Positions 1-64,000 of a stretch of DNA of 64,000 nucleotides are shown here, in pieces. Source of the stretch: an uncultured Gammaproteobacteria bacterium. Lineage in GTDB: Bacteria > Patescibacteriota > Patescibacteriia > UBA9934 > CAZDDW01. The stretch is from the NCBI GenBank assembly GCA_965231015.1, contig OZ246408.1:19755-83754 (forward strand), given 5' to 3'. The translations under genes and the position numbers were made by a program. Below the pieces are notes generated by a model. It worked only from the letters and a program-made list of their open reading frames with translations. It made no database searches and was not told the origin of the DNA. Within the stretch, counting starts at the first letter, position 1; the number at the start of each line of letters is the position of its first letter.

Positions 1-217
1 TAACCCTTCCTGTGTTCAATCATGGTGGTGAAAGTCATTACCTACCAATCAAAAAAATCATCAAGGGTACCAAATTACATCTTGTAAATATGCTTCCCCA
101 GAGTGTAGGAGCGAATAGCCATTCGCCCCTACGAAAAAATAAAACTCCGCAGGGCGGAATTCTTTACGCACGAGCTGGCCAACACGTAGGCAGAGAGATT
201 ATTTGCCTAAAATTAGA

Positions 218-1279
218 TTAATTGCTAAACCTAAAAACACAGGTATCCCCGTCTTTCATCACGTAATCCTTACCTTCGATGTGCAATTTTCCTGCCTCGC
301 GAGTTCCGGTCTCACCAAGTTCAACAATGTCCCGCCAGTTCATTACTTCGGCTCGAATAAACCCTGCTTCAAAATCAGTATGAATTACGCCGGCCGCGGC
401 CGGTGCTTTTGTTCCCTCGGAAATAGTCCAGGCCCGGGTTTCTTTTTCACCCGACGTGAAGTAGGTGATGAGCCCAAGCATTTCGTAGCACGCCGTGATC
501 AGCCGATCTAGTCCTGAGTGCTCAAGTCCCATCGAAGACAAAAACTCTTTTTGCTCCTCAACCGACATTTCCGCAATTTCTGACTCGACCTTGATCGAGA
601 TCGGTAAAACCATTCGTCCATCAAGATCAATTTCTTTCTTTACATCGCCTTCATCAACGTTCAAAACTACAAGCATTGGTTTGCCGGTCAGAAGATTCAA
701 ATGTTTGATTAGTTCTTGCTCTTTATTATCAAGCTCAACTTGATTCACGAGCTTCCCAGAACCAAGTGTGTCTTTGAGCTTAGTACAAAGTGCAAAATCA
801 CGCTCCAGATCCTTGGTCATGCCGGCTTTGGCTTTTCCGCTCAAGCGTTCCAAATGCTTTTCCACGGTCACGAGATCGGCCATGGCCAGTTCTAGCTCAA
901 TCACCTCAACATCTCGGACTGGATCCACTTCCCCCTCAACGTGAGTAACATTGGAATCTGAAAACCCGCGCACCACGTGAGCAATCATGTCGACTTCACG
1001 AATATTAGCCAGGAACTGATTACCTAAACCTTCACCTTTGTGTGCTCCGCGTACCAGCCCGGCAATGTCAACAAATTCAATTGCGGCCGGAATCTTTTTT
1101 TCCGACTTAGATGCCTTGGCCAATTGATCAACCCGTTCATCTGGAACTTCAACTACTCCGACGTTTGGTTCGATGGTGCAGAACGGAAAATTTTCACAGT
1201 CAACCTGCTTTTTAGTGAGGGTTTTGAAGAGAGTCGACTTGCCAACGTTTGGAAGACCAACAATTCCGACTTGAAGCAT
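218..1279 (-). CDS. ychF: Ribosome-binding ATPase YchF (Obg-family GTPase)
   Basis: 353-aa ORF; N-terminal P-loop GIVGLPNVGKSTLF, G-domain and C-terminal TGS-like region typical of YchF/EngD. Confidence 0.9.
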   Translation of the reverse strand: MLQVGIVGLPNVGKSTLFKTLTKKQVDCENFPFCTIEPNVGVVEVPDERVDQLAKASKSEKKIPAAIEFVDIAGLVRGAHKGEGLGNQFLANIREVDMIAHVVRGFSDSNVTHVEGEVDPVRDVEVIELELAMADLVTVEKHLERLSGKAKAGMTKDLERDFALCTKLKDTLGSGKLVNQVELDNKEQELIKHLNLLTGKPMLVVLNVDEGDVKKEIDLDGRMVLPISIKVESEIAEMSVEEQKEFLSSMGLEHSGLDRLITACYEMLGLITYFTSGEKETRAWTISEGTKAPAAAGVIHTDFEAGFIRAEVMNWRDIVELGETGTREAGKLHIEGKDYVMKDGDTCVFRFSN

Positions 1280-1321
1280 ACGTAATCGTCCGGCCTTTTG
1301 ACCGGACGCAATTTATCGAAA

Positions 1322-1397
1322 TGGTGGACCTTAGGAGGCTCGAACTCCTGACCTCTTCCATGCCATGGAAGCGCTCTACCAGCTGAGCTAAAGGCCC
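1322..1397 (-). tRNA. tRNA-Ala (anticodon GGC)
   Basis: 76-nt cloverleaf read on the reverse complement: acceptor GGGCCTT/AAGGTCC with the Ala-identity G3:U70 pair, anticodon loop AU-GGC-AU, T-loop TTCGAGC, encoded CCA. Confidence 0.85.
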
Positions 1398-1423
1398 ATT
1401 TCGAGATGAAGACTATCATGACC

Positions 1424-1458
1424 AAAAGACGGGGTCAAGTGACCCCGTCTGTTTTTGG
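1424..1458. terminator. Bidirectional rho-independent terminator (hairpin GACGGGGTC-AAGT-GACCCCGTC flanked by A-run and T-run)
   Basis: Perfect 9-bp stem followed by TGTTTTTGG on + and preceded by AAAA (T-run on the minus strand). Sits 14 nt downstream of the stop of the 835-aa minus-strand gene. Confidence 0.6.
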
Positions 1459-1471
1459 CCTAAATTTAGGG

Positions 1472-3979
1472 CTATTCAGTCGTCTCTTCAGTAATCTCTT
1501 CCTCAACATCAGGAGTTTCTTCTACGGTCTGACCCTCACTGACGTCTGTAGCCGTTTGCTCACCGGACTCAACCGGCTCTGGGATCTCACCACTGGTCTC
1601 ACCACTCTTTAGCTGATCAAGACGTTGTTGAACCAGCTGATTATCAGGATTCAAAGCCAGTACCTCCTCCACTTGTTCAATGGCCTTATCAATTTCACCG
1701 TTTAGCTCATAGATTGAAGCCAAGAACCAGCGGGCGTTAGAATACGTTGGCACCAAATTGACCACATGTTCGAACATAACCTGAGCGTTGTCGTTGTTTC
1801 CCTGTCGCAAGTAAAGCAATCCGAGCTGGAAAGCAACTCCTACATCCATTTGGTTGTACAAGAACACGCTTTCCATCTTGGTGACCGCTTCATCAAGCTT
1901 GCCCTGTCGTTCAAACACAACGGCCAACTGATAATGCGCCGGAGCGTAATCAGCTTTCAGTTCAATCGCCTTGTCAAAGGCGGTTTCAGCCGCAACCAGG
2001 CTTTCGTCAACCTTGGTTTGAGCGTTATTTGCGGTTTCCTCATCCGGAGACGTGGTTAACTGTCGAGCCGTTTCCGCAATTACAAGATTAACTTTTCCAA
2101 GTTCGGTTTGATATTCAGGATTTACCGGGCTAAGTTCGGTTGCCTTGCTGAAAGACTCAAGGGCAAACTCGTCTGCTCCACCAATAAAGGCAATTACTTC
2201 TCGGTAAATTGAACCGCGTACTGACCAATTCAAGACGTTGTTTGGTCCTAAATCTGTGCTACGTTTAGCTGCGTTTATACTGGCAGCGGTTAAAGCTCGA
2301 ATCAGATTAGCCTGTTCTGTAGTCATCTCCTCTCCGACATTGCCAAGTTCTTCACTTACCCGCAAAAGCAAGGCTTGAGCCAGGTTGCGGTAGTAAATGT
2401 CGTTGTAACGATTGAAAGTTGCGGCCTTGTCAAGTTTGGTCACGATTTCAGTGAGTTCTCCTCCGGCAGCATCAAGTTTAACGGCACGAGCAAAAGCAAT
2501 CTCTCCGGCATAGCGCTGACCGGTCACAAAGAGCACTGACACCACCATAACTGACACCAACACAAACAAGAAACTGAAGGCAAGACCCAGGCGTGGTGAC
2601 TCACTCACAGTAGCTGTTTTAACCTTTCGCATGGCTTCAATGGCCAAAAGTGCAGAAAAGCCGAAGAACAAAAAGGTCAGGGTCATGTTGGAACTGTACA
2701 ATAACATGGCCAACACACTGGTAGCCCAAGGAGCAAACAGAGCAAAACTTAATTTCCACTCTGCATGATTCTTTTCTTTAACAAGTCGGGCTAAAGCCTT
2801 TAAGCCGAGCATGGCTACGAACAAAACCCAAAGAAGAACACCAAGAACTCCAACAGTAGCCAACATGGTCAAGACGTGACTTGAACCGCGGTCAAAACGT
2901 ACGTTCCAGAACATAGTACTGTTGACATCCTGGTTATGATATTTCGCATAGTCGTAAATAAACGTTCCCGGGCCTGAACCAAACAGAGCCGAGGTATCAC
3001 CCAAACTTTGAGTAGCTATGTTCCAAGAGGCTTTCAAGGAAGGTGTCACTTCGGCCGGAAGACCCATGTTAAGTGGTGTCTGTAAAAACAAGAGCAACAG
3101 GGACACCACAAACAGAGCCATCGGCATAATAAAGCGATGTGTTTCTGGGAATTCTTGAGCACGCAAGAGTGAAAAGGTAAACAGAACCAGGATTCCGAAA
3201 ATAAGCGTTACCCAAAGCACCCAATAATCAAGCGAAACCAAAGAAACAAGGGTAGCCAGAGAAATAAAGGTAATCATGATCTTTGTGACCAATCCCTTCC
3301 AACCTCCACGCAATACATCCTCGTCCCCTTTTCCGGCCACAAGCCAAAGCCCGTTTCCGAAAATTGCACTAATTATAGCGAAAATTCCGAATGCGTTTAG
3401 AGTTCCGACCGTGTTGAAACTCTTGGCTACGGCAAAATCAAACGGTAGTGATTGGATACCCAAAATGGATAACAAACCAACCACAATCGCCAAAGTTGAC
3501 CCAATCAGAAACGAGAAAAAGATGCTTCTAAGCACTCGAGCTTCCTGGGTTGCGTTAATAGTAATGTAGAAGAGCACCACAAGAGCGCCTGTTGTCAGGA
3601 AACTGACATACTCTTGAGTTGCTTCACCCACCCAACTGATAAACCCGCCAAGAGAAAGTAGGGTAGAGACTAAAACTGAGACTAAAAACACAAAAGGCAG
3701 CAAATTTAGCCAACCTTTTCGAAAGGTGAATTTTTTCTCAGTAATCATGCCCCCCAACCAGGCCAAAGCGGCCACGGAAGTAAGGATGATAAGCAAGGTC
3801 TGCTTGTTGACTTCCAAAACGTCAAGATTCCACGGCAGGAACCAGACTGGAACAAGCAGGAAGAGAAGGTAAATGCACCAGCGGGTAATGGCACGATAGA
3901 CCTTCGGTGCGTTCAAGGAGCGACTCGCTCGCTTAAGCGCTGAGGCACCGACTCGGGCCCCGGATGAAGCTGTATCCAT
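1472..3979 (-). CDS. O-antigen-ligase-like (Wzy_C-type) polytopic membrane protein with C-terminal TPR repeats
   Basis: 835 aa; ~10 predicted TM helices in the N-terminal 450 aa, then TPR-like repeats (..YNDIYYRNLAQALLL.., ..AHYQLAVVFERQGKLDEA.., ..LGLLYLRQGNNDNA.., ..RWFLASIYELNGEIDKA..) and an acidic tail. Architecture call by pattern only. Confidence 0.55.
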   Translation of the reverse strand: MDTASSGARVGASALKRASRSLNAPKVYRAITRWCIYLLFLLVPVWFLPWNLDVLEVNKQTLLIILTSVAALAWLGGMITEKKFTFRKGWLNLLPFVFLVSVLVSTLLSLGGFISWVGEATQEYVSFLTTGALVVLFYITINATQEARVLRSIFFSFLIGSTLAIVVGLLSILGIQSLPFDFAVAKSFNTVGTLNAFGIFAIISAIFGNGLWLVAGKGDEDVLRGGWKGLVTKIMITFISLATLVSLVSLDYWVLWVTLIFGILVLFTFSLLRAQEFPETHRFIMPMALFVVSLLLLFLQTPLNMGLPAEVTPSLKASWNIATQSLGDTSALFGSGPGTFIYDYAKYHNQDVNSTMFWNVRFDRGSSHVLTMLATVGVLGVLLWVLFVAMLGLKALARLVKEKNHAEWKLSFALFAPWATSVLAMLLYSSNMTLTFLFFGFSALLAIEAMRKVKTATVSESPRLGLAFSFLFVLVSVMVVSVLFVTGQRYAGEIAFARAVKLDAAGGELTEIVTKLDKAATFNRYNDIYYRNLAQALLLRVSEELGNVGEEMTTEQANLIRALTAASINAAKRSTDLGPNNVLNWSVRGSIYREVIAFIGGADEFALESFSKATELSPVNPEYQTELGKVNLVIAETARQLTTSPDEETANNAQTKVDESLVAAETAFDKAIELKADYAPAHYQLAVVFERQGKLDEAVTKMESVFLYNQMDVGVAFQLGLLYLRQGNNDNAQVMFEHVVNLVPTYSNARWFLASIYELNGEIDKAIEQVEEVLALNPDNQLVQQRLDQLKSGETSGEIPEPVESGEQTATDVSEGQTVEETPDVEEEITEETTE

Positions 3980-4065
3980 ACTAGATAAGCTTAAGAATTA
4001 TTAAATTGACTGGCCCCAGTATATCAAATATAGATAGATAAGTTATCCTCAACGGTTCACCAGGC

Positions 4066-4095
4066 TTGACAAGAGGCCTATTTTAGGCCTAAAAT
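4066..4095 (+). promoter_or_regulatory. Sigma70-like promoter (TTGACA -18 nt- TAAAAT) upstream of the MopE-like gene
   Basis: TTGACA at 4066-4071 and TAAAAT at 4090-4095. A strong SD (AAGGAGGG) sits 6 nt before the ATG at 4157. The spacer contains two AGGCCT sites. Confidence 0.45.
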
Positions 4096-4156
4096 ATTCA
4101 GTCTTAGTCCGGCCTATGCTAGGATGTAAATAGAGGCACAAAAAAAGGAGGGCGAC

Positions 4157-5443
4157 ATGATTCGCTTTTTGTCCCTGAGCGCTCTTTCTATCATGCTGGT
4201 AGCCAGCTCCAATCCCGGCGGCTGCATCTACACCTGCTCCGAGTCGGCAGACGACGACACCTCTCCGGAGGACGACGACACCGGAGATGACGACACCTCT
4301 CCGGAGGACGACGACACCGGAGATGACGACACCGCTCCCGGCGACGACGACACGTCCGATGACGACACCTCGGATGACGATACCTCGGATGACGATTCGG
4401 GCGACGACGACACCGGGGGCTGTCCGAACGACTACGACTGCGACGGTACCGTCACTGCTGAGGACTGCGACGACACAAATCCGGATCTGAACAACTGGGA
4501 CTTCGACAACGATGGGTGGACTTCCTGCGACGGCGACTGCGACGACTGGGACGCCTCGCTGGAACTGGACGACGCCGACGCCGACGGCTACACCACCTGC
4601 GAGGGCGACTGCGACGACGCGGACGACCAGGCCTTCCCGGGCAACACCGAAGTCTGCGACGGCGCGGATAACGATTGCGACGGTACCGTGGACGAAGGCT
4701 TCGACGGCGACGGCGACGGCTGGAGCCCCTGCGCCGGCGACTGCAACGACGCCAACCTCTACATCTACCCGGGCGCGCCCGAGATCTGCGACAACCTGGA
4801 CAACGACTGCGACGGATTCCTCGGCTACAACGAGATCGATCACGATGGTGACGGTATCACCATGTGCGACGGCGATTGCGATGGCAACAACGCTGACATC
4901 TTCCCAGGCGCGCCGGAACTGTGTGATGGCGAGGACAACGATTGCGACGGGTCTATTCCGTCTAGCGAGACTACTGACAGCGACGGCGACGGCGCCATCG
5001 ACTGCGCCGACTGCGATCCGGCTGACCCCACCGTCTACCCCGGGGCTCCTGAGCTATGCGACGGCATCGACAATGACTGCGACGGCTCACCGTCCTTGGA
5101 CGAAACAGACCAGGATGGTGATGGTTTGTCGGTTTGTGACGGCGACTGCGACGACACCGACGCCAACGTCTACCCGGGTTACGACTCGGACGGCGATGGT
5201 TGGGATTCGTGCGATGACTGCGATGACACGAATCCGAACATCTACCCCTATGCACCGGAAGTCTGTGACGACGGCATTGATCAGAACTGTGACGGTCAAT
5301 CCGACGAATGGGCTGATGCTGACGGTGACGGTTACAACAACTGCGATGGCGACTGCGACGACTTTGACGCCGGCGCCTATCCCGGCAACATCGAAACTAT
5401 CGGCGACAACATCGACAACGACTGCGATGGTGTGGTCGAATAA
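4157..5443 (+). CDS. Secreted Asp/Cys-rich protein with ~9 tandem MopE-like putative metal-binding motifs (C-x-GDCDD-x-PGAxExCDGxDNDCDG)
   Basis: 428 aa; signal peptide MIRFLSLSALSIMLVASS. N-terminal (S/T)PEDDDTGDDDT low-complexity repeats. Repeated DGDGYxxCxGDCDDxDAxxYPGAPExCDGxDNDCDG units match the 'putative metal-binding motif' family typical of Myxococcota. The gene is strikingly GC-rich (GC3-biased codons gac/ggc/tgc) relative to its neighbours. Confidence 0.65.
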   Translation: MIRFLSLSALSIMLVASSNPGGCIYTCSESADDDTSPEDDDTGDDDTSPEDDDTGDDDTAPGDDDTSDDDTSDDDTSDDDSGDDDTGGCPNDYDCDGTVTAEDCDDTNPDLNNWDFDNDGWTSCDGDCDDWDASLELDDADADGYTTCEGDCDDADDQAFPGNTEVCDGADNDCDGTVDEGFDGDGDGWSPCAGDCNDANLYIYPGAPEICDNLDNDCDGFLGYNEIDHDGDGITMCDGDCDGNNADIFPGAPELCDGEDNDCDGSIPSSETTDSDGDGAIDCADCDPADPTVYPGAPELCDGIDNDCDGSPSLDETDQDGDGLSVCDGDCDDTDANVYPGYDSDGDGWDSCDDCDDTNPNIYPYAPEVCDDGIDQNCDGQSDEWADADGDGYNNCDGDCDDFDAGAYPGNIETIGDNIDNDCDGVVE

Positions 5444-5475
5444 CCCCCTTGGGCGAACTGCCGTTCGCCTCTACT

Positions 5476-5510
5476 GCCCACCGGCACCCCACCGGTGGGC
5501 ACTTTTTTAT
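5476..5510 (+). terminator. Rho-independent terminator (GCCCACCGG-CACCCCA-CCGGTGGGC + T6)
   Basis: Perfect 9-bp GC-rich stem followed by ACTTTTTTATT, 33 nt after the stop of the MopE-like gene. Confidence 0.65.
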
Positions 5511-5546
5511 TCGTGAATTCGTAACCATTCGTAAATTCGTGAACCT
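5508..5546. repeat. Four tandem ATTCGT(G/A)A units (ATTCGTGA ATTCGTAACC ATTCGTAA ATTCGTGAACC)
   Basis: Seen directly in the sequence immediately after the terminator, in the convergent intergenic gap between the MopE-like gene and the giant gene. Confidence 0.4.
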
Positions 5547-5934
5547 CACTGCATTTATGAAACATAAAACGACCAAAGTGGGGTTTTGGCCGTCCTATGT
5601 CATTAGTCGCTCCTCACGAAAATAATGTATGCGTCAGAAGCATGACTCAAAGGCAACTAACACCGTTAGCTACTTTTGAGCCGATATGGGTGCCCGTTTG
5701 GCCCTGTTCTTAGATACTCTTTTGAGGATGAACCGATTAAATTCGAGGAGATTGATTCAAATAGTTTTTGAAGCAATACTTTTGTATTGCTGATAAAATT
5801 TTTGGATCAAGATTTCGAATTTTGGTGGTTCAGACCAAAAACGGTATCTAAAAACAGGGCCTAGACACATGTACAAAGAACGTCGCGACCGGCGCGTCAA
5901 CGAAAGTCGCGGGACTCACCCAAACTGCTTTCAA

Positions 5935-8900
5935 CTACTCGAGCGTTTCTGATAGGGGATCGCTTGTATTATCACTACTGTTCGTTTCATCCCCAGCATT
6001 TGGGGCCACTTGGTCAATTTCATCAACCCCTCCACTTTGGTCAGGGTCTTCAACGGTCTCACCGTCGTCTGCCGGTTCTTCTGCAATTGGGTCAATATCA
6101 TTGATCCCTGCATCCACCTCGGTATCTTCCTCCGATTCTTCCTCGGTTGTTTCTTCTTCAATTGATTCTTCTTCAGGCTCAATAATTTCCTCGGTCTCTG
6201 GGTTCAAATACTTCTCTGGCTCCATATCCTTTCGATAGGCGGTTACAAACCAGTTAAATTCAGTATCAGATGAACTGTCTGCCATAATCGTGAAGCCATC
6301 ATTGTTTTGTTCATTCACATAAAGTTGGACCGGTTCACCAATCGGCATGGCCATAACTCGTACCGGAGCAATGGTTGAAATAATATCGTTAAAGTGAGGA
6401 TCAATCTCTTCAAATTCAATTGTGACTTGACCGCTTGAAAGTTGAGCTGTTCCAGACATGGTTACCGTGGCCTCAAGAGAAAGTTCAGCCTGAACTTCAA
6501 CCTCTTCACCCTGATAGGTCTCAATCACAGCCATAAATGATCCCTTAGTCTTAAAATCACCTTCTGGACTGACTTCCCAATCACCTAGACCGGCAATCTT
6601 ATTTACATTGATAATGTCGTTGGCCTGCATGTATAGACTTCCTCCAAGAGTCAAACTGCCAACATTGGAACCAATACCGCCAAAGCCACTAGCAATATTT
6701 TCGGTACCAGGGGTGGTATCAGATACACCGCCGCCCCAGTAGCCTACATTCACAAAAGCAATAATTGAATCACCACCATCACCGTTATAATTTTCCAAAG
6801 CATTACCCACAATCGGTCCGGCTTCAGTTGCCTTCATGGCGTAACCCGGGGTCGAAGAAGTAGTTAGTGGATCACCCACAGCAATCGGACCATTTTCAAG
6901 ACTAACCTTCACCGGCACTCGTCCAGCCAGAGCGACCGGATAATCTCCTTCAATACTGTCACCTGCTAAGAAGCCGGGCTTGGTTGAAACAATTCCGGCA
7001 ACTAGCCCATCATAAGACTCAGATGAACGTCGGACTTTTTCATCACTTGTATCAAAGACCACGACATCACCAGCTTCAAGCACTTCGTCTGAAGGGAACA
7101 TTTCCGCAAAGTCGTAGCTGCCGGTTGACCAACCACTAGCATTGGTGCGCATCATGTCGCCACCCCAACCTTCTGAGCCATCGTAATAAATATATTTGTC
7201 AGTTTGTAAATCACCGCGGTCGGACGGATACAACCGACCGGCCAGCTGCACATCGCCCTCGGCAGTGATCACTGCAGCACTCGTTCCACCTGAACCACGC
7301 ACGGTCAGCGAAGCATTATCAATTACTAAATTGTCAGTGATCACAGTATCAGTGCCGTCAGTGCCAAGCACTGCTCCGGTATAGTATTCCACATCTACAA
7401 AGGCCACGATGATATCATTTCCAGGATCAGCAATTTGCATAGCCCGCCCAAGTACCATCCCAGCCTCAGTGGCTTTCATGGCGTATCCTGGAGTTGAAGA
7501 AGTGGTTAAATAATCACCGATTTCAATCAAGCCGTTTTCATCGGAAACACGAACCGGTACTCGACCTGACAGTGCGATCGGTGGACTGGTATCCCAACCC
7601 ATCACAAAAGCCGGATCAGTACTAACCACTCCTACCAAACCCGGTTCATAGGTCAATCCACTGCTTCGCAATACATGCTCTGCATTTGCTGAATCTAAGA
7701 CCACAACTTCACCAGCAGACAAAGTAGCATCTGTGGATGGCATGCGCTCAGCCACGTCAAAAGCAGCAGAGTTAAAACTGCCATCAGCATAAGCATTACC
7801 TACGGCTGGAGCTCCTATGTCGGCACAGGTATCAGGGTCGGTTCCGTCGTCATCAATACACAAGATACTACTTCCAAGCTCAACGTCTCCGGCGATGAAC
7901 AGGTCGTCAGAACCGGCAACAGCCGCTAAAGTCTTAGTTACGGCACCACTAGAAATTGTGTGATAGGCGTAAGTATTGGAAACCTGACCGGCATGCAGTG
8001 TTCCAGCAAACATCATCTTGCCCTGATTGGTAAACCGTAAAATTGTTTCCGCAGCCGCGTCATTGCGAACCTTGATCACATCTTCGGCTGATCCGCTCTG
8101 TCCCACATCAATCACCAAAGCCTGCTGGCCCATAGAATTCACTCCGGGATTATCAACAAAATCCTGATAAATATGTAAAGCTGTGGCGTCCCCACCGCCG
8201 GAACCGCCGCCAGAATTTTTAATCCGAACCACTTCTCCCACACTGCCCACTTCATCATCAAGCTGGGCCAAATAAAGCAGTGCATTGCTGGAACCGGCTG
8301 TGTAGTTAGAACTGCCACTATCAACCCGGGTAACTTTTATGCCACTACCAGAGGTAAGCGAATTAGTGCCGATATCCATAACATCTCCGGTAGTAACATC
8401 CGTACCCGTAATGGTTACGCCGTCACTGGCTCCGGCATTGTCAAGATCGAGCTCAAGCTGACCCTGAACGTACAAATCACCATCACCGGTAGCCACGTTG
8501 GCCGTACCGCCGCCGCCGTCATGAATCTGCACATTGCCGTCTTCTGAATAAATAGCGTAGTTATTCGCTCCGCCAGAAGCCGTGGTGTACACGCCGTAGT
8601 TAGGGGTTGTCCCGCTTCCCGTGGCCGTAGCGTAAACCGCATAGTTATTGGTAGCGTTGGATCCGCCTACGCTGGAGTGCACCCCATAGTTAGTGGAGCC
8701 GGTACCACTAACTACATTGCGGTTACCATAATTGGTGGCGCTGGCAACATTAACAAAAGTACTCAAACCTTGATTGGTTCCAGCCCCGGTATCAGACAAG
8801 CGTAAGTAGGCGCCATAGGCTCCGGAAGAAATAGTACCAGCGGTATTTGCAATATCTGCGTTAATTCCATATACGTTAGCAACTGAACCCGCAGCAGAAA

Positions 8901-11900
8901 GGTCAGTGTCAATTTCCAAGCCATAAATGTAATCAACGTTACCGGTATTCGAAAGCGTGGCCTCTGCCTTAATTGCACGCAGATAACTGAGGGCTGCACT
9001 ATCTGAAGCACTGCTGTAATCAGCTACGGCCTGAATCGCACTCATATCGATAGTGGAGGCAGTGGTGCCAGTAAAATCTAAAGTTGAGGAGGTGCCGTAT
9101 AAAGTACGGGCCGCTGTTTGCGCACCGGTAAGAGTCGCATCAAGATCTAAGCCGGTGAAATCGCTGTCAGCATTCAGGGTTTCTGAAACATCTACCACGG
9201 TGTTCGTACTAATAGCACCTGCTGTGCCAGCAGCCAGGTGGCCGGACAGGTTCACGTCATCGCTCAGCTCGAACTGGCTGGCGCCGTTATTCCAGCGCAA
9301 CGACTCGGTGCCGGCGTTGTTAAAGTAGAGATATTCGTCCAGTTCTACATTGCCGGCTACGTCTAAAATCTGGCCCGGAGCACTGGTGCCCAGGCCCACG
9401 TTGCCGTCACTACCGCGCACGAACAGAGCGTTGGCCGCGCCGGTGGCCTGCACCTGGAAATCGACGTCCGCACCGGTGTTGTTCACGACAACGATATCCT
9501 GCGTGCCTTCATCCAGGCTCAACATCGAGACGGCCCCGGCAAAAAAATCAATCTGATTATTCGTGAAACTGAGATAGGTATTAGTGTCCAGATTATGTTC
9601 CAACCTCTCGTCAACACCGATGTCGCCAGCCACTTCTAATTCCGTACTTGGATTATTGGTACCGACACCGACCCGGTCATCCACGGCATCAACAAAGAAC
9701 ATATTGTCATTGGCCGTGCTTTTAATTTGAAAATCTACAGCACTGGCGTTGTCATTGAAAATCATGGCCCCGGTGTTGATATAGGTCACTAGGGCATTAG
9801 TGCCGTCATGGGAAATAGCCACGTGATCAACCTCGCTCGCGGGATCATAAATGCCGAACATTCCGTAATTGCGAACAGTATCACTACCCGGATCCAGCCG
9901 CAGGTCTCCGCCGCCCACAGTGACCAACTCCAAATGCGACCCGGTTGAACTGAACTCCACATAATCATCGGTTTCACCATTCGGCCGCAGCTGCATATTG
10001 CCACTTGATTCAATGAAGTTACTGGAACCATTAATTGTGATAGTGCTGCCTGAAACGATAGTACCGTCCTGATCCACACTGAATTTTACGTCGCCTGTAT
10101 TATCAAAGTCTTCGATCGCTTCAATAAAATAGAAGCTACCTGTATCTTCTTCGTCTGTTTGAAGCGTGAGTAGAGTGTTAGAAAAAGCGGCGTTGTCTCC
10201 ATGAACGGTCACAACGTTTTCATTTGTGGTATCAATAAAGCCTGCATCACCGGCAACCTCCAAATCATAATCCGGTGCATTGGTACCGATTCCGAGCTCG
10301 TCATTAGACGCGTCCCAGAAAAAATTATTTTCTCCGGATAAACCGGAAGCGGTCCAGAACGTCACCTGTCCGGTTGATCCGGTTCCACTAGCAACTGTGT
10401 CATCGATACAAAACTCGGTACCATTATCAAAACAGAATTGATCGTCATTGTCGTCGTACCAAATTTCAGACTCATTAGCTGCAGAGGCAGAATTCTGACC
10501 GGTCCCTAAGTGAATCTGGCCGACTGTTGCGTTAGCCGAGGGGGTAATGAAAATCGGGTTACCTGATTGATTGTTTGTGTCAACAAAATTCACATTTAAT
10601 CCGTGAGCCCCTGAACCGGCAGCGTCAGGTTCATTGGTGAGTAGAATCAACGAACCACTGGAATTTTTTGAATTACCATCTAAAATTGACTGTGTAGTTG
10701 AATCTGACTGAACGAGAATTGAGTGTTGATTGGCCGCTTGCGAAAGATAGATTCCATACGCATTAGAACTGCTTTGGTTTGATAATCGGAAACCGGTTCC
10801 TGAACCACTATTCTCCAAATGAATAACGTCCTGATTCACTGAAGCTAAGGCTTCCAGATTTAACAAGCTTTCTCCTGCCGCGTTCGACAAAATATCAAGG
10901 TCAGCGTCAGGGGTGGTATCACCAATTCCCACATTACCGATTGTAAACACGGCCGCATAGTCGTTGGCGGCAACTGTCATTCCGTAGTCAGTTCCACCGC
11001 TGATGTTAGATAAATCAATATTCAATCCGGTGTTTGTGGCTGTTGAACTGTTAACTCCATCAGCAAAGTTGATATCCAAACCAGTGGTGTTCGCAGTTTG
11101 ATTGCTGTTTAAAATATCCAGGTCAATCTCTTGCATCACAATGGCGGTCGCTCCACCGGATGGATCATTAGCTACATCCAAAATTGCACTTGGTGAACTG
11201 GCTCCAATTCCAACCATATCGGCTGAACCGTCTACAAACAACATATTAGTCTCGTTGTTACTTTCCACTCGGAAATCAACTGAACCACCGCCTTCGTTAA
11301 AGATAGCCGCACCGGTTCCGGCAAGATTAATGTCTGCATTAGCTGCAGAGGTTCCACCCAAGTAGAATTCCTTGGTAGCATTATTGTAGAAAAAGTTGGC
11401 GTTATCTTCAGATAAACCAGAGTTTATAAACACAATTGAACCGTCTGTTAGTCCCGGATTTAAAGTGCCGTAAATGGCACCGTCTACTTCCAAATCGTCT
11501 TCAACGTAAAGGTCGCCCTCGCCAGTGGCAAAATCGACACTGGCCGCACCGTCCCAAATCTGAACGTTGCTTCCCTGGAAGTCAGCGGCCATGGCACTAC
11601 CAGCCCCGGCGTTTGTGACGTCAACCGAAATACCAAAAGCGTCAACCGGTGAGTTAGCGGCCATATCAAGATCAATTCCGTTGCCGGCAATATTTTTTGT
11701 GATTGAAAGCGCGTCTCCCGGACCTGCGTGGGTAATTGCTACACCTGATCCATTATTTGAGTTATCAGTTAAAGAAACCGTGATGCCGTCTCCGGTGCCG
11801 TTGCTGGCGTGAGTCACTGTGATACCGTCAGCGTCATTATTCGGATCAGTCATGTCAAGGTCAATTCCCTCACCACTTCCTGTGTTATTGATCAGAACCG

Positions 11901-14900
11901 CATCCCCTGAACCAGGGTTGCCGATCAAAACGGCATTGGCAGTGCTAGTGGCTTGGGTGTTTACCCGGAAAGCGATTTCGGCCAGGTCGGCCAAAACATC
12001 AAGTCGAGCCCCAGCGGCATTAGTTCCGATGGCAACACGATCATCTCCAGCGTCAACGTAAAACAAGTCGCCGATATTATCACCCTCAATACGCACATCA
12101 AAATCATCTCCGGCCTCATTATAAACTAAAGCATTATTTCCGGTGTCATATCCAATAATGTATTCGTCAGCTGTCGCTGTACCAATGTGAATTGATTCTG
12201 AACCAAGGAAAATATCGGCCCAACGCTGGTCAGCATCACCAAGAGTGTAGGTATCATCTGCGTTAGGGATCAAGTTAGAAATAAATTCTCCGTTGACATC
12301 AATGTCATCAGTGTCAGAGCTTCCGAGCGTAGCATTGTCATCAAACTGAACGTCGCCGTTGTCTACGTGCAAAGCAAGACCGGTTCCGTTGGTGTCGTTG
12401 ACGTAAAGTGCTCCGCCGGCCGCGTTAGTGGTGACTTCAAAAGTGTAATCGGCGGCGTTAGAACCTGTAAACTCGATGGCACTTGAATCAACCGTCACTT
12501 GTCGTCCAGCTCCGGCTCCGCCGTAGTCATAGGCTCCATCAAGAGTCACCCCGGAAGCAGTCACATCTGAAACCAAAGCAATTTCAGACCACGCACCACC
12601 AGTGCGTAACCACAGCTCGCCTTCCGATCCGGTATCAAGCAAATAAAGTGAACCATCATCAGCCGAAGCAATTGGTGGATCAGCTGCACCAACAAAAATA
12701 TCTGCCGTCTCTGCGGCTCCATTATTAGTTAAGCGAATCATTGGTTGATCAGTATTCTCGATTACTGCAGCAATACCAATTGTTGTAGTAGCGTCATCAG
12801 CTCTAAAGTAACCACCATAGCCAGTGGTCATAGCATCAGTTACTTCTCTAACATAACCGTAGACACCATAAGCGGTAGTTATTGCACCAGTTCCATAAGG
12901 ATAAACTTCACCATAAAGTCCGTAAGCGTTAGAAATTGTTCCATTACCCGCACTTGAACGTCCGAATGCTCCAGCAGTGTAATTAACAGTTTGAGCTCCA
13001 ACATCCATTAAAGCGTATCCGGCAGAACCGTAAATTCTTTCTTCTGCCGTGCCTGCCGTGCCTGTAAAATTGGCCTCACCACGAGTTCCTTGGAGTTCAG
13101 TATAATTATCATCAGTGTCTCCTGAAAAATTGGATACTCCGACTGTACCTTGAATATATGTAGCAGCAGTTAAAGTTTGTGTATCGTTGTGAGTACCGAT
13201 AATACTTCTCGATGTTCCCGAGGTAAGAGGTGTTGTTTTAGTTCCTTCAATAGCGTCCCCGGCACCAAGCATGGTTGAAAGTAAACCATCACCCGTCGAA
13301 CCAGTATTATCATTAGTTTGGTTGATATGAATCATGTGACCTGTGAAGAGATCGGCATCATCTACTCGATAAAGATAGATACCGTTTCCACCGGTCAAAT
13401 CTGCCAAGTTGGCAGTAAATGCGTTACCGTTGGTAACTGAATTGGCCGACAAAGTCATGACATCTCCGGTATCGGTTGAACTAATATGAAAGAATGAAAC
13501 CGGAGTGTTGGTTCCAATACCAACCTCATTATCGCCACCGTCCACGAAGAACATATTAGCGTTGCCGTCGGATTCGATGCGGAAATCAGCATCAATACCA
13601 GCCTCGTTAAAAGTTGCCGCTCCTCGAACATCCAGAGTAGCCAAAGGTGAGGCCGTTCCGATTCCAACCCTATCATTGGTCGCATCAATCGAAAGGGTGT
13701 TCGAGTCAAAATTTAATCCGTTCACTCCACCAGAAAGAGTCACAGCGGTGTCGTTAGCAAAAGTCCATGCCGCGGCATTTGAGGTCACGGTATCTCCTGA
13801 TGTGTTTCCAAGATAAACGTCTCCCAACACTTCAAGCTCATCATCGACTTTCAGATCCCCGGCCGCTCCGGAACCATAACTAAAAGCCGCATCTGCTCCA
13901 ACAATGATTGCTTCGGTGTTAGAAAAATATCCGTTGGTTCCATCAAGCCAAAGAGCATCCGAAGTAAGGGCAATGGTTCCGGATTGGTTCGGCAAACTAT
14001 AAGTTCGAGCTCCGTCCAGATTAACAGTTTGTAAAGCTCCAAAGTGGCTATCGCTGTCGTAGAAAGACAGTGAAGTGCTGTTCGTGTCGGTTCCGTCAAA
14101 ACAATCTCCGGTCAAGCAAGAACCCACACTCGTAATGTCACCGGTGGCGCCACCAGTAATGGCGGCATCAAGGTCGTCTAAGACGTCTTGAACGTTAGAG
14201 GCGCTTGAGTTATCAAATTCATCAAACACGCCGATTAAATAGGCACCGGAATCTGTTGCTGAAGTTGACTCACCAGCTGATGTGTCTGAATCTAGGAAAA
14301 GGTTAGTTGAGGTGTTAAGGGTAAGTGTCTCGGTTGCTCCAAGTAAAATGTCGTCCCCAGATGTCGCAGGAGACAGATCTGTACCGGACTGTTGCCAATA
14401 GTTTGTAGTACTAGATGACGAAACACAAACCACCCCTAAACTGTCTCTAAAACAAAGACTGTCTGGGTTGTCAGATGAAGCTCCGGTTTCATACCAAAAA
14501 TCACCCTCAGTTAGACTACTTGGCTCAGCCGAGATTCCGAGCAAGGCTAAATGCGGTTCGGCCGTATTAGCCTGGTTAATCTCAATCCCCGGCATAGCGT
14601 CGCCACTCGGGTTCACAATATCAATCTTGGCTCCAGGTGTGGCCGTTCCGATACCCATCTCGCCATACTCACCATCAATTCCCTCGACCGGAAAAACCAG
14701 AAAGGCATTGGCTTGGCTAATATCGATATCTGAAGAACTACTTGAATCATAACCAAAGGCAAAAGTTTGATCCGCAGATGAATCAAGATTTAACGATCGT
14801 CCAGCAACCCAGCTATTTCTTCCAACCACAGTGTTATAACTACCTCCAGCCACAGTACTGAACTCAGCACTTACCGTATTATTATAACCACCAACAATAG

Positions 14901-17900
14901 TGGCAAAATTACTACCTGTGGTGTCAATTGTATTATCTTCACCTCCACCAATAGCAGAAGATATACCAGCCGAAATGGTATTATCAGCTCCTCCAACAAT
15001 TACACCGTTACGACCAGCCCATCCACCAGTGCCCGTGATATTGTTATTATTACCACCACCAATTGTAGAATACTGACCACCTGGTTGGAATGCACCACCC
15101 TGCGCATCAATCAGGTTATCATCACCACCACCAATTGTAGCCCATCGCGAAGCAGAAGTAACAGAACTTCCAGCATCGATGATATTATTGTCACCTCCAC
15201 CAATAGTGCCATGCATTTCATTGGCTTGGTTAGTGTCACCACCAGCTACTGTAGTGTACTGGTCTTGCGCATAGTTTCCATAACCACCACCCACACTGGC
15301 ATAATCTTCAGTTGCACGGTTATAGGCACCACCACTGATAGTTAAATAGTCTGTTGCGGTAGCAGCAGTTCCAATAGTTGAATTCCAACCTAAATTAATA
15401 TAAGTGTTTGGGTTTGTTCCATTAATAGTGGATCCGGAAGGATCGATCATTAAACCTCGGTTTGGCTCATTGGCTGGATATAAATAATCACTTCCTCCAT
15501 CCTCGGTCCAATAGCCAGTGGTAATATCTGAAACCAAAGCAATTTCAGACCACGCACCACCAGTGCGTAACCACAGCTCGCCTTCCGATCCGGTATCAAG
15601 CAAATAAAGTGAACCATCATCAGCCGAAGCAATTGGTGGATCAGCTGCACCAACAAAAATATCTGCCGTCTCTGCGGCTCCATTATTAGTTAAGCGAATC
15701 ATTGGTTGATCAGTATTCTCGATTACTGCAGCAATACCAATTGTTGTAGTAGCGTCATCAGCTCTAAAGTAACCACCATAGCCAGTGGTCATAGCATCAG
15801 TTACTTCTCTAACATAACCGTAGACACCATAAGCGGTAGTTATTGCACCAGTTCCATAAGGATAAACTTCACCATAAAGTCCGTAAGCGTTAGAAATTGT
15901 TCCATTACCCGCACTTGAACGTCCGAATGCTCCAGCAGTGTAATTAACAGTTTGAGCTCCAACATCCATTAAAGCGTATCCGGCAGAACCGTAAATTCTT
16001 TCTTCTGCCGTGCCTGCCGTGCCTGTAAAATTGGCCTCACCACGAGTTCCTTGGAGTTCAGTATAATTATCATCAGTGTCTCCTGAAAAATTGGATACTC
16101 CGACTGTACCTTGAATATATGTAGCAGCAGTTAAAGTTTGTGTATCGTTGTGAGTACCGATAATACTTCTCGATGTTCCCGAGGTAAGAGGTGTTGTTTT
16201 AGTTCCTTCAATAGCGTCCCCGGCACCAAGCATGGTTGAAAGTAAACCATCACCCGTCGAACCAGTATTATCATTAGTTTGGTTGATATGAATCATGTGA
16301 CCTGTGAAGAGATCGGCATCATCTACTCGATAAAGATAGATACCGTTTCCACCGGTCAAATCTGCCAAGTTGGCAGTAAATGCGTTACCGTTGGTAACTG
16401 AATTGGCCGACAAAGTCATGACATCTCCGGTATCGGTTGAACTAATATGAAAGAATGAAACCGGAGTGTTGGTTCCAATACCAACCTCATTATCGCCACC
16501 GTCCACGAAGAACATATTAGCGTTGCCGTCGGATTCGATGCGGAAATCAGCATCAATACCAGCCTCGTTAAAAGTTGCCGCTCCTCGAACATCCAGAGTA
16601 GCCAAAGGTGAGGCCGTTCCGATTCCAACCCTATCATTGGTCGCATCAATCGAAAGGGTGTTCGAGTCAAAATTTAATCCGTTCACTCCACCAGAAAGAG
16701 TCACAGCGGTGTCGTTAGCAAAAGTCCATGCCGCGGCATTTGAGGTCACGGTATCTCCTGATGTGTTTCCAAGATAAACGTCTCCCAACACTTCAAGCTC
16801 ATCATCGACTTTCAGATCCCCGGCCGCTCCGGAACCATAACTAAAAGCCGCATCTGCTCCAACAATGATTGCTTCGGTGTTAGAAAAATATCCGTTGGTT
16901 CCATCAGTCCAGAGACTAGATCCAATGTCAGAAAGAAATGCAACTGTTCCGGTCCCATCTTGGAAAGTAATGCTATTATCTGATCCGACTGGGTCAGGCA
17001 TGACAAAAATAGTTTCCCACCCATCATCAGTGGCTCCGTCAAAATAAAGCGCGCTGGCTCCTTGAATCGCTCCGGTCACGGTCAGCGCATCGGTCAGGGC
17101 GTCACCCAAATTTACATCATCGTCAAACTGAACGTCGCCGTTGTCTACGTGCAAAGCAAGACCGGTTCCGTTGGTGTCGTTGACGTAAAGTGCTCCGCCG
17201 GCCGCGTTAGTGGTGACTTCAAAAGTGTAATCGGCGGCGTTAGAACCTGTAAACTCGATGGCACTTGAATCAACCGTCACTTGTCGTCCAGCTCCGGCTC
17301 CACCCTGGTCGTAGGCCAAATCCAAAGTATTCCCGGCTCCGGCCACTCCAAGCTGACTCCAGGTGTTAGCGTCATCCGTATTGATATAAATGCGGCCATT
17401 GGTGTAGTCAAGCGCAATAGATCCGCGTGGAGCGGTCAAAGCTCCGTTTGGCGAACCGCCGTAATTGAATATGATGGTTTCATCCGTACCGTCGTTCATA
17501 CTAATAAAGCCACCGTTGTTAGACACCCCGCTCCGAGTCAAATTAATCATGTCTCCACTGGTCAAGGAGGTGGCACTAATCTCTATAACATTGCCTGTGG
17601 TGGTCGAGTTGGAACTAATGGATAGTGAATCTGATGTCACAGCGGTTGTGTCGAGCGACAAAGCTGACCCTTCACCATTTTGATCAATCAAAAGACCGAC
17701 AGACGCGGCACCTTGTTCGACTTCCAATTTTGCTCCCGGGGTGGCTGTCCCAACTCCCACTTGGTCATTGTCAGACTCAACCACCAACACACTACCGTCC
17801 ACTGTAAAATCGTCACCGGCATTGCCGCCGTTTAGGATAACGTCCACGGAGCCGGCTGCGGCAGACACATCGATATCGAACCCGGATGTGGCCGCGGAAG

Positions 17901-19614
17901 TGTAAAGCGAACCATCATCGTAATAAGTAGTGGCACCCCCGGCGGCAAAGCGGCCGTCAGCGGCCACATTTCCGTTTTGGTCAATGTAAAACTCACGATC
18001 AGGTACACCATCGGCATCAGAATAAAGTTCCATGAAATAAAAGTTGCCGGTGTCCTCCTCATTCGTACTCATGTTTAAAATTGTATTGGAAAAGCCGGTG
18101 TTGGAAGCCAGAACAGTAACTAGGTCAAAATCAGTGCTTTGACTAATTTCCAAAGTTTCGTCTGCGGCATTAGAACCGGCAAACTGCAAAGCACCCGCAT
18201 CTACCGTGATCGAACGCCCGACTCCGGCTCCACCCTGGTCGTAGGCCGCATCAAGTGTGTTGGCACCGCCTCCCGCAATCGCAGAGTCCAAGTCATCAAG
18301 CACATCCTGAACATTGGTTGAATTCGAATTAGTAAACTCATCAAATACACCAATGAGATATGCACCTGAATCCGTAGCAGCTGTAGATTCGCCAGCTGTG
18401 GTGTCCGCGTCAAGATATAAACTAGTAGAAGCAATTAGATATAAATTACCGTCAGTCTCAATATTCCCCTCCACATACAAATCTTCCCCGTCTAATGCCA
18501 CGGTCGGAGCCGCATCTCCAATTTTAACGTTGCCGGTTTGAATGAAAAGGTCATCACCGGCTGCGTTTAAAGTAAAAGTAAAGTCGCCGCCGGAATCGGT
18601 TATGAGCCCGTCACCGTACTCGGAAGAAGCCCCAGCAATGAATCGGCCGTCAGTATAAACATTTCCTTCCACACCGGCCATACCAGCCACAAACAAGTCA
18701 TCACCTCCCAAAGCAAAGCCCCCGTTTGCCATGGTGGATGTATCCGAGGTTGAAGCTCCAACCACTAAATCGTTTGCAATATAGGCGTCAGACAACACTT
18801 CAATCTCATCTGCCACTCGAAGGTCGCCCACTCCGCCCGAGGCATACACAAACGCTGCATCAACTCCCACAATCACTGCTTCATCATCTTCAAACACACC
18901 GTTGGCTCCATCTTCCCAAAGACCACCAGTAATGTCCGAGAGAAATGCCACGGTGCCAGTGCCGTCTTGAAAGGTGATAGTGTTGGCACCGGTTGGATCA
19001 ATAAATTGGAAAGATGTAGTTACCCCATCGTTTGATGGTCCCTCAAAAACCAATGGAGTAGCACTGATAAATTCAGCACCAGAAAAATCAAAATCACCAG
19101 TGGCAACATCCCCGGTGTTCAGCATAAAACTACCCGAATCAATTCCATCGAGTGTTTGAGCGTTCAAAGCGTAAGGTGTGGCTACGACTCGTTTGCGCGG
19201 AGTCAGGGTCTCGCCTTCCACTTCGACCTCAAGATACACTTCATCGTTATCTGCAAAGACAGTATCGTTAACGGCTGCGTATCCATCCCCTGTATCACCC
19301 AGATTTTCTGAAAATAGCCCGTCGGTTAAAGTAATATTAATGTCAGCGTTAGTAGCACAACCGGAGTCATCATTTGACCAAAGACAAGAACCTCCTACAG
19401 CCGCATCATAAAACCTAAACTGCATGTCCGCGTTAGCGGCCGCCAGTGGAACCCCGTTTGAATCCAATAATCGACCCTGATAAGAAATGATGTTATCCGG
19501 ATCGACTGCACCTGCACGCTGAACCATAGGCACGAAAACGAGTGCCAGTAGGACGAACACAGCTAAATAGCCGGTCAGCTTTTTAAGATTTTTGAGTTGG
19601 GTTTCCCCCTTCAT
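5935..19614 (-). CDS. Giant (4559 aa) tail-fibre-like surface protein with two C-terminal peptidase-S74-like intramolecular chaperone domains
   Basis: Single uninterrupted 13.7-kb ORF. N-terminal signal/TM anchor (LAVFVLLALVFVPMV). N-terminal IxYQGRLxDxxGxP...FRFYDAxxGGxxLW motif. Dozens of (D/N)xVGIGTxxPxxxL(D/E)VxG repeats typical of 'tail fiber domain-containing' proteins. Gly/Thr/Asn/Asp-rich beta-repeat body. Two tandem blocks (..FDVAERMP..GLVGVVSTDPAF..ALSGRVPVRVS..GYAMKATEAG.. and ..YDFAEMFP..GLVAGIVSTKPGF..ALAGRVPVKVS..GYAMKATEAG..) resemble the endosialidase/tail-spike C-terminal chaperone (peptidase S74) fold. Acidic E/D-rich C-terminal tail. The start overlaps the upstream gene by 32 nt. 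Confidence 0.8.
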   Translation of the reverse strand: MKGETQLKNLKKLTGYLAVFVLLALVFVPMVQRAGAVDPDNIISYQGRLLDSNGVPLAAANADMQFRFYDAAVGGSCLWSNDDSGCATNADINITLTDGLFSENLGDTGDGYAAVNDTVFADNDEVYLEVEVEGETLTPRKRVVATPYALNAQTLDGIDSGSFMLNTGDVATGDFDFSGAEFISATPLVFEGPSNDGVTTSFQFIDPTGANTITFQDGTGTVAFLSDITGGLWEDGANGVFEDDEAVIVGVDAAFVYASGGVGDLRVADEIEVLSDAYIANDLVVGASTSDTSTMANGGFALGGDDLFVAGMAGVEGNVYTDGRFIAGASSEYGDGLITDSGGDFTFTLNAAGDDLFIQTGNVKIGDAAPTVALDGEDLYVEGNIETDGNLYLIASTSLYLDADTTAGESTAATDSGAYLIGVFDEFTNSNSTNVQDVLDDLDSAIAGGGANTLDAAYDQGGAGVGRSITVDAGALQFAGSNAADETLEISQSTDFDLVTVLASNTGFSNTILNMSTNEEDTGNFYFMELYSDADGVPDREFYIDQNGNVAADGRFAAGGATTYYDDGSLYTSAATSGFDIDVSAAAGSVDVILNGGNAGDDFTVDGSVLVVESDNDQVGVGTATPGAKLEVEQGAASVGLLIDQNGEGSALSLDTTAVTSDSLSISSNSTTTGNVIEISATSLTSGDMINLTRSGVSNNGGFISMNDGTDETIIFNYGGSPNGALTAPRGSIALDYTNGRIYINTDDANTWSQLGVAGAGNTLDLAYDQGGAGAGRQVTVDSSAIEFTGSNAADYTFEVTTNAAGGALYVNDTNGTGLALHVDNGDVQFDDDVNLGDALTDALTVTGAIQGASALYFDGATDDGWETIFVMPDPVGSDNSITFQDGTGTVAFLSDIGSSLWTDGTNGYFSNTEAIIVGADAAFSYGSGAAGDLKVDDELEVLGDVYLGNTSGDTVTSNAAAWTFANDTAVTLSGGVNGLNFDSNTLSIDATNDRVGIGTASPLATLDVRGAATFNEAGIDADFRIESDGNANMFFVDGGDNEVGIGTNTPVSFFHISSTDTGDVMTLSANSVTNGNAFTANLADLTGGNGIYLYRVDDADLFTGHMIHINQTNDNTGSTGDGLLSTMLGAGDAIEGTKTTPLTSGTSRSIIGTHNDTQTLTAATYIQGTVGVSNFSGDTDDNYTELQGTRGEANFTGTAGTAEERIYGSAGYALMDVGAQTVNYTAGAFGRSSAGNGTISNAYGLYGEVYPYGTGAITTAYGVYGYVREVTDAMTTGYGGYFRADDATTTIGIAAVIENTDQPMIRLTNNGAAETADIFVGAADPPIASADDGSLYLLDTGSEGELWLRTGGAWSEIALVSDITTGYWTEDGGSDYLYPANEPNRGLMIDPSGSTINGTNPNTYINLGWNSTIGTAATATDYLTISGGAYNRATEDYASVGGGYGNYAQDQYTTVAGGDTNQANEMHGTIGGGDNNIIDAGSSVTSASRWATIGGGDDNLIDAQGGAFQPGGQYSTIGGGNNNNITGTGGWAGRNGVIVGGADNTISAGISSAIGGGEDNTIDTTGSNFATIVGGYNNTVSAEFSTVAGGSYNTVVGRNSWVAGRSLNLDSSADQTFAFGYDSSSSSDIDISQANAFLVFPVEGIDGEYGEMGIGTATPGAKIDIVNPSGDAMPGIEINQANTAEPHLALLGISAEPSSLTEGDFWYETGASSDNPDSLCFRDSLGVVCVSSSSTTNYWQQSGTDLSPATSGDDILLGATETLTLNTSTNLFLDSDTSAGESTSATDSGAYLIGVFDEFDNSSASNVQDVLDDLDAAITGGATGDITSVGSCLTGDCFDGTDTNSTSLSFYDSDSHFGALQTVNLDGARTYSLPNQSGTIALTSDALWLDGTNGYFSNTEAIIVGADAAFSYGSGAAGDLKVDDELEVLGDVYLGNTSGDTVTSNAAAWTFANDTAVTLSGGVNGLNFDSNTLSIDATNDRVGIGTASPLATLDVRGAATFNEAGIDADFRIESDGNANMFFVDGGDNEVGIGTNTPVSFFHISSTDTGDVMTLSANSVTNGNAFTANLADLTGGNGIYLYRVDDADLFTGHMIHINQTNDNTGSTGDGLLSTMLGAGDAIEGTKTTPLTSGTSRSIIGTHNDTQTLTAATYIQGTVGVSNFSGDTDDNYTELQGTRGEANFTGTAGTAEERIYGSAGYALMDVGAQTVNYTAGAFGRSSAGNGTISNAYGLYGEVYPYGTGAITTAYGVYGYVREVTDAMTTGYGGYFRADDATTTIGIAAVIENTDQPMIRLTNNGAAETADIFVGAADPPIASADDGSLYLLDTGSEGELWLRTGGAWSEIALVSDVTASGVTLDGAYDYGGAGAGRQVTVDSSAIEFTGSNAADYTFEVTTNAAGGALYVNDTNGTGLALHVDNGDVQFDDNATLGSSDTDDIDVNGEFISNLIPNADDTYTLGDADQRWADIFLGSESIHIGTATADEYIIGYDTGNNALVYNEAGDDFDVRIEGDNIGDLFYVDAGDDRVAIGTNAAGARLDVLADLAEIAFRVNTQATSTANAVLIGNPGSGDAVLINNTGSGEGIDLDMTDPNNDADGITVTHASNGTGDGITVSLTDNSNNGSGVAITHAGPGDALSITKNIAGNGIDLDMAANSPVDAFGISVDVTNAGAGSAMAADFQGSNVQIWDGAASVDFATGEGDLYVEDDLEVDGAIYGTLNPGLTDGSIVFINSGLSEDNANFFYNNATKEFYLGGTSAANADINLAGTGAAIFNEGGGSVDFRVESNNETNMLFVDGSADMVGIGASSPSAILDVANDPSGGATAIVMQEIDLDILNSNQTANTTGLDINFADGVNSSTATNTGLNIDLSNISGGTDYGMTVAANDYAAVFTIGNVGIGDTTPDADLDILSNAAGESLLNLEALASVNQDVIHLENSGSGTGFRLSNQSSSNAYGIYLSQAANQHSILVQSDSTTQSILDGNSKNSSGSLILLTNEPDAAGSGAHGLNVNFVDTNNQSGNPIFITPSANATVGQIHLGTGQNSASAANESEIWYDDNDDQFCFDNGTEFCIDDTVASGTGSTGQVTFWTASGLSGENNFFWDASNDELGIGTNAPDYDLEVAGDAGFIDTTNENVVTVHGDNAAFSNTLLTLQTDEEDTGSFYFIEAIEDFDNTGDVKFSVDQDGTIVSGSTITINGSSNFIESSGNMQLRPNGETDDYVEFSSTGSHLELVTVGGGDLRLDPGSDTVRNYGMFGIYDPASEVDHVAISHDGTNALVTYINTGAMIFNDNASAVDFQIKSTANDNMFFVDAVDDRVGVGTNNPSTELEVAGDIGVDERLEHNLDTNTYLSFTNNQIDFFAGAVSMLSLDEGTQDIVVVNNTGADVDFQVQATGAANALFVRGSDGNVGLGTSAPGQILDVAGNVELDEYLYFNNAGTESLRWNNGASQFELSDDVNLSGHLAAGTAGAISTNTVVDVSETLNADSDFTGLDLDATLTGAQTAARTLYGTSSTLDFTGTTASTIDMSAIQAVADYSSASDSAALSYLRAIKAEATLSNTGNVDYIYGLEIDTDLSAAGSVANVYGINADIANTAGTISSGAYGAYLRLSDTGAGTNQGLSTFVNVASATNYGNRNVVSGTGSTNYGVHSSVGGSNATNNYAVYATATGSGTTPNYGVYTTASGGANNYAIYSEDGNVQIHDGGGGTANVATGDGDLYVQGQLELDLDNAGASDGVTITGTDVTTGDVMDIGTNSLTSGSGIKVTRVDSGSSNYTAGSSNALLYLAQLDDEVGSVGEVVRIKNSGGGSGGGDATALHIYQDFVDNPGVNSMGQQALVIDVGQSGSAEDVIKVRNDAAAETILRFTNQGKMMFAGTLHAGQVSNTYAYHTISSGAVTKTLAAVAGSDDLFIAGDVELGSSILCIDDDGTDPDTCADIGAPAVGNAYADGSFNSAAFDVAERMPSTDATLSAGEVVVLDSANAEHVLRSSGLTYEPGLVGVVSTDPAFVMGWDTSPPIALSGRVPVRVSDENGLIEIGDYLTTSSTPGYAMKATEAGMVLGRAMQIADPGNDIIVAFVDVEYYTGAVLGTDGTDTVITDNLVIDNASLTVRGSGGTSAAVITAEGDVQLAGRLYPSDRGDLQTDKYIYYDGSEGWGGDMMRTNASGWSTGSYDFAEMFPSDEVLEAGDVVVFDTSDEKVRRSSESYDGLVAGIVSTKPGFLAGDSIEGDYPVALAGRVPVKVSLENGPIAVGDPLTTSSTPGYAMKATEAGPIVGNALENYNGDGGDSIIAFVNVGYWGGGVSDTTPGTENIASGFGGIGSNVGSLTLGGSLYMQANDIINVNKIAGLGDWEVSPEGDFKTKGSFMAVIETYQGEEVEVQAELSLEATVTMSGTAQLSSGQVTIEFEEIDPHFNDIISTIAPVRVMAMPIGEPVQLYVNEQNNDGFTIMADSSSDTEFNWFVTAYRKDMEPEKYLNPETEEIIEPEEESIEEETTEEESEEDTEVDAGINDIDPIAEEPADDGETVEDPDQSGGVDEIDQVAPNAGDETNSSDNTSDPLSETLE
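12341..12519. repeat. Second intragenic direct repeat (179 bp, identical to 17123..17301, offset 4782 = 3x1594)
   Basis: Seen in the sequence; encodes the repeated ..GGAGAGRQVTVDSSAIEFTGSNAADYTFEV.. segment. A third, diverged copy lies near 18.2 kb. Confidence 0.8.
12565..13945. repeat. Intragenic direct repeat, copy 1 (1381 bp, 100% identical to 15526..16906)
   Basis: Base-by-base comparison. The identical 70-aa and 84-aa antisense ORFs in the track at offset 2961 confirm it. 2961 = 3x987, so the repeat is in-frame and duplicates ~460 aa of the giant protein (..TDGTNGYFSNTEAIIVGADAAF...GGAWSEIALVSD). Confidence 0.9.
15526..16906. repeat. Intragenic direct repeat, copy 2 (1381 bp, 100% identical to 12565..13945)
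   Basis: As for copy 1. Identity breaks at 15525/12564 and at 16907/13946. Confidence 0.9.
17123..17301. repeat. Partner copy of the 179-bp intragenic repeat
   Basis: Identical to 12341..12519. Confidence 0.8.
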
Positions 19615-22600
19615 ATTGTTTTGTTTCTTTCTTTGGCAAATTTTCTACTTTGCTAGATTGGTTTTGTCCATTTTGCTTATCAAGATAAACGTCAATAGCC
19701 ACGTCAGTTGGTTCTTTTTTGTCTTTGTAATCAATTGGTCGATATTCGGTTGGTTGGTAACCTTTTCGCTCGTAGCGAGTGAAATATTCGTTTGGTCCTA
19801 CCAGGAATGAATAGCGTCCTTTGCTATCAGTGAGAGTGGTTTCAAGCAGTTTATTGTATTTTGGCTCAAAGATTCGCACCACTACGTTGGCTAACGGTTG
19901 GCTAGTTCGTTTGTCATACACAATTCCCCAGCCTTTTGGTTTTCGCACCCGGGTCAAGCGCTTGATCAGGAAGTAAAGCAGAACCTGGGCAACAGCCACA
20001 GTTATTGTGAGCACGGTCGGCATAATGATGGCTACAACAATCGCGAGCACTACTCCGAACACGGCTAATATATTCTGTATCCGACGAGCCCAGCGCATGA
20101 ACTTGATTCTGGCCGGCGTTTTGACCCCTTCGGTCTTGACCGGATCCATTGGAATATTTGCGGCTATGGTTGCATCTTTCTCGCTCACCCTGACAATCTC
20201 GCCATGATACACGTCAAGATACACTCCATCATCAGTCACCCGAGCCAAATACTCACTTGGAAACTTGTAACCAGGTTTAGTGACCTCGATTCTGTATTCA
20301 CCCCGATCAGCCAAGAAAAAGTAACGACCCTCTCTATCAGTCACCCGTGACTGTAATAACTGCCCTTTTTCATCTTCCTTTGAAGACAGTTTGAATAGAC
20401 GAACAATCGCCAGACCAATTGGGATCTTGGTCATGGAGTTATAGACCACACCCCAACCCTTCCGTTTACGACGCCAGAAGAATAGAATCGGTGCGCTCAA
20501 CAGGTACTGCAAAAACGGTAGCAGGTTGAAAAAGAGAGCCAACCAGATCAAATTTCCAAGCGCCAAGAAAAGCAGCAACGGAATTGTAATCTCTAAGGCA
20601 TCCATGACGCTTGGTACCTCCCGCACCTCCTCTAGCGCAAAGACCACGTTGTCAAGAATGATACTAAGAGCCTGTTCTGGCGTCTCAAGCACCTCCTCAA
20701 GTGGTGGTGGAAGCGGGGTTAGTTCGATTGTCGGATTAATGATGTTGTCCTCGACATAAAAGTCGGGTGTGACCGCATCATCGTATCCCGCGGCTTCAGC
20801 TACAATATAGTAGTCGCCAATCGGGACGTACCAAGCAAAGGATCCGTCAGCCGGTGTAGTCACGGGGTTCAGTTCACCATAAAGTGACCCGTCCCAGACT
20901 ATGAATTCACCGGTATCATTGGAAAAGAGCGTAACGCGCGAGTTGCCTACGCGCTTAGTTCCACTTTCAGTGGTGGTGAAAGTGTATCCAAACGCGTCAA
21001 CTTGCGCCGTGAAAGGAATATTTTGAGCATATCCGCCCTCGTAATAAACCGTAACTTCTAATGGATAAGCATCCGCTACAGTTGGGGTGATCACGTCAGC
21101 GTAATATGCGTCGTCGGTTAAGGCGGCAATGTAAATGTCACCGGTAGCGTAATCATTAACGTAAGGCGGATTCATTAAAAAGAGGGAATCGCCAAAACTT
21201 AACTCCACGTGGTCAACCGGCCAAGAAATGTTGCGAGTCAACAACTGCACCCGAAGTTCTGTGCCGACAAGCATACGCACAACTCCGTCGCGAGGTATTA
21301 ACTCAATTTTATTCTTGGCTACATAAAACTCTACGTCCGCGGCCGGGATTTCTCCGGGGCCACCATCATCAATCGGACACTCGCCACAATCTCCTGGACA
21401 AGTGGTGCACGTTTCATCTCCGTTACAGGAACCATCTCCACACACTGGCTCTGCTTCACTTGGGCATTCGCCACAGTCACCAGGACATGTTTCACAGGTT
21501 TCATCACCAGAACAAACTCCATCTCCACAGACCGGAACTTCGGGACAAACTCCACAATCGTCCGGGCAGGTTGCACAGGTTTCATCTCCTTCACAGATTG
21601 CATCTCCACACACCGGCTCAGGAGCAAATGGCGTACCAGATCCCAAAGCGCCTGATGAGAACTGACCCGCAAGGTCATAAGCGAACACGGCGTAGTAGTA
21701 GGTCACACCGTTAGTTAGACCCGAGTGTAGATACTCTGTTCCCAGCTGATTGTAAATCAAGGTTCCATCAGCCGGGTCTGTAGGGTAACCGTCTGTGCGG
21801 TAAACGATCCAAATACCATCTAAATCTGCGTCAGCTGGATTTATCCATTCCAAATAATTCTGACTGTCCCCGGGCGTGACCGTAAGGATCACGTTACCAG
21901 GTGGTGGATCATAAAGCGTTGTGAAAGTGTAATCTCCATCAGTGGAAGAATTACCGAACTGATCAGCCGAAGTCACTTGAAAGTGATACAGCGTGTTTTC
22001 ACTAAGTCCGGTAAGAAGAACCGAATGTTCAGTGACATAAGCACTGTCTGATTCATCGGATCCGTAAGTAACGTCCAAGCCATAATCAACTAAACTATCA
22101 GCTGGTTCATCAGTGTCCCAAAGAACACGAGCTGATGTTTCAGTTATATCTTCAACTCTGACGTTTGAAATGATCGGCGGGGTTAGGTCATTTGTGGTAA
22201 AGGTGTAGTCCCCCACTGTAGTTCGGTTCAAGCAAAAGTCTGCTGAACTAACCTCAAAGTGATACACCGTTCCCGCGCTAAGACCGGTCAGATCAATACT
22301 GTGTTCAGTGATCAGTGAATTATCTGTCTCACTACCGATTTCATAAGAATCGGTTTCACCGTAATTGACCAAGCTATCAGCGGTCTCATCAGTTTCCCAG
22401 GTAATTGTGGCTTCGTTCTCCGTGATATTGATGACGGAAACATTGGAGATGTTTGGCGGTATTGAATCACCACATCCTGTATTTGGACCTCCGTTGCCAC
22501 CGTCTCCAACAGATAGAGTAACGTCCACATCCCCGGGACTACTAATTGGCACCCAGGCTGAACCCCAATCAGCAAAAGTGCCCCCACTGATATAGATTTG

Positions 22601-23077
22601 ATAGGTGCCCACGTTCGACGGGTTCCCCACTTGGTTGGCCCCGACTCCGGAATCAACCGCATTTTCACCCACTTTGATGACCACCTCACTGCCACCGGCA
22701 ATGGCCCCACCATCTCCGGCGCAGATTTCGACTGTTATAACGTCTGCAGCAATACTTACTCCGGCTTCCTCTGCCCCACTGCAGTCGGTTGCCGTGGTTA
22801 GATCGGTTCCATCGTCTTCAACATCAACATCATCTTCGCTGATGCTCGACGTGTCGAATGAGGCATCGAAGGAAACAAGCATGGTTTCCCCTTCGGCTAC
22901 CCCGGAACCGGTAGTAAAAGTAAGTTCATGATCAGTATCATTCCCCACTTCCAGGCTGGTGGCCCGGTGACTGACACTGGTCAAGGTGGCCGCACTGACT
23001 GAAACAGCCGCAATAACCGCCGCGAAAAAAGCAGCGACTAGTACACTGTTCCAAATTTTTTTGAACTGCTTAGCCAC
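19583..23077 (-). CDS. Large secreted/membrane multi-domain protein (PAP-N/FN3-like domains, triple Cys-rich CGDGxCxGDETCxTCPxDCGxCP repeats, carboxypeptidase-regulatory-like domains, ~4 TM helices)
   Basis: 1164 aa; signal peptide. Two ..ISNV.V..ITE..A.I.W.TDE.ADSLV.YG.. domains resembling the purple-acid-phosphatase N-terminal/FN3-like fold. Three tandem Cys-rich 26-aa repeats. A CarboxypepD_reg-like segment (SRVTLFSNDTGEFIVWDGSLYGEL..). C-terminal region with TM helices alternating with two (R/K)KGWG(V/I)VY...GRY(F/S)FL.. domains. Co-oriented with the giant gene and overlapping its start. Confidence 0.7.
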   Translation of the reverse strand: MAKQFKKIWNSVLVAAFFAAVIAAVSVSAATLTSVSHRATSLEVGNDTDHELTFTTGSGVAEGETMLVSFDASFDTSSISEDDVDVEDDGTDLTTATDCSGAEEAGVSIAADVITVEICAGDGGAIAGGSEVVIKVGENAVDSGVGANQVGNPSNVGTYQIYISGGTFADWGSAWVPISSPGDVDVTLSVGDGGNGGPNTGCGDSIPPNISNVSVINITENEATITWETDETADSLVNYGETDSYEIGSETDNSLITEHSIDLTGLSAGTVYHFEVSSADFCLNRTTVGDYTFTTNDLTPPIISNVRVEDITETSARVLWDTDEPADSLVDYGLDVTYGSDESDSAYVTEHSVLLTGLSENTLYHFQVTSADQFGNSSTDGDYTFTTLYDPPPGNVILTVTPGDSQNYLEWINPADADLDGIWIVYRTDGYPTDPADGTLIYNQLGTEYLHSGLTNGVTYYYAVFAYDLAGQFSSGALGSGTPFAPEPVCGDAICEGDETCATCPDDCGVCPEVPVCGDGVCSGDETCETCPGDCGECPSEAEPVCGDGSCNGDETCTTCPGDCGECPIDDGGPGEIPAADVEFYVAKNKIELIPRDGVVRMLVGTELRVQLLTRNISWPVDHVELSFGDSLFLMNPPYVNDYATGDIYIAALTDDAYYADVITPTVADAYPLEVTVYYEGGYAQNIPFTAQVDAFGYTFTTTESGTKRVGNSRVTLFSNDTGEFIVWDGSLYGELNPVTTPADGSFAWYVPIGDYYIVAEAAGYDDAVTPDFYVEDNIINPTIELTPLPPPLEEVLETPEQALSIILDNVVFALEEVREVPSVMDALEITIPLLLFLALGNLIWLALFFNLLPFLQYLLSAPILFFWRRKRKGWGVVYNSMTKIPIGLAIVRLFKLSSKEDEKGQLLQSRVTDREGRYFFLADRGEYRIEVTKPGYKFPSEYLARVTDDGVYLDVYHGEIVRVSEKDATIAANIPMDPVKTEGVKTPARIKFMRWARRIQNILAVFGVVLAIVVAIIMPTVLTITVAVAQVLLYFLIKRLTRVRKPKGWGIVYDKRTSQPLANVVVRIFEPKYNKLLETTLTDSKGRYSFLVGPNEYFTRYERKGYQPTEYRPIDYKDKKEPTDVAIDVYLDKQNGQNQSSKVENLPKKETKQYEGGNPTQKS

Positions 23078-23089
23078 ATGTTAAATCCA

Positions 23090-24040
23090 TTAATAATCAT
23101 ATTGATTATTTTGTTCTTCGATTCTTAAGGCCAATTTTTTTCGAAGAACAGTTACCGCGATCAGGATATTTAGAATCACGAAAGCCAGAAGCGCCAATTG
23201 CCATGGAAAAATCCAGAATACACTGTCGGCTTGCACTGTTTCTCCGTTATCAAGTTTCAACTCCAGGGTTGCCTTGTACCGCCCCAGACCGAAGTTGATC
23301 CACTCGTTATTCATTTCTTCGAAAAAACCGGATTTTGTGACTTCGTTCCGAATCCAGCTGGCTGTGAATTCACGGGTGCTCATAGGCAATACCCGGCTTA
23401 ATTCTTCGTTGACTGGAATTCCGGCCACTGGGGTACCGAAAAAATCGCGTACCACGATCTGCCCGATCGGAATTAAATGAACGTTTCCTTGATTTTGCAT
23501 CCGGAAACTGAAATCAACTGGCAGACGATTAGTCCACCCCTTGGTTTCAAATTCCAGAATCTCTGCTTTGTAGCTGTTCTCGCCCTCCACTGTGAGAAAA
23601 AACAGTACTGCTATTTTTGCCTCCACACTGACATTACCTGCTTCGCCGGCTTCGGAAACAAGAACTGCTGCATAATATCCACCAGCCTCTATATCTGAGG
23701 GTACGGCGATAGTCAGGGCCAACGTAGCCGTTTGACCTGGGTCGACTTCAACCGTTCGTTCAGGAAACTTAATCCATTCAGCCAATCCCGTATGGTCTTC
23801 TTCGTATGGAATGAACTTTGGCACCCCAGGCTCTTCCGAACTCTCAAATTTGATAGTGCTTAAAGAATAAATTCTAGTTTGATCGGATGAGTTGTGAATA
23901 ATCATCTCTTGATTGATTGACTCCCCACGATTAGCAATCAGGTCTACCGTAGCCGGACTCACTGTTGCCGCCTGTGTTGCTCCCACCACCAGAGACACCG
24001 TTCCAATTAGCAATGCAATCAAATATACTACCCATTTCAT
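23090..24040 (-). CDS. Secreted protein with C-terminal TM anchor (hypothetical; operon partner of the giant protein)
   Basis: 316 aa; signal peptide MKWVVYLIALLIGTVSLVVGATQA. C-terminal hydrophobic helix followed by a basic tail (LRKKLALRIEEQ). 1-nt gap to the upstream gene. Confidence 0.55.
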   Translation of the reverse strand: MKWVVYLIALLIGTVSLVVGATQAATVSPATVDLIANRGESINQEMIIHNSSDQTRIYSLSTIKFESSEEPGVPKFIPYEEDHTGLAEWIKFPERTVEVDPGQTATLALTIAVPSDIEAGGYYAAVLVSEAGEAGNVSVEAKIAVLFFLTVEGENSYKAEILEFETKGWTNRLPVDFSFRMQNQGNVHLIPIGQIVVRDFFGTPVAGIPVNEELSRVLPMSTREFTASWIRNEVTKSGFFEEMNNEWINFGLGRYKATLELKLDNGETVQADSVFWIFPWQLALLAFVILNILIAVTVLRKKLALRIEEQNNQYDY

Positions 24041-24041
24041 A

Positions 24042-24947
24042 CTAAAAGTTTCCTGAACTTATGAGTGATATCGTGTGTGAATAGTCACCCTCGGGAGTAC
24101 CTGCCGCTACCGTGGCTTTCAGCGTAAGGAAATCCCTACTTTTATAAGAGAGCGAACCTTTAGTGCCTACCTCTTGAAATGAGCCGGTGAAAGCGGTGTC
24201 AGCCGTGTCGAAGGTAGATCCAGCCAAAGTTTGATCACTAGAACGCGCACCGTATTCCTCTGAGCCTAAAGTTACGGCACCGTCGACCACATCATCGATG
24301 TCGTTTGCTCCATCACGCAAATTTCCATCTTCAAGCACATATACTGTATAGCCATCATCAGTATCTACGGTAACTTCCCAGCCCACGAGAGCCGTTGAAT
24401 AATCAGTATCGTCAACCGTACCAAAACCAACTGATGAACCAGACATGCGGTACAGATAATCATTCGTTCCATCAATCACTAAAGCCGGCCCTCCCGTTTC
24501 AATGTTATCAAGCGTAATGTTGTTTCCGGCAATCCCGGTGATTTCACCGATTCCTGCCACTTGTGATGAACCGAGGTCCTGGATAACCGCAACCATGTTT
24601 CCGGTTGAAAAACCAGTCGTACCCGCAACGGTGACCGTGTTTCCAACCAGTGCAGTGGCTTCGGTATTACTATTGCTCTGTGTAAAAAGATCAAAACTGA
24701 TCACTTGATCAAAAATCCCCTGCCTGTAACCCGCTCGAGCATCATAATTTGCTGAGCTTGAGTTACCTATTCCTGTGTTTCCGATTGTGTCTCTTAATTG
24801 ATAGCTAGCAGATGTTGAATCATCTGATCCACCAGCCCCAATGGTATCCCAGCGTATCTCGAAATTAGCTGACGACATTTGTGCAGATACTAAGTCAGCG
24901 AAAAACGAACTGAAAATTACAATTAAGCTTAAAATCAAAAAACGCAT
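24042..24947 (-). CDS. Secreted Ser/Thr/Gly-rich protein (hypothetical; first gene of the giant-protein operon)
   Basis: The ORF track starts at a TTG that is actually the -35 box of the promoter. The ATG giving MRFLILSLIVIFSSFFADLVSAQ (a classic signal peptide) at 24947 is the likely start. Repeated SxNYxLRDTIG-like motifs. Confidence 0.55.
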   Translation of the reverse strand: MRFLILSLIVIFSSFFADLVSAQMSSANFEIRWDTIGAGGSDDSTSASYQLRDTIGNTGIGNSSSANYDARAGYRQGIFDQVISFDLFTQSNSNTEATALVGNTVTVAGTTGFSTGNMVAVIQDLGSSQVAGIGEITGIAGNNITLDNIETGGPALVIDGTNDYLYRMSGSSVGFGTVDDTDYSTALVGWEVTVDTDDGYTVYVLEDGNLRDGANDIDDVVDGAVTLGSEEYGARSSDQTLAGSTFDTADTAFTGSFQEVGTKGSLSYKSRDFLTLKATVAAGTPEGDYSHTISLISSGNF

Positions 24948-24963
24948 ACATTTTGGCTTCTTA

Positions 24964-24992
24964 ATTATATCATGAATACATAATTTAGTCAA
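24964..24992 (-). promoter_or_regulatory. Near-consensus sigma70 promoter of the giant-protein operon (TTGACT -17- TATAAT, read on the minus strand)
   Basis: Reverse complement of 24964-24992 reads TTGACTaaattatgtattcatgaTATAAT. The ATG of the first operon gene lies ~16 nt downstream, giving a very short leader. Confidence 0.55.
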
Positions 24993-25055
24993 CGCATTAT
25001 TATGCTAAATTTAGCTAAAAATTAGACATAAAATACGTGTTATAAACAGAAAAAC

Positions 25056-25101
25056 TGTGGATATCCCCAGAAATTGGTACACCTATCCACAGTTATCCAC
25101 A
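25056..25101. promoter_or_regulatory. Cluster of three DnaA-box-like 9-mers (TGTGGATAT / CTATCCACA inverted pair plus exact TTATCCACA)
   Basis: ctgTGTGGATATccccagaaattggtacacCTATCCACAgTTATCCACAtctg lies 60-140 bp upstream of the operon promoter. The first two boxes form an inverted repeat. Confidence 0.35.
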
Positions 25102-25149
25102 TCTGTCTCAATTTGTCTAGCCTAATGTTGACAAACAACTGAACCCCTA

Positions 25150-25850
25150 AGGTTCAATGACAACCTTAGAGGTTGTTGAATGCTGAAACAAATTGGTTTG
25201 AACAAATACCACATTGTAAATTTTGATACTCTTTCCAGCTCGACCAGCTATGTAGACTCACATCCCCCACTATCCCTGCTCTTACAGGATTTTGATGGAT
25301 ATAATCAATAATTTTTATCAATTGCCCATCACAAGTTATTCTTACTGATTTGTACTGGGACTCAAACAATCTACCCGATCTATGGTATTTGGAATTGAAT
25401 GTCTTTGTATAACTATTTCCAACTCTACTCATAAATCGTGATATCCCCTCATCAATCAGCTCTTCAACCAATAAATGATAGTGATTTGGCATTAAACAGT
25501 AAGCTAAAATGGAGACATATCGTTTAGATGATCCACGTGAAACAACTTCATTTCTGACCTGCAAGGTTGAAATAAAACAAGAATAATCGAACTCAGTAAT
25601 GAATATTTTTCGTTTATCTACTCCTCTATTGTAAATATGATGAATTTTCCCTTCAGGATTTTCATTATAAAACATAAACTCCCATTTAATTATGGGAGTC
25701 TTTACTAAATTTACTACATTTTGCACCTTTTGTCAACCTTGCAGGTTGTGTATTATTGTCGTGAATTGATTCATGTTTCACATGAATCTCTCCAAGCAAC
25801 GTGCAAGGTTGTACATGAACCTGAGAGGTTGGTTATTTTTGCAGAATAAC
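25150..25850 (-). mobile_element. IS200/IS605-like element (single HUH transposase gene flanked by matching subterminal hairpins)
   Basis: ~700 bp. Matching hairpins CAACCT-TAG-AGGTTG (25161-25175) and CAACCT-TGC-AGGTTG (25733-25747) lie at the two ends. Further hairpins at 25763-25783 (GATTCATG-TTTCA-CATGAATC) and ~25829-25843. Boundaries are approximate. Confidence 0.5.
25166..25726 (-). CDS. tnpA: HUH (Y1) transposase, IS200/IS605 TnpA / REP-associated tyrosine transposase-like
   Basis: 186 aa (possibly 169 aa from M18). HuH motif (..LMPNHYHLLVEE..), catalytic Tyr motif (..IDYIHQNPVRAG..) and ..HHIYNRGVDKRKIF.. resembling RAYT/TnpA. Confidence 0.65.
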   Translation of the reverse strand: MQNVVNLVKTPIIKWEFMFYNENPEGKIHHIYNRGVDKRKIFITEFDYSCFISTLQVRNEVVSRGSSKRYVSILAYCLMPNHYHLLVEELIDEGISRFMSRVGNSYTKTFNSKYHRSGRLFESQYKSVRITCDGQLIKIIDYIHQNPVRAGIVGDVSLHSWSSWKEYQNLQCGICSNQFVSAFNNL

Positions 25851-26428
25851 CTCAAGCCATTTTTGATTGCTAAACTCAACAAGGTCTGAACTCAATATTT
25901 TGAATTCACCCTTAATTTTTTCAATATCTTGCTCTGAATACAGATAATAGGTTCTTGTTCCAAACACATCAGTTGTCTTTTCGACGTATTCAGCCGCCCA
26001 TTTTAAATACACATACACAACACCACCTTGATTGAGCTTATTGAATAATCTAGAAAATATGTTTAAAGATCATCTTTCGAGACATGTATCAATGAAGCGG
26101 AAGCATGAACAATATCTAGTCCGTCAAGGAACTTAAACTCCTCAACTCGGGCTGTTTCAAAATCGATATGAGGATTTCGTTTTCGAGCGATATCAATTAA
26201 TTTTGATAAGGCATCGATCCCAATATAGCGATTTGTTTGTTCTATTATGTACTCGGCATCTCTTCCAGCAGCACAACCAATTTCTGATACAAACGGGTTT
26301 TTCTGATTCACAATTTCAAATAGTCGATCGAGATCTTTACTTCTAGCTCCAGTCCTATCAAATTTCATAGCAAAGTCAGAAGCCATACTGTTATAGGTCT
26401 CAATGGTCTTAATTTGCTTTTCATTCAT
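25833..26428 (-). pseudogene. Class I SAM-dependent methyltransferase, apparently split (N-terminal part 26063..26428, possible C-terminal part 25833..26018 in a different frame)
   Basis: The 26063..26428 ORF (start MNEKQ) carries motif I (VSEIGCAAGRDAEY) and the post-I/II/III motifs (IGIDALSKLIDIARKRNP...FLDGLDIVHASASLIHV) but stops ~70 aa short of a typical enzyme. A 61-aa ORF follows 44 nt downstream. The track ORF start at 26467 would overlap the tRNA. Confidence 0.4.
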
Positions 26429-26437
26429 AGCTTTGGG

Positions 26438-26512
26438 TGGTGACCCCGGCAGGAATCGAACCTGCAACTAGTCCTTAGGAGGGACTTGTTATATCCATTT
26501 AACTACAGGGTC
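26438..26512 (-). tRNA. tRNA-Arg (anticodon CCT)
   Basis: 75-nt cloverleaf on the reverse complement: acceptor GACCCTG/CGGGGTC, D-arm GTTA-AATGGATA-TAAC, anticodon arm AGTCC-CTCCTAA-GGACT, T-arm GCAGG-TTCGATT-CCTGC, discriminator A, encoded CCA. Confidence 0.8.
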
Positions 26513-26615
26513 AGGCTTATTATGTGTCGTAAAACGTTGAGTTGTTGGTTATACAGAAACAGGGTAGAATGCGTGTACGACATGAAACACGTACGCTGAT
26601 TATAACGGTTAACCT

Positions 26616-27671
26616 ATGCTTCATCAATACATCACCATTGCTCTCTTGGCTGCTTTGCTCATCGCGATCGTTTATTTGATTCGCCGTGGTTCTACTCAAA
26701 CCTCAATTGACTTGTCGCAAGACAAAACTATCGAACAGATCTCGAAAGAACTTTCAGAAATTAGAGGCGAGTTTAAAACCTCACTCCAAAGCAACCTCGA
26801 TTTTTTGCAAAAGCAAAGCGGAGCCAGCAACAAAATGATTCGCGATATCACCGAGCGACTCAGCAAGCTTGATTCAACCAACCAACAGGTCGTAAACTTT
26901 GCTTCACAGTTGCAATCTCTTGAAAAGATTCTTAAGAATCCAAAACAACGTGGCATTCTTGGCGAGTACATGCTTGAGTCATTACTTGCAAACACACTGA
27001 CTCCAGAACAGTTCACCATGCAATACAAGATAGGGAAGGACGCGAACAACAAAGACTTAATTGTTGACGCAGCAATTTTTGTTAAAGATAAAACGATCCC
27101 GATTGATGCTAAATTCAGTCTAGAAAACTACAATAAAATCATGGAAGAAGAGGATTCGACTCGGCGAGACCAGTTAGAAAAACAGCTCAAAGTCGATATT
27201 AAAAATCGTATCGATGAAACCAGCAAGTATATTCGACCTGACCAAAACACCACGGAATTCGCGTTCATGTTTATTCCCGCCGAAGGAGTTTTCTACAATC
27301 TCCTCATATATAAAGTAGGCTCAACCAATGTGAGCTCACGCGACCTGATTGAATACGCTTTCTCAAAACGTGTAATCATTGTTTCACCAACTTCTTTCTT
27401 TGCTTACTTACAAACCGTTCTTCAGGCTTTGAAAGCACTGCAGGTTGAAGAAAACGTAAAGGAGATCATTAAACAGGTAGGGAACTTACACAAACATATT
27501 GGAGTACACGATGAAATGATGGGAAAACTCGGGAACCAACTTGGAACTGTGGTTAACACATACAACACTACTTATAAGGAACTCAACAAGATCGATAAAG
27601 ACATCACCAAGATCACAGGAAATGAGAAACTTATTGAACCACAAAGTTTAGATCGGCCAGACAAGCAATAA
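26616..27671 (+). CDS. rmuC: DNA recombination protein RmuC
   Basis: 351 aa; N-terminal TM helix, long coiled-coil, conserved RGILGEYMLESLL and ..FAFMFIPAEGVF.. segments of the RmuC family. Confidence 0.85.
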   Translation: MLHQYITIALLAALLIAIVYLIRRGSTQTSIDLSQDKTIEQISKELSEIRGEFKTSLQSNLDFLQKQSGASNKMIRDITERLSKLDSTNQQVVNFASQLQSLEKILKNPKQRGILGEYMLESLLANTLTPEQFTMQYKIGKDANNKDLIVDAAIFVKDKTIPIDAKFSLENYNKIMEEEDSTRRDQLEKQLKVDIKNRIDETSKYIRPDQNTTEFAFMFIPAEGVFYNLLIYKVGSTNVSSRDLIEYAFSKRVIIVSPTSFFAYLQTVLQALKALQVEENVKEIIKQVGNLHKHIGVHDEMMGKLGNQLGTVVNTYNTTYKELNKIDKDITKITGNEKLIEPQSLDRPDKQ

Positions 27672-27744
27672 TCTTGACAATCTACTCGATTTATAATAAA
27701 ATTCTCTCGTCCTAGATTAATCACATGCTCAAATCAGAATAACT

Positions 27745-28014
27745 ATGCCAATTCTAAAAAATGCCAAAAAGGCACTTCGACAAAACAAGAAGCGGGCTGA
27801 ACGAAACCAGCTGGTAAAAGATGAGATTGCATCCCACCGCCGCTTCTTTAGAAAGGCTATTGAGGCAGCTGATGGCAAAAAAGCTGAGGAGTTGTACCAC
27901 AAGCTTTGCAAGATGTACGACAAAGCAGTGAAAAATAGTGTGTTCCACGCAAACAATGCTGCTCGAACCAAGTCTCGCATGGCGGCAAAAATCAAAGCCT
28001 TGAAGACCAAATAA
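27745..28014 (+). CDS. rpsT: 30S ribosomal protein S20
   Basis: 89 aa, basic; MPILKNAKKALRQNKKRAERNQ..., matching bS20. Confidence 0.9.
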   Translation: MPILKNAKKALRQNKKRAERNQLVKDEIASHRRFFRKAIEAADGKKAEELYHKLCKMYDKAVKNSVFHANNAARTKSRMAAKIKALKTK

Positions 28015-28062
28015 AAACAAAACCGACAGCACGGAACCCGAGCCGTCGGTTTTGTTTTTGTT
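28011..28062. terminator. Bidirectional terminator between rpsT (+) and holA (-)
   Basis: Hairpin CCGACAGCacggaacccgaGCCGTCGG flanked by AAAAACAAAA upstream and TTTTGTTTTTGTT downstream. Confidence 0.6.
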
Positions 28063-28065
28063 GAC

Positions 28066-29031
28066 TTATTCTGTGAGCATTCTTGCCACCACTAAGTCAA
28101 CGGCCATTTCGACATCCACTTTCCCGGTCTTACTGCCATGATCGAGTGCGAATAATAAATCAAAGGTATTGTTAAGATCATCGAGTTTAAATTGTTTGGC
28201 CTGCCCAAGCGACTTTTGTGCTACAAACGGGTGTAATTTCAACGCACTCGCCACTTCTTGCTTACCAACTCGTGGATTTGTATCAATCATCGAACGTACC
28301 CCAAGTAAAATTCGCACTTGGCGCAGCAGCATACTGAAAATATAATGATCACTCGCTCCACTCATTCGTTCTTCATCAAGCAGACGAATCGCCTCGGTTG
28401 TTTTTTTCTGTGCTACCGCATCGACCAACTGAAATATTTGATCCTCAAAACTAGCCCGAACCATGCTGTCGACCATTTCACGAGTAATTATTTCACCACC
28501 TGCGTACGCGACCAACTTTAAAACCTCATTATTCATCTGCCACAAGTCTGACCCAACTCGCTCAACCAAAGACGTTAACGCAGCACGATCAAAACTTGCC
28601 CCAAGCTCCTGCGCCCGAGTGGTCACCCACTTGGAAAGCTCTGACCCGATTAATACGGGAAACGGGTATGTGTGGACCTTGGCCTCATTTTTAAAAGCCT
28701 TGAACAACTTGTTTTTCTCAAGCTTCCCAGGCTCCATGCTCTCCCACAAGATCACAATCGTTGAATCTGGGACCGAACTCAATCCTTCCTGCCACTGCTT
28801 TAATCCATCTGCTTTGAGGCCACAAAGCAAATCCTTGATTACTACCATCCGCTTTTCTCCAAGAAACGGTGGACTTTTAATTGACTGCATGGCCTCACCA
28901 TATGAAACATTGCTGGCAAACTCGGCCAGGTTCATTCCTGAAGAATCAAATTTAAGGGCAAAAGTATCCTTCATGACCTGAACCTTTTCTTGAGCCCGGA
29001 AGGAATCCTCTCCGTAAACGAAGATCAACAT
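28066..29031 (-). CDS. holA: DNA polymerase III subunit delta
   Basis: 321 aa; N-terminal ..IFVYGEDSF.. and overall HolA-like helical organisation. Call by pattern. Confidence 0.7.
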   Translation of the reverse strand: MLIFVYGEDSFRAQEKVQVMKDTFALKFDSSGMNLAEFASNVSYGEAMQSIKSPPFLGEKRMVVIKDLLCGLKADGLKQWQEGLSSVPDSTIVILWESMEPGKLEKNKLFKAFKNEAKVHTYPFPVLIGSELSKWVTTRAQELGASFDRAALTSLVERVGSDLWQMNNEVLKLVAYAGGEIITREMVDSMVRASFEDQIFQLVDAVAQKKTTEAIRLLDEERMSGASDHYIFSMLLRQVRILLGVRSMIDTNPRVGKQEVASALKLHPFVAQKSLGQAKQFKLDDLNNTFDLLFALDHGSKTGKVDVEMAVDLVVARMLTE

Positions 29032-29205
29032 ACCCAGCAGTACAACTTCGGACCTTTAGTCGTTAGTTGTTTTCTGGTTAATACAGCCAAGAAAGATAAA
29101 CCGACGTAGGTTTTAAGCTTAGCTTCTTAATCATTACCCAGTCACTCAAAATCCGAAATTGTACTGCTGGGCACAGTGGACCAATTTTAACCTGTAAAAC
29201 CAGAC

Positions 29206-29234
29206 TTGACAAATATTCATAATGGGTATATACT
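29206..29234 (+). promoter_or_regulatory. Sigma70-like promoter (TTGACA -17- TATACT) for the DUF5320/DUF134/Trx-CcdA operon
   Basis: TTGACA 29206-29211 and TATACT 29229-29234, ~30 nt upstream of the ATG at 29263. Confidence 0.5.
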
Positions 29235-29262
29235 CATAATATAAGAATTAACATGGTTTCAT

Positions 29263-29454
29263 ATGCCAAACTATGATGGAACCGGCCCAAACGGACGTGG
29301 ACCATTAACCGGACGCGGTCTTGGAGAGTGCCAAGGAGCTCGGGGTGTTAACCGAGCTGTGCGTCCAGGATACGGACGAGGTCTGGGATATGGTCGCGGT
29401 CGAGGACTCGGTCGTGGTCGCTGTCCTTATTGGAACACGGACCAGCCGGCTTAA
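29263..29454 (+). CDS. DUF5320-like small Gly/Arg-rich protein
   Basis: 63 aa; MPNYDGTGPNGRGPLTGRGLGEC.. N-terminus and GRG repeats characteristic of the DUF5320 family. Confidence 0.55.
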   Translation: MPNYDGTGPNGRGPLTGRGLGECQGARGVNRAVRPGYGRGLGYGRGRGLGRGRCPYWNTDQPA

Positions 29455-29508
29455 CCAGAACCAGCCGTCTAAGTGCACATAGACGGTTTTTCTGGTACTC
29501 TTAAATGT

Positions 29509-29784
29509 ATGCCAAGACCAAGATTACAACGCCGAGTTCGTTTTGAACCTAATACCACCTACTTCAAACCGCAGGGAATTCCCATGCGCGATCTTGAGAT
29601 TGTTGAACTAACGCACGAAGAGGCTGAGGCCATGCGATTAAAAAATGCCGAGGGCCTTGATCAAACTGAAGCAGCAAAAAAAATGAAAACCTCACAGAGC
29701 ACATATCAAAGAATCCTATCTTCAGCCTATCAGAAAATTACTGACGCCATTACCAACGGCAAAGCAATTAAAATTATTCAATAA
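29509..29784 (+). CDS. DUF134 (UPF0251) family putative DNA-binding protein
   Basis: Start re-assigned to MPRPRLQRRVRFEP.. (the family's conserved N-terminus). Helix-turn-helix-like C-terminal half (LDQTEAAKKMKTSQSTYQRIL). Confidence 0.65.
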   Translation: MPRPRLQRRVRFEPNTTYFKPQGIPMRDLEIVELTHEEAEAMRLKNAEGLDQTEAAKKMKTSQSTYQRILSSAYQKITDAITNGKAIKIIQ

Positions 29785-29785
29785 T

Positions 29786-30970
29786 ATGCGCCGATTGTTT
29801 TTCGCTATCTTTCTACTGTCTACTCTCTACTTTCTACCTCTAAATACGCAAGCCGCCACAGTTGATCTTTACTTTTTTTATGGCCAGGGTTGCCCGCACT
29901 GTGCCAAGATGGAAGTTTTCTTGGATGAAATGGAGGCTAAGTACCCAAATCTTGAAGTGATGCGGTATGAAACTTATTTCAATGAAGAAAACCGAAACCT
30001 CTTTTTTGAAATGGCCAATGAATTCGGGGTTGAGGTTGGTGGAGTACCAACATCATTCATTGATGGAAAGGTTTTCACTGGTTTTTCTGATTCTATTGCG
30101 GAACTAGTAGAGGCAGAGATAGTCCGACTACAAAATTTAGATGAGAAGACCGGATCGGAACCAGCCACAGCTTTGACAGAACTAGTTCAACCAAAACAAG
30201 AAGAGGAGGAGGAAGAAAAGACAGTATCTATCACCACAGAAAGTAGCCCCTCTGCAAACCCGGCTCACACTGAATTATTAGAGCAGATAACCGTACCGGC
30301 TGTGCTTTCCGCGGCCGCGGTAGACGCAATCAACCCGTGCGCCTTTGCGGTGCTGATCATTCTTATGACCACCATTCTGGCCAGCAAATCTCGACGCCGG
30401 TCATTGGCCGCTGGACTGGCCTTTAGTGCCTCCATTTTTATTTCATATCTTCTCATGGGCATAGGGCTATATTCTGCCATTGCAGTATCCGGTCTTGGTC
30501 ACACCTTTTATGTCATCGTGGCAATTCTAGCCATCCTGCTTGGTCTGTTTAACCTTAAAGACAGCCTGTGGTACGGCAAATGGTTTGTCATGGAAGTCCC
30601 AATGAGTTGGCGGCCCAAATTGAAATCCATAATTCGAGGAGTGACCTCGATTCCGGGAGCCTTCTTGATTGGCTTTGTTGTGAGTCTCTTTTTGCTTCCG
30701 TGCACGTCTGGTCCTTATATTGTAATCCTTGGTTTACTATCAAGCGTAACCACACGCAACACCGCCTTCCTGTACTTGGTGCTTTATAACCTCATCTTTA
30801 TCCTGCCAATGATTCTGATTACGCTGGCCATCTTCTTTGGCATTACTACTACTGAAAAAGCCGAGGCGTGGCGGCAGGGAAGACTCAAGACCCTACACCT
30901 AATTGCTGGATTGATTCTACTACTGCTTGGAATCGGGATGTTTGTGGCCATTGGGCTAGGCATGATTTAA
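29786..30970 (+). CDS. Thioredoxin-fold domain fused to a CcdA/DsbD-type transmembrane thiol-disulfide transporter
   Basis: 394 aa; signal peptide. CPHC active site (GQGCPHCAKMEVF). Then a six-TM CcdA-like domain with the paired Cys motifs ..DAINPCAFAVL.. and ..LLPCTSGPY... Confidence 0.75.
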   Translation: MRRLFFAIFLLSTLYFLPLNTQAATVDLYFFYGQGCPHCAKMEVFLDEMEAKYPNLEVMRYETYFNEENRNLFFEMANEFGVEVGGVPTSFIDGKVFTGFSDSIAELVEAEIVRLQNLDEKTGSEPATALTELVQPKQEEEEEEKTVSITTESSPSANPAHTELLEQITVPAVLSAAAVDAINPCAFAVLIILMTTILASKSRRRSLAAGLAFSASIFISYLLMGIGLYSAIAVSGLGHTFYVIVAILAILLGLFNLKDSLWYGKWFVMEVPMSWRPKLKSIIRGVTSIPGAFLIGFVVSLFLLPCTSGPYIVILGLLSSVTTRNTAFLYLVLYNLIFILPMILITLAIFFGITTTEKAEAWRQGRLKTLHLIAGLILLLLGIGMFVAIGLGMI

Positions 30971-30971
30971 A

Positions 30972-31014
30972 TAAAAAACAGGCCCCGGGGTTTCCAACTT
31001 GAAACCTCGGGGTT
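30972..31014. terminator. Bidirectional terminator between the convergent Trx-CcdA (+) and hypothetical (-) genes
   Basis: 12-bp stem CCCCGGGGTTTC...GAAACCTCGGGG (one mismatch), preceded by an A-run and followed by TTATTG. Confidence 0.6.
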
Positions 31015-31528
31015 ATTGAATTGTGTCGATCGAATCGGTGTCCTGATCTTCGTAGATCGAGGAAGGGTTACTCGGATCAGCTGACTCAAGAACCAAATCA
31101 GCATCAGTTCCTGAATCCGGTTCCAGGGAAACACCATCGACGTGAACATTGAGCAGTCGTCGTGCTCTGTCACTCAGGCCGAGCCTGGCATAAACCGCGC
31201 ACATCAGATCGATCACGGCTCGATCGTAGAAGCCGGCTCCGTAAGCCCGCTCTAGAATGTATTGAGCCTGTTCGTCCTGATGCTCTTCGTGCAAATTTTT
31301 GGCCAGAATCATAACGTGACGAATATAGAAAGAGCGTTGTTGGCCAGACACAACTGTGATCTGCTTCAATAAAGTGTGCAAAATCTCAAGCAGGTGTTCA
31401 TCACCCGGCTTGTTTTCAAGTGCGGTCTGGACGGCCAAAAAAGCCTCATCCGGGTCATCGAACTCCAGCTGGATATCGACGACACTCTGCACTTCTCGGG
31501 CATAACCCGGAGTTAAGTACTGATTCAT
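31013..31528 (-). CDS. Hypothetical acidic cytoplasmic protein
   Basis: 172 aa from MNQYLTPGY.., which is preceded by a strong SD (AAAGGAGA). The longer 189-aa track ORF lacks an RBS. No recognisable domain. Confidence 0.45.
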   Translation of the reverse strand: MNQYLTPGYAREVQSVVDIQLEFDDPDEAFLAVQTALENKPGDEHLLEILHTLLKQITVVSGQQRSFYIRHVMILAKNLHEEHQDEQAQYILERAYGAGFYDRAVIDLMCAVYARLGLSDRARRLLNVHVDGVSLEPDSGTDADLVLESADPSNPSSIYEDQDTDSIDTIQ

Positions 31529-31612
31529 CGCCGATTCTCCTTTCGCAAGCCAAACCTTATCATAACCAAAATAAAAAACCAAGTCTTTCGACTCAGCTCA
31601 AACTGGAAACTT

Positions 31613-34318
31613 CTACTTCATCTCCCCCCAGTTTTTCCCAATTTCTATATCCACCACTAACGGCACCTTAATTTTTACCACTTTTTCCATTAACTGTTTG
31701 ATCCTTTTACCAAATTCTTCGGCCTTATCTTTATCCGCCTCAAACACGAGCTCATCATGCACTTGCAACAAAATATCAATCCCTTCTTCTTGATCCGTCC
31801 ACTCACTTACTTTAAGCATAGCCATCTTCATTAAGTCTGAAGATGAGCCCTGAATTGGCATGTTGATCGCCATACGCTCGGCCGCGGCCACTAGCATCTG
31901 GACTCCTGAGTTGATTTCCGGCAAATAACGTCGTCGCCCAAACATGCTTTCCACAAACTCTTCTTCATGAGCCTTTTCTTTTACTGAATCTAAGTAATCT
32001 CGAACATTTACGTGAAGTTCAAAGTAACGCTCAATAAAATCCTGTGCTTCACTAAAGCTCATGTCAGTCTGAGCAGCGAGTGCTCGCGGGCCCATGCCAT
32101 ACACAATTCCAAAGTTGATTGCTTTGGCTGCCCGGCGCTGCTCCTTAGTCACTTTTGCCTCATCCAGTTCGAAAACTTCTGCCGCAGTTCGAGCGTGAAT
32201 ATCTGCCCCCTCACTGAACGCTTTTTGAAACGCTTTGTCACCCGTTATCTCGGCCACGAGTCGAAGTTCAATCTGCGAGTAATCTGCCGCGATTAAAACT
32301 TTACCCTTATCTGCCACAAACGCTTGACGCATTTGCCGACCAAGCTCGGTTCTGATTGGAATATTTTGTAAATTTGGGTCACTCGAACTAAGTCGTCCGG
32401 TTGCAGTCACGGTCTGATTATAACTTGTGTGAATTCGACCGTCGTCGCCAATCAATTTTGGCAGAGCATCAACATAAGTTGAAGCCAGCTTTGACAGTTC
32501 GCGATATTCTTCAATGAGTGGAATTATCTTGTGCTCGCCTTTTAGTTTCTCTAGTTCAGGTGCCGCAGTTGAATAACTTGATTTGGTTCTTTTAATACCT
32601 TTGGTGGGTAATTCAAGTTTTTCAAATAAAACGTCGGCCAACTGAGCAGGGGAGTTGATGTTGAATTCGGTTCCGGCCTGTTTGTGAATCGACGTTGTCA
32701 GTTTCTTAATCCTGTCATTCAGATCTTTGGAAAACTTTTCAAGAAACTTAAGATCAAGCTTGATTCCTGTTTGTTCCATCTGAAATAAAACTGGCACCAG
32801 CGGCATTTCAACTTCAAGGAACAACTTGTCCATTCCTTCTTCCTCGAGCTCCTTGATTTGAGCCTTGGCTAATTTCAAAAACACTGCCACGTTTGCACCA
32901 ACGGCTTTAGCCTCTTTTTCCGAACCGAACTGTTCCGGGAACTCCGGCAATTTCTCGCTCAAACTATCACGAACAATGGTCTCAATATCATAATTCCGAG
33001 CTCCTGAATTTAAAAGATATGCTCCGATCATTAAATCGTGAAATCGCAAATCGCTCGTCGCAGGTCGCACGTCGTTTAGAAACGACCCGCCACGCGCGAC
33101 GTGCCACGTGCTCAAAATGTGCATCATAGACTTTAGATCATGAACCACTACTTGCTTGGCAGAGTCTATAATCTCAAGCGCTTGCTTCAGTTGTTTATCA
33201 CTTGGATTCGATACTACGACGGTTTTCTTTCCGTCCGACATGGCGAGGATTGCAAGACCCGAGCCAAACAAATCGGCTTGCTGATTCTCACCAACAAAGA
33301 AAGCGAGTTCCTTGGCACCTTTCAAGATTTCGAGATCGTTCGAAATCTTTGCCAGATCCTTCTTAGCCTTCCTGGCTTTCCCTGCCTTCTCAATCTTCTC
33401 AGCGAGCCCCCGTTTTCTCAATAAACTTCTAAAATCATAATCTTTATAAAGCTCAACGATTCGCTCTTCATCTTGCTTACCAATCCTTACGTCCGACAAC
33501 TTAAACTTCACTGGCACGTCCGTTACAATTGTCACAAGCTCTTGCGATTCAAAGGCTTGTTGTTTCTGATCGAGCAACAACTCAAGCACTCGCGTCTTAA
33601 TCCCGAGCTTTTCTGCAGCCTTCTCAGCCTCCTTGGCCTTCCCGGCCTTCTCAGCCTCTTTATATAACTTCTCAAGTGAACCAAACTTTTGAATCAAATC
33701 AGTTGCGATCTTGTCACCGATTCCTTTGACTCCCGGAATGTTGTCTGAAGCGTCTCCTTTCAGCGCTTTGTAGTCAATCAACTCTTCCGGAGTTAAACCA
33801 TAACGCTCCTTGACCGCTTTTATGTCATACAGTTTGGTTTCAGAAATACCTTTTTGAAAAAACAACACCTTAGTTCCGTCGGTTAGAAGCTGTAGAGCAT
33901 CCAGATCCCCGGTCACAATCTGTACCTCGACCTCTGATTTTTTATCCATTTTCTTAGCTAGCGTCCCGATTACGTCATCAGCTTCAAACCCTTCAGCTTC
34001 ATAAGATGGGATATCAAAAGCCTCCAAGATTTCTTGAATCATTGGAATTTGATCATAAAGCTCTTGTTCCTTTGTTTCACGTGTTCCTTTGTAATCCTCA
34101 TATTTTTCATGCCGGAAAGTTTTTCCAGGTAAATCCCAAGCCACAGCCATATAGTCTGGCTTCCTGGTTTCAAGCATTTTCTCTAACACCATGGCAAAAC
34201 CGTATGCCGCGTTCACCACAAGTCCGTCCTTGGTGGTTAAAGGGGGAAGTGCATGCCACGCTCGGTGCAAAAGAGCATTGCCGTCCAAAATAAGGAATAG
34301 TTGTTTATTTTTTGACAT
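31613..34318 (-). CDS. polA: DNA polymerase I
   Basis: 901 aa; N-terminal 5'-3' exonuclease (..LILDGNALLHRAWHALP..), C-terminal family-A polymerase motifs (..DYSQIELR.., ..RRAAKAINFGIVYG.., ..QVHDELVFE..). Confidence 0.95.
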   Translation of the reverse strand: MSKNKQLFLILDGNALLHRAWHALPPLTTKDGLVVNAAYGFAMVLEKMLETRKPDYMAVAWDLPGKTFRHEKYEDYKGTRETKEQELYDQIPMIQEILEAFDIPSYEAEGFEADDVIGTLAKKMDKKSEVEVQIVTGDLDALQLLTDGTKVLFFQKGISETKLYDIKAVKERYGLTPEELIDYKALKGDASDNIPGVKGIGDKIATDLIQKFGSLEKLYKEAEKAGKAKEAEKAAEKLGIKTRVLELLLDQKQQAFESQELVTIVTDVPVKFKLSDVRIGKQDEERIVELYKDYDFRSLLRKRGLAEKIEKAGKARKAKKDLAKISNDLEILKGAKELAFFVGENQQADLFGSGLAILAMSDGKKTVVVSNPSDKQLKQALEIIDSAKQVVVHDLKSMMHILSTWHVARGGSFLNDVRPATSDLRFHDLMIGAYLLNSGARNYDIETIVRDSLSEKLPEFPEQFGSEKEAKAVGANVAVFLKLAKAQIKELEEEGMDKLFLEVEMPLVPVLFQMEQTGIKLDLKFLEKFSKDLNDRIKKLTTSIHKQAGTEFNINSPAQLADVLFEKLELPTKGIKRTKSSYSTAAPELEKLKGEHKIIPLIEEYRELSKLASTYVDALPKLIGDDGRIHTSYNQTVTATGRLSSSDPNLQNIPIRTELGRQMRQAFVADKGKVLIAADYSQIELRLVAEITGDKAFQKAFSEGADIHARTAAEVFELDEAKVTKEQRRAAKAINFGIVYGMGPRALAAQTDMSFSEAQDFIERYFELHVNVRDYLDSVKEKAHEEEFVESMFGRRRYLPEINSGVQMLVAAAERMAINMPIQGSSSDLMKMAMLKVSEWTDQEEGIDILLQVHDELVFEADKDKAEEFGKRIKQLMEKVVKIKVPLVVDIEIGKNWGEMK

Positions 34319-34357
34319 ATAGGTATTTTAGCATTGTTGGGTCTCGACGGGTAGGGC

Positions 34358-34386
34358 TTGATTTATTTCCAAATATCTGCTAAGAT
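34358..34386 (+). promoter_or_regulatory. Sigma70-like promoter (TTGATT -17- TAAGAT) for tRNA-His
   Basis: Ends 11 nt upstream of the mature tRNA 5' end. Confidence 0.5.
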
Positions 34387-34397
34387 CAGCTGCACAT

Positions 34398-34472
34398 GGC
34401 GGCTATAGTTCAATGGTAGAACACTGGTTTGTGGTACCAGTTACGAGGGTTCAATTCCCTCTAGTCGCCCCA
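34398..34472 (+). tRNA. tRNA-His (anticodon GTG) with genomically encoded G-1
   Basis: Extra 5' G pairing with discriminator C73, acceptor GCGGCTA/TAGTCGC, anticodon loop TT-GTG-GT, T-loop TTCAATT, encoded CCA. Confidence 0.85.
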
Positions 34473-34541
34473 AGGGGAACTCTTTGGCTCCGGTCGAAGG
34501 GTTTTCTTTTTTAACTGAAAAGATGCTACAATTTAATCACT

Positions 34542-35837
34542 ATGGATTATTTAAAAGAAATACAAACTTCCGCCCCACCCCCTGAACGTCCGGATGACAA
34601 ACCGGACGACGTGGTTGGGGATCCAACATATCCAAAAGAGGTGGTTGGTGAACTTGTTGACCGGGCTCGAAAAAAACCCGAGTCGGTTGATTGGGCTTTA
34701 GTGGCCTACGAACTTGGCCTGACTCCACAAGAACTCAGACAGTATTTACCTGAAGATATTCTTAAAAAAACAGAACAAGTTAAAACGGTTGAGGACCGAG
34801 AAGCCGCCCAAAAAGAAAAAGACGAAGCAAAAATCAAAGAATTGGCAGAGGCAATTGCTGGTTTCAAAAAAGCTCGGATTGAGAAAAGGAAAAAACTTTA
34901 TGAGCCAGTTTCAGATGAACACATCGAAAAGGCACTTAAACACATGCGTGGTGATCTTGGACTGCGTCGAGCCTACCAAGACATCATGGTTAAAAACAAC
35001 AGGGAGGCTTTGGAAGAAAAAAGTGAGGTTCAACTTAAACAGCTCCAGCAAATATATTTTGGTGAGCCAACTTTCTTAGAAAAAACTTTGCCCTGGAAAC
35101 GTAAACAAGTTGAGGCTGAGCGAAGAGACAAAGAAGAACGCTTACAAAAATTCAGGCAGTACCTTGAAAGCAGCCAAGCCATGCTATGTGAACAGAATCC
35201 AGAAATGACCATGAGTGATCAAGAAAGTCAGATCAGTAATGAGCCGGCATACTCGAACTTGGCATTACTCGATCAAACCAACAAACCAATTTCCGGAACT
35301 CGTTTTTACGAACCAACTGACAGCAAAATTAAAAAAAGCAAACTTCGTGAAACAGGTCAAATGATCATGAATGATTTGGACCACATGGCTAAACGAACAT
35401 CTCCGGAGCGAACTTTAGGTGGTTATTTAAATAATGTTTTCGATTGGAAAATCGGGCAGGAGATACTGGCTACATATTTTGCCTCAGTTTTTGAGTCACC
35501 TGAAGAAGCCGCTCGCTTTTTAAATGATCCCTACAACAAAAATAATACTGGCTGGTCTTTTCGTTTAAGACCGGAAAAATACAAAACACCGGATCAAGTT
35601 AAAAAACAGCAATCAAAACCCGACTTAACTGAAGAAGAGCGTGAAGACTTGGGCATGGAGGCCTTAATTGCTAAAACCAAGCAGGGAATCAGCTCAAATG
35701 CTAGGGCAGAGGAACTTACGAAAAAAATGGCCAAAATTTGGGATAAAACAGGAATTTATCCACCATTAAATCTTCAGGTTAGGTTAGAAAAGAAAGCGGT
35801 GTCCGGAGTTGCTGCCCAATCACAAGAGGCGGCCTAA
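34542..35837 (+). CDS. Hypothetical charged coiled-coil protein
   Basis: 431 aa, Lys/Glu-rich, no recognisable domain. Follows tRNA-His. Confidence 0.5.
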   Translation: MDYLKEIQTSAPPPERPDDKPDDVVGDPTYPKEVVGELVDRARKKPESVDWALVAYELGLTPQELRQYLPEDILKKTEQVKTVEDREAAQKEKDEAKIKELAEAIAGFKKARIEKRKKLYEPVSDEHIEKALKHMRGDLGLRRAYQDIMVKNNREALEEKSEVQLKQLQQIYFGEPTFLEKTLPWKRKQVEAERRDKEERLQKFRQYLESSQAMLCEQNPEMTMSDQESQISNEPAYSNLALLDQTNKPISGTRFYEPTDSKIKKSKLRETGQMIMNDLDHMAKRTSPERTLGGYLNNVFDWKIGQEILATYFASVFESPEEAARFLNDPYNKNNTGWSFRLRPEKYKTPDQVKKQQSKPDLTEEEREDLGMEALIAKTKQGISSNARAEELTKKMAKIWDKTGIYPPLNLQVRLEKKAVSGVAAQSQEAA

Positions 35838-35948
35838 CTTGCTAAATATAAAAGGTTGTGCTATTTGTGTGGACACTAAAGCATTGATTTTAAAGCATTA
35901 TAATGCTAAGATCGAGGCACAAATTGAATTATTAACGCCAAAAATATT

Positions 35949-36239
35949 ATGGCTAACAAGCGATTGACCAAAAATCAGCTTATGGCAGCGCTCGCTGAAA
36001 AGTGGGGCGTAAGCAAAAAAGAGGCCGAGGAAATGTATGAAGGTCTCGTAGATCTCATCTACCACGAGATTAAAGGTGAGTCTGGTGAGATTATGCTCCC
36101 AGGTCTTGGAAAGATGGCCAAGAAACACCGTAAAGCACGTATGGGTCGAAACCCAATGACTGGTGAAGAAATTCAGATTCCAGCCAAGACTGTGCTCAAG
36201 TTCACTGTTAACAAAGCCGCCAAGGACGCATTGCTGTAA
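35949..36239 (+). CDS. hup: HU family DNA-binding protein
   Basis: 96 aa; ..NKRLTKNQLMAALAEKWGVSKKEAEEM.. and the ..GFGKF.. -like arm region (LPGLGKMAKKHRKARMGRNPMTGEEIQIPAKTV). Confidence 0.9.
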   Translation: MANKRLTKNQLMAALAEKWGVSKKEAEEMYEGLVDLIYHEIKGESGEIMLPGLGKMAKKHRKARMGRNPMTGEEIQIPAKTVLKFTVNKAAKDALL

Positions 36240-36578
36240 GAACGTAGGGGTCAACGGCCGTTGACCTGTACAGATAGAAAAATTTCAAAGCATCTCCCGT
36301 TTAAGCGCCGGGGGGTGTTTTGTTTTAGTAGCTTTGGAATTAAATAGTTGGCTTTGCCTCATATTCAAGGAAGGCCGACGATTTCGATATGGACATATCG
36401 ATGAGGAGGCCTGACGCAGAAGATGAGGTAAAGACAATATTTAAAACAAAGGTGGTGAAACAAAGCATTCCCAAAGGGTGTTTTATTTTGGAATTTATGT
36501 TTCTGAACAAAGAAGATCGCCCAGGACCGAAAGGTCGAGGACGATCGAATGAGAGACAATCGCGGGAGCAAGTTGCGG

Positions 36579-37139
36579 CTAGCGCGGGAACGGATGCGAC
36601 GGATCCTTGAAGAACACCATCTGAACGCCGTCGAACACGAGCCAGTACTCGTAGAAGACGTTTTCGGTACCCCCTTTTTCCGTATCACTCCAGTAGAACA
36701 CCTTGTGGCCGTGGATGTCCCAATCAGAGTAATCGATCAAGGCCAGGTCGGGAATGTCTGGAAGAGCACACACCTGACCCTTGGCATTACCAAGGTAAAA
36801 ACCGTAGGTACAACCACCCGAGCCACAGGAGCCAACATCGATGTAATCCGCATAGCTGTCTCCGTTCAGATCGACTGCCAGCCGGTGAGAGTACGTGTTC
36901 TGGAACGGGAAAGTAATCAGACGGTTGTCGTCCGGTGGTGGCGGAAGCACTGACTTGGATTCCCAGTTGCACCGGGGCAACTTGTGATTGTTGCTCTCGA
37001 TACTGGTCGTCACCTGGTCCCTGGTCTGACACAGGGCCGGGTTGTCGTGACAGGACTGAGGCTTCATGTCCTGCGCCGTGGCCGGCGTGAGGAGGATGAA
37101 GTTGATGATCTGGGTGAGAAGGATCAGGGTCGGTCGCAT
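36579..37139 (-). CDS. Secreted hypothetical protein (GC-rich island gene)
   Basis: Start re-assigned to MRPTLILLTQIINFILLTPATAQ (signal peptide). Cys-rich, with no known domain. GC content rises sharply here relative to upstream DNA. Confidence 0.5.
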   Translation of the reverse strand: MRPTLILLTQIINFILLTPATAQDMKPQSCHDNPALCQTRDQVTTSIESNNHKLPRCNWESKSVLPPPPDDNRLITFPFQNTYSHRLAVDLNGDSYADYIDVGSCGSGGCTYGFYLGNAKGQVCALPDIPDLALIDYSDWDIHGHKVFYWSDTEKGGTENVFYEYWLVFDGVQMVFFKDPSHPFPR

Positions 37140-37350
37140 GTCTTGCTCCTTTCGCGACAACCCAAACTACCATCTTCTGCCTAAATTGTCAACCAATAAA
37201 AAACGAGTCGCATCCGGAGATACGACCCTTGGAAGGCTGTGTCGGTGTCGAGTGAGACGCTAACGATTTGATAGTCAGCAAAGAGCAAGAGCACAGCAGC
37301 AGCTGCGAAGATCAGGAGGGACACGGCAAAACCGTGACCCTGGATCCACT

Positions 37351-38346
37351 TTACAGATCACCTCCTTTTACTTCGAGCCATGCTGTGAAAGTGTTGTAAA
37401 CGAGGTAAAGATCGACCTCTTCTTCCCAATCTGATCCTATCTCGTTTGACCACTCTTCCTTTGGTGTGGCACACACTCGAACTCCGTCGTCGAGGTAGGG
37501 CGCTTCCAAACCGTGGAAGTGAAGACCAAAGTTTGATGGTGCGTAAAAGGTGTCGCCACGACTGGTCCCACCCCAAACAGCGTATTGCTCACCCGGGAAC
37601 GAAACGTAGGGTCCACGCTCCTCGTACCACCCGACTTCCGCATCGGTCGCAATAGACTCGTTTTCAAGTCGTGCCCAGCACGAACGCACAGCAAAGTCGT
37701 GTACCCCGTAGGGACTGACGCAGGTGTCGAAGGTCCCGAGTCTTATTTCCAAGTTCATGTCATCCGGTTCACACATGCCGTGGATGTGGTCCTCAGCGTC
37801 GTACGGTTGTCGCCAATTGTCAGCTCCGGCAGAAGCCAGCAACAGTTCGCTCACCGTGCAAAGCCGGCGGCCATAAAGACCAACTCGCTCTTCGAAGTCC
37901 ACGATAGACGCGAGACTCAACCCGTCGTGTGGCCAGTACTCGCCAATTCGATTCGGAAACGGATACTTAGCGATACAAAATGAATCCAGCTGCATTTCGC
38001 GTTCAGCTATCACCAAGTGTGAGTAGTACTGGCTCAAAATATCGCTATCCCACTCACCAAGAGTAAACGTTCCGCCGTCGATCAACACCATGCCATCAGG
38101 ACAGGTTCCGATCGGCTCAATCGAGTCGTCATCATCCCCGGTTGTATCATCGTCGCCAGCAGAGGTTTCATCTTCGTCATCGACCTCCACCGAATCACAA
38201 CACAGAGTCGTGCAGATTAGTAGGAAAAAGAACCAGATCCGAGTGTACTTGAACACTCTTCCACCTCCAAGAACAGGATAATAAGGTGAAAAATATATTT
38301 TGTCAACCAAAAAACCTCGAAACAATTTCGAGGTCTTGTGGTACAC
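37351..38346 (-). CDS. Secreted protein with FGE-sulfatase/SUMF1-like domain (putative lipoprotein)
   Basis: 331 aa; hydrophobic N-terminus ending in ..LCC.., acidic DDDTTGDDDD linker, then ..CPDGMVLIDGGTFTLGE.. and a ..WGGTSRGD.. motif resembling the formylglycine-generating-enzyme fold. The annotated 5' end overlaps the tRNA by 8 nt, so the true start is uncertain. Confidence 0.45.
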   Translation of the reverse strand: MYHKTSKLFRGFLVDKIYFSPYYPVLGGGRVFKYTRIWFFFLLICTTLCCDSVEVDDEDETSAGDDDTTGDDDDSIEPIGTCPDGMVLIDGGTFTLGEWDSDILSQYYSHLVIAEREMQLDSFCIAKYPFPNRIGEYWPHDGLSLASIVDFEERVGLYGRRLCTVSELLLASAGADNWRQPYDAEDHIHGMCEPDDMNLEIRLGTFDTCVSPYGVHDFAVRSCWARLENESIATDAEVGWYEERGPYVSFPGEQYAVWGGTSRGDTFYAPSNFGLHFHGLEAPYLDDGVRVCATPKEEWSNEIGSDWEEEVDLYLVYNTFTAWLEVKGGDL

Positions 38347-38413
38347 CCGGAGGGATTCGAACCCCCAACCAAGAGCTTAGAACGCTCCTGCTCTTCCGTT
38401 GAGCTACGGGTGC
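38339..38413 (-). tRNA. tRNA-Arg (anticodon TCT)
   Basis: 75-nt cloverleaf on the reverse complement: acceptor GCACCCG/CGGGTGT, D-arm GCTC-AACGGAA-GAGC, anticodon arm GGAGC-GTTCTAA-GCTCT, T-arm GGGGG-TTCGAAT-CCCTC, discriminator A, CCA. Confidence 0.8.
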
Positions 38414-38475
38414 AAGTAACAAATATTAGCATAAAAACCCGGTTTCGTCAACCGAAACCCGGTTCTCTCTACCTT

Positions 38476-39420
38476 CTACTTTCTACTTTTACCATGAAAC
38501 TTCTGATGAATCGATTTCAACTGCTTGTTGGTAATGTGAGTGTAGATTTGAGTAGTCGTAATTGAAGCGTGACCAAGCAAATCCTGAACCGCGCGCACAT
38601 CCGCTCCGGCCATAAGCATGTCCGTAGCAAAAGTGTGACGCAAAGTGTGTGGGGTAATCCGTTTAGTGATTCCGGCGTCACGGGCGCAACGCTTGACCAT
38701 CCGCTCAATTGATCGCGGAGTAATTGGACCAGACTCTTCACGTCCTTTCTTGGCCCGGTCATGTGAAACAAATAGATATGGCGAAGTGTCGGTTCGTTTA
38801 TCAACGTACTGCTTGATCCACTTTTTAGCTTCATCGGATAAAAACACCACTCGAGGTTTGTCACCTTTTCCACGCACAGTAAACTCGTCCCTTTTTAAGT
38901 TTACCTGCTCGATTTTCAAATTCGCCACCTCTGAAACACGTAGTCCTGTTGAAAACAAGGTTTCTAAAATTGCCCTATCACGCAACTGCACCACTGACCA
39001 CCCCCTTTTTCCGGTCTTGACCTTATACTTTTTCATGGACGCATTCAACAACCTCTCTAACTCGTCCTCTTCCAGAAATTCAACCGTACGAGTTGATTGC
39101 TTGGCCAACTCTATTGTCTCAGGAGCAAGACTTTTTATGTCCCGTCGAGCTAAATACTTCAAAAAGGCTCGGAGAGCAATAAGGTGATAATTTTGAGTAT
39201 TCTTTTTAAGGGTCTCTTCATTGCGCCCAGGCACAGACCGATTTAACCATAAACGATATTTACGAACCTTTTCCTTCGTGATGCTTTGTGGTGAAGGGTT
39301 CCCGGCCCAATCACAAAAACGACACAAATAAAAATCGTAATTACGAATCGTTTTGTTTGATCGACCCCGCTCAATTTCCAAATGCTCAAGAAAATCTGTG
39401 ATTAGTTTATTCATTTTCAT
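38476..39420 (-). CDS. Tyrosine recombinase, XerC/XerD family (integrase-like)
   Basis: Conserved R..HxxR..Y catalytic region (..GLRVSE.., ..HTLRHTFATDML.., ..LGHASITTTQIYTH..). N-terminal SAM-like core-binding domain (LEHLEIERGRSNKTIRNYDFYL). Start moved to MKMNKLI. Immediately adjacent to tRNA-Arg(TCT). Confidence 0.8.
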   Translation of the reverse strand: MKMNKLITDFLEHLEIERGRSNKTIRNYDFYLCRFCDWAGNPSPQSITKEKVRKYRLWLNRSVPGRNEETLKKNTQNYHLIALRAFLKYLARRDIKSLAPETIELAKQSTRTVEFLEEDELERLLNASMKKYKVKTGKRGWSVVQLRDRAILETLFSTGLRVSEVANLKIEQVNLKRDEFTVRGKGDKPRVVFLSDEAKKWIKQYVDKRTDTSPYLFVSHDRAKKGREESGPITPRSIERMVKRCARDAGITKRITPHTLRHTFATDMLMAGADVRAVQDLLGHASITTTQIYTHITNKQLKSIHQKFHGKSRK

Positions 39421-39506
39421 AGCTCTTACATTATACGACACATTGACCAAAAACCAAATTCTTGGTAAGAAGAAACCTCATCAACCAACCACCAAGGAGG
39501 AATCCG

Positions 39507-40661
39507 ATGAGAAACCTTGCACCTTTCATCGTGCTGGTGGTGAGCCTGTTCATCGGGTTTACCTCCCAGGCCGAGACCACCTTCGATCTTGAAGTTTACC
39601 GGGCCACCGGATGGGATCAGGCCACCTGCCAGACCCGCTTTGGTTCCCACTACTGGGATCCGAGCTTTGGCCAGTGTGGCGCCTGTCTTTGCCACCCAAA
39701 CGCATTCCCGCTCTACGAAGCTCGTGTTGACGCCTGCTTGAGCATCGACACCTGGCTCGACTACCAGAAGACGTTCGGACTCGTCCCTGCGGCCAAACTT
39801 CCGGACTGTTCTGCCAAGGCCAAAGCAGGCGGCAGCGGGGAATCCGATGCGTCTTATCCCTGCCGCGACTGCGACGGTGACGGGTACAGCTTCGAACACG
39901 ACTGCGATGACTGGTCATACGCAATCTATCCCGGTGCTCCGGAAGTGGCGAACAATCGGGTAGACGAAGACTGTGACGGCGAAGACCTGCTGACCACAGA
40001 AGAACCGGCACCGGTTTTGGAAGAAAAATCCAAGGAAAATTCGGACGAACCCAAGAGCCAGCCAGCGCATGAGTCCACGACCACGACCAATCCTGATCCT
40101 GATCCTGATCCTGAAGCAGAGCCCAGACCCGAACCAACAGGCTCGAACTTGCTCGAGGAGGCTGGGATTGACGCCTCGTTCGAAAAGCTCGCGCCGAGTC
40201 TTTACACGGTCGGACCAGGCCAGATGCGCGAGTACGGCGGCTTCAAAATGCGCACAGCTTCAGGCACGGACAATGTGTATGTGACCGAGGAAGACGGTAA
40301 TCATGTTCTGGAGCTAATGGTCGGGCGGGAACGCGACGAACAAAACCCATTGAACGCGGTCTTGGTCATGCCCGGGATCGAACTGGTCGAGAATGGTCAG
40401 TACCTATTCAGTTTCCGCTACCGAGCTCTGGCCGAGTTCAAGTTACAGTTGGCCGTATACCCAAGCGGGGAAGAGCCTTTGGGAGCACCCTACATCACAG
40501 AGGTGAGCATTCTACCAAGCCCTGACAACTGGCATGACGTCAGCATGAATCTGGATCCGGGTCTGCCCGAGGGAACCTATGACCTGGCTCTTGGTTGGGC
40601 CAATGTCAGGGAAAGATTGTTAGTACTTGATCGCCTGTTCCTTGCACAAAAACTCGATTAG
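39507..40661 (+). CDS. Secreted protein with one MopE-like metal-binding motif and a Pro/Asp/Glu-rich linker (GC-rich island gene)
   Basis: Start at MRNLAPFIVLVVSLFIGFTSQA (signal peptide; SD AAGGAGG). ..CRDCDGDGYSFEHDCDDWSYAIYPGAPEVANNRVDEDCDGED.. matches the MopE-like motif. The N-terminal ~90 aa are paralogous to the N-terminus of the next gene. Confidence 0.6.
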   Translation: MRNLAPFIVLVVSLFIGFTSQAETTFDLEVYRATGWDQATCQTRFGSHYWDPSFGQCGACLCHPNAFPLYEARVDACLSIDTWLDYQKTFGLVPAAKLPDCSAKAKAGGSGESDASYPCRDCDGDGYSFEHDCDDWSYAIYPGAPEVANNRVDEDCDGEDLLTTEEPAPVLEEKSKENSDEPKSQPAHESTTTTNPDPDPDPEAEPRPEPTGSNLLEEAGIDASFEKLAPSLYTVGPGQMREYGGFKMRTASGTDNVYVTEEDGNHVLELMVGRERDEQNPLNAVLVMPGIELVENGQYLFSFRYRALAEFKLQLAVYPSGEEPLGAPYITEVSILPSPDNWHDVSMNLDPGLPEGTYDLALGWANVRERLLVLDRLFLAQKLD

Positions 40662-40832
40662 GATTACAACAGGTCCTGTCCACGCCGCACCCAAAAAAGG
40701 TGTGGCCTTCTTTTTGCCTAATTTTAGTCAAAGCGTTCCGAATCGGGGTTGACAATTTCGCTAAAATATGATATAAAAATCGGTCATTTTGGCTACCTAT
40801 ACTTGTATAAAATAAGAAAGGAGGGCCGCCAA

Positions 40833-42806
40833 ATGCGTGCTCTTTTCAACATGTGTTGTGTTTTGAGTTTGGTCATCGCGCACACCGCGGCGGCCAGTAA
40901 CGATAACCCCTACGCGGTCACGAACTGGGACCGTTCGGCCTGCGAGAACAGGTTCGGAAACCAGATCTGGGACGACCGGTTGCAAGCTTGCGTCTGCAAC
41001 AACCGGCTCTACGAGCCGCGTGCAGACGCTTGCTTGAGCGAACGGACCTGGCTCGACTACCAGGCCGAGTTCGGCAAGACCGATCCGGTCGAAGTGGCTA
41101 CCGGCCGGCTGATCGCAGCGGAGCATCCGCAACCCTACCACGCGGACGCCGACGGCGACGGGTACAGCGACGAGTGGGACGAAGACGACACGAACCCGGA
41201 CGTCAACCCGGCCATTCCCGTCAGCCTCGTCTCCCATCCTTCCGAAGGAGGGGTTGGGGGAGGATCAGACAAACCCCGAACGAGCACCGCCCCGGGCCCC
41301 ACACGCGAGAACAACCTGCGTGACGCTTCGGTGAGCCAGGAAGAGCTCGACGAATCTGACCCTGCTCCGACTCCCGAAGAGGAGGCCGAGGCAAGCGAAG
41401 ATGTCGGGGAGGAAGTCAGTCTGGTGGATCTGCGAGCTGTGGCTGACGAGATCGCCGAGACGGAACGTCGCGAGCGCGAGGAAGAGCGTGAGCGAGTCGA
41501 GCAAGAGGCTCGTCGTGAAACCGAAGAGCTAGCCCAAGCCAAGGCCGATCAGGAAGCACGTGAAGCCGAGCGCCGGGCTGAACTAGAACGTCGTGAACGA
41601 GAGGCTGCTACCGCGGCCGAGGCCGAGCGAGCTGCCGAAGCGTCCAGTATCCTGGCCGCAAGAGCCGATGATCTCGAGCTCGATCCGGACGAGGACTACT
41701 TCGCCGACGAGGATGAGGACATGACCTTCGACCCCTCTGACGGACTGGAGCTCATCGGCTCGGAAGAGGTAGACGAGAAACTCGCAATCGATGAAGGGAT
41801 CGAGTACGAGTACGGTTACCGTTTCAGTGGATCCGATTCCGACGCTGATGCTTCGATCGATATCGACAGCGACAAGGACGGCGATGGTATCAGCAATCTG
41901 AACGACTTCTGTCAGGATGATCCCGGGATCCCCTCGGATGATCCATCCCTCAACGGCTGTCCAGAACACATGCACCCAGACGAAGACGCCGACGCCGAGG
42001 CCGTCAACTTCGAGGATCTGCCCGAGGTCGACGAGGACCCCCCCGAAAGCCCGGCCGAGCGCCAGGCGCGTCTCAAGACCGAGCGTGACGAGCGCCGCGA
42101 ACAGCAGCGCCTCGAGCGTGAGGCACTCAAAGAGGAGCGACGTCTCGAACGAGAAGCCGCCAAGGCTCGACGCGAACGCGAGCGCAAGCTCGACGACCAG
42201 GCCGACTGGCTATCGAGCTTGGTCTGGGAAAAGGGGTGTCTCTCCTACAAGAAGTACCGGGGAGACGAAACCCTTGACACGGATCGGGACGGCCTACCCG
42301 ACGATATGGACCTGTGCCCAGAGGACCCGGAAGACTTCGACAACTTCATCGATGCTTCCGGCTACCTGATGCCGCTCGACGGCTGTCCGGATCCGGAAAA
42401 CGGCTTCATCAAGCTGCACTGGGATCCGGAGAACCAGCGGTTCGATGACATCCGACCGGGTTTCAGCGAACGCTGGGATATGCTCGAGGGAGACTTCTGG
42501 TTCGAGGATGACGACAGCTACACCGAAGAAGCACTGGAGCTTCTGCGTGAGCTGGCACTCGTGCTCGAGGCCTATGACCTCAAGGTCGAGGTCAAGGGCC
42601 GGTCGCTGCACGGCGAAAACCCGGAAGAAAAACTCGAGTACCGCCACCTGGTCGGCCGTTGGGCCAAGGCCCTGGCCGCGGAACTCGAATCGCAATGCGT
42701 CGAGGCCGGCTATGCCGATTGCCCCGGCCGCATCTACTCGAGTAGCGCGACCGGGTACTCGGGCATCAAACACAACACCATCATCCTGGCGATCATGACC
42801 CACTAG
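40833..42806 (+). CDS. Secreted acidic protein with paralogous N-domain, Glu/Arg-rich coiled-coil, TSP3-like Ca-binding Asp repeats and possible OmpA-like C-terminus (GC-rich island gene)
   Basis: Start at MRALFNMCCVLSLVIAHTAAAS (SD AAGGAGGG 6 nt upstream). ..YAVTNWDRSACENRFGNQIWDDRLQACVCNNRLYEPRADACLSERTWLDYQAEFG.. parallels the previous protein. ERRERE/EAREAERRAELERRERE repeats. DTDRDGLPDDMDLCPED.. and DSDKDGDGISNLNDFCQDD.. motifs. The OmpA-like assignment of the last ~100 aa is weak. Confidence 0.55.
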   Translation: MRALFNMCCVLSLVIAHTAAASNDNPYAVTNWDRSACENRFGNQIWDDRLQACVCNNRLYEPRADACLSERTWLDYQAEFGKTDPVEVATGRLIAAEHPQPYHADADGDGYSDEWDEDDTNPDVNPAIPVSLVSHPSEGGVGGGSDKPRTSTAPGPTRENNLRDASVSQEELDESDPAPTPEEEAEASEDVGEEVSLVDLRAVADEIAETERREREEERERVEQEARRETEELAQAKADQEAREAERRAELERREREAATAAEAERAAEASSILAARADDLELDPDEDYFADEDEDMTFDPSDGLELIGSEEVDEKLAIDEGIEYEYGYRFSGSDSDADASIDIDSDKDGDGISNLNDFCQDDPGIPSDDPSLNGCPEHMHPDEDADAEAVNFEDLPEVDEDPPESPAERQARLKTERDERREQQRLEREALKEERRLEREAAKARRERERKLDDQADWLSSLVWEKGCLSYKKYRGDETLDTDRDGLPDDMDLCPEDPEDFDNFIDASGYLMPLDGCPDPENGFIKLHWDPENQRFDDIRPGFSERWDMLEGDFWFEDDDSYTEEALELLRELALVLEAYDLKVEVKGRSLHGENPEEKLEYRHLVGRWAKALAAELESQCVEAGYADCPGRIYSSSATGYSGIKHNTIILAIMTH

Positions 42807-43108
42807 ATCGCCGGGACCCACCTATCGGACCGGGACTCCCCCAAGCGGAGCCCGGTCTTTCCGTTTTACCTACACAATCCATTTTCCTATTCGATCCAAT
42901 TAGAAAGTGGTTATCGAGACCGAAATATGCTATTTTAGAACTAGAATGATCGAGCTGAGGAGAGAATGGCATGGAACCCATCGACGGACAATAGACAGTA
43001 GGAGGAACTCATGATCCCCGAAGATGGCCAATAGACCAACCGCGCAGCGCCGTCACACGAGCAGAACATGCTCACACTCCGGTGGGCGCGTTCTGTTTGT
43101 AACAATTA

Positions 43109-43337
43109 CCGCCACTTCGAGCACGACGGAGATTAATGGACATTTTTGACCGGTTCCGACCGAAGGGGAGGAAGGACGAGGACTGTTTGAAGCCGAGCAG
43201 CTACCATAAACAACAAAAGACGCGAAGCAAGTCCCGCAGTCAAGGTTATAAAATGTTCATTACTTTACCTCCGGCGAGCGCAGAAAGGTGGCCGGTTTCT
43301 TTTTTCCGGTTTTCTTTGCCGGTCCAAAGAAAACTGG
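43109..43337 (+). repeat. Copy A of a ~230-nt repeated element (conserved small ORF MDIF(D/Y)RFRP.GR.DE.CLKPS.. plus 3' hairpin)
   Basis: Aligned by eye with copies at 50967..51193 and 58067..58293 (~80-85% identity, same orientation). Starts CCGCCACTTCGAGCACGACG and ends in a 12-14-bp hairpin. Confidence 0.7.
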
Positions 43338-43483
43338 GTTGAATAAGATCCCGGTCTTTCCGTTTGACACAGTTTAATATCTATGCTATGTTTAGCGACA
43401 GATTAACAAATTGTTGGCGGTTTTCTTGGATCTCGGAGTCGAGTCCCAATATCTAGGATTTCCGTGACGTTAAACATAAAAAT

Positions 43484-43747
43484 ATGCTCGATGCTAAAAA
43501 GAAGCAGAGAATCATTGAAAAGTATCGGACTCATGAGTCCGACACCGGTTCTCCTCAAGTGCAGATTGCAATTCTAACAACTGAAGTTGCTGAACTGACC
43601 AAACACTTAAAGGACCACAAAAAAGACTTCTCGTCTCGTCGGGGACTGATTAAAAAGGTTTCCGAACGACGACGTTTACTTAAATACTTGGACCGTGAAG
43701 ACACCAAGGCTTGTGCCAAATTGAAAGAGGCTCTAAAACTAAAATAA
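43484..43747 (+). CDS. rpsO: 30S ribosomal protein S15
   Basis: 87 aa; ..[53 protein letters not shown].. matching uS15. Confidence 0.9.
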
Positions 43748-43751
43748 AATT

Positions 43752-43778
43752 CGGCCCGCCCGAAAGGGTGGGCTTTAA
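43752..43778 (+). terminator. Terminator/processing hairpin after rpsO (GCCCGCCC-GAAA-GGGTGGGC + TTTAAAA)
   Basis: GC-rich 8-bp stem with GNRA-like loop. Analogous position to the rpsO-pnp attenuator/RNase III site of other bacteria. Confidence 0.5.
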
Positions 43779-43784
43779 AAGTAT

Positions 43785-44330
43785 ATGATCTCAAGACCAG
43801 ACCAACGAGTAGCGGTGTTCATTGACACTCAAAACATGTACTACTCGGCTCGCAATGTACACAACCGAAAAGTAAATTTTGGCAACATAGTTCGCGATGC
43901 CGTGAGGGACCGAAAACTAATTCGAGCGATTGCTTATGTTGTGAGTACAAAAACAGGTGAAGAGGCTCCTTTTTTCGAAGCTTTGCAAAAATTGGGAATT
44001 GAAACCAAAGAAAAAGAATTAATGACTTACATCTCAGGCCTTAAAAAAGCTGACTGGGATGTAGGGATTGCCGTTGATGCCATTCGGATTCTAGATATGG
44101 TTGATGTGGTGGTACTGGTCTCAGGTGACGGTGACTTTATTCCGCTGGTTGAATATATCCAAAGCCGTGGACGGATCGTAGAAAGCATGTCTTTCCGTGA
44201 AACAACCAGTACCAAACTCACCGAAGCTGTAGACAGCTTCACCAATCTTTCCGATAACAAAAGAAAATACCTGATCACTGGCGGAGGCGCAAAAAAGACA
44301 ACCAAAAAAGAAAAAAACAGAAAGTCATAA
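43785..44330 (+). CDS. NYN-domain (LabA-like, PIN-like nuclease fold) protein
   Basis: 181 aa; ..VAVFIDTQNMYYSAR.. and ..VVVLVSGDGDFIPLVEYIQSRG.. characteristic of NYN/LabA proteins. Inserted between rpsO and pnp. Confidence 0.65.
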   Translation: MISRPDQRVAVFIDTQNMYYSARNVHNRKVNFGNIVRDAVRDRKLIRAIAYVVSTKTGEEAPFFEALQKLGIETKEKELMTYISGLKKADWDVGIAVDAIRILDMVDVVVLVSGDGDFIPLVEYIQSRGRIVESMSFRETTSTKLTEAVDSFTNLSDNKRKYLITGGGAKKTTKKEKNRKS

Positions 44331-44454
44331 TCAAACGGAACCTTTACATCTTATAAATCCAATAACCATTAAAATTATTAATAATGTCACGCTTGGACAA
44401 TGAGGCTCTTTTTATAAAGAGGGTCTTGAGCCCGAGCGTGACTAAAACACGCAT

Positions 44455-46689
44455 ATGCCTACAATTGAACACTTTGAAATTGAGTGGGGTGGCAAGCCGT
44501 TAATTATTGAAACCGGCCGCTACGCCCACCAAGCCAATGCTGCTTGCACCGTGCAGTACGGAGGAACCTTGGTTTTGGCAACCGCTACCATGAGCAAAAA
44601 TAAACGCGAAGGAATCGACTGGCTTCCGCTTATGGTTGACTATGAAGAAAAACTATACGCCGCCGGTCGCATTAAGGGTTCACGCTTTATTAAGAAAGAG
44701 GGTCGACCTACTGATGAGGCAGTCTTGACTGGTCGTTCTATTGATCGAGGTATCCGACCGCTTTTTAATCAAGATATTCGCAATGAAATTCAAGTCATTG
44801 TAACGGTTCTTTCTTTTGATGGTGAAAATGATCCGGACATTCCGGGTATTGTGGCCGCTTGCACAGCCCTTCATATGTCCGATATCCCCTGGCAAGGACC
44901 TTTGGCCGGAATCCGAGTCGGACAAATTGATGGGGAGTGGGTCATTAACCCAAGTTATGAGGCTCGAGAAAAATCTGATATTGATTTAGCCTTTGCCGGG
45001 ACTAGTGAAAAAATACTAATGGTCGAGGCTGGAGCCGATGAGTGTGACGATGAAACCGTGGTTGGTGCTTTTGAATTTGGTCGCAAGCACCTCAAAAAGG
45101 TTATTGACTTAATGGAAGAAGTGAGAGCTAAGGCTGGTTCAGAAAAGGTTGATGTCATGAGTCCCACAACAGATGAAGAAGAAATTGCTCTGGAAGAACG
45201 AGAAAGAATTGTTGAGTTGGCGAAAGAATTTATTGCTAACAAAACCCAGGAATATTACTTTAGTGCTCCAAAAGCAAGCAAAAATGAACGTCGTGCCGCA
45301 ATGAATCAAATCACAGAAGAACTGGAAAAATACCTGATTGAGCAGGGGGTTGAGGAAGAAATGATTTCTTATGTCAAGGGAAAGATTTATGAACTGATTG
45401 AAGCCGAGGTTTCACGAGCCATTCTTGAGGAAAATAAAAGGGTGGACGGTCGAGCCATGGATGAAGTTCGTCAACTGGTCGTGGAAACGGGACTATTGCC
45501 TCGTGTTCATGGATCTGGCCACTTCATGCGCGGCGAAACTCAGGTTCTATCCATTATTACACTTGGTTCCCCGGGAGACGAACAAACTTTAGACGGCATG
45601 GAAACCGTGGGTACCAAACGCTACATGCACCACTATAACTTCCCACCATATTCTGTAGGTGAGGTTAAACCTATGCGTGGTCCTGGTCGGCGAGATATTG
45701 GACACGGAGCCCTGGCTGAAAAAGCCCTCATGCCGGTTATCCCTCATAAGGAGGATTTCCCATACGCCATTCGAGTGGTTAGCGAGGTCATGGGTTCAAA
45801 TGGCTCAAGCTCCATGGCTTCTACCTGTGGTTCAACCATTGCTCTTATGGACGCCGGGGTACCGATTAAAAAACCGGTTGCCGGTATTGCCATGGGGGTG
45901 GCTACCGAGGGTGACAAATGGAAGGTCTTTACTGATCTGCAGGATTTAGAAGACGGACCCGGTGGAATGGACTTCAAAATCACCGGAACACGTGACGGTA
46001 TTACAGCTATTCAAATGGACACCAAAACTCATGGTCTTGCCCACGATATTGTGGTAGAGACCTTTAAGATGGCCAAGCAAGCTCGCTTCCAAATTATTGA
46101 TGCGATTGAGGCCCAGATTAAAGCCCCTCGAAAGGAACTGTCTCCATATGCACCACGGATTATTTCCATGAAGATTAATCCGGAAAAAATCCGAGACGTG
46201 ATTGGCCCGGGTGGAAAAATGATCAATGAAATCATTGACACTACCGGGGTACATGCTATTGATATCGAAGATGATGGAATGATAATGATCACCTCGGTAG
46301 GGCAGGAACCGGCTGAAAAAGCACAGGAATGGATTGAAAACCTTACTAAAGAAGTTGAGGTTGGAGAAATCTACAAGGGTAAGGTGGTTAGATTAATGGA
46401 TTTTGGAGCCTTTGTTGAAGTTTTACCGGGTCAAGATGGTTTAGTGCATATCAGTGAACTTGCTCCGTGGCACGTTAACAAGGTCACCGACGTAGTTGAT
46501 GTTGGAGATGAGGTTTTTGTTAAAGCGATTGAAATTGATGACATGAATCGAACCAACCTTTCCATGAAACAAGCTCCTGGAAACGTTTATCAAGAACCAC
46601 CAAAGCAAAACGGCCGCCCAGACAACAAACCAAACAACAGCCGCGGCAATAATCACCGTAGCAAAGGACCACGTAGCCCTAAAAAATAG
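44455..46689 (+). CDS. pnp: Polynucleotide phosphorylase (polyribonucleotide nucleotidyltransferase)
   Basis: 744 aa; two RNase PH-like domains, KH domain (..IRDVIGPGGKMINEI..) and S1 domain (..GEIYKGKVVRLMDFGAFVEV..), plus a basic C-terminal tail. Confidence 0.95.
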   Translation: MPTIEHFEIEWGGKPLIIETGRYAHQANAACTVQYGGTLVLATATMSKNKREGIDWLPLMVDYEEKLYAAGRIKGSRFIKKEGRPTDEAVLTGRSIDRGIRPLFNQDIRNEIQVIVTVLSFDGENDPDIPGIVAACTALHMSDIPWQGPLAGIRVGQIDGEWVINPSYEAREKSDIDLAFAGTSEKILMVEAGADECDDETVVGAFEFGRKHLKKVIDLMEEVRAKAGSEKVDVMSPTTDEEEIALEERERIVELAKEFIANKTQEYYFSAPKASKNERRAAMNQITEELEKYLIEQGVEEEMISYVKGKIYELIEAEVSRAILEENKRVDGRAMDEVRQLVVETGLLPRVHGSGHFMRGETQVLSIITLGSPGDEQTLDGMETVGTKRYMHHYNFPPYSVGEVKPMRGPGRRDIGHGALAEKALMPVIPHKEDFPYAIRVVSEVMGSNGSSSMASTCGSTIALMDAGVPIKKPVAGIAMGVATEGDKWKVFTDLQDLEDGPGGMDFKITGTRDGITAIQMDTKTHGLAHDIVVETFKMAKQARFQIIDAIEAQIKAPRKELSPYAPRIISMKINPEKIRDVIGPGGKMINEIIDTTGVHAIDIEDDGMIMITSVGQEPAEKAQEWIENLTKEVEVGEIYKGKVVRLMDFGAFVEVLPGQDGLVHISELAPWHVNKVTDVVDVGDEVFVKAIEIDDMNRTNLSMKQAPGNVYQEPPKQNGRPDNKPNNSRGNNHRSKGPRSPKK

Positions 46690-46693
46690 ACTC

Positions 46694-47917
46694 ATGCCCA
46701 AGCTGGCTATTCCTTTACATGATCATAAAACAGCTCGTCGATCCCGGCGGGCTGTTTGGAAAATAGTAGGAACAATATTTTTACTTGGTTTGGTTTGGCT
46801 GGCAAGCGAAACCATCTTCACCCGCAATACTTTTGCTAGATACACACCCAGAGAGACTTCTTATACTATATTAATAGAACTAAACCAAAACAATAGAAAC
46901 GAAATTATAGGTTTGATTGGTGAAATCCAACCATTGGTTGACCGCGGACTAACTATGGGCGAAGTTCTGCCTTATGCCAAGAGTTCGGTGGCCATTTTCT
47001 TGGGTCCATCTCAAAACACACTTGGAATTAACGTTAGTTTACCTGAAGAATTCAAACGAAAATGTCAGGCTCAGAACATTAATATCACTGAACCCATCAA
47101 AGGAGTCAGCTTGCTTTCTACAAACCCAATCGAGTTAGAACAGCTGGATTATAACCTGCGTTTGATCGACCAACTTGACCCTAGAGGTGTTGGTTATGTT
47201 ATTCATCACCAGACTGGTGAACACCGAGTGATGAGTATAAAGGAAAAAGCGTTCGGATATTCCATACAAACCAATGAACCATCAACAGACACAGTTCTAG
47301 CGAGCGTACCGAGTAAAGCAGGGTTGGCTCTGGCAATTGCTCCGGAACCTGAAACAATAAAAGTTGTAGAAGACATTTTTTCAAGCCTGGCAACAGACTT
47401 TGTTAAATCTATCTTACATGAACTAAAAAACCACGGAGGAACTGTTTACGCCAGTGATTTAACCTTAAACGAGGTAAGTTTCGAGATAAATCGAGCAATT
47501 CCTAAAGAAAACTTGATAAATATTCATAATTACTATGAAACCGGTCTTTCAGCAGATATCACGATCTATCAACTACCTGATAATACTTTAGTATACGAAA
47601 TATTACAGCTTAAGCCAGAAATAACAGGTACCTGGACCCAAGAAGGGGATTCGAGTTCATATGAAACCAAGCATTTGATGAGCATGGTGTCCTCTAATCA
47701 AACTACAATCACCAATCATAACCTTGACCTTGACCCAATCGACAATATTTGCTCAATTCAGCCATCAGCCTTGTTTTTTCCACAAAAAAGCCTTGAACCA
47801 GAATCCTTTCTTTATATTTCAGATAGTTTAGACATGTTTTTGAATTCAATGGAAAATTTTGTCGAGGTTGGTCTAGACAATTATGCTAAAAATCAGGTCA
47901 TAAGACTGTGTAAATGA
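46694..47917 (+). CDS. Hypothetical membrane-anchored protein
   Basis: 407 aa; one N-terminal TM helix (IVGTIFLLGLVWLASETIF), no recognisable domain. Begins 5 nt after the pnp stop. Confidence 0.5.
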   Translation: MPKLAIPLHDHKTARRSRRAVWKIVGTIFLLGLVWLASETIFTRNTFARYTPRETSYTILIELNQNNRNEIIGLIGEIQPLVDRGLTMGEVLPYAKSSVAIFLGPSQNTLGINVSLPEEFKRKCQAQNINITEPIKGVSLLSTNPIELEQLDYNLRLIDQLDPRGVGYVIHHQTGEHRVMSIKEKAFGYSIQTNEPSTDTVLASVPSKAGLALAIAPEPETIKVVEDIFSSLATDFVKSILHELKNHGGTVYASDLTLNEVSFEINRAIPKENLINIHNYYETGLSADITIYQLPDNTLVYEILQLKPEITGTWTQEGDSSSYETKHLMSMVSSNQTTITNHNLDLDPIDNICSIQPSALFFPQKSLEPESFLYISDSLDMFLNSMENFVEVGLDNYAKNQVIRLCK

Positions 47918-48299
47918 TAATTCTGTGGATAAATTGCTGATATTATCCTCATTTATTCACAGTCGAACACAAAATTTATACACAATAATAAATCAGTCTA
48001 AATATATAGGCTGTTTTTTGTCATAATTTAGCCTAATATCGTAGATTGACTTTTTCGGTATTTTATGGTATTATATGTACATACCCTTCAGAAGTTCTTT
48101 ACACACATTTCAGATTTCAGGGAGATTTTGCGAAAGTCCCCACACTTTCGCAAAACATCCCACACTTCTACTTCTTTGTTGCGCGTCCAAAAATAAAAAC
48201 AAAAGTAAAAGCACTCGGTCAGCTGACAACCAAACAACCGTCATATGGTTGCCGTCAGTAAGACCAAAAAGAGGTAGGAGCGTATATCTGTACTTGACC

Positions 48300-48449
48300 C
48301 AGGGTTCGCAATTCCGAGCGCGTGTAGTGCTGATTTATGTCAGTAGTACAGGCGCCCGGAAGAGCTTGAGCCTAAAAAATGGGTCTCTCACTAGAGGGAC
48401 ACCGCACAAAATCTCTTATAAGGGCGGCAAATGTCCCTCTTTTTTTTTG
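48300..48449 (+). ncRNA. Candidate small structured RNA ending at a strong terminator (identity unresolved; weak resemblance to SRP-RNA helix 8, ..CAGGCGCCCGGAAGAGCTTGAGCC..)
   Basis: A 600-bp gap (47918-48522) without a convincing ORF. The last ~150 nt contain CCGGAAG...AGCC and end in a 10-bp-stem terminator with T9. The 5' end is not defined. Confidence 0.2.
48393..48449 (+). terminator. Strong rho-independent terminator (AGAGGGAC...GTCCCTCT + T9)
   Basis: 8-bp outer stem with an internal CCGC/GGCGG sub-helix, followed by nine T residues. Confidence 0.75.
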
Positions 48450-48522
48450 CACAATTTTTACCTTGACAAAACAGTAATTCAGTACTAAAATGACATAACT
48501 AAGTCGATTTAACTTCAATCAT

Positions 48523-48897
48523 ATGGACCAGGATTTTGTAGACAAAATGAAGGAACAAATGCTGGAAGAAAAAAAACGTTTAGAAGAAGAGTTGTCACGT
48601 TTTGCTCATCGTAATAAAAAAGCCACACAAACCGATTATGATGCCGATTATGAAGATATGGGAGACAAAGAGGATGAAAACGCGGCTGAGGTGGCTCGTT
48701 ACTCAGATAATTTGTCACTTGAAAACGCTCTTGAAAAGGCTTTGCGTGATGTGGAAGCAGCATTGGAACGTGTCGACAAGGGTGATTATGGCGTGTGCAA
48801 ATATTGCAAATCTGAAATTTCTGAACAACGCCTGACCGCGCGACCGACTTCTTCGGCTTGCATACAATGTAAAAAGACCCTGACACAAGAGGTGTGA
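48523..48897 (+). CDS. DksA/TraR-family C4 zinc-finger protein
   Basis: 124 aa; N-terminal coiled-coil, C-terminal CKYC-x17-CIQC zinc finger. Confidence 0.7.
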   Translation: MDQDFVDKMKEQMLEEKKRLEEELSRFAHRNKKATQTDYDADYEDMGDKEDENAAEVARYSDNLSLENALEKALRDVEAALERVDKGDYGVCKYCKSEISEQRLTARPTSSACIQCKKTLTQEV

Positions 48898-49346
48898 AGA
48901 TAAATCCATTGGCAATTGGAATCATTGCTGGTGTTCTGGTAGTAATCGACGAGGTGTTTAAATATTTAGTATTATCAAGACTTCCTGAAAATGGGAGTCT
49001 TATTGGTAATAAATTTTTTGCCCTTGGTCTACACAAGAACTTCGGCATTGCCTTCAACCTACCATTGAATTTACCTCTGGTGATTATTATCACCATTCTA
49101 CTGATCATAATTTTTGGCATCTTTATCAGTAAGCACTATCAAACCCAACCCAGATTAGCTTCAGGATGTTTATTGATTATTCTTGGAGCAATCGGTAATC
49201 TATTTGACCGGATTATTTATGGATTCACAGTTGATTACTTAATTTTTTTCACCCGTTCAGCCATCAATCTCTCGGATGTTCTCATCGTTGCTGGAATTGC
49301 TTGGTTGATCCTTGGCAACCGATCGAATATATCTAAAAATCCATAA
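48894..49346 (+). CDS. lspA: Lipoprotein signal peptidase II
   Basis: 150 aa, four TM helices, conserved ..GAIGNLFDR.. and ..FTVDY.. / ..NLSDVLI.. motifs. The start overlaps the dksA-like stop. Confidence 0.8.
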   Translation: MKINPLAIGIIAGVLVVIDEVFKYLVLSRLPENGSLIGNKFFALGLHKNFGIAFNLPLNLPLVIIITILLIIIFGIFISKHYQTQPRLASGCLLIILGAIGNLFDRIIYGFTVDYLIFFTRSAINLSDVLIVAGIAWLILGNRSNISKNP

Positions 49347-49404
49347 ATCTTGAAATTTAGAAATAATTTATGACTCCCCGTTGTAATAATTATTGGGAGT
49401 TTTT

Positions 49405-50928
49405 ATGTCTCAAAAAATTCAATCCGCCACTATTATTGGGCTACAGGCCGAACTCATTGAGGTCGAGGCTTCATCCAGTATGGGAATGACAAACTTTTTC
49501 CTGGTTGGTCTTCCTGATACGGAAATTAAGGAAGCTCGAGAACGAGTACGAGCCGCCATCAAAGCGTCTGGTTTACCATTTCCCAGGGGACGAATCATTG
49601 TTAACCTGGCCCCGGCTCGAGTCAAAAAGACCGGCACACATTTTGATATACCGATCGCCCTTTCCTTGCTCTCAAGTCTTGGCGAGCTTGAACTAAAAAA
49701 GACCAAGGATGCGTTGTTCATGGGCGAGCTCGGACTCGACGGCACCGTACGACCAATCACTGGTGTCTTGATTGCTGCCTTGGCAGCCCGAGATCATAAC
49801 ATAAATACAATTTACGTTCCTGAAGCTAACGTTAATGAGGCCAGTATCGTCAAAGAATGCCGAGTTTATCCAATTAAAACCCTGGCTGGGTTAGTTCGAC
49901 ACCTAAACGGGGAAGAGGAGATCAAACCAGCCGAGCCCCAACGGTTCTCGATCCAAGAATCAACCAAACATAAATTTGACATGGCTGACGTGCGCGGGCA
50001 GGAGTACGTGAAAAGAGCGCTTGAGATTGCCGCGGCCGGTGGACACAACGTCTTGCTGAATGGGCCTCCGGGCTCTGGCAAAACCTTGCTCGCAAAAACC
50101 TTTGCCTCAATTTTGCCTGAACTCAACCTGCCCGAAGCTTTGGAGGTGTCAAAAATTTATTCGGCAGCCGGACTCGTTGAGGAGGGAAAGCCTTTGGTGG
50201 CCACCCGACCGTTCCGCCATCCGCACCACAGCGCCTCAAGTGTTTCGATTGTGGGTGGCGGCGGATGGCCGCGTCCAGGAGAGATCAGTTTGGCTCACCG
50301 CGGGGTATTGTTTATGGACGAATTCCCTGAATTTCCACGCCACGTCCTTGAAACATTACGCCAACCTCTTGAAGACGGGATTATCACGGTGGCTCGAGCC
50401 GCCGGCACATTTACCTTCCCGGCCAAGTTTATGCTACTTGCGGCCATGAACCCGTGTCCGTGCGGTTTCGCGAGCGACCCGGACAAACAATGTGTTTGTA
50501 CCCCACGACGACTAGTTGATTACAGCAAGAAAATCTCAGGACCGCTTCTCGACCGCATTGATCTTGGAGTGGAGGTTCCAAAAGTAAAAACCGAGGCTTT
50601 AATGCGCGATGAACCGGCTGAAGCTTCGGACGTAATTCGAAAACGAGTAAAAGCCGCGCGAATGATCCAACACGAGAGACTAAACCAGCACAACATCTTT
50701 GTAAACAGCGAGATGTCGAGTCGGCTCATTAAACAATTCTGCCCACTAAACGACGCCGGATCAAAATTACTTGAACAAGCGATCAAAACCAAGCATTTAT
50801 CTGCCCGAGCCTACACTCGAGTTCTCAAAATATCTCGCACTATTGCAGATCTCGCCGGAGAAGGTATGATTGCGCCCGAGCATATTCTCGAGGCGCTTCA
50901 GTATAGACCCAAAACGGCTGAACTGTAA
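49405..50928 (+). CDS. comM: Mg-chelatase-like AAA+ ATPase YifB/ComM
   Basis: Start at MSQKIQSATIIGL. N-terminal Lon-protease-like ChlI domain. Walker A (GPPGSGKT) and Walker B (..VLFMDEFPEF..). Conserved C4 cluster CPCG...C.C. Confidence 0.9.
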   Translation: MSQKIQSATIIGLQAELIEVEASSSMGMTNFFLVGLPDTEIKEARERVRAAIKASGLPFPRGRIIVNLAPARVKKTGTHFDIPIALSLLSSLGELELKKTKDALFMGELGLDGTVRPITGVLIAALAARDHNINTIYVPEANVNEASIVKECRVYPIKTLAGLVRHLNGEEEIKPAEPQRFSIQESTKHKFDMADVRGQEYVKRALEIAAAGGHNVLLNGPPGSGKTLLAKTFASILPELNLPEALEVSKIYSAAGLVEEGKPLVATRPFRHPHHSASSVSIVGGGGWPRPGEISLAHRGVLFMDEFPEFPRHVLETLRQPLEDGIITVARAAGTFTFPAKFMLLAAMNPCPCGFASDPDKQCVCTPRRLVDYSKKISGPLLDRIDLGVEVPKVKTEALMRDEPAEASDVIRKRVKAARMIQHERLNQHNIFVNSEMSSRLIKQFCPLNDAGSKLLEQAIKTKHLSARAYTRVLKISRTIADLAGEGMIAPEHILEALQYRPKTAEL

Positions 50929-50932
50929 TCAA

Positions 50933-50965
50933 AGGGGCAACCACAAGGGTTGCCCCTACACCGTT
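50933..50965 (+). terminator. Terminator hairpin after comM (GGGGCAACC-acaa-GGTTGCCCC)
   Basis: Perfect 9-bp stem. The T-run is weak (TACACCGTTT). Repeat copy B starts 2 nt later. Confidence 0.45.
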
Positions 50966-50966
50966 T

Positions 50967-51193
50967 CCGCCACTTCGAGCACGACGTGGGTTGATGGACA
51001 TTTTTTACCGGTTCCGACCGAATGGGAGGGATGACGAGAACTGCTTGAAGCCGAGCGCCCACCTAAAAAACAACCAGCGCGAGGCAAGTTCTGCAGTCAA
51101 GGTAAAAAATGTTCATTAATAACCTCAGGCAAGCGCAGAAAGGCGGTTGGTTTCTTTTCTTGCTTTTCTTTGCCAATCCAAAGAAAAGCAAAC
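50967..51193 (+). repeat. Copy B of the ~230-nt repeated element
   Basis: Same start (CCGCCACTTCGAGCACGACG), internal ATGGACATTTTT.. small ORF, and terminal hairpin TTGCTTTTCTTTGCC-AAT-CCAAAGAAAAGCAA. Confidence 0.7.
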
Positions 51194-51600
51194 TGTAATA
51201 TACTTGACCTTTTGAACGACTTATTATAATGTAGGACGTTCGGTTCCAAAAACCGGAAAACCTATATGAACATGATGCTTACGCACAACAAGAAAACACC
51301 CTTTGTTGGGGATGTCTCTGGGGCTATTGCTCCAGGTTTGGTTGGGCGTTTTCTAAAAATAAGTATGCATTATGTTTAAATTTTAACTTGTTTTTAGGAA
51401 AGGCCCGGCCATAGTGCCGGGTCTTTTGATTCAATTGAATACTCGAAACCTCGCTCGAGCTAAGCCGAGGGTTGGTTAAGTGTGTTCGAACAATGAATCA
51501 AAGCTTAGGTCCTTAGCACCTAAGCATCTTGTTCACTGTTTGGGTGGTGCGGAAGCATAAGGCGACTGTGCCACCTGGACGTAATCTAGGAATTTGTCTT

Positions 51601-53346
51601 ATGAACGAATTCGCAGAATTCTGGTTGAAGCTCTGGAAACTAATCCGACCCTACAAGCGTTCGCTTGGGTGGACCGCTGTTTCTATTCTGATAGTTCAAA
51701 TTCTGATCCTGGTTGATCCGTACCTTTTCAAACTGATCCTTGATGAGTTCCAAAATTGGGGACCTGGATCAAACAAAACGATCCTCTGGTTGATTGGTGG
51801 TGTGTTCATTACCACATGGGTAATCACCGCAGTCAACAATGTTAAACACAGGAACATCTTCAAATCCCTCTTGATTGTGGAACGTGAAGTTCCTAGTCGG
51901 TGCATGAAAAAGCTACTTGATCTATCCTTCGGTTATCATCTGCGTGAAAACACGGGTGGAAAGATGGGCAAGATCACTCGTGGAACCCACAAGCTGATCG
52001 ACATCCTGGCTTTCATCATGTTCGATGTTGTTCCGACTCTGATTGAGATTGTTCTCGTTGGAATAGTGATCTTGACTTTGAACTGGTTGGTGGCCCTAAT
52101 TTTCCTGGCTGCTATCCCGCTCTACCTAGTCCAAGTTCTGTTCACAGAACGCAAAATTGGACCAATGCGGAGATTACGTCACGACCGATACGAAGCAGCT
52201 GACCACATGATGACGCAAGCGATTGTAAACGTCTCAAGCGTACAGTCGTTCGCTCAAGAGCAAGGTGAGTATGACCGTTTCTATTCCCTGAAAGAAAAAA
52301 TCTTCAAGGATGAAATGGCTGAATGGATTTGGCAGATCAACTTCGACTGGTTCCGAGCCGGGGTCATTAACGTGGCTCAGGTAGCAGTACTAGCCGTCTC
52401 TGTTTGGCAGGTGAGTAATGGGAACATTTCAATGGGTTCATTGGTACTGTTCCTAATCCTTTCAAACAAAGTCTACTTCTCAATCTACAAACTCTCACGG
52501 CTTTACGAGAAGATTGCTGATGCTAGTGAATCTGTTTCAAGGCTCATCAACATCCTCAACGAACCGGTTGAGATTGAGTCAAACAAGAACGCGATAAATC
52601 CAGAGATGATCGAGGGCAATATTGCTTTCGAAAATATTTCGTTTTGTTATCCAGAAACCAACAACGGAATCCATGGACTCAGTCTGGAAATCAAATCCGG
52701 TGAAACCGTTGGGCTTTGTGGCCCATCAGGTGGCGGTAAGAGCACCTTGGCCCGGCTTGTTCCACGTTTCTACGACGTTTGCTCTGGTTCAATCCAGATT
52801 GATGGAGTAGACGTGCGCGAGCTAGACCTTCGGTACCGACGCCACATCGCTGCCGTGCCACAAGAAGTTGAAATCTTCGATGGCACCATTGCGGACAACA
52901 TCAAGTATGGTTGCCCGAGCGCAACCGATGCTCAGGTTCGTGATGCAGCCAGAGTGGCTAACGTGGATGAGTTCGTTGAGAAGCTCGAGCATGGTTACAA
53001 AACCGTGGTCGGGGAACGCGGTCTTAGACTCTCTGGGGGACAACGCCAACGGGTGGGTATTGCTCGCGCGATTCTCACCGACCCCGCCGTGTTAATCTTT
53101 GATGAAGCCACTTCTCACCTTGACCCAATCAGTGAAGAACTAATCCAGGAATCTATGAAGGAACTTATGGGTACCCGAACGATTCTTATCATCGCCCATC
53201 GACTTTCCACGATCCAAGACGCTGACCGAATCGTGGTTCTGGACGAAGGAAGAATCAAAGAGCAAGGTACTCACAAAACCCTTATGTCTCGCGGTGGGCT
53301 TTACCATGAGCTTGCCACGTGCCTGGCAACAGACACTTCAACCTAA
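51601..53346 (+). CDS. ABC exporter, fused permease + ATPase (MsbA/lipid-A-exporter-like)
   Basis: Start at MNEFAEFWLKLWKLIRPYKRS (family-typical). Six TM helices. Walker A (GPSGGGKST), signature LSGGQRQR, Walker B (ILIFDEATSHLD). Confidence 0.85.
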   Translation: MNEFAEFWLKLWKLIRPYKRSLGWTAVSILIVQILILVDPYLFKLILDEFQNWGPGSNKTILWLIGGVFITTWVITAVNNVKHRNIFKSLLIVEREVPSRCMKKLLDLSFGYHLRENTGGKMGKITRGTHKLIDILAFIMFDVVPTLIEIVLVGIVILTLNWLVALIFLAAIPLYLVQVLFTERKIGPMRRLRHDRYEAADHMMTQAIVNVSSVQSFAQEQGEYDRFYSLKEKIFKDEMAEWIWQINFDWFRAGVINVAQVAVLAVSVWQVSNGNISMGSLVLFLILSNKVYFSIYKLSRLYEKIADASESVSRLINILNEPVEIESNKNAINPEMIEGNIAFENISFCYPETNNGIHGLSLEIKSGETVGLCGPSGGGKSTLARLVPRFYDVCSGSIQIDGVDVRELDLRYRRHIAAVPQEVEIFDGTIADNIKYGCPSATDAQVRDAARVANVDEFVEKLEHGYKTVVGERGLRLSGGQRQRVGIARAILTDPAVLIFDEATSHLDPISEELIQESMKELMGTRTILIIAHRLSTIQDADRIVVLDEGRIKEQGTHKTLMSRGGLYHELATCLATDTST

Positions 53347-53385
53347 AACCAGCCGGCTCTCCGTGAGCCCGGCTGGTTTCTTATT
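53347..53385. terminator. Bidirectional terminator (AACCAGCCGG-ctctccgtgag-CCGGCTGGTT + TCTTATTC)
   Basis: 10-bp stem located between the convergent ABC exporter gene and the zinc-ribbon membrane-protein gene. Confidence 0.55.
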
Positions 53386-53392
53386 CATGATC

Positions 53393-53794
53393 TTATACTA
53401 CGTATCGTGCTATTAGGTAAGCACCTACAAGAATCGAGATCCAAATTATTCCAATAGCATCCAAAATACGCATGCGAGTCCTGAACTCTTCCCAAGACCC
53501 CCAACCTCCGGCGCGCCAGGACAGTTGGCGGCCAAACAGAACCATGATGATCAAAGCGGCAATTCCAACCACCGGAATTAAAGAAAGCAAGAACCAAAAA
53601 TAAAGCCTAGACCCGAAAGTAAATCCTTGGGTGAAGAAAAGGGCTCCCAGCGACGGACCGCGCAGATAGCGAGCCTGAGTTTTTTCAGATGGCTCAATAA
53701 TAATATTAAAACCACAGTGTTTGCACTGTTCCTGTAATTCTTTTACTGCCTGTTTACAATCTGGGCAAGACTTATGATCGAGTTCTTTTTTCAT
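53393..53794 (-). CDS. Zinc-ribbon plus membrane-domain protein (hypothetical)
   Basis: 133 aa; N-terminal CPDC...CKHC zinc ribbon followed by 3 TM helices. Confidence 0.5.
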   Translation of the reverse strand: MKKELDHKSCPDCKQAVKELQEQCKHCGFNIIIEPSEKTQARYLRGPSLGALFFTQGFTFGSRLYFWFLLSLIPVVGIAALIIMVLFGRQLSWRAGGWGSWEEFRTRMRILDAIGIIWISILVGAYLIARYVV

Positions 53795-53849
53795 GAATCT
53801 ATTATATCAGAAAAGCACCGATTAGGGTGCTTTTCATTGTTATTTCAAA

Positions 53850-55190
53850 TTATCGAATGTAACTCAATGGATTGCGAGTGCTGCCATTCACCCGAACCTC
53901 AAAGTGAAGGTGAGTTCCGGTTGATCTACCGGTCGTACCACAAACTCCAAGGTCTTGTCCGGCACCAACGGTCTGTCCGGCACTTACCGCAATAGAAGAA
54001 AAATGTCCATAACGGGTCACCATGCCGCCACCATGGTCAACATCAACCATTAATCCATAACCACCATTCCATCCGGCGTAAGTTACTACTCCGGAGTTAG
54101 CGGCATAGTTGTGGTTAGTGTAACCACAGTCAATATCAAGTCCACCGTGGCTCCAACCATAGTACTGAGTAATAACACGCAAGTCTGATGGCCAGACCCA
54201 ACCACCGGTTGAACCGGAATAAGTTCCGGAATAAGTTGAAACACCACTGCCACTTGAAGCCGAGCTACCAGATGATGAAGTGGTAGCCGCTGAAACAACG
54301 GTTCGTTTAATTCCACCGGGCAAAATTAATTCCTCACCGACCACAATGTCATTCGAGTCAGCCAAAGCATTAAAGGCAATGATATCTTCCGTCTCAACTT
54401 CGTATTCTTTAGCAATTTCAAGCAGGGTTTCTCCAGAAGTTACAGTATGTAAAATACCGGTTACCGGCGGAATCTTCAGTTCATCTCCGGGACGAATATA
54501 ACTCCAAGTTCCAAGACCATTAGCCCAAAGCACGGTCGAGGTACTCACCCCAAATTTCTCCGCAATCGAACTAACTGTGTCGCCGTCCTCCACCACGTAA
54601 GACTCCACTTCTGTTCGCGGAGCAATACTTTCACCCCCCTCCTGAATGGTAGGGCTGACCAACGCTCCGCCACCAAGAGTGGTAATGTGTGACTCTTCAA
54701 AAGTAAGATCATTCATGTAACTAGTTCCGTCCATCAAGCCTTCACCCAAGTAACTAGTCGGTTCAGGTTCTCGAATCTCAACCGCTGACACTTCTTCTAC
54801 CAAATATGAATCATCATTAGCTACCAAAGCATATAAAGTGCTACGCTCACCAAAATTTTCCGCCCTAACTTCTGAACCACTAAAGTTGACCGCACTGGCA
54901 ACAAGAGCGACAGCCACAATAGCAAAGTGAATTGCAAATCGATTTGAAAACATGTATAGGAAACGCTCTCGAGCCGGCAAATACAGTTTTGAGGCTTGGC
55001 GTCGTCCGGCAAACCATAACCGCAATGCACGCACTGCGAACGGACGAACAAAAAATCGTCCAAACCAACGCACCGGAGTAAACACAAGGCGCAAAGTAGG
55101 ACGAATCTTCTTCTTTAAAACCACCATCGCACCTAAAAAAGCGAGGGCAAATCTGATTCCAAATTGTTTTAAAGTAAGTTTGATATACAC
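53850..55190 (-). CDS. M23-family metallopeptidase with two LysM domains
   Basis: N-terminal TM segments. Two LysM repeats (..YVVEDGDTVSSIAEKFGVSTSTVLWANGL.. and ..HTVTSGETLLEIAKEYEVETEDIIAFNAL..). C-terminal M23 motifs (..GLDIDCGYTNHNY.., ..HGGGMVTRYGHFSS.., ..GTTGRSTGTHLHFEVRVNG..). Confidence 0.85.
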   Translation of the reverse strand: MYIKLTLKQFGIRFALAFLGAMVVLKKKIRPTLRLVFTPVRWFGRFFVRPFAVRALRLWFAGRRQASKLYLPARERFLYMFSNRFAIHFAIVAVALVASAVNFSGSEVRAENFGERSTLYALVANDDSYLVEEVSAVEIREPEPTSYLGEGLMDGTSYMNDLTFEESHITTLGGGALVSPTIQEGGESIAPRTEVESYVVEDGDTVSSIAEKFGVSTSTVLWANGLGTWSYIRPGDELKIPPVTGILHTVTSGETLLEIAKEYEVETEDIIAFNALADSNDIVVGEELILPGGIKRTVVSAATTSSSGSSASSGSGVSTYSGTYSGSTGGWVWPSDLRVITQYYGWSHGGLDIDCGYTNHNYAANSGVVTYAGWNGGYGLMVDVDHGGGMVTRYGHFSSIAVSAGQTVGAGQDLGVCGTTGRSTGTHLHFEVRVNGSTRNPLSYIR

Positions 55191-55285
55191 CTCTCGGGAA
55201 ACCTGATCAAACTGGAGCAGCGACGGTCGGAATAGCCTGTTTTCATGCGTTTTCCAAGCTGACAGTTTTCAGGATTACGGGGAGT

Positions 55286-55314
55286 AATATAGCAAAAATG
55301 CCGTATTTAGTCAA
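55286..55314 (-). promoter_or_regulatory. Sigma70-like promoter (TTGACT -17- TATATT on the minus strand) for the M23 peptidase gene
   Basis: Reverse complement reads TTGACTaaatacggcatttttgcTATATT. Four GTCAA/TTGAC half-sites nearby, including the palindrome GTCAAAcaTTTGAC at ~55319-55334. Confidence 0.4.
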
Positions 55315-55341
55315 TGGATCGTGTCAAACATTTGACTAATT

Positions 55342-55971
55342 TTAGATATTTTTGTCAAACAAAGTTGGAAGAAAGGGTCTAAAATTCATGCGGTGTATTG
55401 GACATGGACCATACTCGGAAATAGCTGACTCATGATCCCGGGTTCCATACCCTTTATGCTTAGCAAAACCGTATTCTGGGTATTTCTCCTCATACTTTAT
55501 CATAATCCGATCCCTGGTCACTTTGGCAATCACTGAAGCTGCGGCAATCGACTTTACGGTCCGGTCTCCCTTGATGATTCTTTTTTGAGGAAGTGTAATT
55601 CCGGGCACCAAATATCCGTCTACGAGCACATAATCTATTTCACTAATCTGCCCAAGCGCCCGACGCATGGCCAAAAAAGTGGCTTGTCTTAGGCCAAAAG
55701 TCTCAATCTCAGCCACAGACGCTTCAGCTACCCCACACGCCTTAGTTTTGCTTAAAATTTGCGGATACAGCTCCTCCCGTGCTGCCGGACTCATTAATTT
55801 CGAATCTTTTACCTTAGCCAGGCGTGAATTTAAAGGAAAAATCACTGCTGCGGCCACTACTGGACCGGCTAATGCACCACAACCCGCTTCATCAACCCCA
55901 ACGATTGCGGTATATCCAGCCTTAATAAGAGATCGCTCCTCTTGAAATGTTGGGGATGAAGGAATTGACAT
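55342..55971 (-). CDS. rnhB: Ribonuclease HII
   Basis: 209 aa; ..[23 protein letters not shown].. (DEA catalytic motif) and overall RNase HII pattern. Confidence 0.9.
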
Positions 55972-55993
55972 AATGGTATACTACCACTATTAT
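55965..55993 (+). promoter_or_regulatory. Sigma70-like promoter (TTGACA -17- TATTAT) for the pyrophosphatase gene, embedded in the rnhB 5' end
   Basis: Explains why the ORF track's upstream-extended start (55973) is unlikely. The real ATG is at 56024. Confidence 0.45.
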
Positions 55994-56023
55994 AATACCG
56001 TTCTAAAATTAAACTCGCAAAGT

Positions 56024-58015
56024 ATGAGTATTACACTCTATGCAGTAATTGCCGGAGTGCTCGCAATCCTATACGGTGCCGCCTTGGTCCGATGGATTAT
56101 GAAGCAACCGGCCGGTGAGGGAAAGATGAAAGGCATCGCCCTTGCTATTCAAGAAGGCGCTAACGCCTACATGGCCCGCCAGTATACCGTTATCGGTTGG
56201 ATTGGTGTGGTTGTTTTTTTAACTCTTGGTTTCCTTTTAAACTGGACCATTGCCCTTGGCTTTTTAGTTGGAGCAATCTTTAGTGGAATTGCCGGAGCCA
56301 TTGGAATGTCGGTTTCAGTTCGGGCTAACGTTCGAACTACTGAAGCCGCTAAAAAGGGAATGCTGGAGGCACTGGCCGTGGCCGTGCGCGGAGGAGCTGT
56401 GACCGGATTCTTTGTGGTGGGTCTTGGGCTTCTCTCGGTTGCCGGATTTTTTGCTATCACCGGAAACGTTGATGCCTTAATCGGACTCGGCTTTGGTGGA
56501 TCTTTAATCTCCGTTTTTGCTCGACTCGGTGGTGGTATCTTTACCAAGGCCGCTGACGTGGGAGCAGACCTGGTAGGAAAAGTTGAGGCCGGAATTCCAG
56601 AGGACGATCCGCGTAACCCGGCCGTGATTGCTGATAACGTTGGTGACAACGTAGGGGACTGTGCCGGAATGGCCGCTGACCTTTTCGAGACTTATGCTGT
56701 GACCATGGTAGCCGCCATGTTCCTTGGAAAACTGGCTTACGGTGACGTAACTGCTGTTCTTGAATACCCACTGGCTCTTGGAGCTGTCGCAATTTTGGCT
56801 TCCATTATTGGAGTCTGGTTCATTAAGCTGGGCCCTAAAAAGAACATCATGGGTGCTCTTTACAAAGGACTGATTGTGTCAGGTGGATTGGCTGCAATTG
56901 CTTTCTACTTTTTAACCAACTGGATGATGAAAGACATTGTTGGGCTTGACCCAATGAGCTTATTCTATTCATCTCTGGTTGGACTTGCCGTTACTGCAAT
57001 CTTGATCGTTCTGACTGAATATTACACCGGAACCGAATATTCACCAGTTAAAAAAGTAGCTGAAGCGTCCCAAAACGGACACGGAACCAACATTATTTCT
57101 GGACTGGCACTTTCCATGCGTTCAACCGGTTGGCCGGTGCTGGCCATTGCGATTGGAATTCTGGCCGCTTTCAGTTTTGCTGGACTTTATGGAGTTGCCA
57201 TTGCTGCTGTGGCAATGCTGTCTCTGACCGGAGTGATTGTGGCGATCGACGCTTATGGACCTATCACCGACAACGCCGGTGGAATCGCTGAAATGGCAGA
57301 ACTCCCTAGTGAAGTTCGTGACATCACTGACCCACTCGATGCGGTTGGAAACACCACCAAGGCGGTAACCAAAGCTTACGCCATTGGATCAGCCGGACTT
57401 GCTACTCTGGTCCTGTTTGGTTCATATACTGAAGAACTTATGAAATTTGGACAAGAGTTCCATTTCTCCCTAACCGACCCAATGGTAATCGCCGGGCTCT
57501 TTATTGGTGGGCTTCTACCATTTGTCTTTGCGAGTTACGCCATGGAAGCGGTTGGAAAGACAGCTGGTAAGGTCGTAGAAGAAGTGCGCCGACAGTTCCG
57601 CGAAATCAAGGGAATCATGGAAGGAGAGGCTAAACCTGACTATGGTAAAGCTGTAGACATCGTTACTCGCTCAGCGATTAATCAAATGATCGTGCCCGCC
57701 CTTATTCCCGTGCTTGCACCGCTCGTGATTGGACTTATCCTTGGACCGGTTGCTCTCGGAGGTGTGTTAATTGGTTCAATCGTCACCGGACTATTCGTGG
57801 CTATTTCTATGACCACTGGTGGTGGGGCTTGGGACAACGCTAAGAAGTATATTGAAATGGGAAACTTTGGTGGAAAGAAATCAGCCGCCCATGACGCTGC
57901 TGTGACCGGTGACACGGTGGGGGATCCGTACAAGGACACTGCTGGTCCAGCCATCAACCCAATGATCAAGATTCTGAATATTGTTGCATTGCTCATCGTT
58001 GCCTTGATTGTGTAA
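56024..58015 (+). CDS. hppA: Membrane-bound proton-translocating pyrophosphatase (V-type H+-PPase)
   Basis: ~663 aa, ~16 TM helices, diagnostic motifs ..[20 protein letters not shown].., ..[21 protein letters not shown].., ..[18 protein letters not shown]... Confidence 0.95.
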
Positions 58016-58034
58016 AAAGCAAAATTGATATTAA

Positions 58035-58063
58035 AGCAGGACTCGAAAGGGTCCTGCTTTTTG
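58035..58063 (+). terminator. Rho-independent terminator after hppA (AGCAGGAC-tcgaaag-GGTCCTGCT + T5)
   Basis: Perfect 8-9-bp stem plus T-run. Repeat copy C begins 4 nt later. Confidence 0.7.
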
Positions 58064-58066
58064 GTT

Positions 58067-58293
58067 CCGCCACTTCGAGCACGACGGAGGTTAATGGACA
58101 TTTTTGACCGCTTCCGACCGAATGGGAGGAATGACGAGGATTGTTTGAAGCCGAGCACCTACCTTAAGAATATAAGGTGCGAGGCAGGTTCCGCAGTCAA
58201 GGGAAGAAATGTCCATTATCTACCTCCGGCGAGCGCAGAAAGGCGGTTGGTTTCTTTTCTTGCTTTTCTTTGCCAACCCAAAGAAAAGCAAAT
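58067..58293 (+). repeat. Copy C of the ~230-nt repeated element
   Basis: Same architecture as copies A and B. The ATG of the small ORF (ATGGACATT) is complementary to the downstream AATGTCCAT, with a covarying G·U pair in copies A and B. Terminal hairpin TTGCTTTTCTTTGCC-AAC-CCAAAGAAAAGCAA + TGGTTTTT. Confidence 0.7.
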
Positions 58294-58347
58294 GGTTTTT
58301 CAAACAGAAACGCCCCACGGGTCGAGTGACTCATGGGGCAGGGTGGG

Positions 58348-58980
58348 CTAGTCGTGGAAGATCTTGGCGTCGTCGCGGTCATCGCGCTCGCGCATCCGCT
58401 TGTACCAACTGTGGTAGAACGGGGCAACGATGATCGTGATGAGAGTGAGTGTAAGAAAGGAACCGAGGAGCAGACCGTGACGAACCAGAGTGTCCGAGGT
58501 CTTGTCGAAGAAGTACGAAACGATTGCCACTACCGTGATGGATAAGAGCCATCCGGTCAGGTAATCGATCGGGAACCAACCAAAAACCCAGCAACTCTTG
58601 GCGTGCCACCACACGGTTTGAGGACGGAAGTTCCAAATCGTGTAGTGGGGATTCAGGACAAACCAGAGGAAATCCCACAGCGGACACCATGCCAAGTACA
58701 GGGCCACGGTGAGCAACTCCTGTTCGAGCGACCAATCCACACCCATCACGAACGGGGAGTGAAAGACCACCAAAGGTAAGAAGAACATGAAGGCGTGGTA
58801 GCCAGTCAACGGCTTACCGCCGAGAAACAAGCCATAAACCCGTGCCACCAGACCTTGCGTCCGATACCAGGTTGGCATCTTCTCGGCCCAGCCGTACTTA
58901 CCCTCGCTTTCAATCTCCACCAGGGCGAAGATGACAGCCAAAGCAAACCAGAACAGAGCCATTCCAAATACGTCCGTCAT
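58348..58980 (-). CDS. Trp-rich polytopic membrane protein (hypothetical; GC-rich, codon-atypical)
   Basis: 210 aa, ~6 TM helices, many Trp/Phe, acidic C-terminal tail. GC content well above the flanking housekeeping genes. Sits immediately beside repeat copy C. Confidence 0.5.
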   Translation of the reverse strand: MTDVFGMALFWFALAVIFALVEIESEGKYGWAEKMPTWYRTQGLVARVYGLFLGGKPLTGYHAFMFFLPLVVFHSPFVMGVDWSLEQELLTVALYLAWCPLWDFLWFVLNPHYTIWNFRPQTVWWHAKSCWVFGWFPIDYLTGWLLSITVVAIVSYFFDKTSDTLVRHGLLLGSFLTLTLITIIVAPFYHSWYKRMRERDDRDDAKIFHD

Positions 58981-59114
58981 CTTACACCTCCGGAGTTAAA
59001 TGTGCGGTGGCACAATATACCACAAAATATGCCCTTTGTCAATCCGAAACGTTTGACACTTTAGCCAAAAAAAGCTAAACTCGCGGCACGTAACAATTCT
59101 CTAATAGACCAATT

Positions 59115-60404
59115 ATGTCTGACGTAAAAGTTGAGAACCTAACAAAAAACACTGTTAAGCTGACTGTAACTGTTAGCGACGAGGAAATTAAACCGTTTTT
59201 AGAAATTGCGGCTGAGGAAATCAGCCAAGACACTGAGATCCCAGGATTCCGTCCGGGTAAAGCCAGCTTCGAGGCAGTAAAAAAACGGGTAGGCGAGATG
59301 AAAATTTATGAAGCAGCTCTTGAGCGAGTGGTTAGAAAAACCTATATTGATGCTCTTGAGGCTCAGAAGCTCGACACCGTGGGTGAACCAAAAATCAATG
59401 TTGAAAAAATGGCTCCGGAAAATGATCTTGTTTATACCGTTGAGGTAGCACTAATGCCAGAAATCAAAAAATTGGCTGACTGGAAAAAATTAACCGTTGA
59501 TACAAATAAAGTAGAAGCCACCGAAGAAGATGCGGATCGGGCTCTTAAGGATCTGGCCCGAATGCAGACCAAGGAGGTTCGCCAGGACAAAGACCACGAA
59601 GCCACCAAGGAAGACAAGGCTGTCATTAATATGAATATGAAACAGGCTGGTGTACCGGTTGAGGGTGGTCAGGCTGTGAACAACATGGTCGTCCTTGGTG
59701 AAGACCACTACATCCCTGGTTTTTGTGATGAACTGTTAGGGCTTCGCGAGGGTGATAAAAAAACCTTTATTCTTAAGTTTCCGGAAAACCACTATCAGAA
59801 AAATCTGGCCGGGGCTGATGTTGAGTTTGAAGTCACCATCAACGAAATCTATAAATTAGACAGTCCTAAACTTGATGACAAGTTTGCGGCCAGTCTTGGA
59901 CAGAAGGACATGAAGACCTTAAAAGACATGATCAAACAAAACATTCAAAATGAAAAAGATCGCGAAGAGCAAATTCGTCAGGAGCGAGCCATGTTGGATA
60001 TGATCGCGGAAAAATCTGAAATTGAAGAAATTCCCGAACAGCTTGTAAACGAAGAGATTCATAAGATGGTGCACGAACTTCAACATGCGGTGACTAACCA
60101 GGGCGGTGTCTTTGAAGATTATCTAAAATCCATCGGCAAAACCCTTGATGACATGAAGAAGGATTTTGCTCCAGAAGCACTTAAAAGAATAAAGGTTGCC
60201 TTGGTTGTTCGAGAGATTGCTAAAAACGAGGATGTTCAAATTGATGAAAAAGAAGTTGATGCCGAACTAGATAAGATGGCAGAACAATATGAGGACAAAG
60301 AAACACAGAAAAAAATTTATTCTCCGGGTAACCGTGAATACGTCAGCACCATTATGCGTAATCGTAAGGTAATTGATACTCTACGCGAGACCATGATAAA
60401 ATAA
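59115..60404 (+). CDS. tig: Trigger factor (ribosome-associated chaperone/PPIase)
   Basis: 429 aa; N-terminal ribosome-binding domain with the ..GFRPGKA.. signature, central FKBP-like domain, C-terminal helical arm. Confidence 0.9.
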   Translation: MSDVKVENLTKNTVKLTVTVSDEEIKPFLEIAAEEISQDTEIPGFRPGKASFEAVKKRVGEMKIYEAALERVVRKTYIDALEAQKLDTVGEPKINVEKMAPENDLVYTVEVALMPEIKKLADWKKLTVDTNKVEATEEDADRALKDLARMQTKEVRQDKDHEATKEDKAVINMNMKQAGVPVEGGQAVNNMVVLGEDHYIPGFCDELLGLREGDKKTFILKFPENHYQKNLAGADVEFEVTINEIYKLDSPKLDDKFAASLGQKDMKTLKDMIKQNIQNEKDREEQIRQERAMLDMIAEKSEIEEIPEQLVNEEIHKMVHELQHAVTNQGGVFEDYLKSIGKTLDDMKKDFAPEALKRIKVALVVREIAKNEDVQIDEKEVDAELDKMAEQYEDKETQKKIYSPGNREYVSTIMRNRKVIDTLRETMIK

Positions 60405-60408
60405 CACC

Positions 60409-61254
60409 ATGTTATTTGGTGCACACGTTTCAATTGCCGGCGGTGTTTTTAATGCCCCGGGGAATGCGGCCGAGCTTGGCTGTGAGGTTTTTCAGTGTTT
60501 TACCCGCTCACCGCAGGGTGGGGCCGCTCCAGAGTTAACCGAGGAGGTTGTCAAAAAATTTAAAAACGAGCTTAAGGTTCATAACCAAGCTCGTTTTTAT
60601 GTTCACGCCCCGTATTACTTAAACCTGGCCAACCCTAAAAAACAAATTCGTTCAAATACAGCCCGGATTGTTCGCGAAGAACTGGAGCGCTCTAGTTTGC
60701 TTGGAGCTACCGCCCTGATGTTTCATATTGGAAGCGCAAAAAACGTTGACCAAAAACAAGCGGAAAAGTGGGTGGTAGAAGGACTTGATAAAATTATGGC
60801 TGGGTACAAAGGATCAACCAAGCTATTAATCGAAAATTCAGCTGGAGCTGGCATGGTAATGGGAGATGCATTTGAAGAAATTGCTCGATTTATTGACCGG
60901 GCAAAACACGGCAAGAAGATCGGGGTGTGCTTGGACACCCAGCACAGCTTTGCTTCTGGTTATGATTTGCGTGATAAGAAAAGTGTGAACGCTGTTCTCA
61001 GACAGTTTAATACCACCATCGGTTTAGACAAACTGGTTCTAATTCACGCCAACGATTCCATGACCGAGCTGGACTCACACAAAGATCGCCACGAACACAT
61101 TGGGCGTGGTAAAATAGGAAAAAGGGGTTTTGAGGTATTAGTAAAACACCCCAAACTTCAAGAAATTGACTTTATCTTAGAAACACCCCACCACGATGGT
61201 GGTGTTATCAAAGACATCAAGCTTTTAAAAAAATTAAGAGAAAAAATAATATGA
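60409..61254 (+). CDS. nfo: Endonuclease IV (AP endonuclease, TIM-barrel)
   Basis: 281 aa; ..GAHVSIAGG.., ..HAPYYLNLA.., ..CLDTQHSFASGYD.., ..HANDS.. metal-ligand motifs. Confidence 0.9.
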   Translation: MLFGAHVSIAGGVFNAPGNAAELGCEVFQCFTRSPQGGAAPELTEEVVKKFKNELKVHNQARFYVHAPYYLNLANPKKQIRSNTARIVREELERSSLLGATALMFHIGSAKNVDQKQAEKWVVEGLDKIMAGYKGSTKLLIENSAGAGMVMGDAFEEIARFIDRAKHGKKIGVCLDTQHSFASGYDLRDKKSVNAVLRQFNTTIGLDKLVLIHANDSMTELDSHKDRHEHIGRGKIGKRGFEVLVKHPKLQEIDFILETPHHDGGVIKDIKLLKKLREKII

Positions 61255-62006
61255 CCAGACTAGACCGTGGTGTGATTGGACTACTCAGCAACAGCTGGGA
61301 GTTGTTCACCGCAAATTTTAATCAATGGGCTAAATTGGTTTCCATGATTGTTGTGCCTCTGTTAGTATATATTCTTGGCTACGGCCTTATATTTTTGGGT
61401 GCGAAAAATGAACTGATGGTTCTAACCGCTCTTGGTGGCCTATTGGCGGTGATAGGATATGTGGCCGCCCTCCTGGCCGGATTATGGCTTGGTATTGCAT
61501 CAGTTGAAGCCGCTGACAGGTTTGCTGATAAAAAAACATATAAATTTAGAAGGCTTTGGTCTTTAAGTACCTGGAGCCTAATCATCCAAACCGGAGTAGC
61601 CGCTCTTATTTACGCGACAACCCTATACTTTGGACTGTTTCTGTTCATTATTCCGGGTATCCTGTTTGCCATTTGGTTTTTGTTCACTAAATACGCTGTG
61701 ATCCTTGATAAAAAGAACGACTTGTTTGCCTTGCAGTACAGCTATCAAATTGTAAAAGGCCGCTGGTGGCAGGTCTTCTGGCGCTGTTTTGGTTTTGGTA
61801 TTCTCATGATGATTATTGCCGGAGTGGTAGTTGGTGTATTAATGGGAATCGGTTATGCCGCTCTTACATCCATGGGTGAAACCGCAGGAGTGGCGGTTGG
61901 AGGTCTGTTACTCGTTGTTGGCATACTGGCCATGATGTATGTACTAACACCGATTGCTGTTCACTATTATGTTAGTTTATACCGAGACCTAAAGAAAACA
62001 ACCTAA
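61251..62006 (+). CDS. Hypothetical polytopic membrane protein
   Basis: 251 aa, ~6 TM helices, no recognisable motif. Start overlaps the nfo stop. Confidence 0.5.
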   Translation: MTRLDRGVIGLLSNSWELFTANFNQWAKLVSMIVVPLLVYILGYGLIFLGAKNELMVLTALGGLLAVIGYVAALLAGLWLGIASVEAADRFADKKTYKFRRLWSLSTWSLIIQTGVAALIYATTLYFGLFLFIIPGILFAIWFLFTKYAVILDKKNDLFALQYSYQIVKGRWWQVFWRCFGFGILMMIIAGVVVGVLMGIGYAALTSMGETAGVAVGGLLLVVGILAMMYVLTPIAVHYYVSLYRDLKKTT

Positions 62007-62263
62007 TGTTGCTCACTGTTCAGGCTCAACCAAACGCCAAAGCAACCGAAGTTGTAACCTGGATCACAAACAATACCGTCAAGATCCGTGTTGGGGCTCC
62101 GGCCAAGCAGGGAAAGGGCAATGAAGAATTGTTAAATTGGTTATCTAAACGGCTTGGGGTAGCAAAAAGCAATCTTGAGTTAGTACACGGATTAACCTCT
62201 CGTATAAAACTGATTCAAATACCACTTACTGAATTAGAAATACATAAAAGATTAACCCAATAA
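62006..62263 (+). CDS. DUF167 (YggU-like) family protein
   Basis: 85 aa; ..VKIRVGAPAKQGKGNEELLNWLSKRLGVAKSNLELVHGLTSRIKLIQI.. typical of YggU/DUF167. Confidence 0.7.
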   Translation: MLLTVQAQPNAKATEVVTWITNNTVKIRVGAPAKQGKGNEELLNWLSKRLGVAKSNLELVHGLTSRIKLIQIPLTELEIHKRLTQ

Positions 62264-62320
62264 ATATGGGTTGTTCAAAAAATGTGCCAAGTGCGGTAAA
62301 AAGCCATGCCGATGCAAATA

Positions 62321-62350
62321 AAAAATCCGCCCTTTGGGGCGGTTTTTTAT
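62321..62350. terminator. Bidirectional terminator (CCGCCC-TTTG-GGGCGG flanked by A6 and T6)
   Basis: Between the convergent DUF167 (+) and yidD (-) genes. Confidence 0.65.
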
Positions 62351-62598
62351 TCTGGCACCTCATCAATTCCTCCCTTGGACCAGGGATTGCACCGCACCAC
62401 CCGCCAAAGCGTTAAAAACCCTCCCTTGACCAATCCGTGTCGGTCCACGGCCTGGTACCCGTATTCCGAACAGGTGGGGTGAAACTGACAATAGCCGTTA
62501 GGGAAAAGGTGGCGGGGCAGACCGTGATCAAAAGAAAGGGTTTTTTGATAAATTCGGATCGCAATCAATACGCCAAGCTTGGGCACATGCTTCAACAT
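62347..62598 (-). CDS. yidD: Membrane protein insertion efficiency factor YidD
   Basis: Start at MLKHVPKLGVLIAIRIYQ. Conserved ..CRFHPTCSEYG.. motif. Confidence 0.85.
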   Translation of the reverse strand: MLKHVPKLGVLIAIRIYQKTLSFDHGLPRHLFPNGYCQFHPTCSEYGYQAVDRHGLVKGGFLTLWRVVRCNPWSKGGIDEVPE

Positions 62599-62599
62599 A

Positions 62600-62941
62600 T
62601 TATCCAAAAACAGGGGTTTTCTTTAATAGTTTGGAAACGGCTTGTTTGAGCTCGTCCGGGGTCTTTCCCAAAGCCTCCTTCTTCACCACTAAAACAAGAT
62701 CATACCCGGACCTGGCTTCATCCAGGCGCAAACGAATCATTTCCCGAATTTGCCGGCGCAAACGATTACGTACTACTGCCTTTTTTGAAACCTTGGTACC
62801 AACCACCACCGCAAACCTTGATGAACCAAGGCCATTCTTGGCCCACTTGGCACCACACACAGAACCAAAAGCCCCCTCCTTTGAACGGAAAAGGGAGCGA
62901 AAATCTTGATCTCTTTTTAATCGATTTTCCTTGGGCAACAT
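62600..62941 (-). CDS. rnpA: RNase P protein component
   Basis: 113 aa, basic; ..LKRDQDFRSLF.. and ..AVVRNRLRRQIRE.. RnpA motifs. Its start codon abuts the rpmH stop. Confidence 0.9.
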   Translation of the reverse strand: MLPKENRLKRDQDFRSLFRSKEGAFGSVCGAKWAKNGLGSSRFAVVVGTKVSKKAVVRNRLRRQIREMIRLRLDEARSGYDLVLVVKKEALGKTPDELKQAVSKLLKKTPVFG

Positions 62942-63091
62942 TTATTTGTCGTCTGATGTTGTCAAACGCTTTCGACCCTTAGCTCGTCGACGCTTTAAAA
63001 CATTCTGTCCGTCGCTGTCACTCATCCGGGCTCTAAACCCATGCTTTTTGGCCTTTTGTCGCTTCTTTGGCTGATATGTTCGCTTAGGCAT
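62942..63091 (-). CDS. rpmH: 50S ribosomal protein L34
   Basis: Not in the ORF track (<60 aa). Translated by hand: [49 protein letters not shown] (49 aa), matching bL34. Confidence 0.85.
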
Positions 63092-63270
63092 ATTTAGCTT
63101 CAAATTTCAAATTTTTATGACCGCCCTATTATACACAGAAAGTCCCCAAGAAATCAACCCATATCCCCACACTTCACCCACTTGCCCACATGTGGATATT
63201 TGTTATATAGTGGTTCGAGCGAGCCTCGCGTTTATTATACCAATCTTTTATTAAACTAAACGGTGTAGCT
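63092..63270. promoter_or_regulatory. Candidate oriC / dnaA promoter region (DnaA-box-like 9-mers between rpmH and dnaA)
   Basis: TTATACACA (63128-63136), TATCCCCACA (~63160), ATATCCACA (reverse complement of catgTGTGGATATttg at ~63199-63207). The rpmH<->dnaA divergent arrangement is the canonical origin context. Confidence 0.4.
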
Positions 63271-64000
63271 ATGGACACCAATGAACTTTGGCAAGCGGCT
63301 CTAGGAGAACTGGAGCTGAAACTGAGCAAAGCAAATTTTACTACTTGGTTTAAGAATACCTTTGTGGTTTCTTATAACAATGAAGAGGTAATTGTTGGTG
63401 TACCGAATACTTTTACTAAGGCTTGGCTCGAGAAGAAATATCACAAGGATATTCTCCAGGCCCTACAAAATTTAACTGAAGAAAGTGTGCGGGCGGTTGT
63501 ATATAAAGTGGAAACCCGCCAAGGTGCTCCACAGCCAATCCTTGAAGTAAACGAAGAAGAGGCTGTTCCAGATTATTCTGACTTTTCTGCCACCAACGAA
63601 ACTTACCAGGATACTGAACCCACCCTTAATCCGCGATACCTATTTTCCGCTTTTGTGGTTGGTAAACAAAACGAGCTAGCACATGCCGCGGCCCAAGCCG
63701 TATCCTGTCAGCCCGGTGATGTTTACAACCCGCTTTTTATTTATGGCGGGGTTGGGCTTGGCAAAACCCACCTTTTGCAGGCTGTGGGACAAGAAATCGT
63801 GACCAAAAACCCAAAAGCACGAATCATGTACGTGACCTGTGAAAAATTTACCAATGATTTTATTCACGCCGTCAGAACCGGACGAGCCAAAGAATTCAAA
63901 GACACCTATCGAACCGTCGATGTACTATTAATTGATGATATTCAGTTTATTACCGGCAAAGAGGGGACCCAGGAAGAATTCTTTCACACTTTTAATGCTC
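63271..64000 (+). CDS. dnaA: Chromosomal replication initiator DnaA (5' partial; continues beyond the window)
   Basis: Hand translation: MDTNELWQAALGELELKLSKANFTTWFKNT... through ..NPLFIYGGVGLGKTHLLQAVG.. (AAA+ Walker A) and ..VLLIDDIQFITGKE.. (Walker B). Absent from the ORF track because no stop occurs before the window ends. Confidence 0.9.
   Translation, partial: MDTNELWQAALGELELKLSKANFTTWFKNTFVVSYNNEEVIVGVPNTFTKAWLEKKYHKDILQALQNLTEESVRAVVYKVETRQGAPQPILEVNEEEAVPDYSDFSATNETYQDTEPTLNPRYLFSAFVVGKQNELAHAAAQAVSCQPGDVYNPLFIYGGVGLGKTHLLQAVGQEIVTKNPKARIMYVTCEKFTNDFIHAVRTGRAKEFKDTYRTVDVLLIDDIQFITGKEGTQEEFFHTFNA

Follow-up and report, generated by a model that had tools for sequence, protein, structure and literature searches.

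The coding sequence at 4157..5443 (+) of the window (the whole stretch of DNA that was analysed, 64,000 nucleotides) encodes a predicted secreted, acidic protein with MopE-type repeats, and its codon usage departs strongly from that of the other genes. From the sequence comparisons, we read this gene as an old, partly ameliorated acquisition that was later lost once, foreign high-GC origin being the best reading of its composition. We favour, with moderate confidence, a scenario in which the cassette came from a high-GC bacterium into an Uhrbacteria-like ancestor, has been inherited vertically since, and encodes a secreted Ca2+-chelating acidic surface protein.

The cassette and the encoded protein

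The following features were identified in the intergenic stretch that separates the gene for a giant surface protein from that for a TPR membrane protein.

4053..5566, + strand: segment with the entire cassette (promoter-like site, gene, terminator), missing in relative L093 (blastn)
4066..4095, + strand: predicted promoter-like site TTGACA-18-TAAAAT, a consensus match only (11/12 matches)
4147..4151, + strand: Shine-Dalgarno sequence GGAGG, 5 nt upstream of the ATG, read from the sequence
4157..5443, + strand: coding sequence, 428 aa and a stop codon, GC about 0.615, GC3 0.77
4157..4249, + strand: N-terminal 31 residues MIRFLSLSALSIMLVASSNPGGCIYTCSESA, by inspection a segment resembling a Sec-type signal (hydrophobic core after a positive n-region), then two Cys
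4250..4420, + strand: acidic Asp/Thr-rich linker of the form (DDDT[SG]PE/GDDDT)n, residues 32-88
4430..5440, + strand: nine MopE-type units, residues 92-428, six long with four Cys each and three short half-units
5475..5510, + strand: intrinsic-terminator-like hairpin (10 bp, 8 G-C pairs), then a T-run, both lying in 5475-5501

As a promoter-like site, a ribosome-binding site and a terminator are all present, the open reading frame is a genuine gene, as had been assumed, and, judging from these signals, it is a self-contained cassette. Two ORFs overlapping it, 4049-4843 (-) and 4512-5516 (+), were not accepted as genes and were taken for by-products of the GC-rich repeats.

The original prediction of about nine MopE-like repeats was borne out. 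The PF11617 match is far above the cut-off (166.8 bits vs 27, E = 1e-49) and covers six stretches, or seven when the repeat region is searched alone, while manual segmentation yields nine units: six long (42-46 aa) and three short (23-25 aa). The unit consensus is DxDGDGxxxCxGDCDDxDxxxYPGAxExCDGxDNDCDG, and when 19 units from the window and its relatives are aligned, D1, D3, D5, C10, D13, C14, D33 and C36 never vary. The units of the gene are only 61-80% identical to each other at the DNA level, and therefore are old. The linker is made of a tandemly repeated 36-nt unit (88% matches), two 27-nt copies being identical. In the structure model the linker is disordered (pLDDT below 50), and the repeat region has almost no helix or strand, with pLDDT of 57-78 over the first units and mostly 85-97 from approximately residue 140.

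The protein is 29% Asp, and its mature form contains 143 D+E, no K+R, 32 Cys and a single His. Secretion, also claimed originally, stands as a prediction, as the N-terminal hydrophobic segment was seen by eye only; the N-termini of the counterparts in relatives are comparable on inspection, those of L094 and L095 having A-x-A-like sites (ASA and AVA, respectively). A lipoprotein identity was considered and rejected: on inspection Cys23 is preceded by P-G-G, and PGG|C is not a canonical lipobox, [LVI][ASTVI][GAS]C, while the relatives have A-x-A-type sites.

With 27,572 cluster representatives matching at E<=1e-3, PF11617 is a very large known family, and the protein is a fairly ordinary member of it. 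No homologue more than 60% identical was found among 1.8 billion cluster representatives. Identities up to this level are background for the repeat family, and hence no donor can be named. No exact copy of the protein turned up in a collection of 15 billion proteins, presumably as a different start was called there.

Codon usage and the same locus in relatives

The GC3 of the gene is 0.771, compared to a mean of 0.435 (sd 0.046, maximum 0.521) in the 24 other genes of the window (z = 7.3), and GAC/(GAC+GAT) is 0.77 vs approximately 0.41. The reported GC3 bias, including that towards gac codons, thus was confirmed, and amino-acid content was rejected as its driver: the same protein re-encoded in host codons has a GC3 of only 0.412 (5000 simulations, sd 0.023, maximum 0.495) and a total GC of 0.494, vs the observed total of about 0.616, and thus amino-acid content accounts for little of the excess. 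The host genome, described as AT-rich, is only moderately so (approximately 46% GC).

Nearly all amino-acid classes are shifted to G/C-ending codons. The shift is greatest for NNY codons, with a C fraction of 0.71-0.80 vs 0.29-0.44, whereas Glu is shifted weakly (as is Gly in relatives L087 and L095); four-fold third positions are intermediate between the host and the 70%-GC homologues. The giant surface-protein gene (9.9% Asp) is unshifted, with a GAC fraction of 0.39, as are further Asp-rich surface genes of the window. GC3 is 0.415 for trigger factor and 0.406 for PNPase, usually well-expressed housekeeping genes. A gene for a non-repeat, non-acidic membrane protein (58348-58980) also has a high GC3, 0.73.

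The range of sliding-window GC3 within the gene is significant in a permutation test (p = 0.006), and codons 121-220 (4517..4816, +) have a GC3 of 0.92 vs 0.73 in the remainder (Fisher p = 2e-5); thus, the composition inside the gene is mosaic. Retention of such a GC-rich block does not sit easily with an old transfer.

The YchF neighbours of the window organism belong to Patescibacteria / Ca. Uhrbacteria, which places it near the latter; its source contig measures 1,002,985 bp. We compared three relatives with the gene (L087, L094, L095) and two without it, the closest relative L093 and the outgroup L096. The neighbouring TPR protein is 70-72% identical between the window and the three carriers, and the divergence at four-fold sites, K4, is 1.2-1.9, synonymous sites being near-saturated. 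In all three the order is giant (+), MopE gene (-), TPR (+), position and orientation being as in the window, and the proteins have the same architecture (signal, two Cys, D/T linker, repeats). The 5' regions of all four genes have in common a TTGACA block and a downstream TA(G/C/A)GAT(A/G) block. L087 and L095, the closest pair, are collinear (one HSP of 568 bits, the next of 161). MopE-type proteins among the relatives range in size from 288 to 918 aa. The counterparts are 43-45% identical to the window protein, no closer than unrelated family members (up to 60%), an observation that speaks against an old transfer.

The counterparts have a GC3 of 0.70 (L087), 0.75 (L094) and 0.65 (L095), their neighbours 0.34-0.53. 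Over all carriers the gene has a GC3 of 0.65-0.77 vs 0.31-0.53 for the host, and the offset in the four lineages is nearly constant (+0.25 to +0.33), following the host GC3. A crude estimate of neutral amelioration from K4 of 1.2-1.9 predicts a GC3 of about 0.5-0.65, and hence drift alone underpredicts the retained bias, again at odds with an old transfer.

In the outgroup (TPR 55% identical) the syntenic site is only a 79-nt gap with no gene. L093 (95%) has approximately 150 unrelated AT-rich nt in place of 4053-5566, flanked by blastn matches to 1473-4000 (83% identity) and 5560-6027 (86%); a short motif common to L093 and the window, AAGTTATCCTCAA, ends at 4052. No integrase, tRNA or direct repeat was found within or at the borders of 4053-5566, which, with no donor identified, also counts against an old transfer. 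A phage search gave no match and a plasmid search only three weak megaplasmid matches. Rfam yielded nothing in the conserved spacer 5567-5934 beyond chance miRNA-hairpin matches, and scans of metagenome contigs with the TPR neighbour, used both as a single protein and as an alignment, turned up no relative.

Outside the clade, the best species-genome matches are MAGs of 68-73% GC, which carry the labels Myxococcota, Deltaproteobacteria or, with doubt, Rickettsiales, and the homologues in such genomes have, like their hosts, a GC3 of 0.9-0.99; the top match, P0001, is on a 71% GC non-CPR contig and has a GC3 of 0.99. In low-GC Bacteroidota the family members have a GC3 of 0.14-0.32, and thus the family does not need GC-rich codons. 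MopE genes far above their host were observed in another Patescibacteria MAG, L013 (GC3 0.91), and in Saprospiraceae L019 (0.67) and L055 (0.74).

Origin of the cassette

Most likely, the cassette would have entered the giant/TPR intergenic space from a high-GC bacterium whose composition was Myxococcota-like. The entry would date to the ancestor shared by a clade of Uhrbacteria-like Patescibacteria, and would have been followed by vertical inheritance with fast evolution by unit gain and loss, by only partial amelioration, and by loss in at least one close lineage. The originally proposed acquisition from a high-GC donor is retained as the best reading, given the absence in the outgroup, the high-GC relatives and the intermediate third positions, though not to the point of a donor being named. 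If, vice versa, the gene had simply been inherited with a common codon regime, close relatives should share the bias. The three counterparts come near to this pattern. The notion of a recent island had to be abandoned, as counterparts in the same position and with the same bias are present in long-diverged relatives. Thus, a sharp GC3 jump alone does not indicate a recent island.

Three other variants were considered. If the giant/TPR intergenic site is a hot spot, with independent gains or partial recombination replacement from high-GC neighbours or hosts, high GC3 would be a sign of youth. Such repeated or recent transfer, which we consider unlikely, would agree with the absence of the gene in the closest relative, with the donor-like GC3 of the 100-codon block and with the excess of GC3 over the neutral estimate, and the genes of L013, L019 and L055 suggest that the family is transfer-prone. 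Single units also match non-CPR proteins better (70-80%) than CPR counterparts (57-69%), in a comparison set pre-selected from thousands of matches for similarity to the query and with repeats that converge on the consensus. However, four lineages share the position, the orientation, the N-terminal architecture and the blocks of the 5' region, L087 and L095 are collinear, and a single gain with one loss requires fewer events than three gains would. Moreover, the site has no integrase, tRNA or repeat, no homologue exceeds 60% among the 1.8 billion representatives, and the GC3 of 0.65-0.77 is well under that of the candidate donors.

Alternatively, G/C-ending codons could be actively maintained in this gene, be it foreign or not, because C-ending NNY codons are selected for in so Asp-rich a protein, or through GC-biased gene conversion among the repeats. 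The constant offset in four lineages at such divergence, which follows the host GC3, is what would be expected in this case, as are the prominent NNY shift and the weak shifts of Glu and, in L087 and L095, of Gly; the same D/T linker also occurs in the secreted products of several further GC-rich genes of the clade. On the other hand, the same family has a low, host-like GC3 in low-GC Bacteroidota, trigger factor and PNPase are unbiased, the Asp-rich giant surface protein is unshifted, G-ending and four-fold codons are shifted too, and the gene at 58348-58980 is GC3-rich while being neither repetitive nor acidic. Given the divergence of the units, recent conversion among them is not evident. 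Hence we regard a gene-specific codon regime, too, as a minor possibility. The third variant, an assembly chimera or a high-GC fragment wrongly binned into a CPR contig, would account for the sharp compositional jump and has a parallel in the GC-rich block of L013, which sits at a contig end, but is very improbable, as native genes flank the gene on either side within a 1.0 Mb contig, and the arrangement recurs, with common 5' blocks, in three further assemblies that are independent and differ in source.

If the old acquisition is accepted, Patescibacteria with reduced genomes harbour and retain foreign genes for surface proteins beside giant surface proteins, which is relevant to the way in which these presumed episymbionts assemble their cell surface, and the stable GC3 offset between lineages is a small testable case for the speed of amelioration of acquired genes. 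A far-reaching extension, which we rate as rather improbable, is that a marine Patescibacteria clade keeps a foreign-looking high-GC3 set for secreted polyanionic Cys-rich proteins (the MopE-type gene, the D/T-linker FGE-like proteins and the genes at 36.5-43 kb), maybe from the bacteria these episymbionts live on, with GC-rich codons actively maintained rather than decaying at a divergence where synonymous sites are saturated. If true, this set could point to the host lineage (approximately 70% GC, Myxococcota-like) and would exemplify genes that resist amelioration over long periods.

Metal binding and comparison with known systems

The Pfam name of the family, Cu-binding_MopE, does not imply copper binding, and PF11617 covers only a small part of MopE/CorA and lacks specificity (PMC6189053). 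A single unit aligns with MopE* (PDB 2VOV) over residues 3-46, with E = 3e-5 for the protein and 1e-7 for the unit profile, and the PDB match is confined to these residues. The matched region is invisible in the crystal, and the Cu(I) site is formed by His/His/kynurenine, the latter derived from Trp (PMC3423442). The copper-binding label of the original prediction therefore does not hold: the motif matches outside the Cu(I) site, and the mature protein has one His. Thus, copper binding by the protein is unsupported and, on sequence grounds, the protein is not a MopE-like copper chaperone. Binding of Ca2+ seems more likely than that of copper. After Sec export, each long unit probably would fold around two disulfides, and the DxDxDG and DNDCDG loops would chelate Ca2+, forming rigid polyanionic 'beads on a string'. 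Beside the neighbouring giant, fn3 and CarboxypepD_reg proteins, such a protein may have a surface role, e.g. in adhesion or in envelope or matrix structure.

With MopE* of Methylococcus capsulatus, a secreted Cu-binding protein stabilised by Ca2+ (PMC3423442), the window protein shares only the one-unit match and has no match to the core with the Cu(I) site. No ordered solved structure of the MopE-type motif was found among the PDB matches. The top Foldseek matches of the model are not significant, with TM-scores of approximately 0.1: 5wtl (E = 5.7e-3), the periplasmic portion of Capnocytophaga OmpA, which we take to contain thrombospondin type-3 repeats, and 2rhp (E = 1.4), thrombospondin-1. 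The type-3 repeats of thrombospondin-1/COMP and the window units both have Asp-rich DxDxDG-type loops, interspersed disulfides (predicted ones in the window units) and no regular secondary structure, but the Cys spacing differs and Pfam TSP_3 (PF02412) gives no match in the repeat region at E<=1; hence, this is resemblance, not membership. A segment of acyloxyacyl hydrolase (AOAH), possibly a Ca2+ site, also resembles the motif weakly (profile E = 0.013-0.044; local Foldseek match of 2.4 Å over 32 columns).

PF11617 proteins, annotated as 'MopE-related protein' or 'putative metal-binding motif-containing protein', are frequent in Myxococcota and Bacteroidota. The window protein shares with them the four-Cys Asp-rich unit and the usual layout, seen for instance in P0001, of a signal peptide, a D-rich linker and units in tandem. 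Unlike many of them, it has no extra domain or C-terminal anchor (MYXO-CTERM, lectin, PKD or similar); set against the family, it is also distinguished by a mature form without any Lys or Arg, and, unlike other cases, by a host with an approximately 1 Mb Patescibacteria genome and a GC3 much lower than that of the gene.

Acquired genes that are partly adapted to the host composition are commonly described in the framework of Lawrence-Ochman amelioration. The gene differs from such cases in having no mobility genes, tRNA or flanking repeats, and in keeping its bias across near-saturated synonymous divergence. It resembles them in that its third positions are atypical, lying between the putative donor class and the host, and in its patchy distribution among relatives.

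Repeat architecture and codon usage of the gene

The gene under study and its 428-aa product comprise the following elements.

4157..5443 (+), open reading frame encoding 428 aa
4066-4095 (+), promoter-like site TTGACA-18-TAAAAT, a consensus-type match
5 nt 5' of the ATG (+), putative ribosome-binding site GGAGG, read from the sequence
5475-5501 (+), strong hairpin with a T-run, 3' of the gene
Residues 1-31, signal-like N-terminus, then two Cys (putative signal)
Residues 32-88, acidic Asp/Thr-rich linker with a 36-nt tandem repeat, of which two identical 27-nt copies remain
Residues 92-428, nine MopE units, six long (42-46 aa, four Cys) and three short half-units

The predicted MopE-like repeats were confirmed by a Pfam scan, where PF11617 (Cu-binding_MopE, 'putative metal-binding motif') matched the protein in six stretches (E=1e-49), or seven when the repeat region was scanned by itself; no NCBIfam model matched. 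The unit consensus is DxDGDGxxxCxGDCDDxDxxxYPGAxExCDGxDNDCDG. As the DNA copies of the units are just 61-80% identical, the array is old; the linker, judging by its nucleotide sequence, is a recent expansion. The mature protein contains 143 Asp and Glu, 32 Cys and one His, and is devoid of Lys and Arg.

The atypical, GC3-biased codon usage noted originally is equally evident: the GC content of third codon positions (GC3) is 0.771, compared to 0.435±0.046 in 24 other genes of the window (z=7.3), and when the protein was redrawn with host codon usage (5000 draws), GC3 was 0.412 and at most 0.495. The total GC content is 0.616, versus 0.494 for the host-codon re-encoding. G/C-ending codons are raised in nearly all amino-acid classes, the third bases at 4-fold sites being A.07, C.50, G.24, T.20, versus A.24, C.23, G.18, T.35 in the host. 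Other Asp-rich surface genes of the window show no codon shift, an example being the adjacent giant gene, whose 4559-aa surface protein contains 9.9% Asp and whose GAC fraction is 0.39. The conserved, usually well-expressed housekeeping genes for trigger factor (GC3 0.415) and PNPase (0.406) are also unshifted. Elsewhere in the window, a 210-aa Trp-rich multi-pass membrane protein (58348-58980(-)), neither acidic nor repetitive and matching no Pfam family, is encoded with GC3 0.73.

The locus in the host and its relatives

The gene content of the window (PolA, PNPase, trigger factor, H+-PPase, RmuC, XerC-like), drawn from a contig of 1,002,985 bp, fits a Patescibacteria (CPR) genome encoding large surface proteins. 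Proteins named Ca. Uhrbacteria or Patescibacteria share 64-69% identity with its YchF, and metagenomic relatives up to 74-89%. The surface genes around the gene under study encode the giant protein, an fn3/CarboxypepD_reg protein and a TPR membrane protein; tRNA-Ala(GGC) (1322-1397(-)) is situated between the YchF and TPR genes. The giant gene (5935-19614(-)) contains an internal duplication (12560-12859 and 15521-15820, 99% identical, 2961 nt apart), with about 500 aa repeated verbatim in the translation, which could be a recent event or an assembly issue.

Relatives were found via YchF and the adjacent TPR protein, and six syntenic loci were read.

Relatives at the same site (locus; source; TPR identity to the window; gene at the site)
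L087; GCA_964480695.1; 70%; 587 aa, GC3 0.70
L094; SRR20820740; 72%; 288 aa, GC3 0.75
L095; ERZ23499038; 70%; 918 aa with an extra C-terminal domain, GC3 0.65
L093; SRR28370467; 95% aa, 83% nt; none
L096; GCA_947084965.1; 55%; none, 79-nt gap

The gene of L087, L094 and L095 has precisely the placement seen in the window, between the giant and TPR genes and on the opposite strand, and its product likewise runs from a signal through two Cys and a D/T linker to MopE units, while the neighbouring genes have GC3 of 0.31-0.53. As this arrangement recurs in four independent assemblies, contig chimerism is ruled out. Common to the 5' regions of all four cassettes are the TTGACA box, a TA(G/C/A)GAT(A/G) block and the ribosome-binding site, which fall within the segment missing from L093, where approximately 150 AT-rich bases replace positions 4053-5566 and no gene remnant was found. 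With L096 as the more distant outgroup, the most parsimonious history is one gain after the L096 split, followed by one loss in L093.

The 4-fold-site divergence (K4) of the TPR gene between the window and L087, L094 and L095 is 1.5, 1.2 and 1.9, respectively, which is near saturation; it is 0.78 between the window and L093, and 1.0 between L087 and L095. In the latter, the closest gene-bearing pair, the MopE proteins are collinear (one dominant HSP of 568 bits vs 161 for the next) and 48% identical, compared to 84% for the TPR proteins; hence, the MopE gene is fast-evolving. For this reason the window protein, 43-45% identical to its positional counterparts, is no closer to them than to the family at large.

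In two of the relatives, L083 and L086 (YchF 81-84% identical), the genes after YchF encode a methyltransferase, several ~320-aa proteins, an fn3 and a CarboxypepD_reg protein; thus, their surface-gene cluster is rearranged relative to the window. L083 (YchF 84%) and L093 (TPR 95%) come from one sample, SRR28370467.

The conserved spacer at 5567-5934 contains a near-perfect hairpin of ~170 nt (5690-5870; MFE -69.1 kcal/mol, z=-11.4 vs shuffles). The non-coding spacer around it is 86% identical to L093, whereas 48.5% of the 4-fold sites in the neighbouring gene differ; the hairpin is apparently absent from L087, L094 and L095, as the spacers there are shorter. Candidate interpretations are a MITE-like element and a structured RNA; Rfam yielded no family, only chance miRNA-precursor matches.

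Origin and persistence of the GC-rich codons

The gene belongs to a known, very large family; its host is unusual. Among 1.84 billion cluster representatives there were 27,572 matches at E<=1e-3 and 3,282 at E<=1e-30, and neither this set nor 5.8 billion proteins contained a homologue more than 60% identical. The best loci among GTDB species genomes belong to MAGs of 68-73% GC that carry the labels Myxococcota, Deltaproteobacteria or 'uncultured Rickettsiales' (the last of these being doubtful at such GC), where MopE-type genes have host-like GC3 of 0.83-0.99. The top protein match is encoded with GC3 0.99 on a contig of 71% GC, where its neighbours are queG and a gene for a PLP-dependent enzyme. 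Conversely, the family members in four low-GC Bacteroidota loci (L004, L057, L061, L072) have GC3 of 0.14-0.32, matching their hosts; thus, high GC3 is not required by the protein family. The composition of CPR MopE genes is intermediate between the high-GC class and the CPR hosts, which fits a partly ameliorated import. Similar GC3 excess was observed in the Patescibacteria MAG L013 (GC3 0.91) and two Saprospiraceae loci (L019, L055). In L013 (JAHJKD010000030.1, ~5200-10944), AT-rich CPR-like genes switch to a GC-rich block of MopE-type and acidic genes (706-aa and 285-aa ORFs and the matched gene at the contig end) that reaches the contig end; the explanation is either a transfer of younger date or contig chimerism.

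The predicted acquisition from a high-GC donor therefore stands in part. Given the intermediate composition and the GC-rich genomes of the homologues, a foreign high-GC origin is likely, the event being ancient and common to L087, L094 and L095; none of the homologues, all at 60% identity or below, singles out a donor lineage. A phage search gave no match, a plasmid search gave three weak ones only, to Bacteroidota megaplasmids, and no integrase, tRNA or direct repeat was found at the gene borders.

A simple ancient transfer ranks above three alternatives: some active maintenance of the GC-rich codons (selection favouring C-ending codons, or biased conversion); subsequent recombination with high-GC alleles; or a transfer younger than the clade root. 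All three draw on the long persistence of the bias, the single less ordinary aspect of this gene. A back-of-envelope neutral estimate from the TPR K4 (deviation decaying as exp(-1.5k), k ~0.6-0.95 substitutions per 4-fold site per lineage, donor GC3 assumed ~0.95) yields a present GC3 of ~0.5-0.65, exceeded by the observed 0.65-0.77; the GC3 offset is nearly constant over the four lineages, tracking host GC3; and codons 121-220 retain GC3 of 0.92 vs 0.73 elsewhere in the gene (p=2e-5).

The grouping of this gene with a second island at 36.5-43 kb is supported by GC3 (0.54-0.73), by several predicted secreted acidic proteins, by one gene of the region with a single MopE unit, and by a D/T-linker homologue. 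The latter, 37351-38346(-), is distantly homologous (25% identity, E=3e-12) to L087 8209-9324(-); both are GC-rich, with a signal-like segment and an acidic D/T linker, and occupy differing genomic positions. The L087 gene adjoins the TPR gene, and its linker motif DDDTTPGDDDTTPTDDDD is identical to that of the L087 MopE gene. An N-terminal Cys-rich domain is common to the proteins of 39462-40661 and 40749-42806. The following pair is flanked on both sides by GC3-rich genes (36579-42806) whose products are secreted acidic proteins.

38339-38413, tRNA-Arg(TCT), mid-region, directly beside the XerC-like gene
38476-39450, XerC-like tyrosine recombinase of native composition (GC3 0.44)

Possible role of the MopE units

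The AlphaFold2 model (70-sequence alignment) contains essentially no helix or strand, with pLDDT mostly 85-97 from approximately residue 140, 57-78 over the first units and <50 for the signal and linker. A Foldseek search of the PDB gave nothing significant; the leading echoes, all weak, were Capnocytophaga OmpA in its periplasmic portion (5wtl, E=5.7e-3), thrombospondin-1 (E=1.4) and short local matches to acyloxyacyl hydrolase, whose segment DCNDSD..YPG...D.NCNG also matched the unit profile (E=0.013-0.044). As a working model derived from composition and resemblance, the protein would be Sec-exported as a polyanion, and its units, as small disulfide-stapled Ca2+-chelating knots, would together build a stiff, acidic rod located on the cell surface or close to it, beside the other surface proteins of the locus.

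The Cu-binding label of the original prediction is not supported, and the Pfam name is misleading for this protein. PF11617 covers just a small, unspecific part of MopE/CorA (PMC6189053), and the alignment of the motif to MopE* (2VOV) is confined to residues 3-46. MopE* is stabilised by Ca2+; in its crystal these 46 residues are invisible, and the Cu(I) site lies elsewhere (PMC3423442). Since there is no Met past the signal segment, the Cys are probably disulfide-bonded outside the cell and His is so scarce, a MopE-like copper site is absent: MopE* forms its Cu(I) site from two His and a kynurenine (PMC3423442), whereas the protein described here has a single His.

What the first reader, a model, noticed from the sequence alone, without database searches (positions are those of the whole stretch)
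5935..24992. Four-gene operon encoding a 4559-aa tail-fibre-like giant surface protein with two tandem peptidase-S74-like chaperone domains, a 1164-aa multi-domain membrane protein and two secreted 316-aa proteins
A near-consensus promoter at ~24964-24992 drives four tightly packed minus-strand genes with gaps of 1, 12 and -32 nt. The giant protein combines three things: the N-terminal YQGRL...FRFYDA..GG..LW motif, many VGIGTxxPxxxLxVxG repeats, and two C-terminal blocks resembling the self-cleaving intramolecular chaperone of phage tail spikes/endosialidases. Phage-fibre assembly machinery therefore seems to have been co-opted into a cellular surface appendage. The 1164-aa partner carries FN3/PAP-N-like domains, a triple CGDGxCxGDETCxTCPxDCGxCP repeat, and carboxypeptidase-regulatory-like domains on both sides of TM helices. 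It is a plausible anchor or assembly platform. In small-genome symbiotic bacteria such giant proteins are leading candidates for host attachment. This combination with dual S74 domains is unusual.
Basis: partly seen in the sequence, partly recalled or inferred. Interest (0 to 1): 0.7.

Follow-up and report, generated by a model that had tools for sequence, protein, structure and literature searches.

The report
CPR surface-fibre and pilus-like gene cassette
A four-gene operon, conserved in about 50 tiny symbiotic (CPR/Uhrbacteria-type) bacterial species, couples a pilus-type subunit, its membrane-anchored chaperone and a large membrane protein with a giant phage-tail-fibre-like surface protein, which probably folds using two phi29-type (not S74-type) self-cleaving chaperone domains and is a strong candidate for host attachment.

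Summary
The four ORFs, their spacing (1, 12 and -32 nt), the promoter, the repeat motifs and the domain calls on the 1164-aa protein are all real. Three points need correction.

2. Gene 1 is 301 aa, not 316, because its supposed TTG start is the promoter's -35 box. It is a divergent Pam-type pilin.

The giant's N-terminus matches the docking domain of Bdellovibrio MAT fibres. The same gene order precedes the fibre gene in 50 of 56 informative loci (55 species-representative genomes plus this window), and the promoter is conserved in 30 of 59.

Best reading: a cell-surface adhesive fibre assembled in the phage manner and encoded together with a Pam/WxL-like donor-strand module. This is a new variant built from known kinds. 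Autocleavage, trimerisation, docking and host binding are inferred, not shown.

The parts
24964..24992 (-). Sigma-70-type promoter-like element: TTGACT, 17-nt spacer with extended-10 TG, TATAAT
   Evidence: 11 of 12 matches, best in the region. The same element lies at the same distance upstream of gene 1 in 30 of 59 orthologous loci, against 2.2% of control windows.
24042..24947 (-). Gene 1: 301-aa secreted Pam-superfamily pilin-like protein (signal peptide aa 1-~22; S-x-N-Y/F motifs; C-terminal Pam-pilin-type domain aa ~169-301)
   Evidence: NCBIfam PamT N-terminus E 1e-13 and CPR_Pam_pilin_C E 3e-4, both below the curated cutoffs. 131 and 90 of 148 relatives hit these two models. 448 representative relatives. 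Start at ATG 24947.
23090..24040 (-). Gene 2: 316-aa membrane-anchored two-Ig-domain PapD-like / WxLIP-like putative chaperone (signal peptide, invariant NxGNxH, C-terminal TM helix aa ~280-300)
19583..23077 (-). Gene 3: 1164-aa polytopic membrane protein. N-terminal signal/anchor, N-terminal beta domain, tandem FN3/PAP_N domains, 3 Cys-rich repeats (aa 490-568), hydrophobic stretches aa ~830-867 and ~1003-1037, each followed by an R/K-rich GWG(V/I)VY + CarboxypepD_reg-like domain
   Evidence: Pfam fn3 8e-19, Pur_ac_phosph_N 2e-16, CarboxypepD_reg 6e-18. Hydropathy and repeats. A homologue lies directly upstream of the fibre gene in 54 of the 56 loci with >=6 kb of upstream sequence and in most truncated loci.
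5935..19614 (-). Gene 4: 4559-aa MAT-like fibre protein (one N-terminal hydrophobic segment, no other TM; G/A/T/D/S/N-rich; 5 close Cys pairs)
   Evidence: The exact protein is on record on a 1.0-Mb NCBI contig.
19129..19506 (-). Fibre N-terminal domain (aa ~37-162), homologous to the Bdellovibrio MAT N-terminal cell-proximal domain
   Evidence: NCBIfam Bdello_MAT_N E 3e-8, 33.5 bits (cutoff 60). 35 of 41 family members hit it, best 4e-11. Local HMM.
7369..7782 (-). Auto-chaperone block 1 (aa ~3945-4082), phi29 gp12-D4 / Peptidase_G2-type beta-tulip domain. Predicted cleavage F3952|D3953 (D-V-A-E).
6727..7140 (-). Auto-chaperone block 2 (aa ~4159-4296), same domain type. Predicted cleavage Y4167|D4168 (D-F-A-E). 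The junction upstream of it is highly conserved.
6232..6579 (-). C-terminal beta-sandwich (aa ~4346-4461) resembling the C-terminal domain of phage tailspikes and depolymerases
5938..6204 (-). Acidic low-complexity C-terminal tail (aa 4471-4559, 42% D+E)
15526..16915 (-). Copy A of the 1,390-nt intragenic duplication (aa 900-1363)
   Evidence: 99.8% identical to copy B.
12565..13954 (-). Copy B of the intragenic duplication (aa 1887-2350)

Best explanation
This is a conserved cell-surface appendage cassette of an Uhrbacteria-type CPR (Patescibacteria) bacterium. One promoter is read as driving four Sec-exported products.

- Gene 4 is a very long fibre of the Bdellovibrio MAT kind. Its N-terminal beta-rich domain stays next to the cell. 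A long beta-rich stalk carries phage-tail-fibre-like VGIGT motifs. The C-terminal assembly module holds two phi29 gp12-type (Peptidase G2, beta-tulip) auto-chaperone domains, a tailspike-type beta-sandwich and an acidic tail.
- By analogy with gp12, the C-terminal modules nucleate trimerisation and register the stalk. They then cut themselves off just before the conserved Asp of D-x-A-E (F3952|D3953 and/or Y4167|D4168), exposing the mature distal tip.
- Genes 1-3 form a Pam/WxL-like donor-strand module: a pilin-like subunit, its membrane-anchored PapD/WxLIP-like chaperone, and a large FN3-bearing polytopic membrane protein that probably serves as anchor or assembly platform (the PamR-like role).
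- The whole most likely serves host-cell attachment by an episymbiont.

Shown here: domain homologies and folds, conserved motifs, conserved gene order, conserved promoter. Inferred: trimerisation, autocleavage, which site or sites are used, physical coupling of the fibre to the gene 1-3 module, and the host-binding function.
For: Auto-chaperone blocks:
- The family profile hits the phi29 gp12 C-terminal fragment 3gqh (E 5e-5), starting at chain residue 1, and full-length gp12 6qz9 at residues 690-743. D-x-A-E therefore aligns with D692..E695. Mature gp12* ends at residue 691.
- A and E are invariant and D is >=90% conserved across the family. 148 of 190 block instances keep DxAE.
- PF11962 hits 10 of 55 relatives and S74 hits 0 of 55.
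- Phage virion structural proteins share the block at 33-37% identity.

Other components:
- MAT_N: 35 of 41 family members hit. The MAT paper describes the same layout of signal peptide, ~130-aa N-terminal domain, trimeric fibre and chaperone.
- Gene 1: Pam models hit in 131 and 90 of 148 relatives.

Genomic context:
- Synteny: 50 of 56 loci have g1-g2-g3 directly upstream of the MAT_N fibre gene.
- Saccharimonadia and other distant loci keep Pam-pilin-C proteins, a gene 2-type chaperone and (in L085) a MAT_N fibre. The Pam preprint reports a tail-fibre-like protein co-localised with pam operons.
- The promoter is conserved.
- Flanks are housekeeping genes, not phage genes.
Against: - All NCBIfam and Pfam hits of the window's own sequences are below the curated cutoffs: PF11962 19.8 vs 25 bits, MAT_N 33.5 vs 60, PamT 51 vs 240, Pam_pilin_C 21 vs 55.
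- In phi29 the auto-chaperone is the extreme C-terminus. Here the blocks are internal and tandem, with about 260 further residues downstream. Cleavage at block 1 would discard 607 aa, including a well-folded beta-sandwich, which is odd if that domain is the functional tip.
- No model of a PamC/D chaperone matched gene 2. Gene 3 is far larger than PamR and topologically different.
- No ATP synthase genes were seen among the flanking ORFs tested.
- Co-transcription, trimerisation, surface location and any interaction between the fibre and genes 1-3 are untested.
Confidence: 0.62

Rival explanations
1. One reading: the two C-terminal blocks are Peptidase S74 (endosialidase / T5 L-shaped tail fibre type) intramolecular chaperones, which cleave through a Ser-Lys dyad.
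For: The general logic of a trimeric fibre with a C-terminal self-cleaving chaperone fits. Bdellovibrio MAT fibres often end in S74. Two CPR relatives carry precomputed PF13884 hits (P0048, P0050), and one has an SDARLK motif upstream of a G2 block.
Against: No PF13884 hit on the whole protein, on either block (E up to 10), or on any of 55 relatives. No SDxRxK motif anywhere in the protein. The best sequence and fold matches are to phi29 gp12 D4, a different family and fold.
Confidence: 0.03
2. The blocks are non-catalytic beta-tulip modules, like phage capsid cement or decoration proteins. They act only as permanent trimerisation or interaction domains. Nothing is cleaved, and the terminal beta-sandwich is the functional distal tip.
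Against: The top match by both sequence and structure is the cleaving gp12 domain, not the cement proteins. The invariant D-x-A-E sits exactly at the gp12 cleavage register, and the junction upstream of block 2 is strongly conserved.
Confidence: 0.25
3. The fibre gene and genes 1-3 are functionally independent neighbours: a Pam-like pilus and a separate adhesin that are merely co-regulated.
For: No domain in the fibre matches a Pam pilin or a donor strand. Bdellovibrio MAT fibres are not reported with such partners. The distant relative in L006 has pilins, chaperone and FN3 protein without a fibre directly downstream.
Against: The order g1-g2-g3-fibre is kept in 50 of 56 loci at only ~35-45% protein identity, with tight or overlapping junctions. 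CPR3 and Saccharimonadia loci also keep gene 1- and gene 2-like ORFs (the chaperone-type match being the strong one) next to a MAT_N fibre.
Confidence: 0.3
4. The region is a prophage remnant, and the giant ORF is a phage tail fibre rather than a cellular protein.
For: Phage-type modules are present: the G2 block, the tailspike-like C-terminal domain, and VGIGT motifs that hit PHROG tail-fibre families. A Y1 transposase lies next to the operon.
Against: No other phage genes are present and the flanks are housekeeping genes and tRNAs. All four products have Sec-type signal sequences. The same cassette lies in the same housekeeping context (S20, RmuC) in other genomes and occurs in about 50 species genomes.
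Confidence: 0.03

Closest known systems
phi29 gp12 pre-neck appendage C-terminal auto-chaperone (D4; MEROPS G2, Pfam PF11962; PDB 3gqh/3gqk/3suc/6qz9)
   Different: Here there are two copies in tandem about 215 aa apart. They are internal, followed by a beta-sandwich and an acidic tail, and lie in a cellular Sec-exported 4559-aa protein. The window sequence scores below Pfam's gathering threshold. Cleavage and ATP-dependent release are untested.
Bdellovibrio bacteriovorus MAT (mosaic adhesive trimer) fibres (Caulton et al. 2024, PMC10769870)
   Same: A signal peptide is followed by a conserved ~130-aa beta-rich N-terminal domain (NCBIfam Bdello_MAT_N hits 35 of 41 family members). Both are long fibres with phage-like features, modular C-terminal ends with or without a self-cleaving chaperone, and a proposed role in recognising another bacterium.
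   Different: MATs are ~1000 aa, come from a diderm predator, and end in S74 or non-chaperone tips. G2 blocks are not reported for them. This protein is 4-5 times longer, comes from a CPR bacterium, uses G2 blocks, and is encoded in an operon with a pilin/chaperone/FN3 module. Its scores are below the NCBI cutoff.
Pam pilus system of Ca. Mycosynbacter amalyticus and other CPR (Troman et al. 2026 preprint, 10.64898/2026.03.03.709456)
   Same: CPR-specific. Gene 1 and its relatives hit the PamT and Pam_pilin_C models. Gene 2 is a PapD-like two-domain protein with a C-terminal TM helix, like PamC/D. An FN3-plus-TM protein is present, as with PamR. A tail-fibre-like protein is co-localised with the operon.
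   Different: Only one pilin-like gene is present, against PamA/B/E/T, and only one chaperone. The FN3 protein is 1164 aa and polytopic, with Cys-rich and CarboxypepD_reg domains. All hits are far below the equivalog cutoffs. The lineage (Uhrbacteria type) is not highlighted in the preprint. No ATP synthase genes were seen nearby.
WxL / Csc cell-surface clusters of Firmicutes: WxLIP (DUF916-DUF3324-TM; PDB 9i1y)
   Different: No WxL domain was detected in gene 1. No Pfam DUF916 or DUF3324 hit at E <= 0.01. The phylum and the partner proteins differ.
Chaperone-usher pili (PapD/FimC/CfaA/CsuC chaperones)
   Different: There is no usher and no outer membrane. The chaperone is membrane-anchored. 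No sequence-level similarity was detected.

Membership tests
Peptidase S74 intramolecular chaperone (PF13884) | Match to the PF13884 profile | tested here: not met
   No hit on the whole protein (E <= 0.01), on either block alone (E <= 10), or on any of 55 relatives.
Peptidase S74 intramolecular chaperone (PF13884) | Catalytic Ser-Lys motif SDxxxK at the cleavage site | tested here: not met
   No SD.R.K anywhere in the 4559 aa, and in only 1 of 120 relatives.
Peptidase G2 / phi29 gp12 auto-chaperone (PF11962) | Match to the family profile or to gp12 by sequence | tested here: inconclusive
   Block 2 alone scores 19.8 bits, E 6e-4, below the gathering score of 25. 10 of 55 relatives hit, best 2.9e-9. 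The family profile against gp12 gives E 5e-5 and 2e-4.
Peptidase G2 / phi29 gp12 auto-chaperone (PF11962) | gp12 D4 (beta-tulip) fold | tested here: met
Peptidase G2 / phi29 gp12 auto-chaperone (PF11962) | Conserved Asp and Glu at the cleavage site (gp12 S691|D692-F-A-E695) | tested here: met
   D3953-V-A-E3956 and D4168-F-A-E4171. A and E are invariant and D is >=90% conserved. The register is fixed by the alignment to 6qz9 residues 690-743. That these residues are catalytic is from my own recollection of Xiang et al. 2009 and MEROPS, not verified here.
Peptidase G2 / phi29 gp12 auto-chaperone (PF11962) | Located at the extreme C-terminus and released after trimerisation | tested here: not met
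   The blocks are internal and tandem, with 263 aa following block 2.
Peptidase G2 / phi29 gp12 auto-chaperone (PF11962) | Actual autocleavage and ATP-dependent release | not testable with these tools
   Needs protein expression and mutagenesis, or proteomics.
MAT (mosaic adhesive trimer) fibres | Signal peptide followed directly by the conserved ~130-aa beta-rich N-terminal domain | tested here: inconclusive
   Bdello_MAT_N 33.5 bits, E 3e-8, over profile positions 15-82 of 162, below the cutoff of 60. 35 of 41 family members hit, best 4e-11. The N-terminal hydrophobic segment is present.
MAT (mosaic adhesive trimer) fibres | Intertwined trimeric beta-helix/beta-prism fibre | not tested
   No multimer prediction was available. 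The stalk has no Pfam domains; only the VGIGT-motif stretches hit PHROG families, one of which is annotated tail fiber protein.
Pam pilus system (CPR) | Pilin with the Pam C-terminal truncated-Ig domain | tested here: inconclusive
   CPR_Pam_pilin_C 21 bits (cutoff 55) and PamT 51 bits (cutoff 240). 90 and 131 of 148 relatives hit.
Pam pilus system (CPR) | PapD/FimC-like chaperone with a C-terminal TM helix | tested here: met
Pam pilus system (CPR) | FnIII-type membrane anchor (PamR: two FnIII domains plus one C-terminal TM helix) | tested here: inconclusive
   Gene 3 has tandem fn3 domains and TM segments, but it is 1164 aa and polytopic with extra domains.
Pam pilus system (CPR) | Assembly by donor-strand exchange | not testable with these tools
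   Needs complex prediction or cryo-EM.
WxL/Csc cluster | WxLIP (DUF916-DUF3324-TM) protein | tested here: met
WxL/Csc cluster | Partner proteins carrying a WxL domain | tested here: not met
   No Pfam family hit for gene 1 at E <= 0.01.
Chaperone-usher pilus | Outer-membrane usher | tested here: not met
   No usher-like ORF in the operon or the window. All four products were annotated otherwise.

The most novel reading that the evidence does not exclude
The Pam/WxL-like donor-strand module (pilin-like gene 1, its membrane-anchored chaperone gene 2, and the FN3 polytopic protein gene 3) is the dedicated membrane socket for the MAT-like fibre. In a monoderm CPR cell, which has no outer membrane, strand-complementation machinery would have been recruited to hold a phage-style trimeric fibre whose length evolves rapidly (1,000 to more than 4,500 aa, by intragenic duplication). 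The gene 1-3 products would then be the unidentified 'surface element' that MAT N-terminal domains bind. That would make this a composite appendage of a kind not yet described.
Probability: 0.3. Interest if true: 0.78.

Novelty: new variant of a known kind. Interest (0 to 1): 0.58.

Why it matters
CPR/Patescibacteria are a large fraction of bacterial diversity and live attached to host cells, yet the molecules that make contact are mostly unknown outside Saccharibacteria.

This cassette is present in about 50 Uhrbacteria-type species genomes. It gives concrete, testable attachment candidates and predicts exact processing sites (F3952|D3953 and Y4167|D4168).

It also connects three systems that were described separately and only recently: Pam pili (2026), Bdellovibrio MAT fibres (2024) and Firmicute WxLIP proteins (2023). 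The connection suggests that membrane-anchored PapD-like chaperones are a general monoderm solution. It also suggests that phi29-type and S74-type auto-chaperones are interchangeable cassettes shared between phages and cellular fibres.

The large variation in fibre length, together with the near-identical 1.4-kb internal duplication, points to rapid evolution of reach or specificity.

Tried and rejected
- S74 assignment: rejected.
- phmmer of the C-terminal 527 aa against PDB: nothing. Only family profiles reached gp12.
- Pfam and PHROGs on 600-aa segments of the stalk: no domains apart from the short VGIGT-motif hits.
- Xiang et al. 2009 (the gp12 auto-chaperone paper) is not held. The catalytic roles of D692 and E695 and the ATP-dependent release therefore rest on my own knowledge plus the chain boundaries seen.
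A trimmed MAT_N alignment (A7) worked.
- A viral contigs pattern scan with block 2 found nothing. tblastn against phage genomes did find homologues.
- The gene 1 family profile against PDB gave no meaningful hit, so no Pam pilin structure was reachable by sequence.
- The listing of cluster members returned no names or accessions for any of the four proteins, so the organism is inferred only from homologues (Ca. Uhrbacteria / Patescibacteria).
- Prophage origin: rejected on context.
- No consensus intrinsic terminator was found after the giant gene.

Full report
**1. What is in the sequence**

The four minus-strand ORFs exist exactly as described: 5935..19614 (4559 aa), 19583..23077 (1164 aa), 23090..24040 (316 aa) and 24042..24992. 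The junctions are 1 nt, 12 nt and a 32-nt overlap.

The promoter-like site TTGACT-17-TATAAT, with an extended-10 TG, lies at 24992..24964. It scores 11 of 12 and is the best match in 20 kb, although the total number of promoter-like sites in the region is not above shuffled expectation. The "TTG start codon" of the first ORF is the first three bases of the -35 hexamer. Gene 1 must therefore start at the ATG at 24947 and is 301 aa. That is how it is called in a Logan assembly, in an NCBI record and in orthologues.

I compared 59 orthologous loci. In 30 of them a match of at least 10/12 of the same form, TTGAC(T/G)-17-TATA(A/C)T, lies at the same distance upstream of gene 1, against 2.2% of control windows. 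The promoter is therefore supported by conservation and not only by consensus. A hairpin at 25142-25174 ends the upstream gene. No consensus terminator was found inside the operon or after it.

**2. The contested C-terminal blocks**

Pfam gives no Peptidase_S74 hit on the whole protein, on either block, or on any of 55 relatives, and the S74 SDxRxK signature is absent.

Block 2 gives a sub-threshold hit to Peptidase_G2 (PF11962; 19.8 bits, E 6e-4).

The C-terminal region has more than 1,600 relatives, mostly from Ca. Uhrbacteria and other Patescibacteria. Among the best 120, the ~135-aa block occurs once in 68 proteins, twice in 42 (with a conserved spacer) and three or four times in 10.

Profiles of the family hit the crystallised phi29 gp12 C-terminal fragment 3gqh/3gqk (E 5e-5) starting at its first residue. 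They also hit full-length gp12 (6qz9) at residues 690-743. The family's D-x-A-E therefore aligns with W690-S691-D692-F-A-E695. Mature gp12* ends at residue 691. A and E are invariant and D is at least 90% conserved, and 148 of 190 block instances keep DxAE.

The block also has tblastn homologues (33-37% identity, beginning at the D of DFAE) in virion structural proteins of PA5oct-like jumbo phages and a Sinorhizobium phage.

Downstream of block 2 come a Gly-rich linker, a confidently modelled beta-sandwich and an 89-aa tail that is 42% D+E. The beta-sandwich resembles the C-terminal domain of the Pam1 tailspike and of K1 lyases.

Conclusion: the "intramolecular chaperone" idea is right in kind, but the family is G2 (phi29 gp12), not S74. 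One relative (P0050) carries an S74-type SDARLK motif upstream of a single G2 block, so the two chaperone types seem interchangeable in this fibre family.

**3. The rest of the giant protein**

It has one N-terminal hydrophobic segment and no other TM segment. It is G/A/T/D/S/N-rich with 0.7% Lys, and has five closely spaced Cys pairs.

35 of 41 members of this CPR domain family do the same (best 4e-11). In Bdellovibrio, all 21 MAT fibres have this ~130-aa domain directly after the signal peptide. It is thought to sit at the cell surface bound to an unidentified element, while the variable C-terminus, with or without an S74 chaperone, points outward.

The stalk has no Pfam domains. PHROG hits are confined to ~35-aa stretches around the nine VGIGT motifs, and one of those families is annotated tail fiber protein.

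The gene contains a 1,390-nt duplication at 99.8% identity (window 15526..16915 = 12565..13954) and a 194-nt one at 98%. The only independent assembly breaks about 930 nt into the gene, so I cannot tell whether the duplication is real.

**4. The three partners**

*Gene 1 (301 aa; signal peptide only).* It hits NCBIfam "CPR-type pilus protein PamT" (E 1e-13, N-terminal part) and "Pam pilus system pilin subunit" C-terminal domain (E 3e-4), both far below the cutoffs. It has 448 representative relatives. Of 148 relatives tested, 131 hit the PamT model and 90 the pilin C-domain model. I therefore read it as a divergent Pam-superfamily pilin.

*Gene 3 (1164 aa).* It carries tandem fn3/PAP_N domains, three Cys-rich repeats and hydrophobic stretches at aa ~830-867 and ~1003-1037. 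Each stretch is followed by an R/K-rich-GWG(V/I)VY-CarboxypepD_reg unit (aa 870-943 and 1041-1130), and there is a weaker such unit before the first stretch. By the positive-inside rule the two strong units are probably cytoplasmic; that is an inference. Its FN3-plus-TM make-up recalls the proposed anchor PamR, but gene 3 is much larger.

**5. Conservation**

Gene 2 homologues at 42-46% identity sit in the same order in three other MAGs: ~301 aa, 313 aa, ~1140 aa, then a giant of 3612 or 3911 aa. In one case the same S20/RmuC neighbours are present.

A scan of species-representative genomes with the MAT_N domain returned 79 loci, nearly all titled Uhrbacteria or Patescibacteria. Of the 56 loci (this window included) with at least 6 kb of upstream sequence, 50 have homologues of genes 1, 2 and 3 in the same order and strand directly upstream. 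Three lack a detectable gene 2. Two (CPR3 and Saccharimonadia) have gene 1-like and gene 2-like ORFs but no gene 3. The gene 2-type match is the strong one in both. In the Saccharimonadia locus the gene 1-like ORF lies downstream of the chaperone.

Fibre ORFs range from about 1,000 to 3,500 aa and usually carry two, and up to four, G2 blocks. The window's protein is at the long end.

In the Saccharimonadia locus, two proteins with a Pam-pilin C-domain precede a gene 2-type chaperone and a 710-aa MAT_N fibre. Another distant locus has Pam-pilin-C proteins, the chaperone and a 497-aa FN3 protein. This agrees with the Pam preprint's one-line remark that a tail-fibre-like protein co-localises with pam operons.

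The window's flanks are housekeeping genes (YchF, Pol I, PNPase, ComM, DNA polymerase III delta, S20, RmuC) and tRNAs. There are no phage structural genes and no second copy of any cassette component.

**6. How it most likely works**

Shown: four Sec-type exported products from a conserved unit with a conserved promoter.

Inferred by homology with gp12 and MAT fibres:
- The fibre trimerises from its C-terminus, with the G2 blocks acting as folding nuclei and registration clamps.
- The blocks then cleave before D3953 and/or D4168, releasing 607 or 392 residues.
- The MAT_N end remains at the cell.

Inferred by homology with Pam and WxLIP:
- Gene 2 holds gene 1's incomplete Ig-type domain by strand complementation at the membrane.
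- Gene 3 anchors the assembly.

Whether the fibre physically docks on the gene 1-3 module is open. The tight synteny argues for it, but I have no direct evidence.

The main internal tension concerns the position of the blocks. In gp12 the auto-chaperone is terminal. Here the blocks are internal and tandem, and cleavage would discard a well-folded tailspike-like domain. A non-cleaving role as a beta-tulip trimerisation module therefore remains a serious rival (about 0.25).

**7. Novelty and verdict**

Every component belongs to a kind already described: gp12-type auto-chaperones (with a 2009 remark about adhesins, as cited), MAT fibres (2024), Pam pili (2026 preprint) and WxLIP (2023). I found no paper describing this cassette.

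What is new:
- a lineage-wide four-gene arrangement;
- G2 rather than S74 chaperones, in tandem, on a MAT-like fibre;
- the sequence-level link between CPR pilus chaperones and WxLIP;
- extreme and apparently fast-evolving fibre length.

I rate it a new variant of a known kind, with interest 0.58. It is solid and testable, and it matters for CPR host attachment, but it is not a new principle unless the fibre proves to be anchored through the donor-strand module.

Noticed in passing
window 15526..16915 and 12565..13954; also 17123..17316 and 12341..12534: A 1,390-nt intragenic direct duplication at 99.8% identity (aa 900-1363 = 1887-2350), plus a 194-nt duplicate at 98% in swapped order. This is either a very recent expansion of the fibre or an assembly artefact. 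The one independent assembly (Logan SRR7048221) breaks about 930 nt into the gene.
   Followed up: partly
window 25166..25726 (-), hairpin 25142..25174: A Y1 (IS200/IS605-type) transposase ORF lies immediately upstream of the operon promoter. Orthologous loci L002 and L003 carry a NUDIX gene there instead, so this looks like a lineage-specific insertion next to the cassette.
   Followed up: no
window 4157..5443 (+): A 428-aa protein with six PF11617 Cu-binding_MopE Cys-rich repeats (E 1e-49), in a locally GC-rich (55%) stretch, convergent with the giant gene. The 4512..5516 (+) and 4049..4843 (-) ORFs overlap it and are probably spurious.
   Followed up: partly
loci L010, L014, L016, L020, L022-L024 and others; L042: Many contigs that clearly carry this CPR cassette are titled 'uncultured Gammaproteobacteria bacterium' (TPA_asm MAGs), and one is titled 'Candidatus Kapaibacterium'. 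The record-level taxonomy is probably wrong.
   Followed up: no
protein P0050 (relative of the C-terminal region): It carries an S74-type SDARLK motif about 215 aa upstream of a single G2 block, in the position of block 1. This suggests that S74 and G2 auto-chaperones are swapped as cassettes within the CPR fibre family.
   Followed up: partly
giant aa ~4220-4260 (block profile positions 62-100): A weak, non-significant (E 0.12) profile hit to the 5898-aa grappling-hook protein GhpA of the predatory bacterium Aureispira (PDB 9flp).
   Followed up: no
locus L006/L007 (GCA_022729515.1, GCA_002339755.1), 1..9956: A distant Pam-like locus with three putative pilins (743, 328 and 376 aa) is preceded by a 1867-aa Big_5/TIG protein with a weak T4SS_pilin hit and by a 773-aa protein with myxo-type Cys-rich repeats. 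This is a different large surface protein paired with the same chaperone family.
   Followed up: no
window 40001..42000; ORF 40749..42806 (+): The GC content rises locally to 0.575, with many overlapping ORFs on both strands. The 685-aa ORF has no Pfam hit.
   Followed up: no

Follow-up and report, generated by a model that had tools for sequence, protein, structure and literature searches.

A small, structured intergenic module with signs of mobility in a Candidatus Uhrbacteria-like Patescibacteria genome and a sister species

We describe an intergenic element of ~230 bp (~265 bp when its optional 5′ hairpin is included) that is restricted to one lineage, a Candidatus Uhrbacteria-like bacterium and a sister species, and whose mobility is supported by empty sites in relatives, two target duplications and the location of the sister-species copies at other loci. 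We consider it reasonably probable that the element is a lineage-restricted, non-coding, non-autonomous copy-and-paste module whose structured RNA forms part of 3′ UTRs.

Three direct copies lie on the + strand of the window, the whole 64,000-nucleotide stretch of DNA that was analyzed, at 43109-43337 (A), 50967-51193 (B) and 58067-58293 (C); the host genome is that of a ~1-Mb Patescibacteria (CPR) member. Their pairwise identity was 83-87%, with nhmmer E-values of 1e-77 to 1e-82, so that the three same-orientation repeats which a sequence-only reading had put at ~80-85% identity by eye were borne out, as were the common start CCGCCACTTCGAGCACGACG, the stretch ATGGACATTTTT and a closing terminal hairpin of 12-13 bp, each present in all three copies. 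No further copy was found in the 64-kb window. A metagenome scan for homologues yielded two extra copies in the sister species, at loci L120 and L122 (the latter identical with L128) that are unrelated to the window sites, giving a total of five distinct copies in two subfamilies. A covariance model, which scored copies A, B and C at 252.6, 246.1 and 259.2 bits, recovered no copy beyond the five in 385 kb of sequence. With ~85 kb of the 1-Mb genome read, the copy number is a lower bound, at least three in the window genome and at least two in the sister species. The copies are real rather than an assembly artefact: Logan contigs of two independent runs matched the junctions at 100% identity, confirming the comM-to-B junction as well as A and C from inside their 3′ ends into the right flanks. 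Those contigs end within the repeat, and a practical effect of the element is that short-read assemblies of host genomes break at it.

Table 1. Positions of the element copies and associated features in the window.
Feature	Position	Strand	Remarks
16-bp direct repeat CCCGGTCTTTCCGTTT at A, left copy	42851..42866
5′ part of site-A insert, 242 bp	42867..43108	+
Copy A, conserved module	43109..43349	+	Sequence comparison, covariance model; Y-shaped core 43109-43291, U-rich linker 43292-43306, 3′ hairpin 43306-43337, tail GTTGAATAAGAT
16-bp target duplication at A, right copy	43350..43365
9-bp target duplication AACTGTAAT at B, left copy	50921..50929		Holds comM stop codon
5′ hairpin module of B (CAAAGGGGCAACCACAAGGGTTGCCCCTACACCGTTT)	50930..50966	+
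Copy B, conserved core and 3′ hairpin	50967..51190	+	3′ hairpin 51160-51191
9-bp target duplication at B, right copy	51191..51199
hppA terminator-like hairpin and T-run	58033..58060	+	Directly 5′ of copy C; read by eye
Candidate 5-bp target duplication TGGTT at C	58062..58066		Second copy 58293-58297; flanks compared
Copy C	58067..58292	+	Closing rod 58067-58109 paired with 58201-58246; P2 58111-58132, P3 58139-58198, U-rich linker 58247-58260, 3′ hairpin 58260-58291
ATG-initiated reading frame of the sequence-only reading, copy C	58094..58348	+	Not conserved in the family; treated as non-coding

Comparison with empty sites defined the inserted units at two of the positions. Copy B lies in a 261-bp insertion between 9-bp target duplications, the right one just 5′ of the -35 box of a conserved ABC-transporter leader promoter, and the comM/ABC-leader position was empty in three relatives (L136, L138 and L139). 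Since the comM stop codon in the relatives adjoins the next promoter, the hairpin at 50933-50957 that had been taken for the comM terminator is inserted DNA. Copy A lies within a 483-bp insertion with a 16-bp duplication on both sides, at an rpsO position that was empty in four more distant relatives (L136, L138, L139 and L153). The left 16-bp repeat corresponds to the 3′ half and T-run of the native terminator of a 685-aa gene, and the right one adjoins and overlaps the rpsO promoter -35 box (TTGACA at 43364). Here, the hairpin immediately 5′ of the core (43057-43100) likewise lies within the inserted block, at the end of a 5′ part for which no similar sequence was found among all other sequences compared. 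When the insertions were removed, the window aligned collinearly with the empty-site relatives. The GC-rich neighbors of A, described earlier as apparently foreign, have counterparts at the syntenic position in relatives that are GC-rich too, and that description was not confirmed.

Copy C appears to lie inside the T-run of the hppA terminator-like hairpin. The earlier claim that each copy was inserted directly after a terminator failed for B, whose hairpin belongs to the insert, and holds at best for A and C. What the copies occupy are gaps between transcription units, immediately behind a stop codon or terminator and shortly ahead of the next promoter, and the element is co-oriented with the upstream gene in all five cases. 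Clear target duplications were seen at two of the five copies and were of unequal length (9 bp at B and 16 bp at A, both checked against empty sites); that at C is perhaps 5 bp, and the flanks of L120 and L122 showed none. The 3′ part of the element is constant and the 5′ part variable, with a 37-nt hairpin module inside the insertion at B that is common to L120 and absent from the other sequences compared, 242 nt of unrelated DNA in A, and neither in C. Past the 3′ hairpin, the tail of copy A shares its first 5 nt (GTTGA) with L120, and L122 has GTT only.

The suggestion of a MITE-like element therefore stood as far as mobility is concerned, and fell for a strict MITE because terminal inverted repeats are absent; the two verified target duplications are also of unequal length. 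Specifically, the ends of the B unit (50930../..51190) and the A unit (42867../..43349) are not reverse complements, and inverted repeats occur only as internal helices. The element resembles MITEs in being small, non-coding, intergenic and multi-copy, with target duplication and absence from orthologous sites of relatives, and its movement would likewise require an enzyme provided in trans; however, no parent insertion sequence is known for it. No autonomous partner or insertion enzyme was identified within the ~85 kb read of the 1-Mb genome. We regard as improbable that the copies are classical MITEs or ssDNA-type miniatures (PATE/REPIN-like) mobilized by a transposase whose gene lies at another place in the genome, one candidate being a Y1/IS200-like (RAYT-like) gene at 25166-25726 of the window. 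In favor of this reading, hairpins lie close to the ends of the core, which forms a long, imperfect palindrome, and the 9-bp duplication at B has a length that some DDE transposases yield; on the other side, the duplication length varies among copies, and HUH/Y1 elements, to our knowledge, produce no target duplication. Moreover, the Y1 gene is flanked by CAACCTTGCAGGTTG-type palindromes that are unrelated to the element and were not found in or near its copies, whereas the hairpins of REPINs and PATEs match those beside their transposase gene. Like REPINs and PATEs, the element is hairpin-rich with a strand-specific structure, lacks inverted terminal repeats and has a RAYT-like gene in its window (PMC3116915). 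Given the duplications at A and B and the absence of the Y1-type palindromes from the element, a REPIN or IS200-IS605 PATE was rejected.

Two other classes were considered for the insertion sites. Class C (IIC) group II introns are retroelements that integrate immediately downstream of intrinsic terminators and in the direction of transcription (PMC4424553), and the apparent location of copies A and C in terminator T-runs, co-oriented with the upstream gene, is reminiscent of them. The element, however, is 230 nt long and far too small, lacks group II domains, makes target duplications, starts with CCGCC and not GUGYG, and gave no Rfam group II match at E<=10; in addition, copy B is not located at a terminator. 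Integron attC sites were rejected as well: R″/R′ core sites (RYYYAAC / GTTRRRY) were not consistent at the boundaries by eye, the copies are 7-8 kb apart with housekeeping genes between them, and a tyrosine recombinase (38476-39450) stands at the corresponding position in relatives without the element too.

The + strand folds into a Y shape (three-way junction), in which two hairpins branch off a ~40-bp irregular closing rod with invariant internal loops, followed by a U-rich linker and a 13-bp hairpin. In the consensus fold of 77 pairs, 95.8% of cells were paired, compared with 38-46% when partners were slid, and double changes occurred at 9 pairs (15 cells), values that none of 500 shuffles reached. 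The folding z-score was -6.4, the + strand was more stable than the - strand by 4-11 kcal/mol in all five copies, and G·U cells outnumbered A·C cells by 23 to 7. The reported compensatory changes in the basal part of the 3′ hairpin were confirmed in alignment A3 (columns 200/229 and 202/227), and the proposed start-codon stretch does pair with ATGT(C/T)CAT, forming helix 3. These comparisons support a Y-shaped fold kept by compensatory changes on one strand, as generally expected of a structured non-coding RNA, although the covariation rests on few independent events because there are only five copies in two subfamilies. Three copies searched against Rfam gave no match at the gathering score or at E<=10, and the earlier option of a new RNA family gained support as a conserved, strand-specific RNA-type structure without an Rfam match. 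6S RNA was rejected for the same lack of an Rfam match at E<=10 and since the consensus is a three-way junction, not a rod with a central bubble.

Such a structure raises the possibility, which we hold to be lower but appreciable, that the copies are genuine RNA genes forming a small family, i.e., paralogues of a trans-acting or protein-binding sRNA under purifying selection, with mobility incidental via occasional duplication. The sister-species copies are 90-91% identical to copy A over the whole length, although neutral sites are saturated between the two species (in dnaX, 58% identity at third codon positions and 47% at four-fold sites). This conservation is in line with RNA genes, as are the invariant loops, the compensatory changes and the excess of G·U pairs on one strand. 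Selfish repeats do not usually have so few copies per genome, and a small functional RNA gene family is another reading of this low number. The high identity between the species may stem from recent transfer instead of selection. Against RNA genes, no conserved promoter was found in the element, similarity among copies sets in sharply, either with CCGCC or with the 5′ hairpin module, and a canonical terminator was missing at the 3′ end in four of the five copies; the non-orthologous loci, target duplications and absence from relatives also speak against them.

A coding function fared worse. The conserved small ORF claimed in the sequence-only reading meets a stop at codon 14 in L120 and L122 and at codon 42 in B; a +1 indel leads to MDIFDRFRLFKEE-stop in L120, the L122 product is equally short, and the frames of the copies diverge downstream. 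The supposed third-position bias was not seen either, as variable sites in codons 1-25 numbered 5, 2 and 7 at first, second and third positions, respectively, and the amino acid differs in 7 of the 10 changed codons. All five copies do have an ATG with GGAGG upstream, buried in helix 3, which is what a small-protein or type I toxin-antitoxin cassette (MDIF(D/Y)RFRP..) with a helix-sequestered start codon would call for, yet the GGAGG-ATG spacing is only 3 nt. Because of the frameshifts, the early stops, the lack of a clear coding pattern and the absence of any homologue of the product among 5.8 billion proteins, this cassette is not supported and, being largely refuted, is very improbable. Spurious ORF calls arise from the element, such as a 101-aa gene across it in L149.

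The constant 3′ part, copy-specific 5′ part and fixed orientation are also what would be left by an RNA-mediated, SINE/retroposon-like copy-and-paste, in which a read-through transcript ending in the Y-shaped 3′ module is reverse-transcribed and pasted between genes at staggered nicks, carrying along variable lengths of upstream sequence. Such a process would explain the “transduced” 5′ sequence (a terminator hairpin, the 242 unrelated nt of copy A and perhaps entire upstream genes, as in L128), and is compatible with the lack of terminal inverted repeats, the variable duplication lengths and a fold constrained over its full length on one strand. Nevertheless, we deem it unlikely: neither the window nor the other loci examined showed a reverse transcriptase, only two duplications were verified and two copies are without any, and separate events could account for the 5′ differences. 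By way of analogy only, eukaryotic SINEs share the constant structured 3′ part, the variable 5′ extent, the variable-length target duplications, the lack of inverted repeats and the machinery supplied in trans; the element differs in having no internal promoter, no A-tail and no reverse transcriptase partner found. We know of no bacterial counterpart of SINEs, nor of any retroposon-like element class established in bacteria.

For the non-autonomous module in 3′ UTRs that we favor, the element is predicted to be transcribed as a 3′ extension of the upstream mRNA, so that selection or the copying machinery would see the RNA fold and not a protein. Copying would be carried out by machinery supplied in trans, which is probably something other than a classical DDE transposase acting on inverted repeats or an HUH transposase specific for hairpins. 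ERIC/IRU and similar repeats of enterobacteria, and also Correia/NEMIS, RUP and BOX, are non-coding, transcribed intergenic repeats of 100-250 bp found near stop codons, terminators and promoters; they consist mostly of an imperfect palindrome that folds as RNA, are conserved among related species and can act on mRNA 3′ ends. By analogy with these other structured intergenic repeats, the putative role of the element is probably that of a 3′-end structure, either a terminator or an exonuclease barrier. The element shares with them its non-coding nature, similar size, intergenic setting, RNA-folding palindrome and conservation between species. However, it has no sequence similarity to them, is Y-shaped with an extra 3′ hairpin instead of a simple hairpin, is of very low copy number, shows no fixed dinucleotide as target duplication, has an optional 5′ segment that varies by copy, and resides in a CPR bacterium. 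ERIC and NEMIS have themselves been named as unexplained repeat classes (PMC3116915).

The insertion signature, which combines a lack of inverted repeats, duplications of varying length and a 5′ part that changes from copy to copy next to a structured 3′ part that stays constant, falls outside the standard small mobile elements of bacteria, and an RNA intermediate, if true, would make the element a new class of prokaryotic retroelement. Genomes of CPR/Patescibacteria are ~1 Mb in size, dense and repeat-poor. That a non-coding module has spread in such genomes and been kept at ~90% identity across species points to either a functional RNA or an unusually constrained selfish element.

The three same-strand copies of the element reported by the sequence-only reading (A, B and C) were borne out as direct repeats, mutually 83-87% identical, and when the whole window was searched with a profile, they were the sole matches (E = 1e-77 to 1e-82). 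In addition, in Logan assemblies of SRR7048225 and SRR7048221, two independent runs, contigs identical to the window started or stopped inside the copies. Specifically, one contig has its ends within A (43305) and B (51161), and another begins within C (58247). Since short-read assemblers break in this way at true repeats, the copies are genuine and not an assembly artefact. Copies are few: three were seen in about 85 kb of the source genome, clustered within 15 kb, and two distinct loci were recovered from a sister species.

Element copies and inserted units in the window
Feature	Position	Strand	Length	Description
Copy A	43109-43337	+		direct repeat
Copy B	50967-51193	+		direct repeat
Copy C	58067-58293	+		direct repeat
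Site B insertion	50930-51190		261 bp	between two copies of AACTGTAAT
AACTGTAAT direct repeats	50921-50929 and 51191-51199		9 bp	first ends comM; second precedes promoter
Site A insertion	42867-43349		483 bp	between two copies of CCCGGTCTTTCCGTTT
CCCGGTCTTTCCGTTT direct repeats	42851-42866 and 43350-43365		16 bp	first is native terminator tail; second overlaps -35 box

The sister-species homologues came from a metagenome scan with two invariant blocks, which gave four true loci representing two new copies, L120 (= L125) and L122 (= L128), whose flanks are unrelated to the window. L128 was assigned to a sister species because its dnaX protein is 88% identical to DnaX of the window's genome. Between both species, dnaX is 58% identical at third codon positions and 47% at four-fold sites. 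The sister-species copies are 90-91% identical to copy A, which is above the identity of A to B or C within its own genome; the copies therefore form two subfamilies, A/L120/L122 and B/C. Judged from these identities, either strong constraint over the full length of the element or recent movement between both species would have to be assumed. A covariance-model search for divergent copies in 385 kb of related loci found none. The element matched no Rfam family at the gathering score, and at E ≤ 10 the three copies gave only chance matches to miRNA-type hairpins. When the genome collection was scanned with the GC-rich 19-mer CGCCACTTCGAGCACGACG, all 110 matches were chance matches in high-GC genomes, and nhmmer aligned the seed only. 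No real match to the element was found in viral contigs (three patterns), the phage collection or the plasmid collection; two chance matches of the 19-mer (L111 and L112) were the sole matches in viral contigs. Within the literature searched, no such repeat is described in this lineage.

On its PNPase and DnaX homologues, the window's genome, represented by an NCBI contig of 1,002,985 bp, is placed in Patescibacteria (CPR), close to Candidatus Uhrbacteria. The copies lie in a housekeeping gene neighbourhood consisting of MopE-motif proteins, rpsO, an NYN-domain gene, pnp, lspA and comM, followed by a conserved leader, an ABC transporter, an M23 peptidase, rnhB, hppA (no record by exact look-up), tig, rnpA and dnaA. 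The genes next to different copies are not homologous to one another. The Cys-rich proteins with the MopE motif (DGDG..C; 4157-5443, 39462-40661 and 40749-42806) are encoded by genes whose GC content is 8-13 points above their surroundings. Because relatives show the same bias at the syntenic position, this richness is a compositional effect and no mark of foreign DNA, and the proposal that the GC-rich genes beside copy A are foreign cargo was rejected. As rnpA and then dnaA-dnaN stand at the window's right end (62600-64000; also L146, another fetched locus), oriC is probably located there. From 1 to 40 kb, GC skew is about -0.1; from 40 to 64 kb, where the + strand carries most genes, it is about 0, a shift that may reflect an inversion adjoining the origin. 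A giant ORF of 4559 aa (5935-19614, - strand) contains internal repeats of 220-300 nt that are 93-99% identical (12333-12859, 15521-15820 and 17115-17336). The whole window matched no Rfam family at the gathering score. The rpsO 5' leader (43393-43483) is conserved across five Uhrbacteria relatives (GGCG..GAGCCCC..CTCGGA..GCGACGT) and is a candidate S15 autoregulatory structure. The leader upstream of the ABC transporter (51200-51528; transporter 51529-53346) aligns with the relatives' loci L136, L138 and L139. It comprises a promoter (TTGACC...TATAAT), a hairpin bearing a T-run and a conserved ~37-aa ORF (MNMMLTHNKKTPFVGDVSGAIAPGLVGRFLKISMHYV), whose product may serve as a leader peptide or be the precursor of an exported peptide.

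In four relatives at greater distance (PNPase identity 73-78%), the gene order is the same and the element is absent, which provides empty sites; deleting the A and B insertions gave a collinear alignment with them. At site B, the relatives carry a TGTAA motif directly 5' of the -35 box in the promoter of the conserved ABC-transporter leader, and in L139 this motif contains the comM stop codon. The hairpin read earlier as the comM terminator, directly after which copy B was said to be inserted, belongs to the inserted DNA itself. The 37-nt hairpin module of B also occurs 5' of the core in L120 and was found nowhere else. At site A, the relatives have a terminator followed immediately by the rpsO promoter, and copy A is the 3' half of the block inserted in the window. 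The 5' 242 bp of this block has no similar sequence among the window and the fetched loci. This unique part contains two 27-nt direct repeats (42970-42996 and 43010-43036), each with a Shine-Dalgarno-like run and then a 7-11-codon mini-ORF ending CAATAG. As seen in the window sequence alone, copy C appears to lie in the T-run belonging to hppA's terminator-like hairpin, with a TGGTT pentamer on either side. Flanking duplications at L120 and L122 were not beyond chance. The empty sites and the 9- and 16-bp duplications support a mobile element, one inserted at boundaries between transcription units; the claim that terminators are its targets was not supported.

Among other arrangements at such boundaries, the gap after comM in L138 (16451-17460), the spot of copy B, holds a different RAYT-like gene and GCGGCAGCCCTCGCTGCCGC palindromes, and seems to be a recurrent landing place. 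In L128 (4033-5226, compared with L144 9662-9980), the element stands at the 3' end of an orphan gene of 261-266 aa with 57% GC; gene and element replace a hairpin-rich spacer of about 320 bp in the next relative (L144) and may have arrived as a single block. An 8-bp repeat, TTATTTTA, around this block was discarded as chance-expected and out of register with the homology break.

The insertions bear on how the element moves. Mobilization as a DDE-type MITE is unlikely, because the inserted units lack inverted repeats at their ends and have duplications of 9 and 16 bp. Movement by a Y1/HUH mechanism is also unlikely, because target duplications exist and the palindromes around the window's Y1 gene are unrelated to the element; no link of this transposase or its palindromes to the element was found. 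The gene itself (25166-25726, - strand) encodes a Y1/IS200-like (RAYT-like) transposase of 186 aa and has TGCAAGGTTG / CAACCTTGCAGGTTG palindromes around it (motifs at 25560, 25734 and 25802). In relatives, a related 22-mer, GTGCAAGGTTGAAATGTTTCAC, occurs 5' of dnaX (L144 9882-9903); in the source genome, it is found where a contig breaks off (start of L142). Gene and palindromes look like a separate REP-like repeat system.

We next considered the RNA structure. The five copies have a common consensus fold, in which pairing between the first 43 nt and nt 137-184 gives a long, irregular rod. The internal loops of this rod are invariant, and all five copies agree throughout alignment columns 1-20. 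The rod leads to a three-way junction from which two hairpins branch, a short one (45-67) and a longer one (74-134) whose tip is variable and A-rich; next, towards the 3' end, come a U-rich linker (185-199) and, last, a hairpin of 12-13 bp (200-229). Counting each base pair in each copy as one cell, standard pairs occupied 95.8% of 385 cells, compared with 38-46% when partners were slid, and nine pairs (15 cells) had changed on both sides. The observed pairing and covariation were reached by none of 500 shuffles, and the folding z-score of copy C was -6.4. These counts support the structured-RNA reading; with five sequences in two clades, they are suggestive of a conserved fold and not proof of it. 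Because G·U cells outnumbered A·C cells (23 vs 7) and in 5/5 copies the + strand folded more stably than the - strand, by 4-11 kcal/mol, the structure was assigned to the + strand. In addition, the 3' arm has two possible tandem 5' partners: in columns 185-230 of the copy alignment A3 (e.g. window 58247-58292), the U-rich arms CCGGTTTCTTTT and CCGGTTTTCTTT compete for one A-rich 3' arm, and the beginning of the linker (first arm) is complementary to the loop of the 3' hairpin. All alternative 3' pairings are kept through a CC/GG to UU/AA switch between the subfamilies (the same double changes), and on this model the 3' domain may adopt two states.

The frame starting ATGGACAT had been taken to encode a conserved peptide under selection, with substitutions biased to third positions over the first ~25 codons. 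In A and C it stays open for at least 68 codons; the stop falls at codon 42 in B and, following a +1 indel, at codon 14 in L120 and L122. Among A, B and C, variable sites in codons 1-25 are distributed 5/2/7 by codon position, and seven of ten changed codons alter the amino acid. GGAGG lies just 3 nt from the ATG, and both form strands of helices. The copy-C ORF matched none of 5.8 billion predicted proteins. Neither claim was supported, and by sequence the element is judged non-coding.

The element combines a one-strand constraint on folding with a lack of coding capacity. Its orientation is that of the upstream gene in 5/5 copies, no conserved promoter for it was found, and it would be transcribed together with the upstream mRNA, extending its 3' end. 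At copy B, comM has no other terminator, and in its combination of a GC-closed rod and a following UUUCUUUU the element looks like a large terminator. The fold itself may be what counts, for the copying machinery or in a host role as terminator or 3' exonuclease barrier. By analogy, the element would behave functionally like the structured intergenic repeats ERIC, Correia, RUP and REPIN (PMC3116915). Class C group II introns sit after terminators in sense orientation (PMC4424553), a placement that the element shares; however, the ribozyme test separates it from group II introns, the inverted-repeat test from MITEs, and the tests of no duplication and matching hairpins from REPIN/PATE. On their defining tests it is neither an attC site nor a type I toxin-antitoxin, and it falls outside every Rfam family. 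A DGR template/variable repeat, retron, attC, 6S RNA, S15 leader and single-strand replication signal had been dropped on one or another ground: no nearby reverse transcriptase, substitutions not adenine-specific (by eye), wrong boundaries or wrong architecture. The element belongs among small non-autonomous structured repeats.

The observation of the sequence-only reading was largely right, and its claims on the peptide and on terminator targeting were not supported. Both the mobile-element reading and the structured-RNA reading have support, and they probably describe a single thing from two sides. The constant structured 3' part with a variable 5' part, the duplications of variable length and the fixed transcriptional orientation would fit copy-and-paste through RNA, or circular DNA joined by microhomology, which stays a minority reading because no reverse transcriptase was found in the ~64-kb window or the fetched loci.
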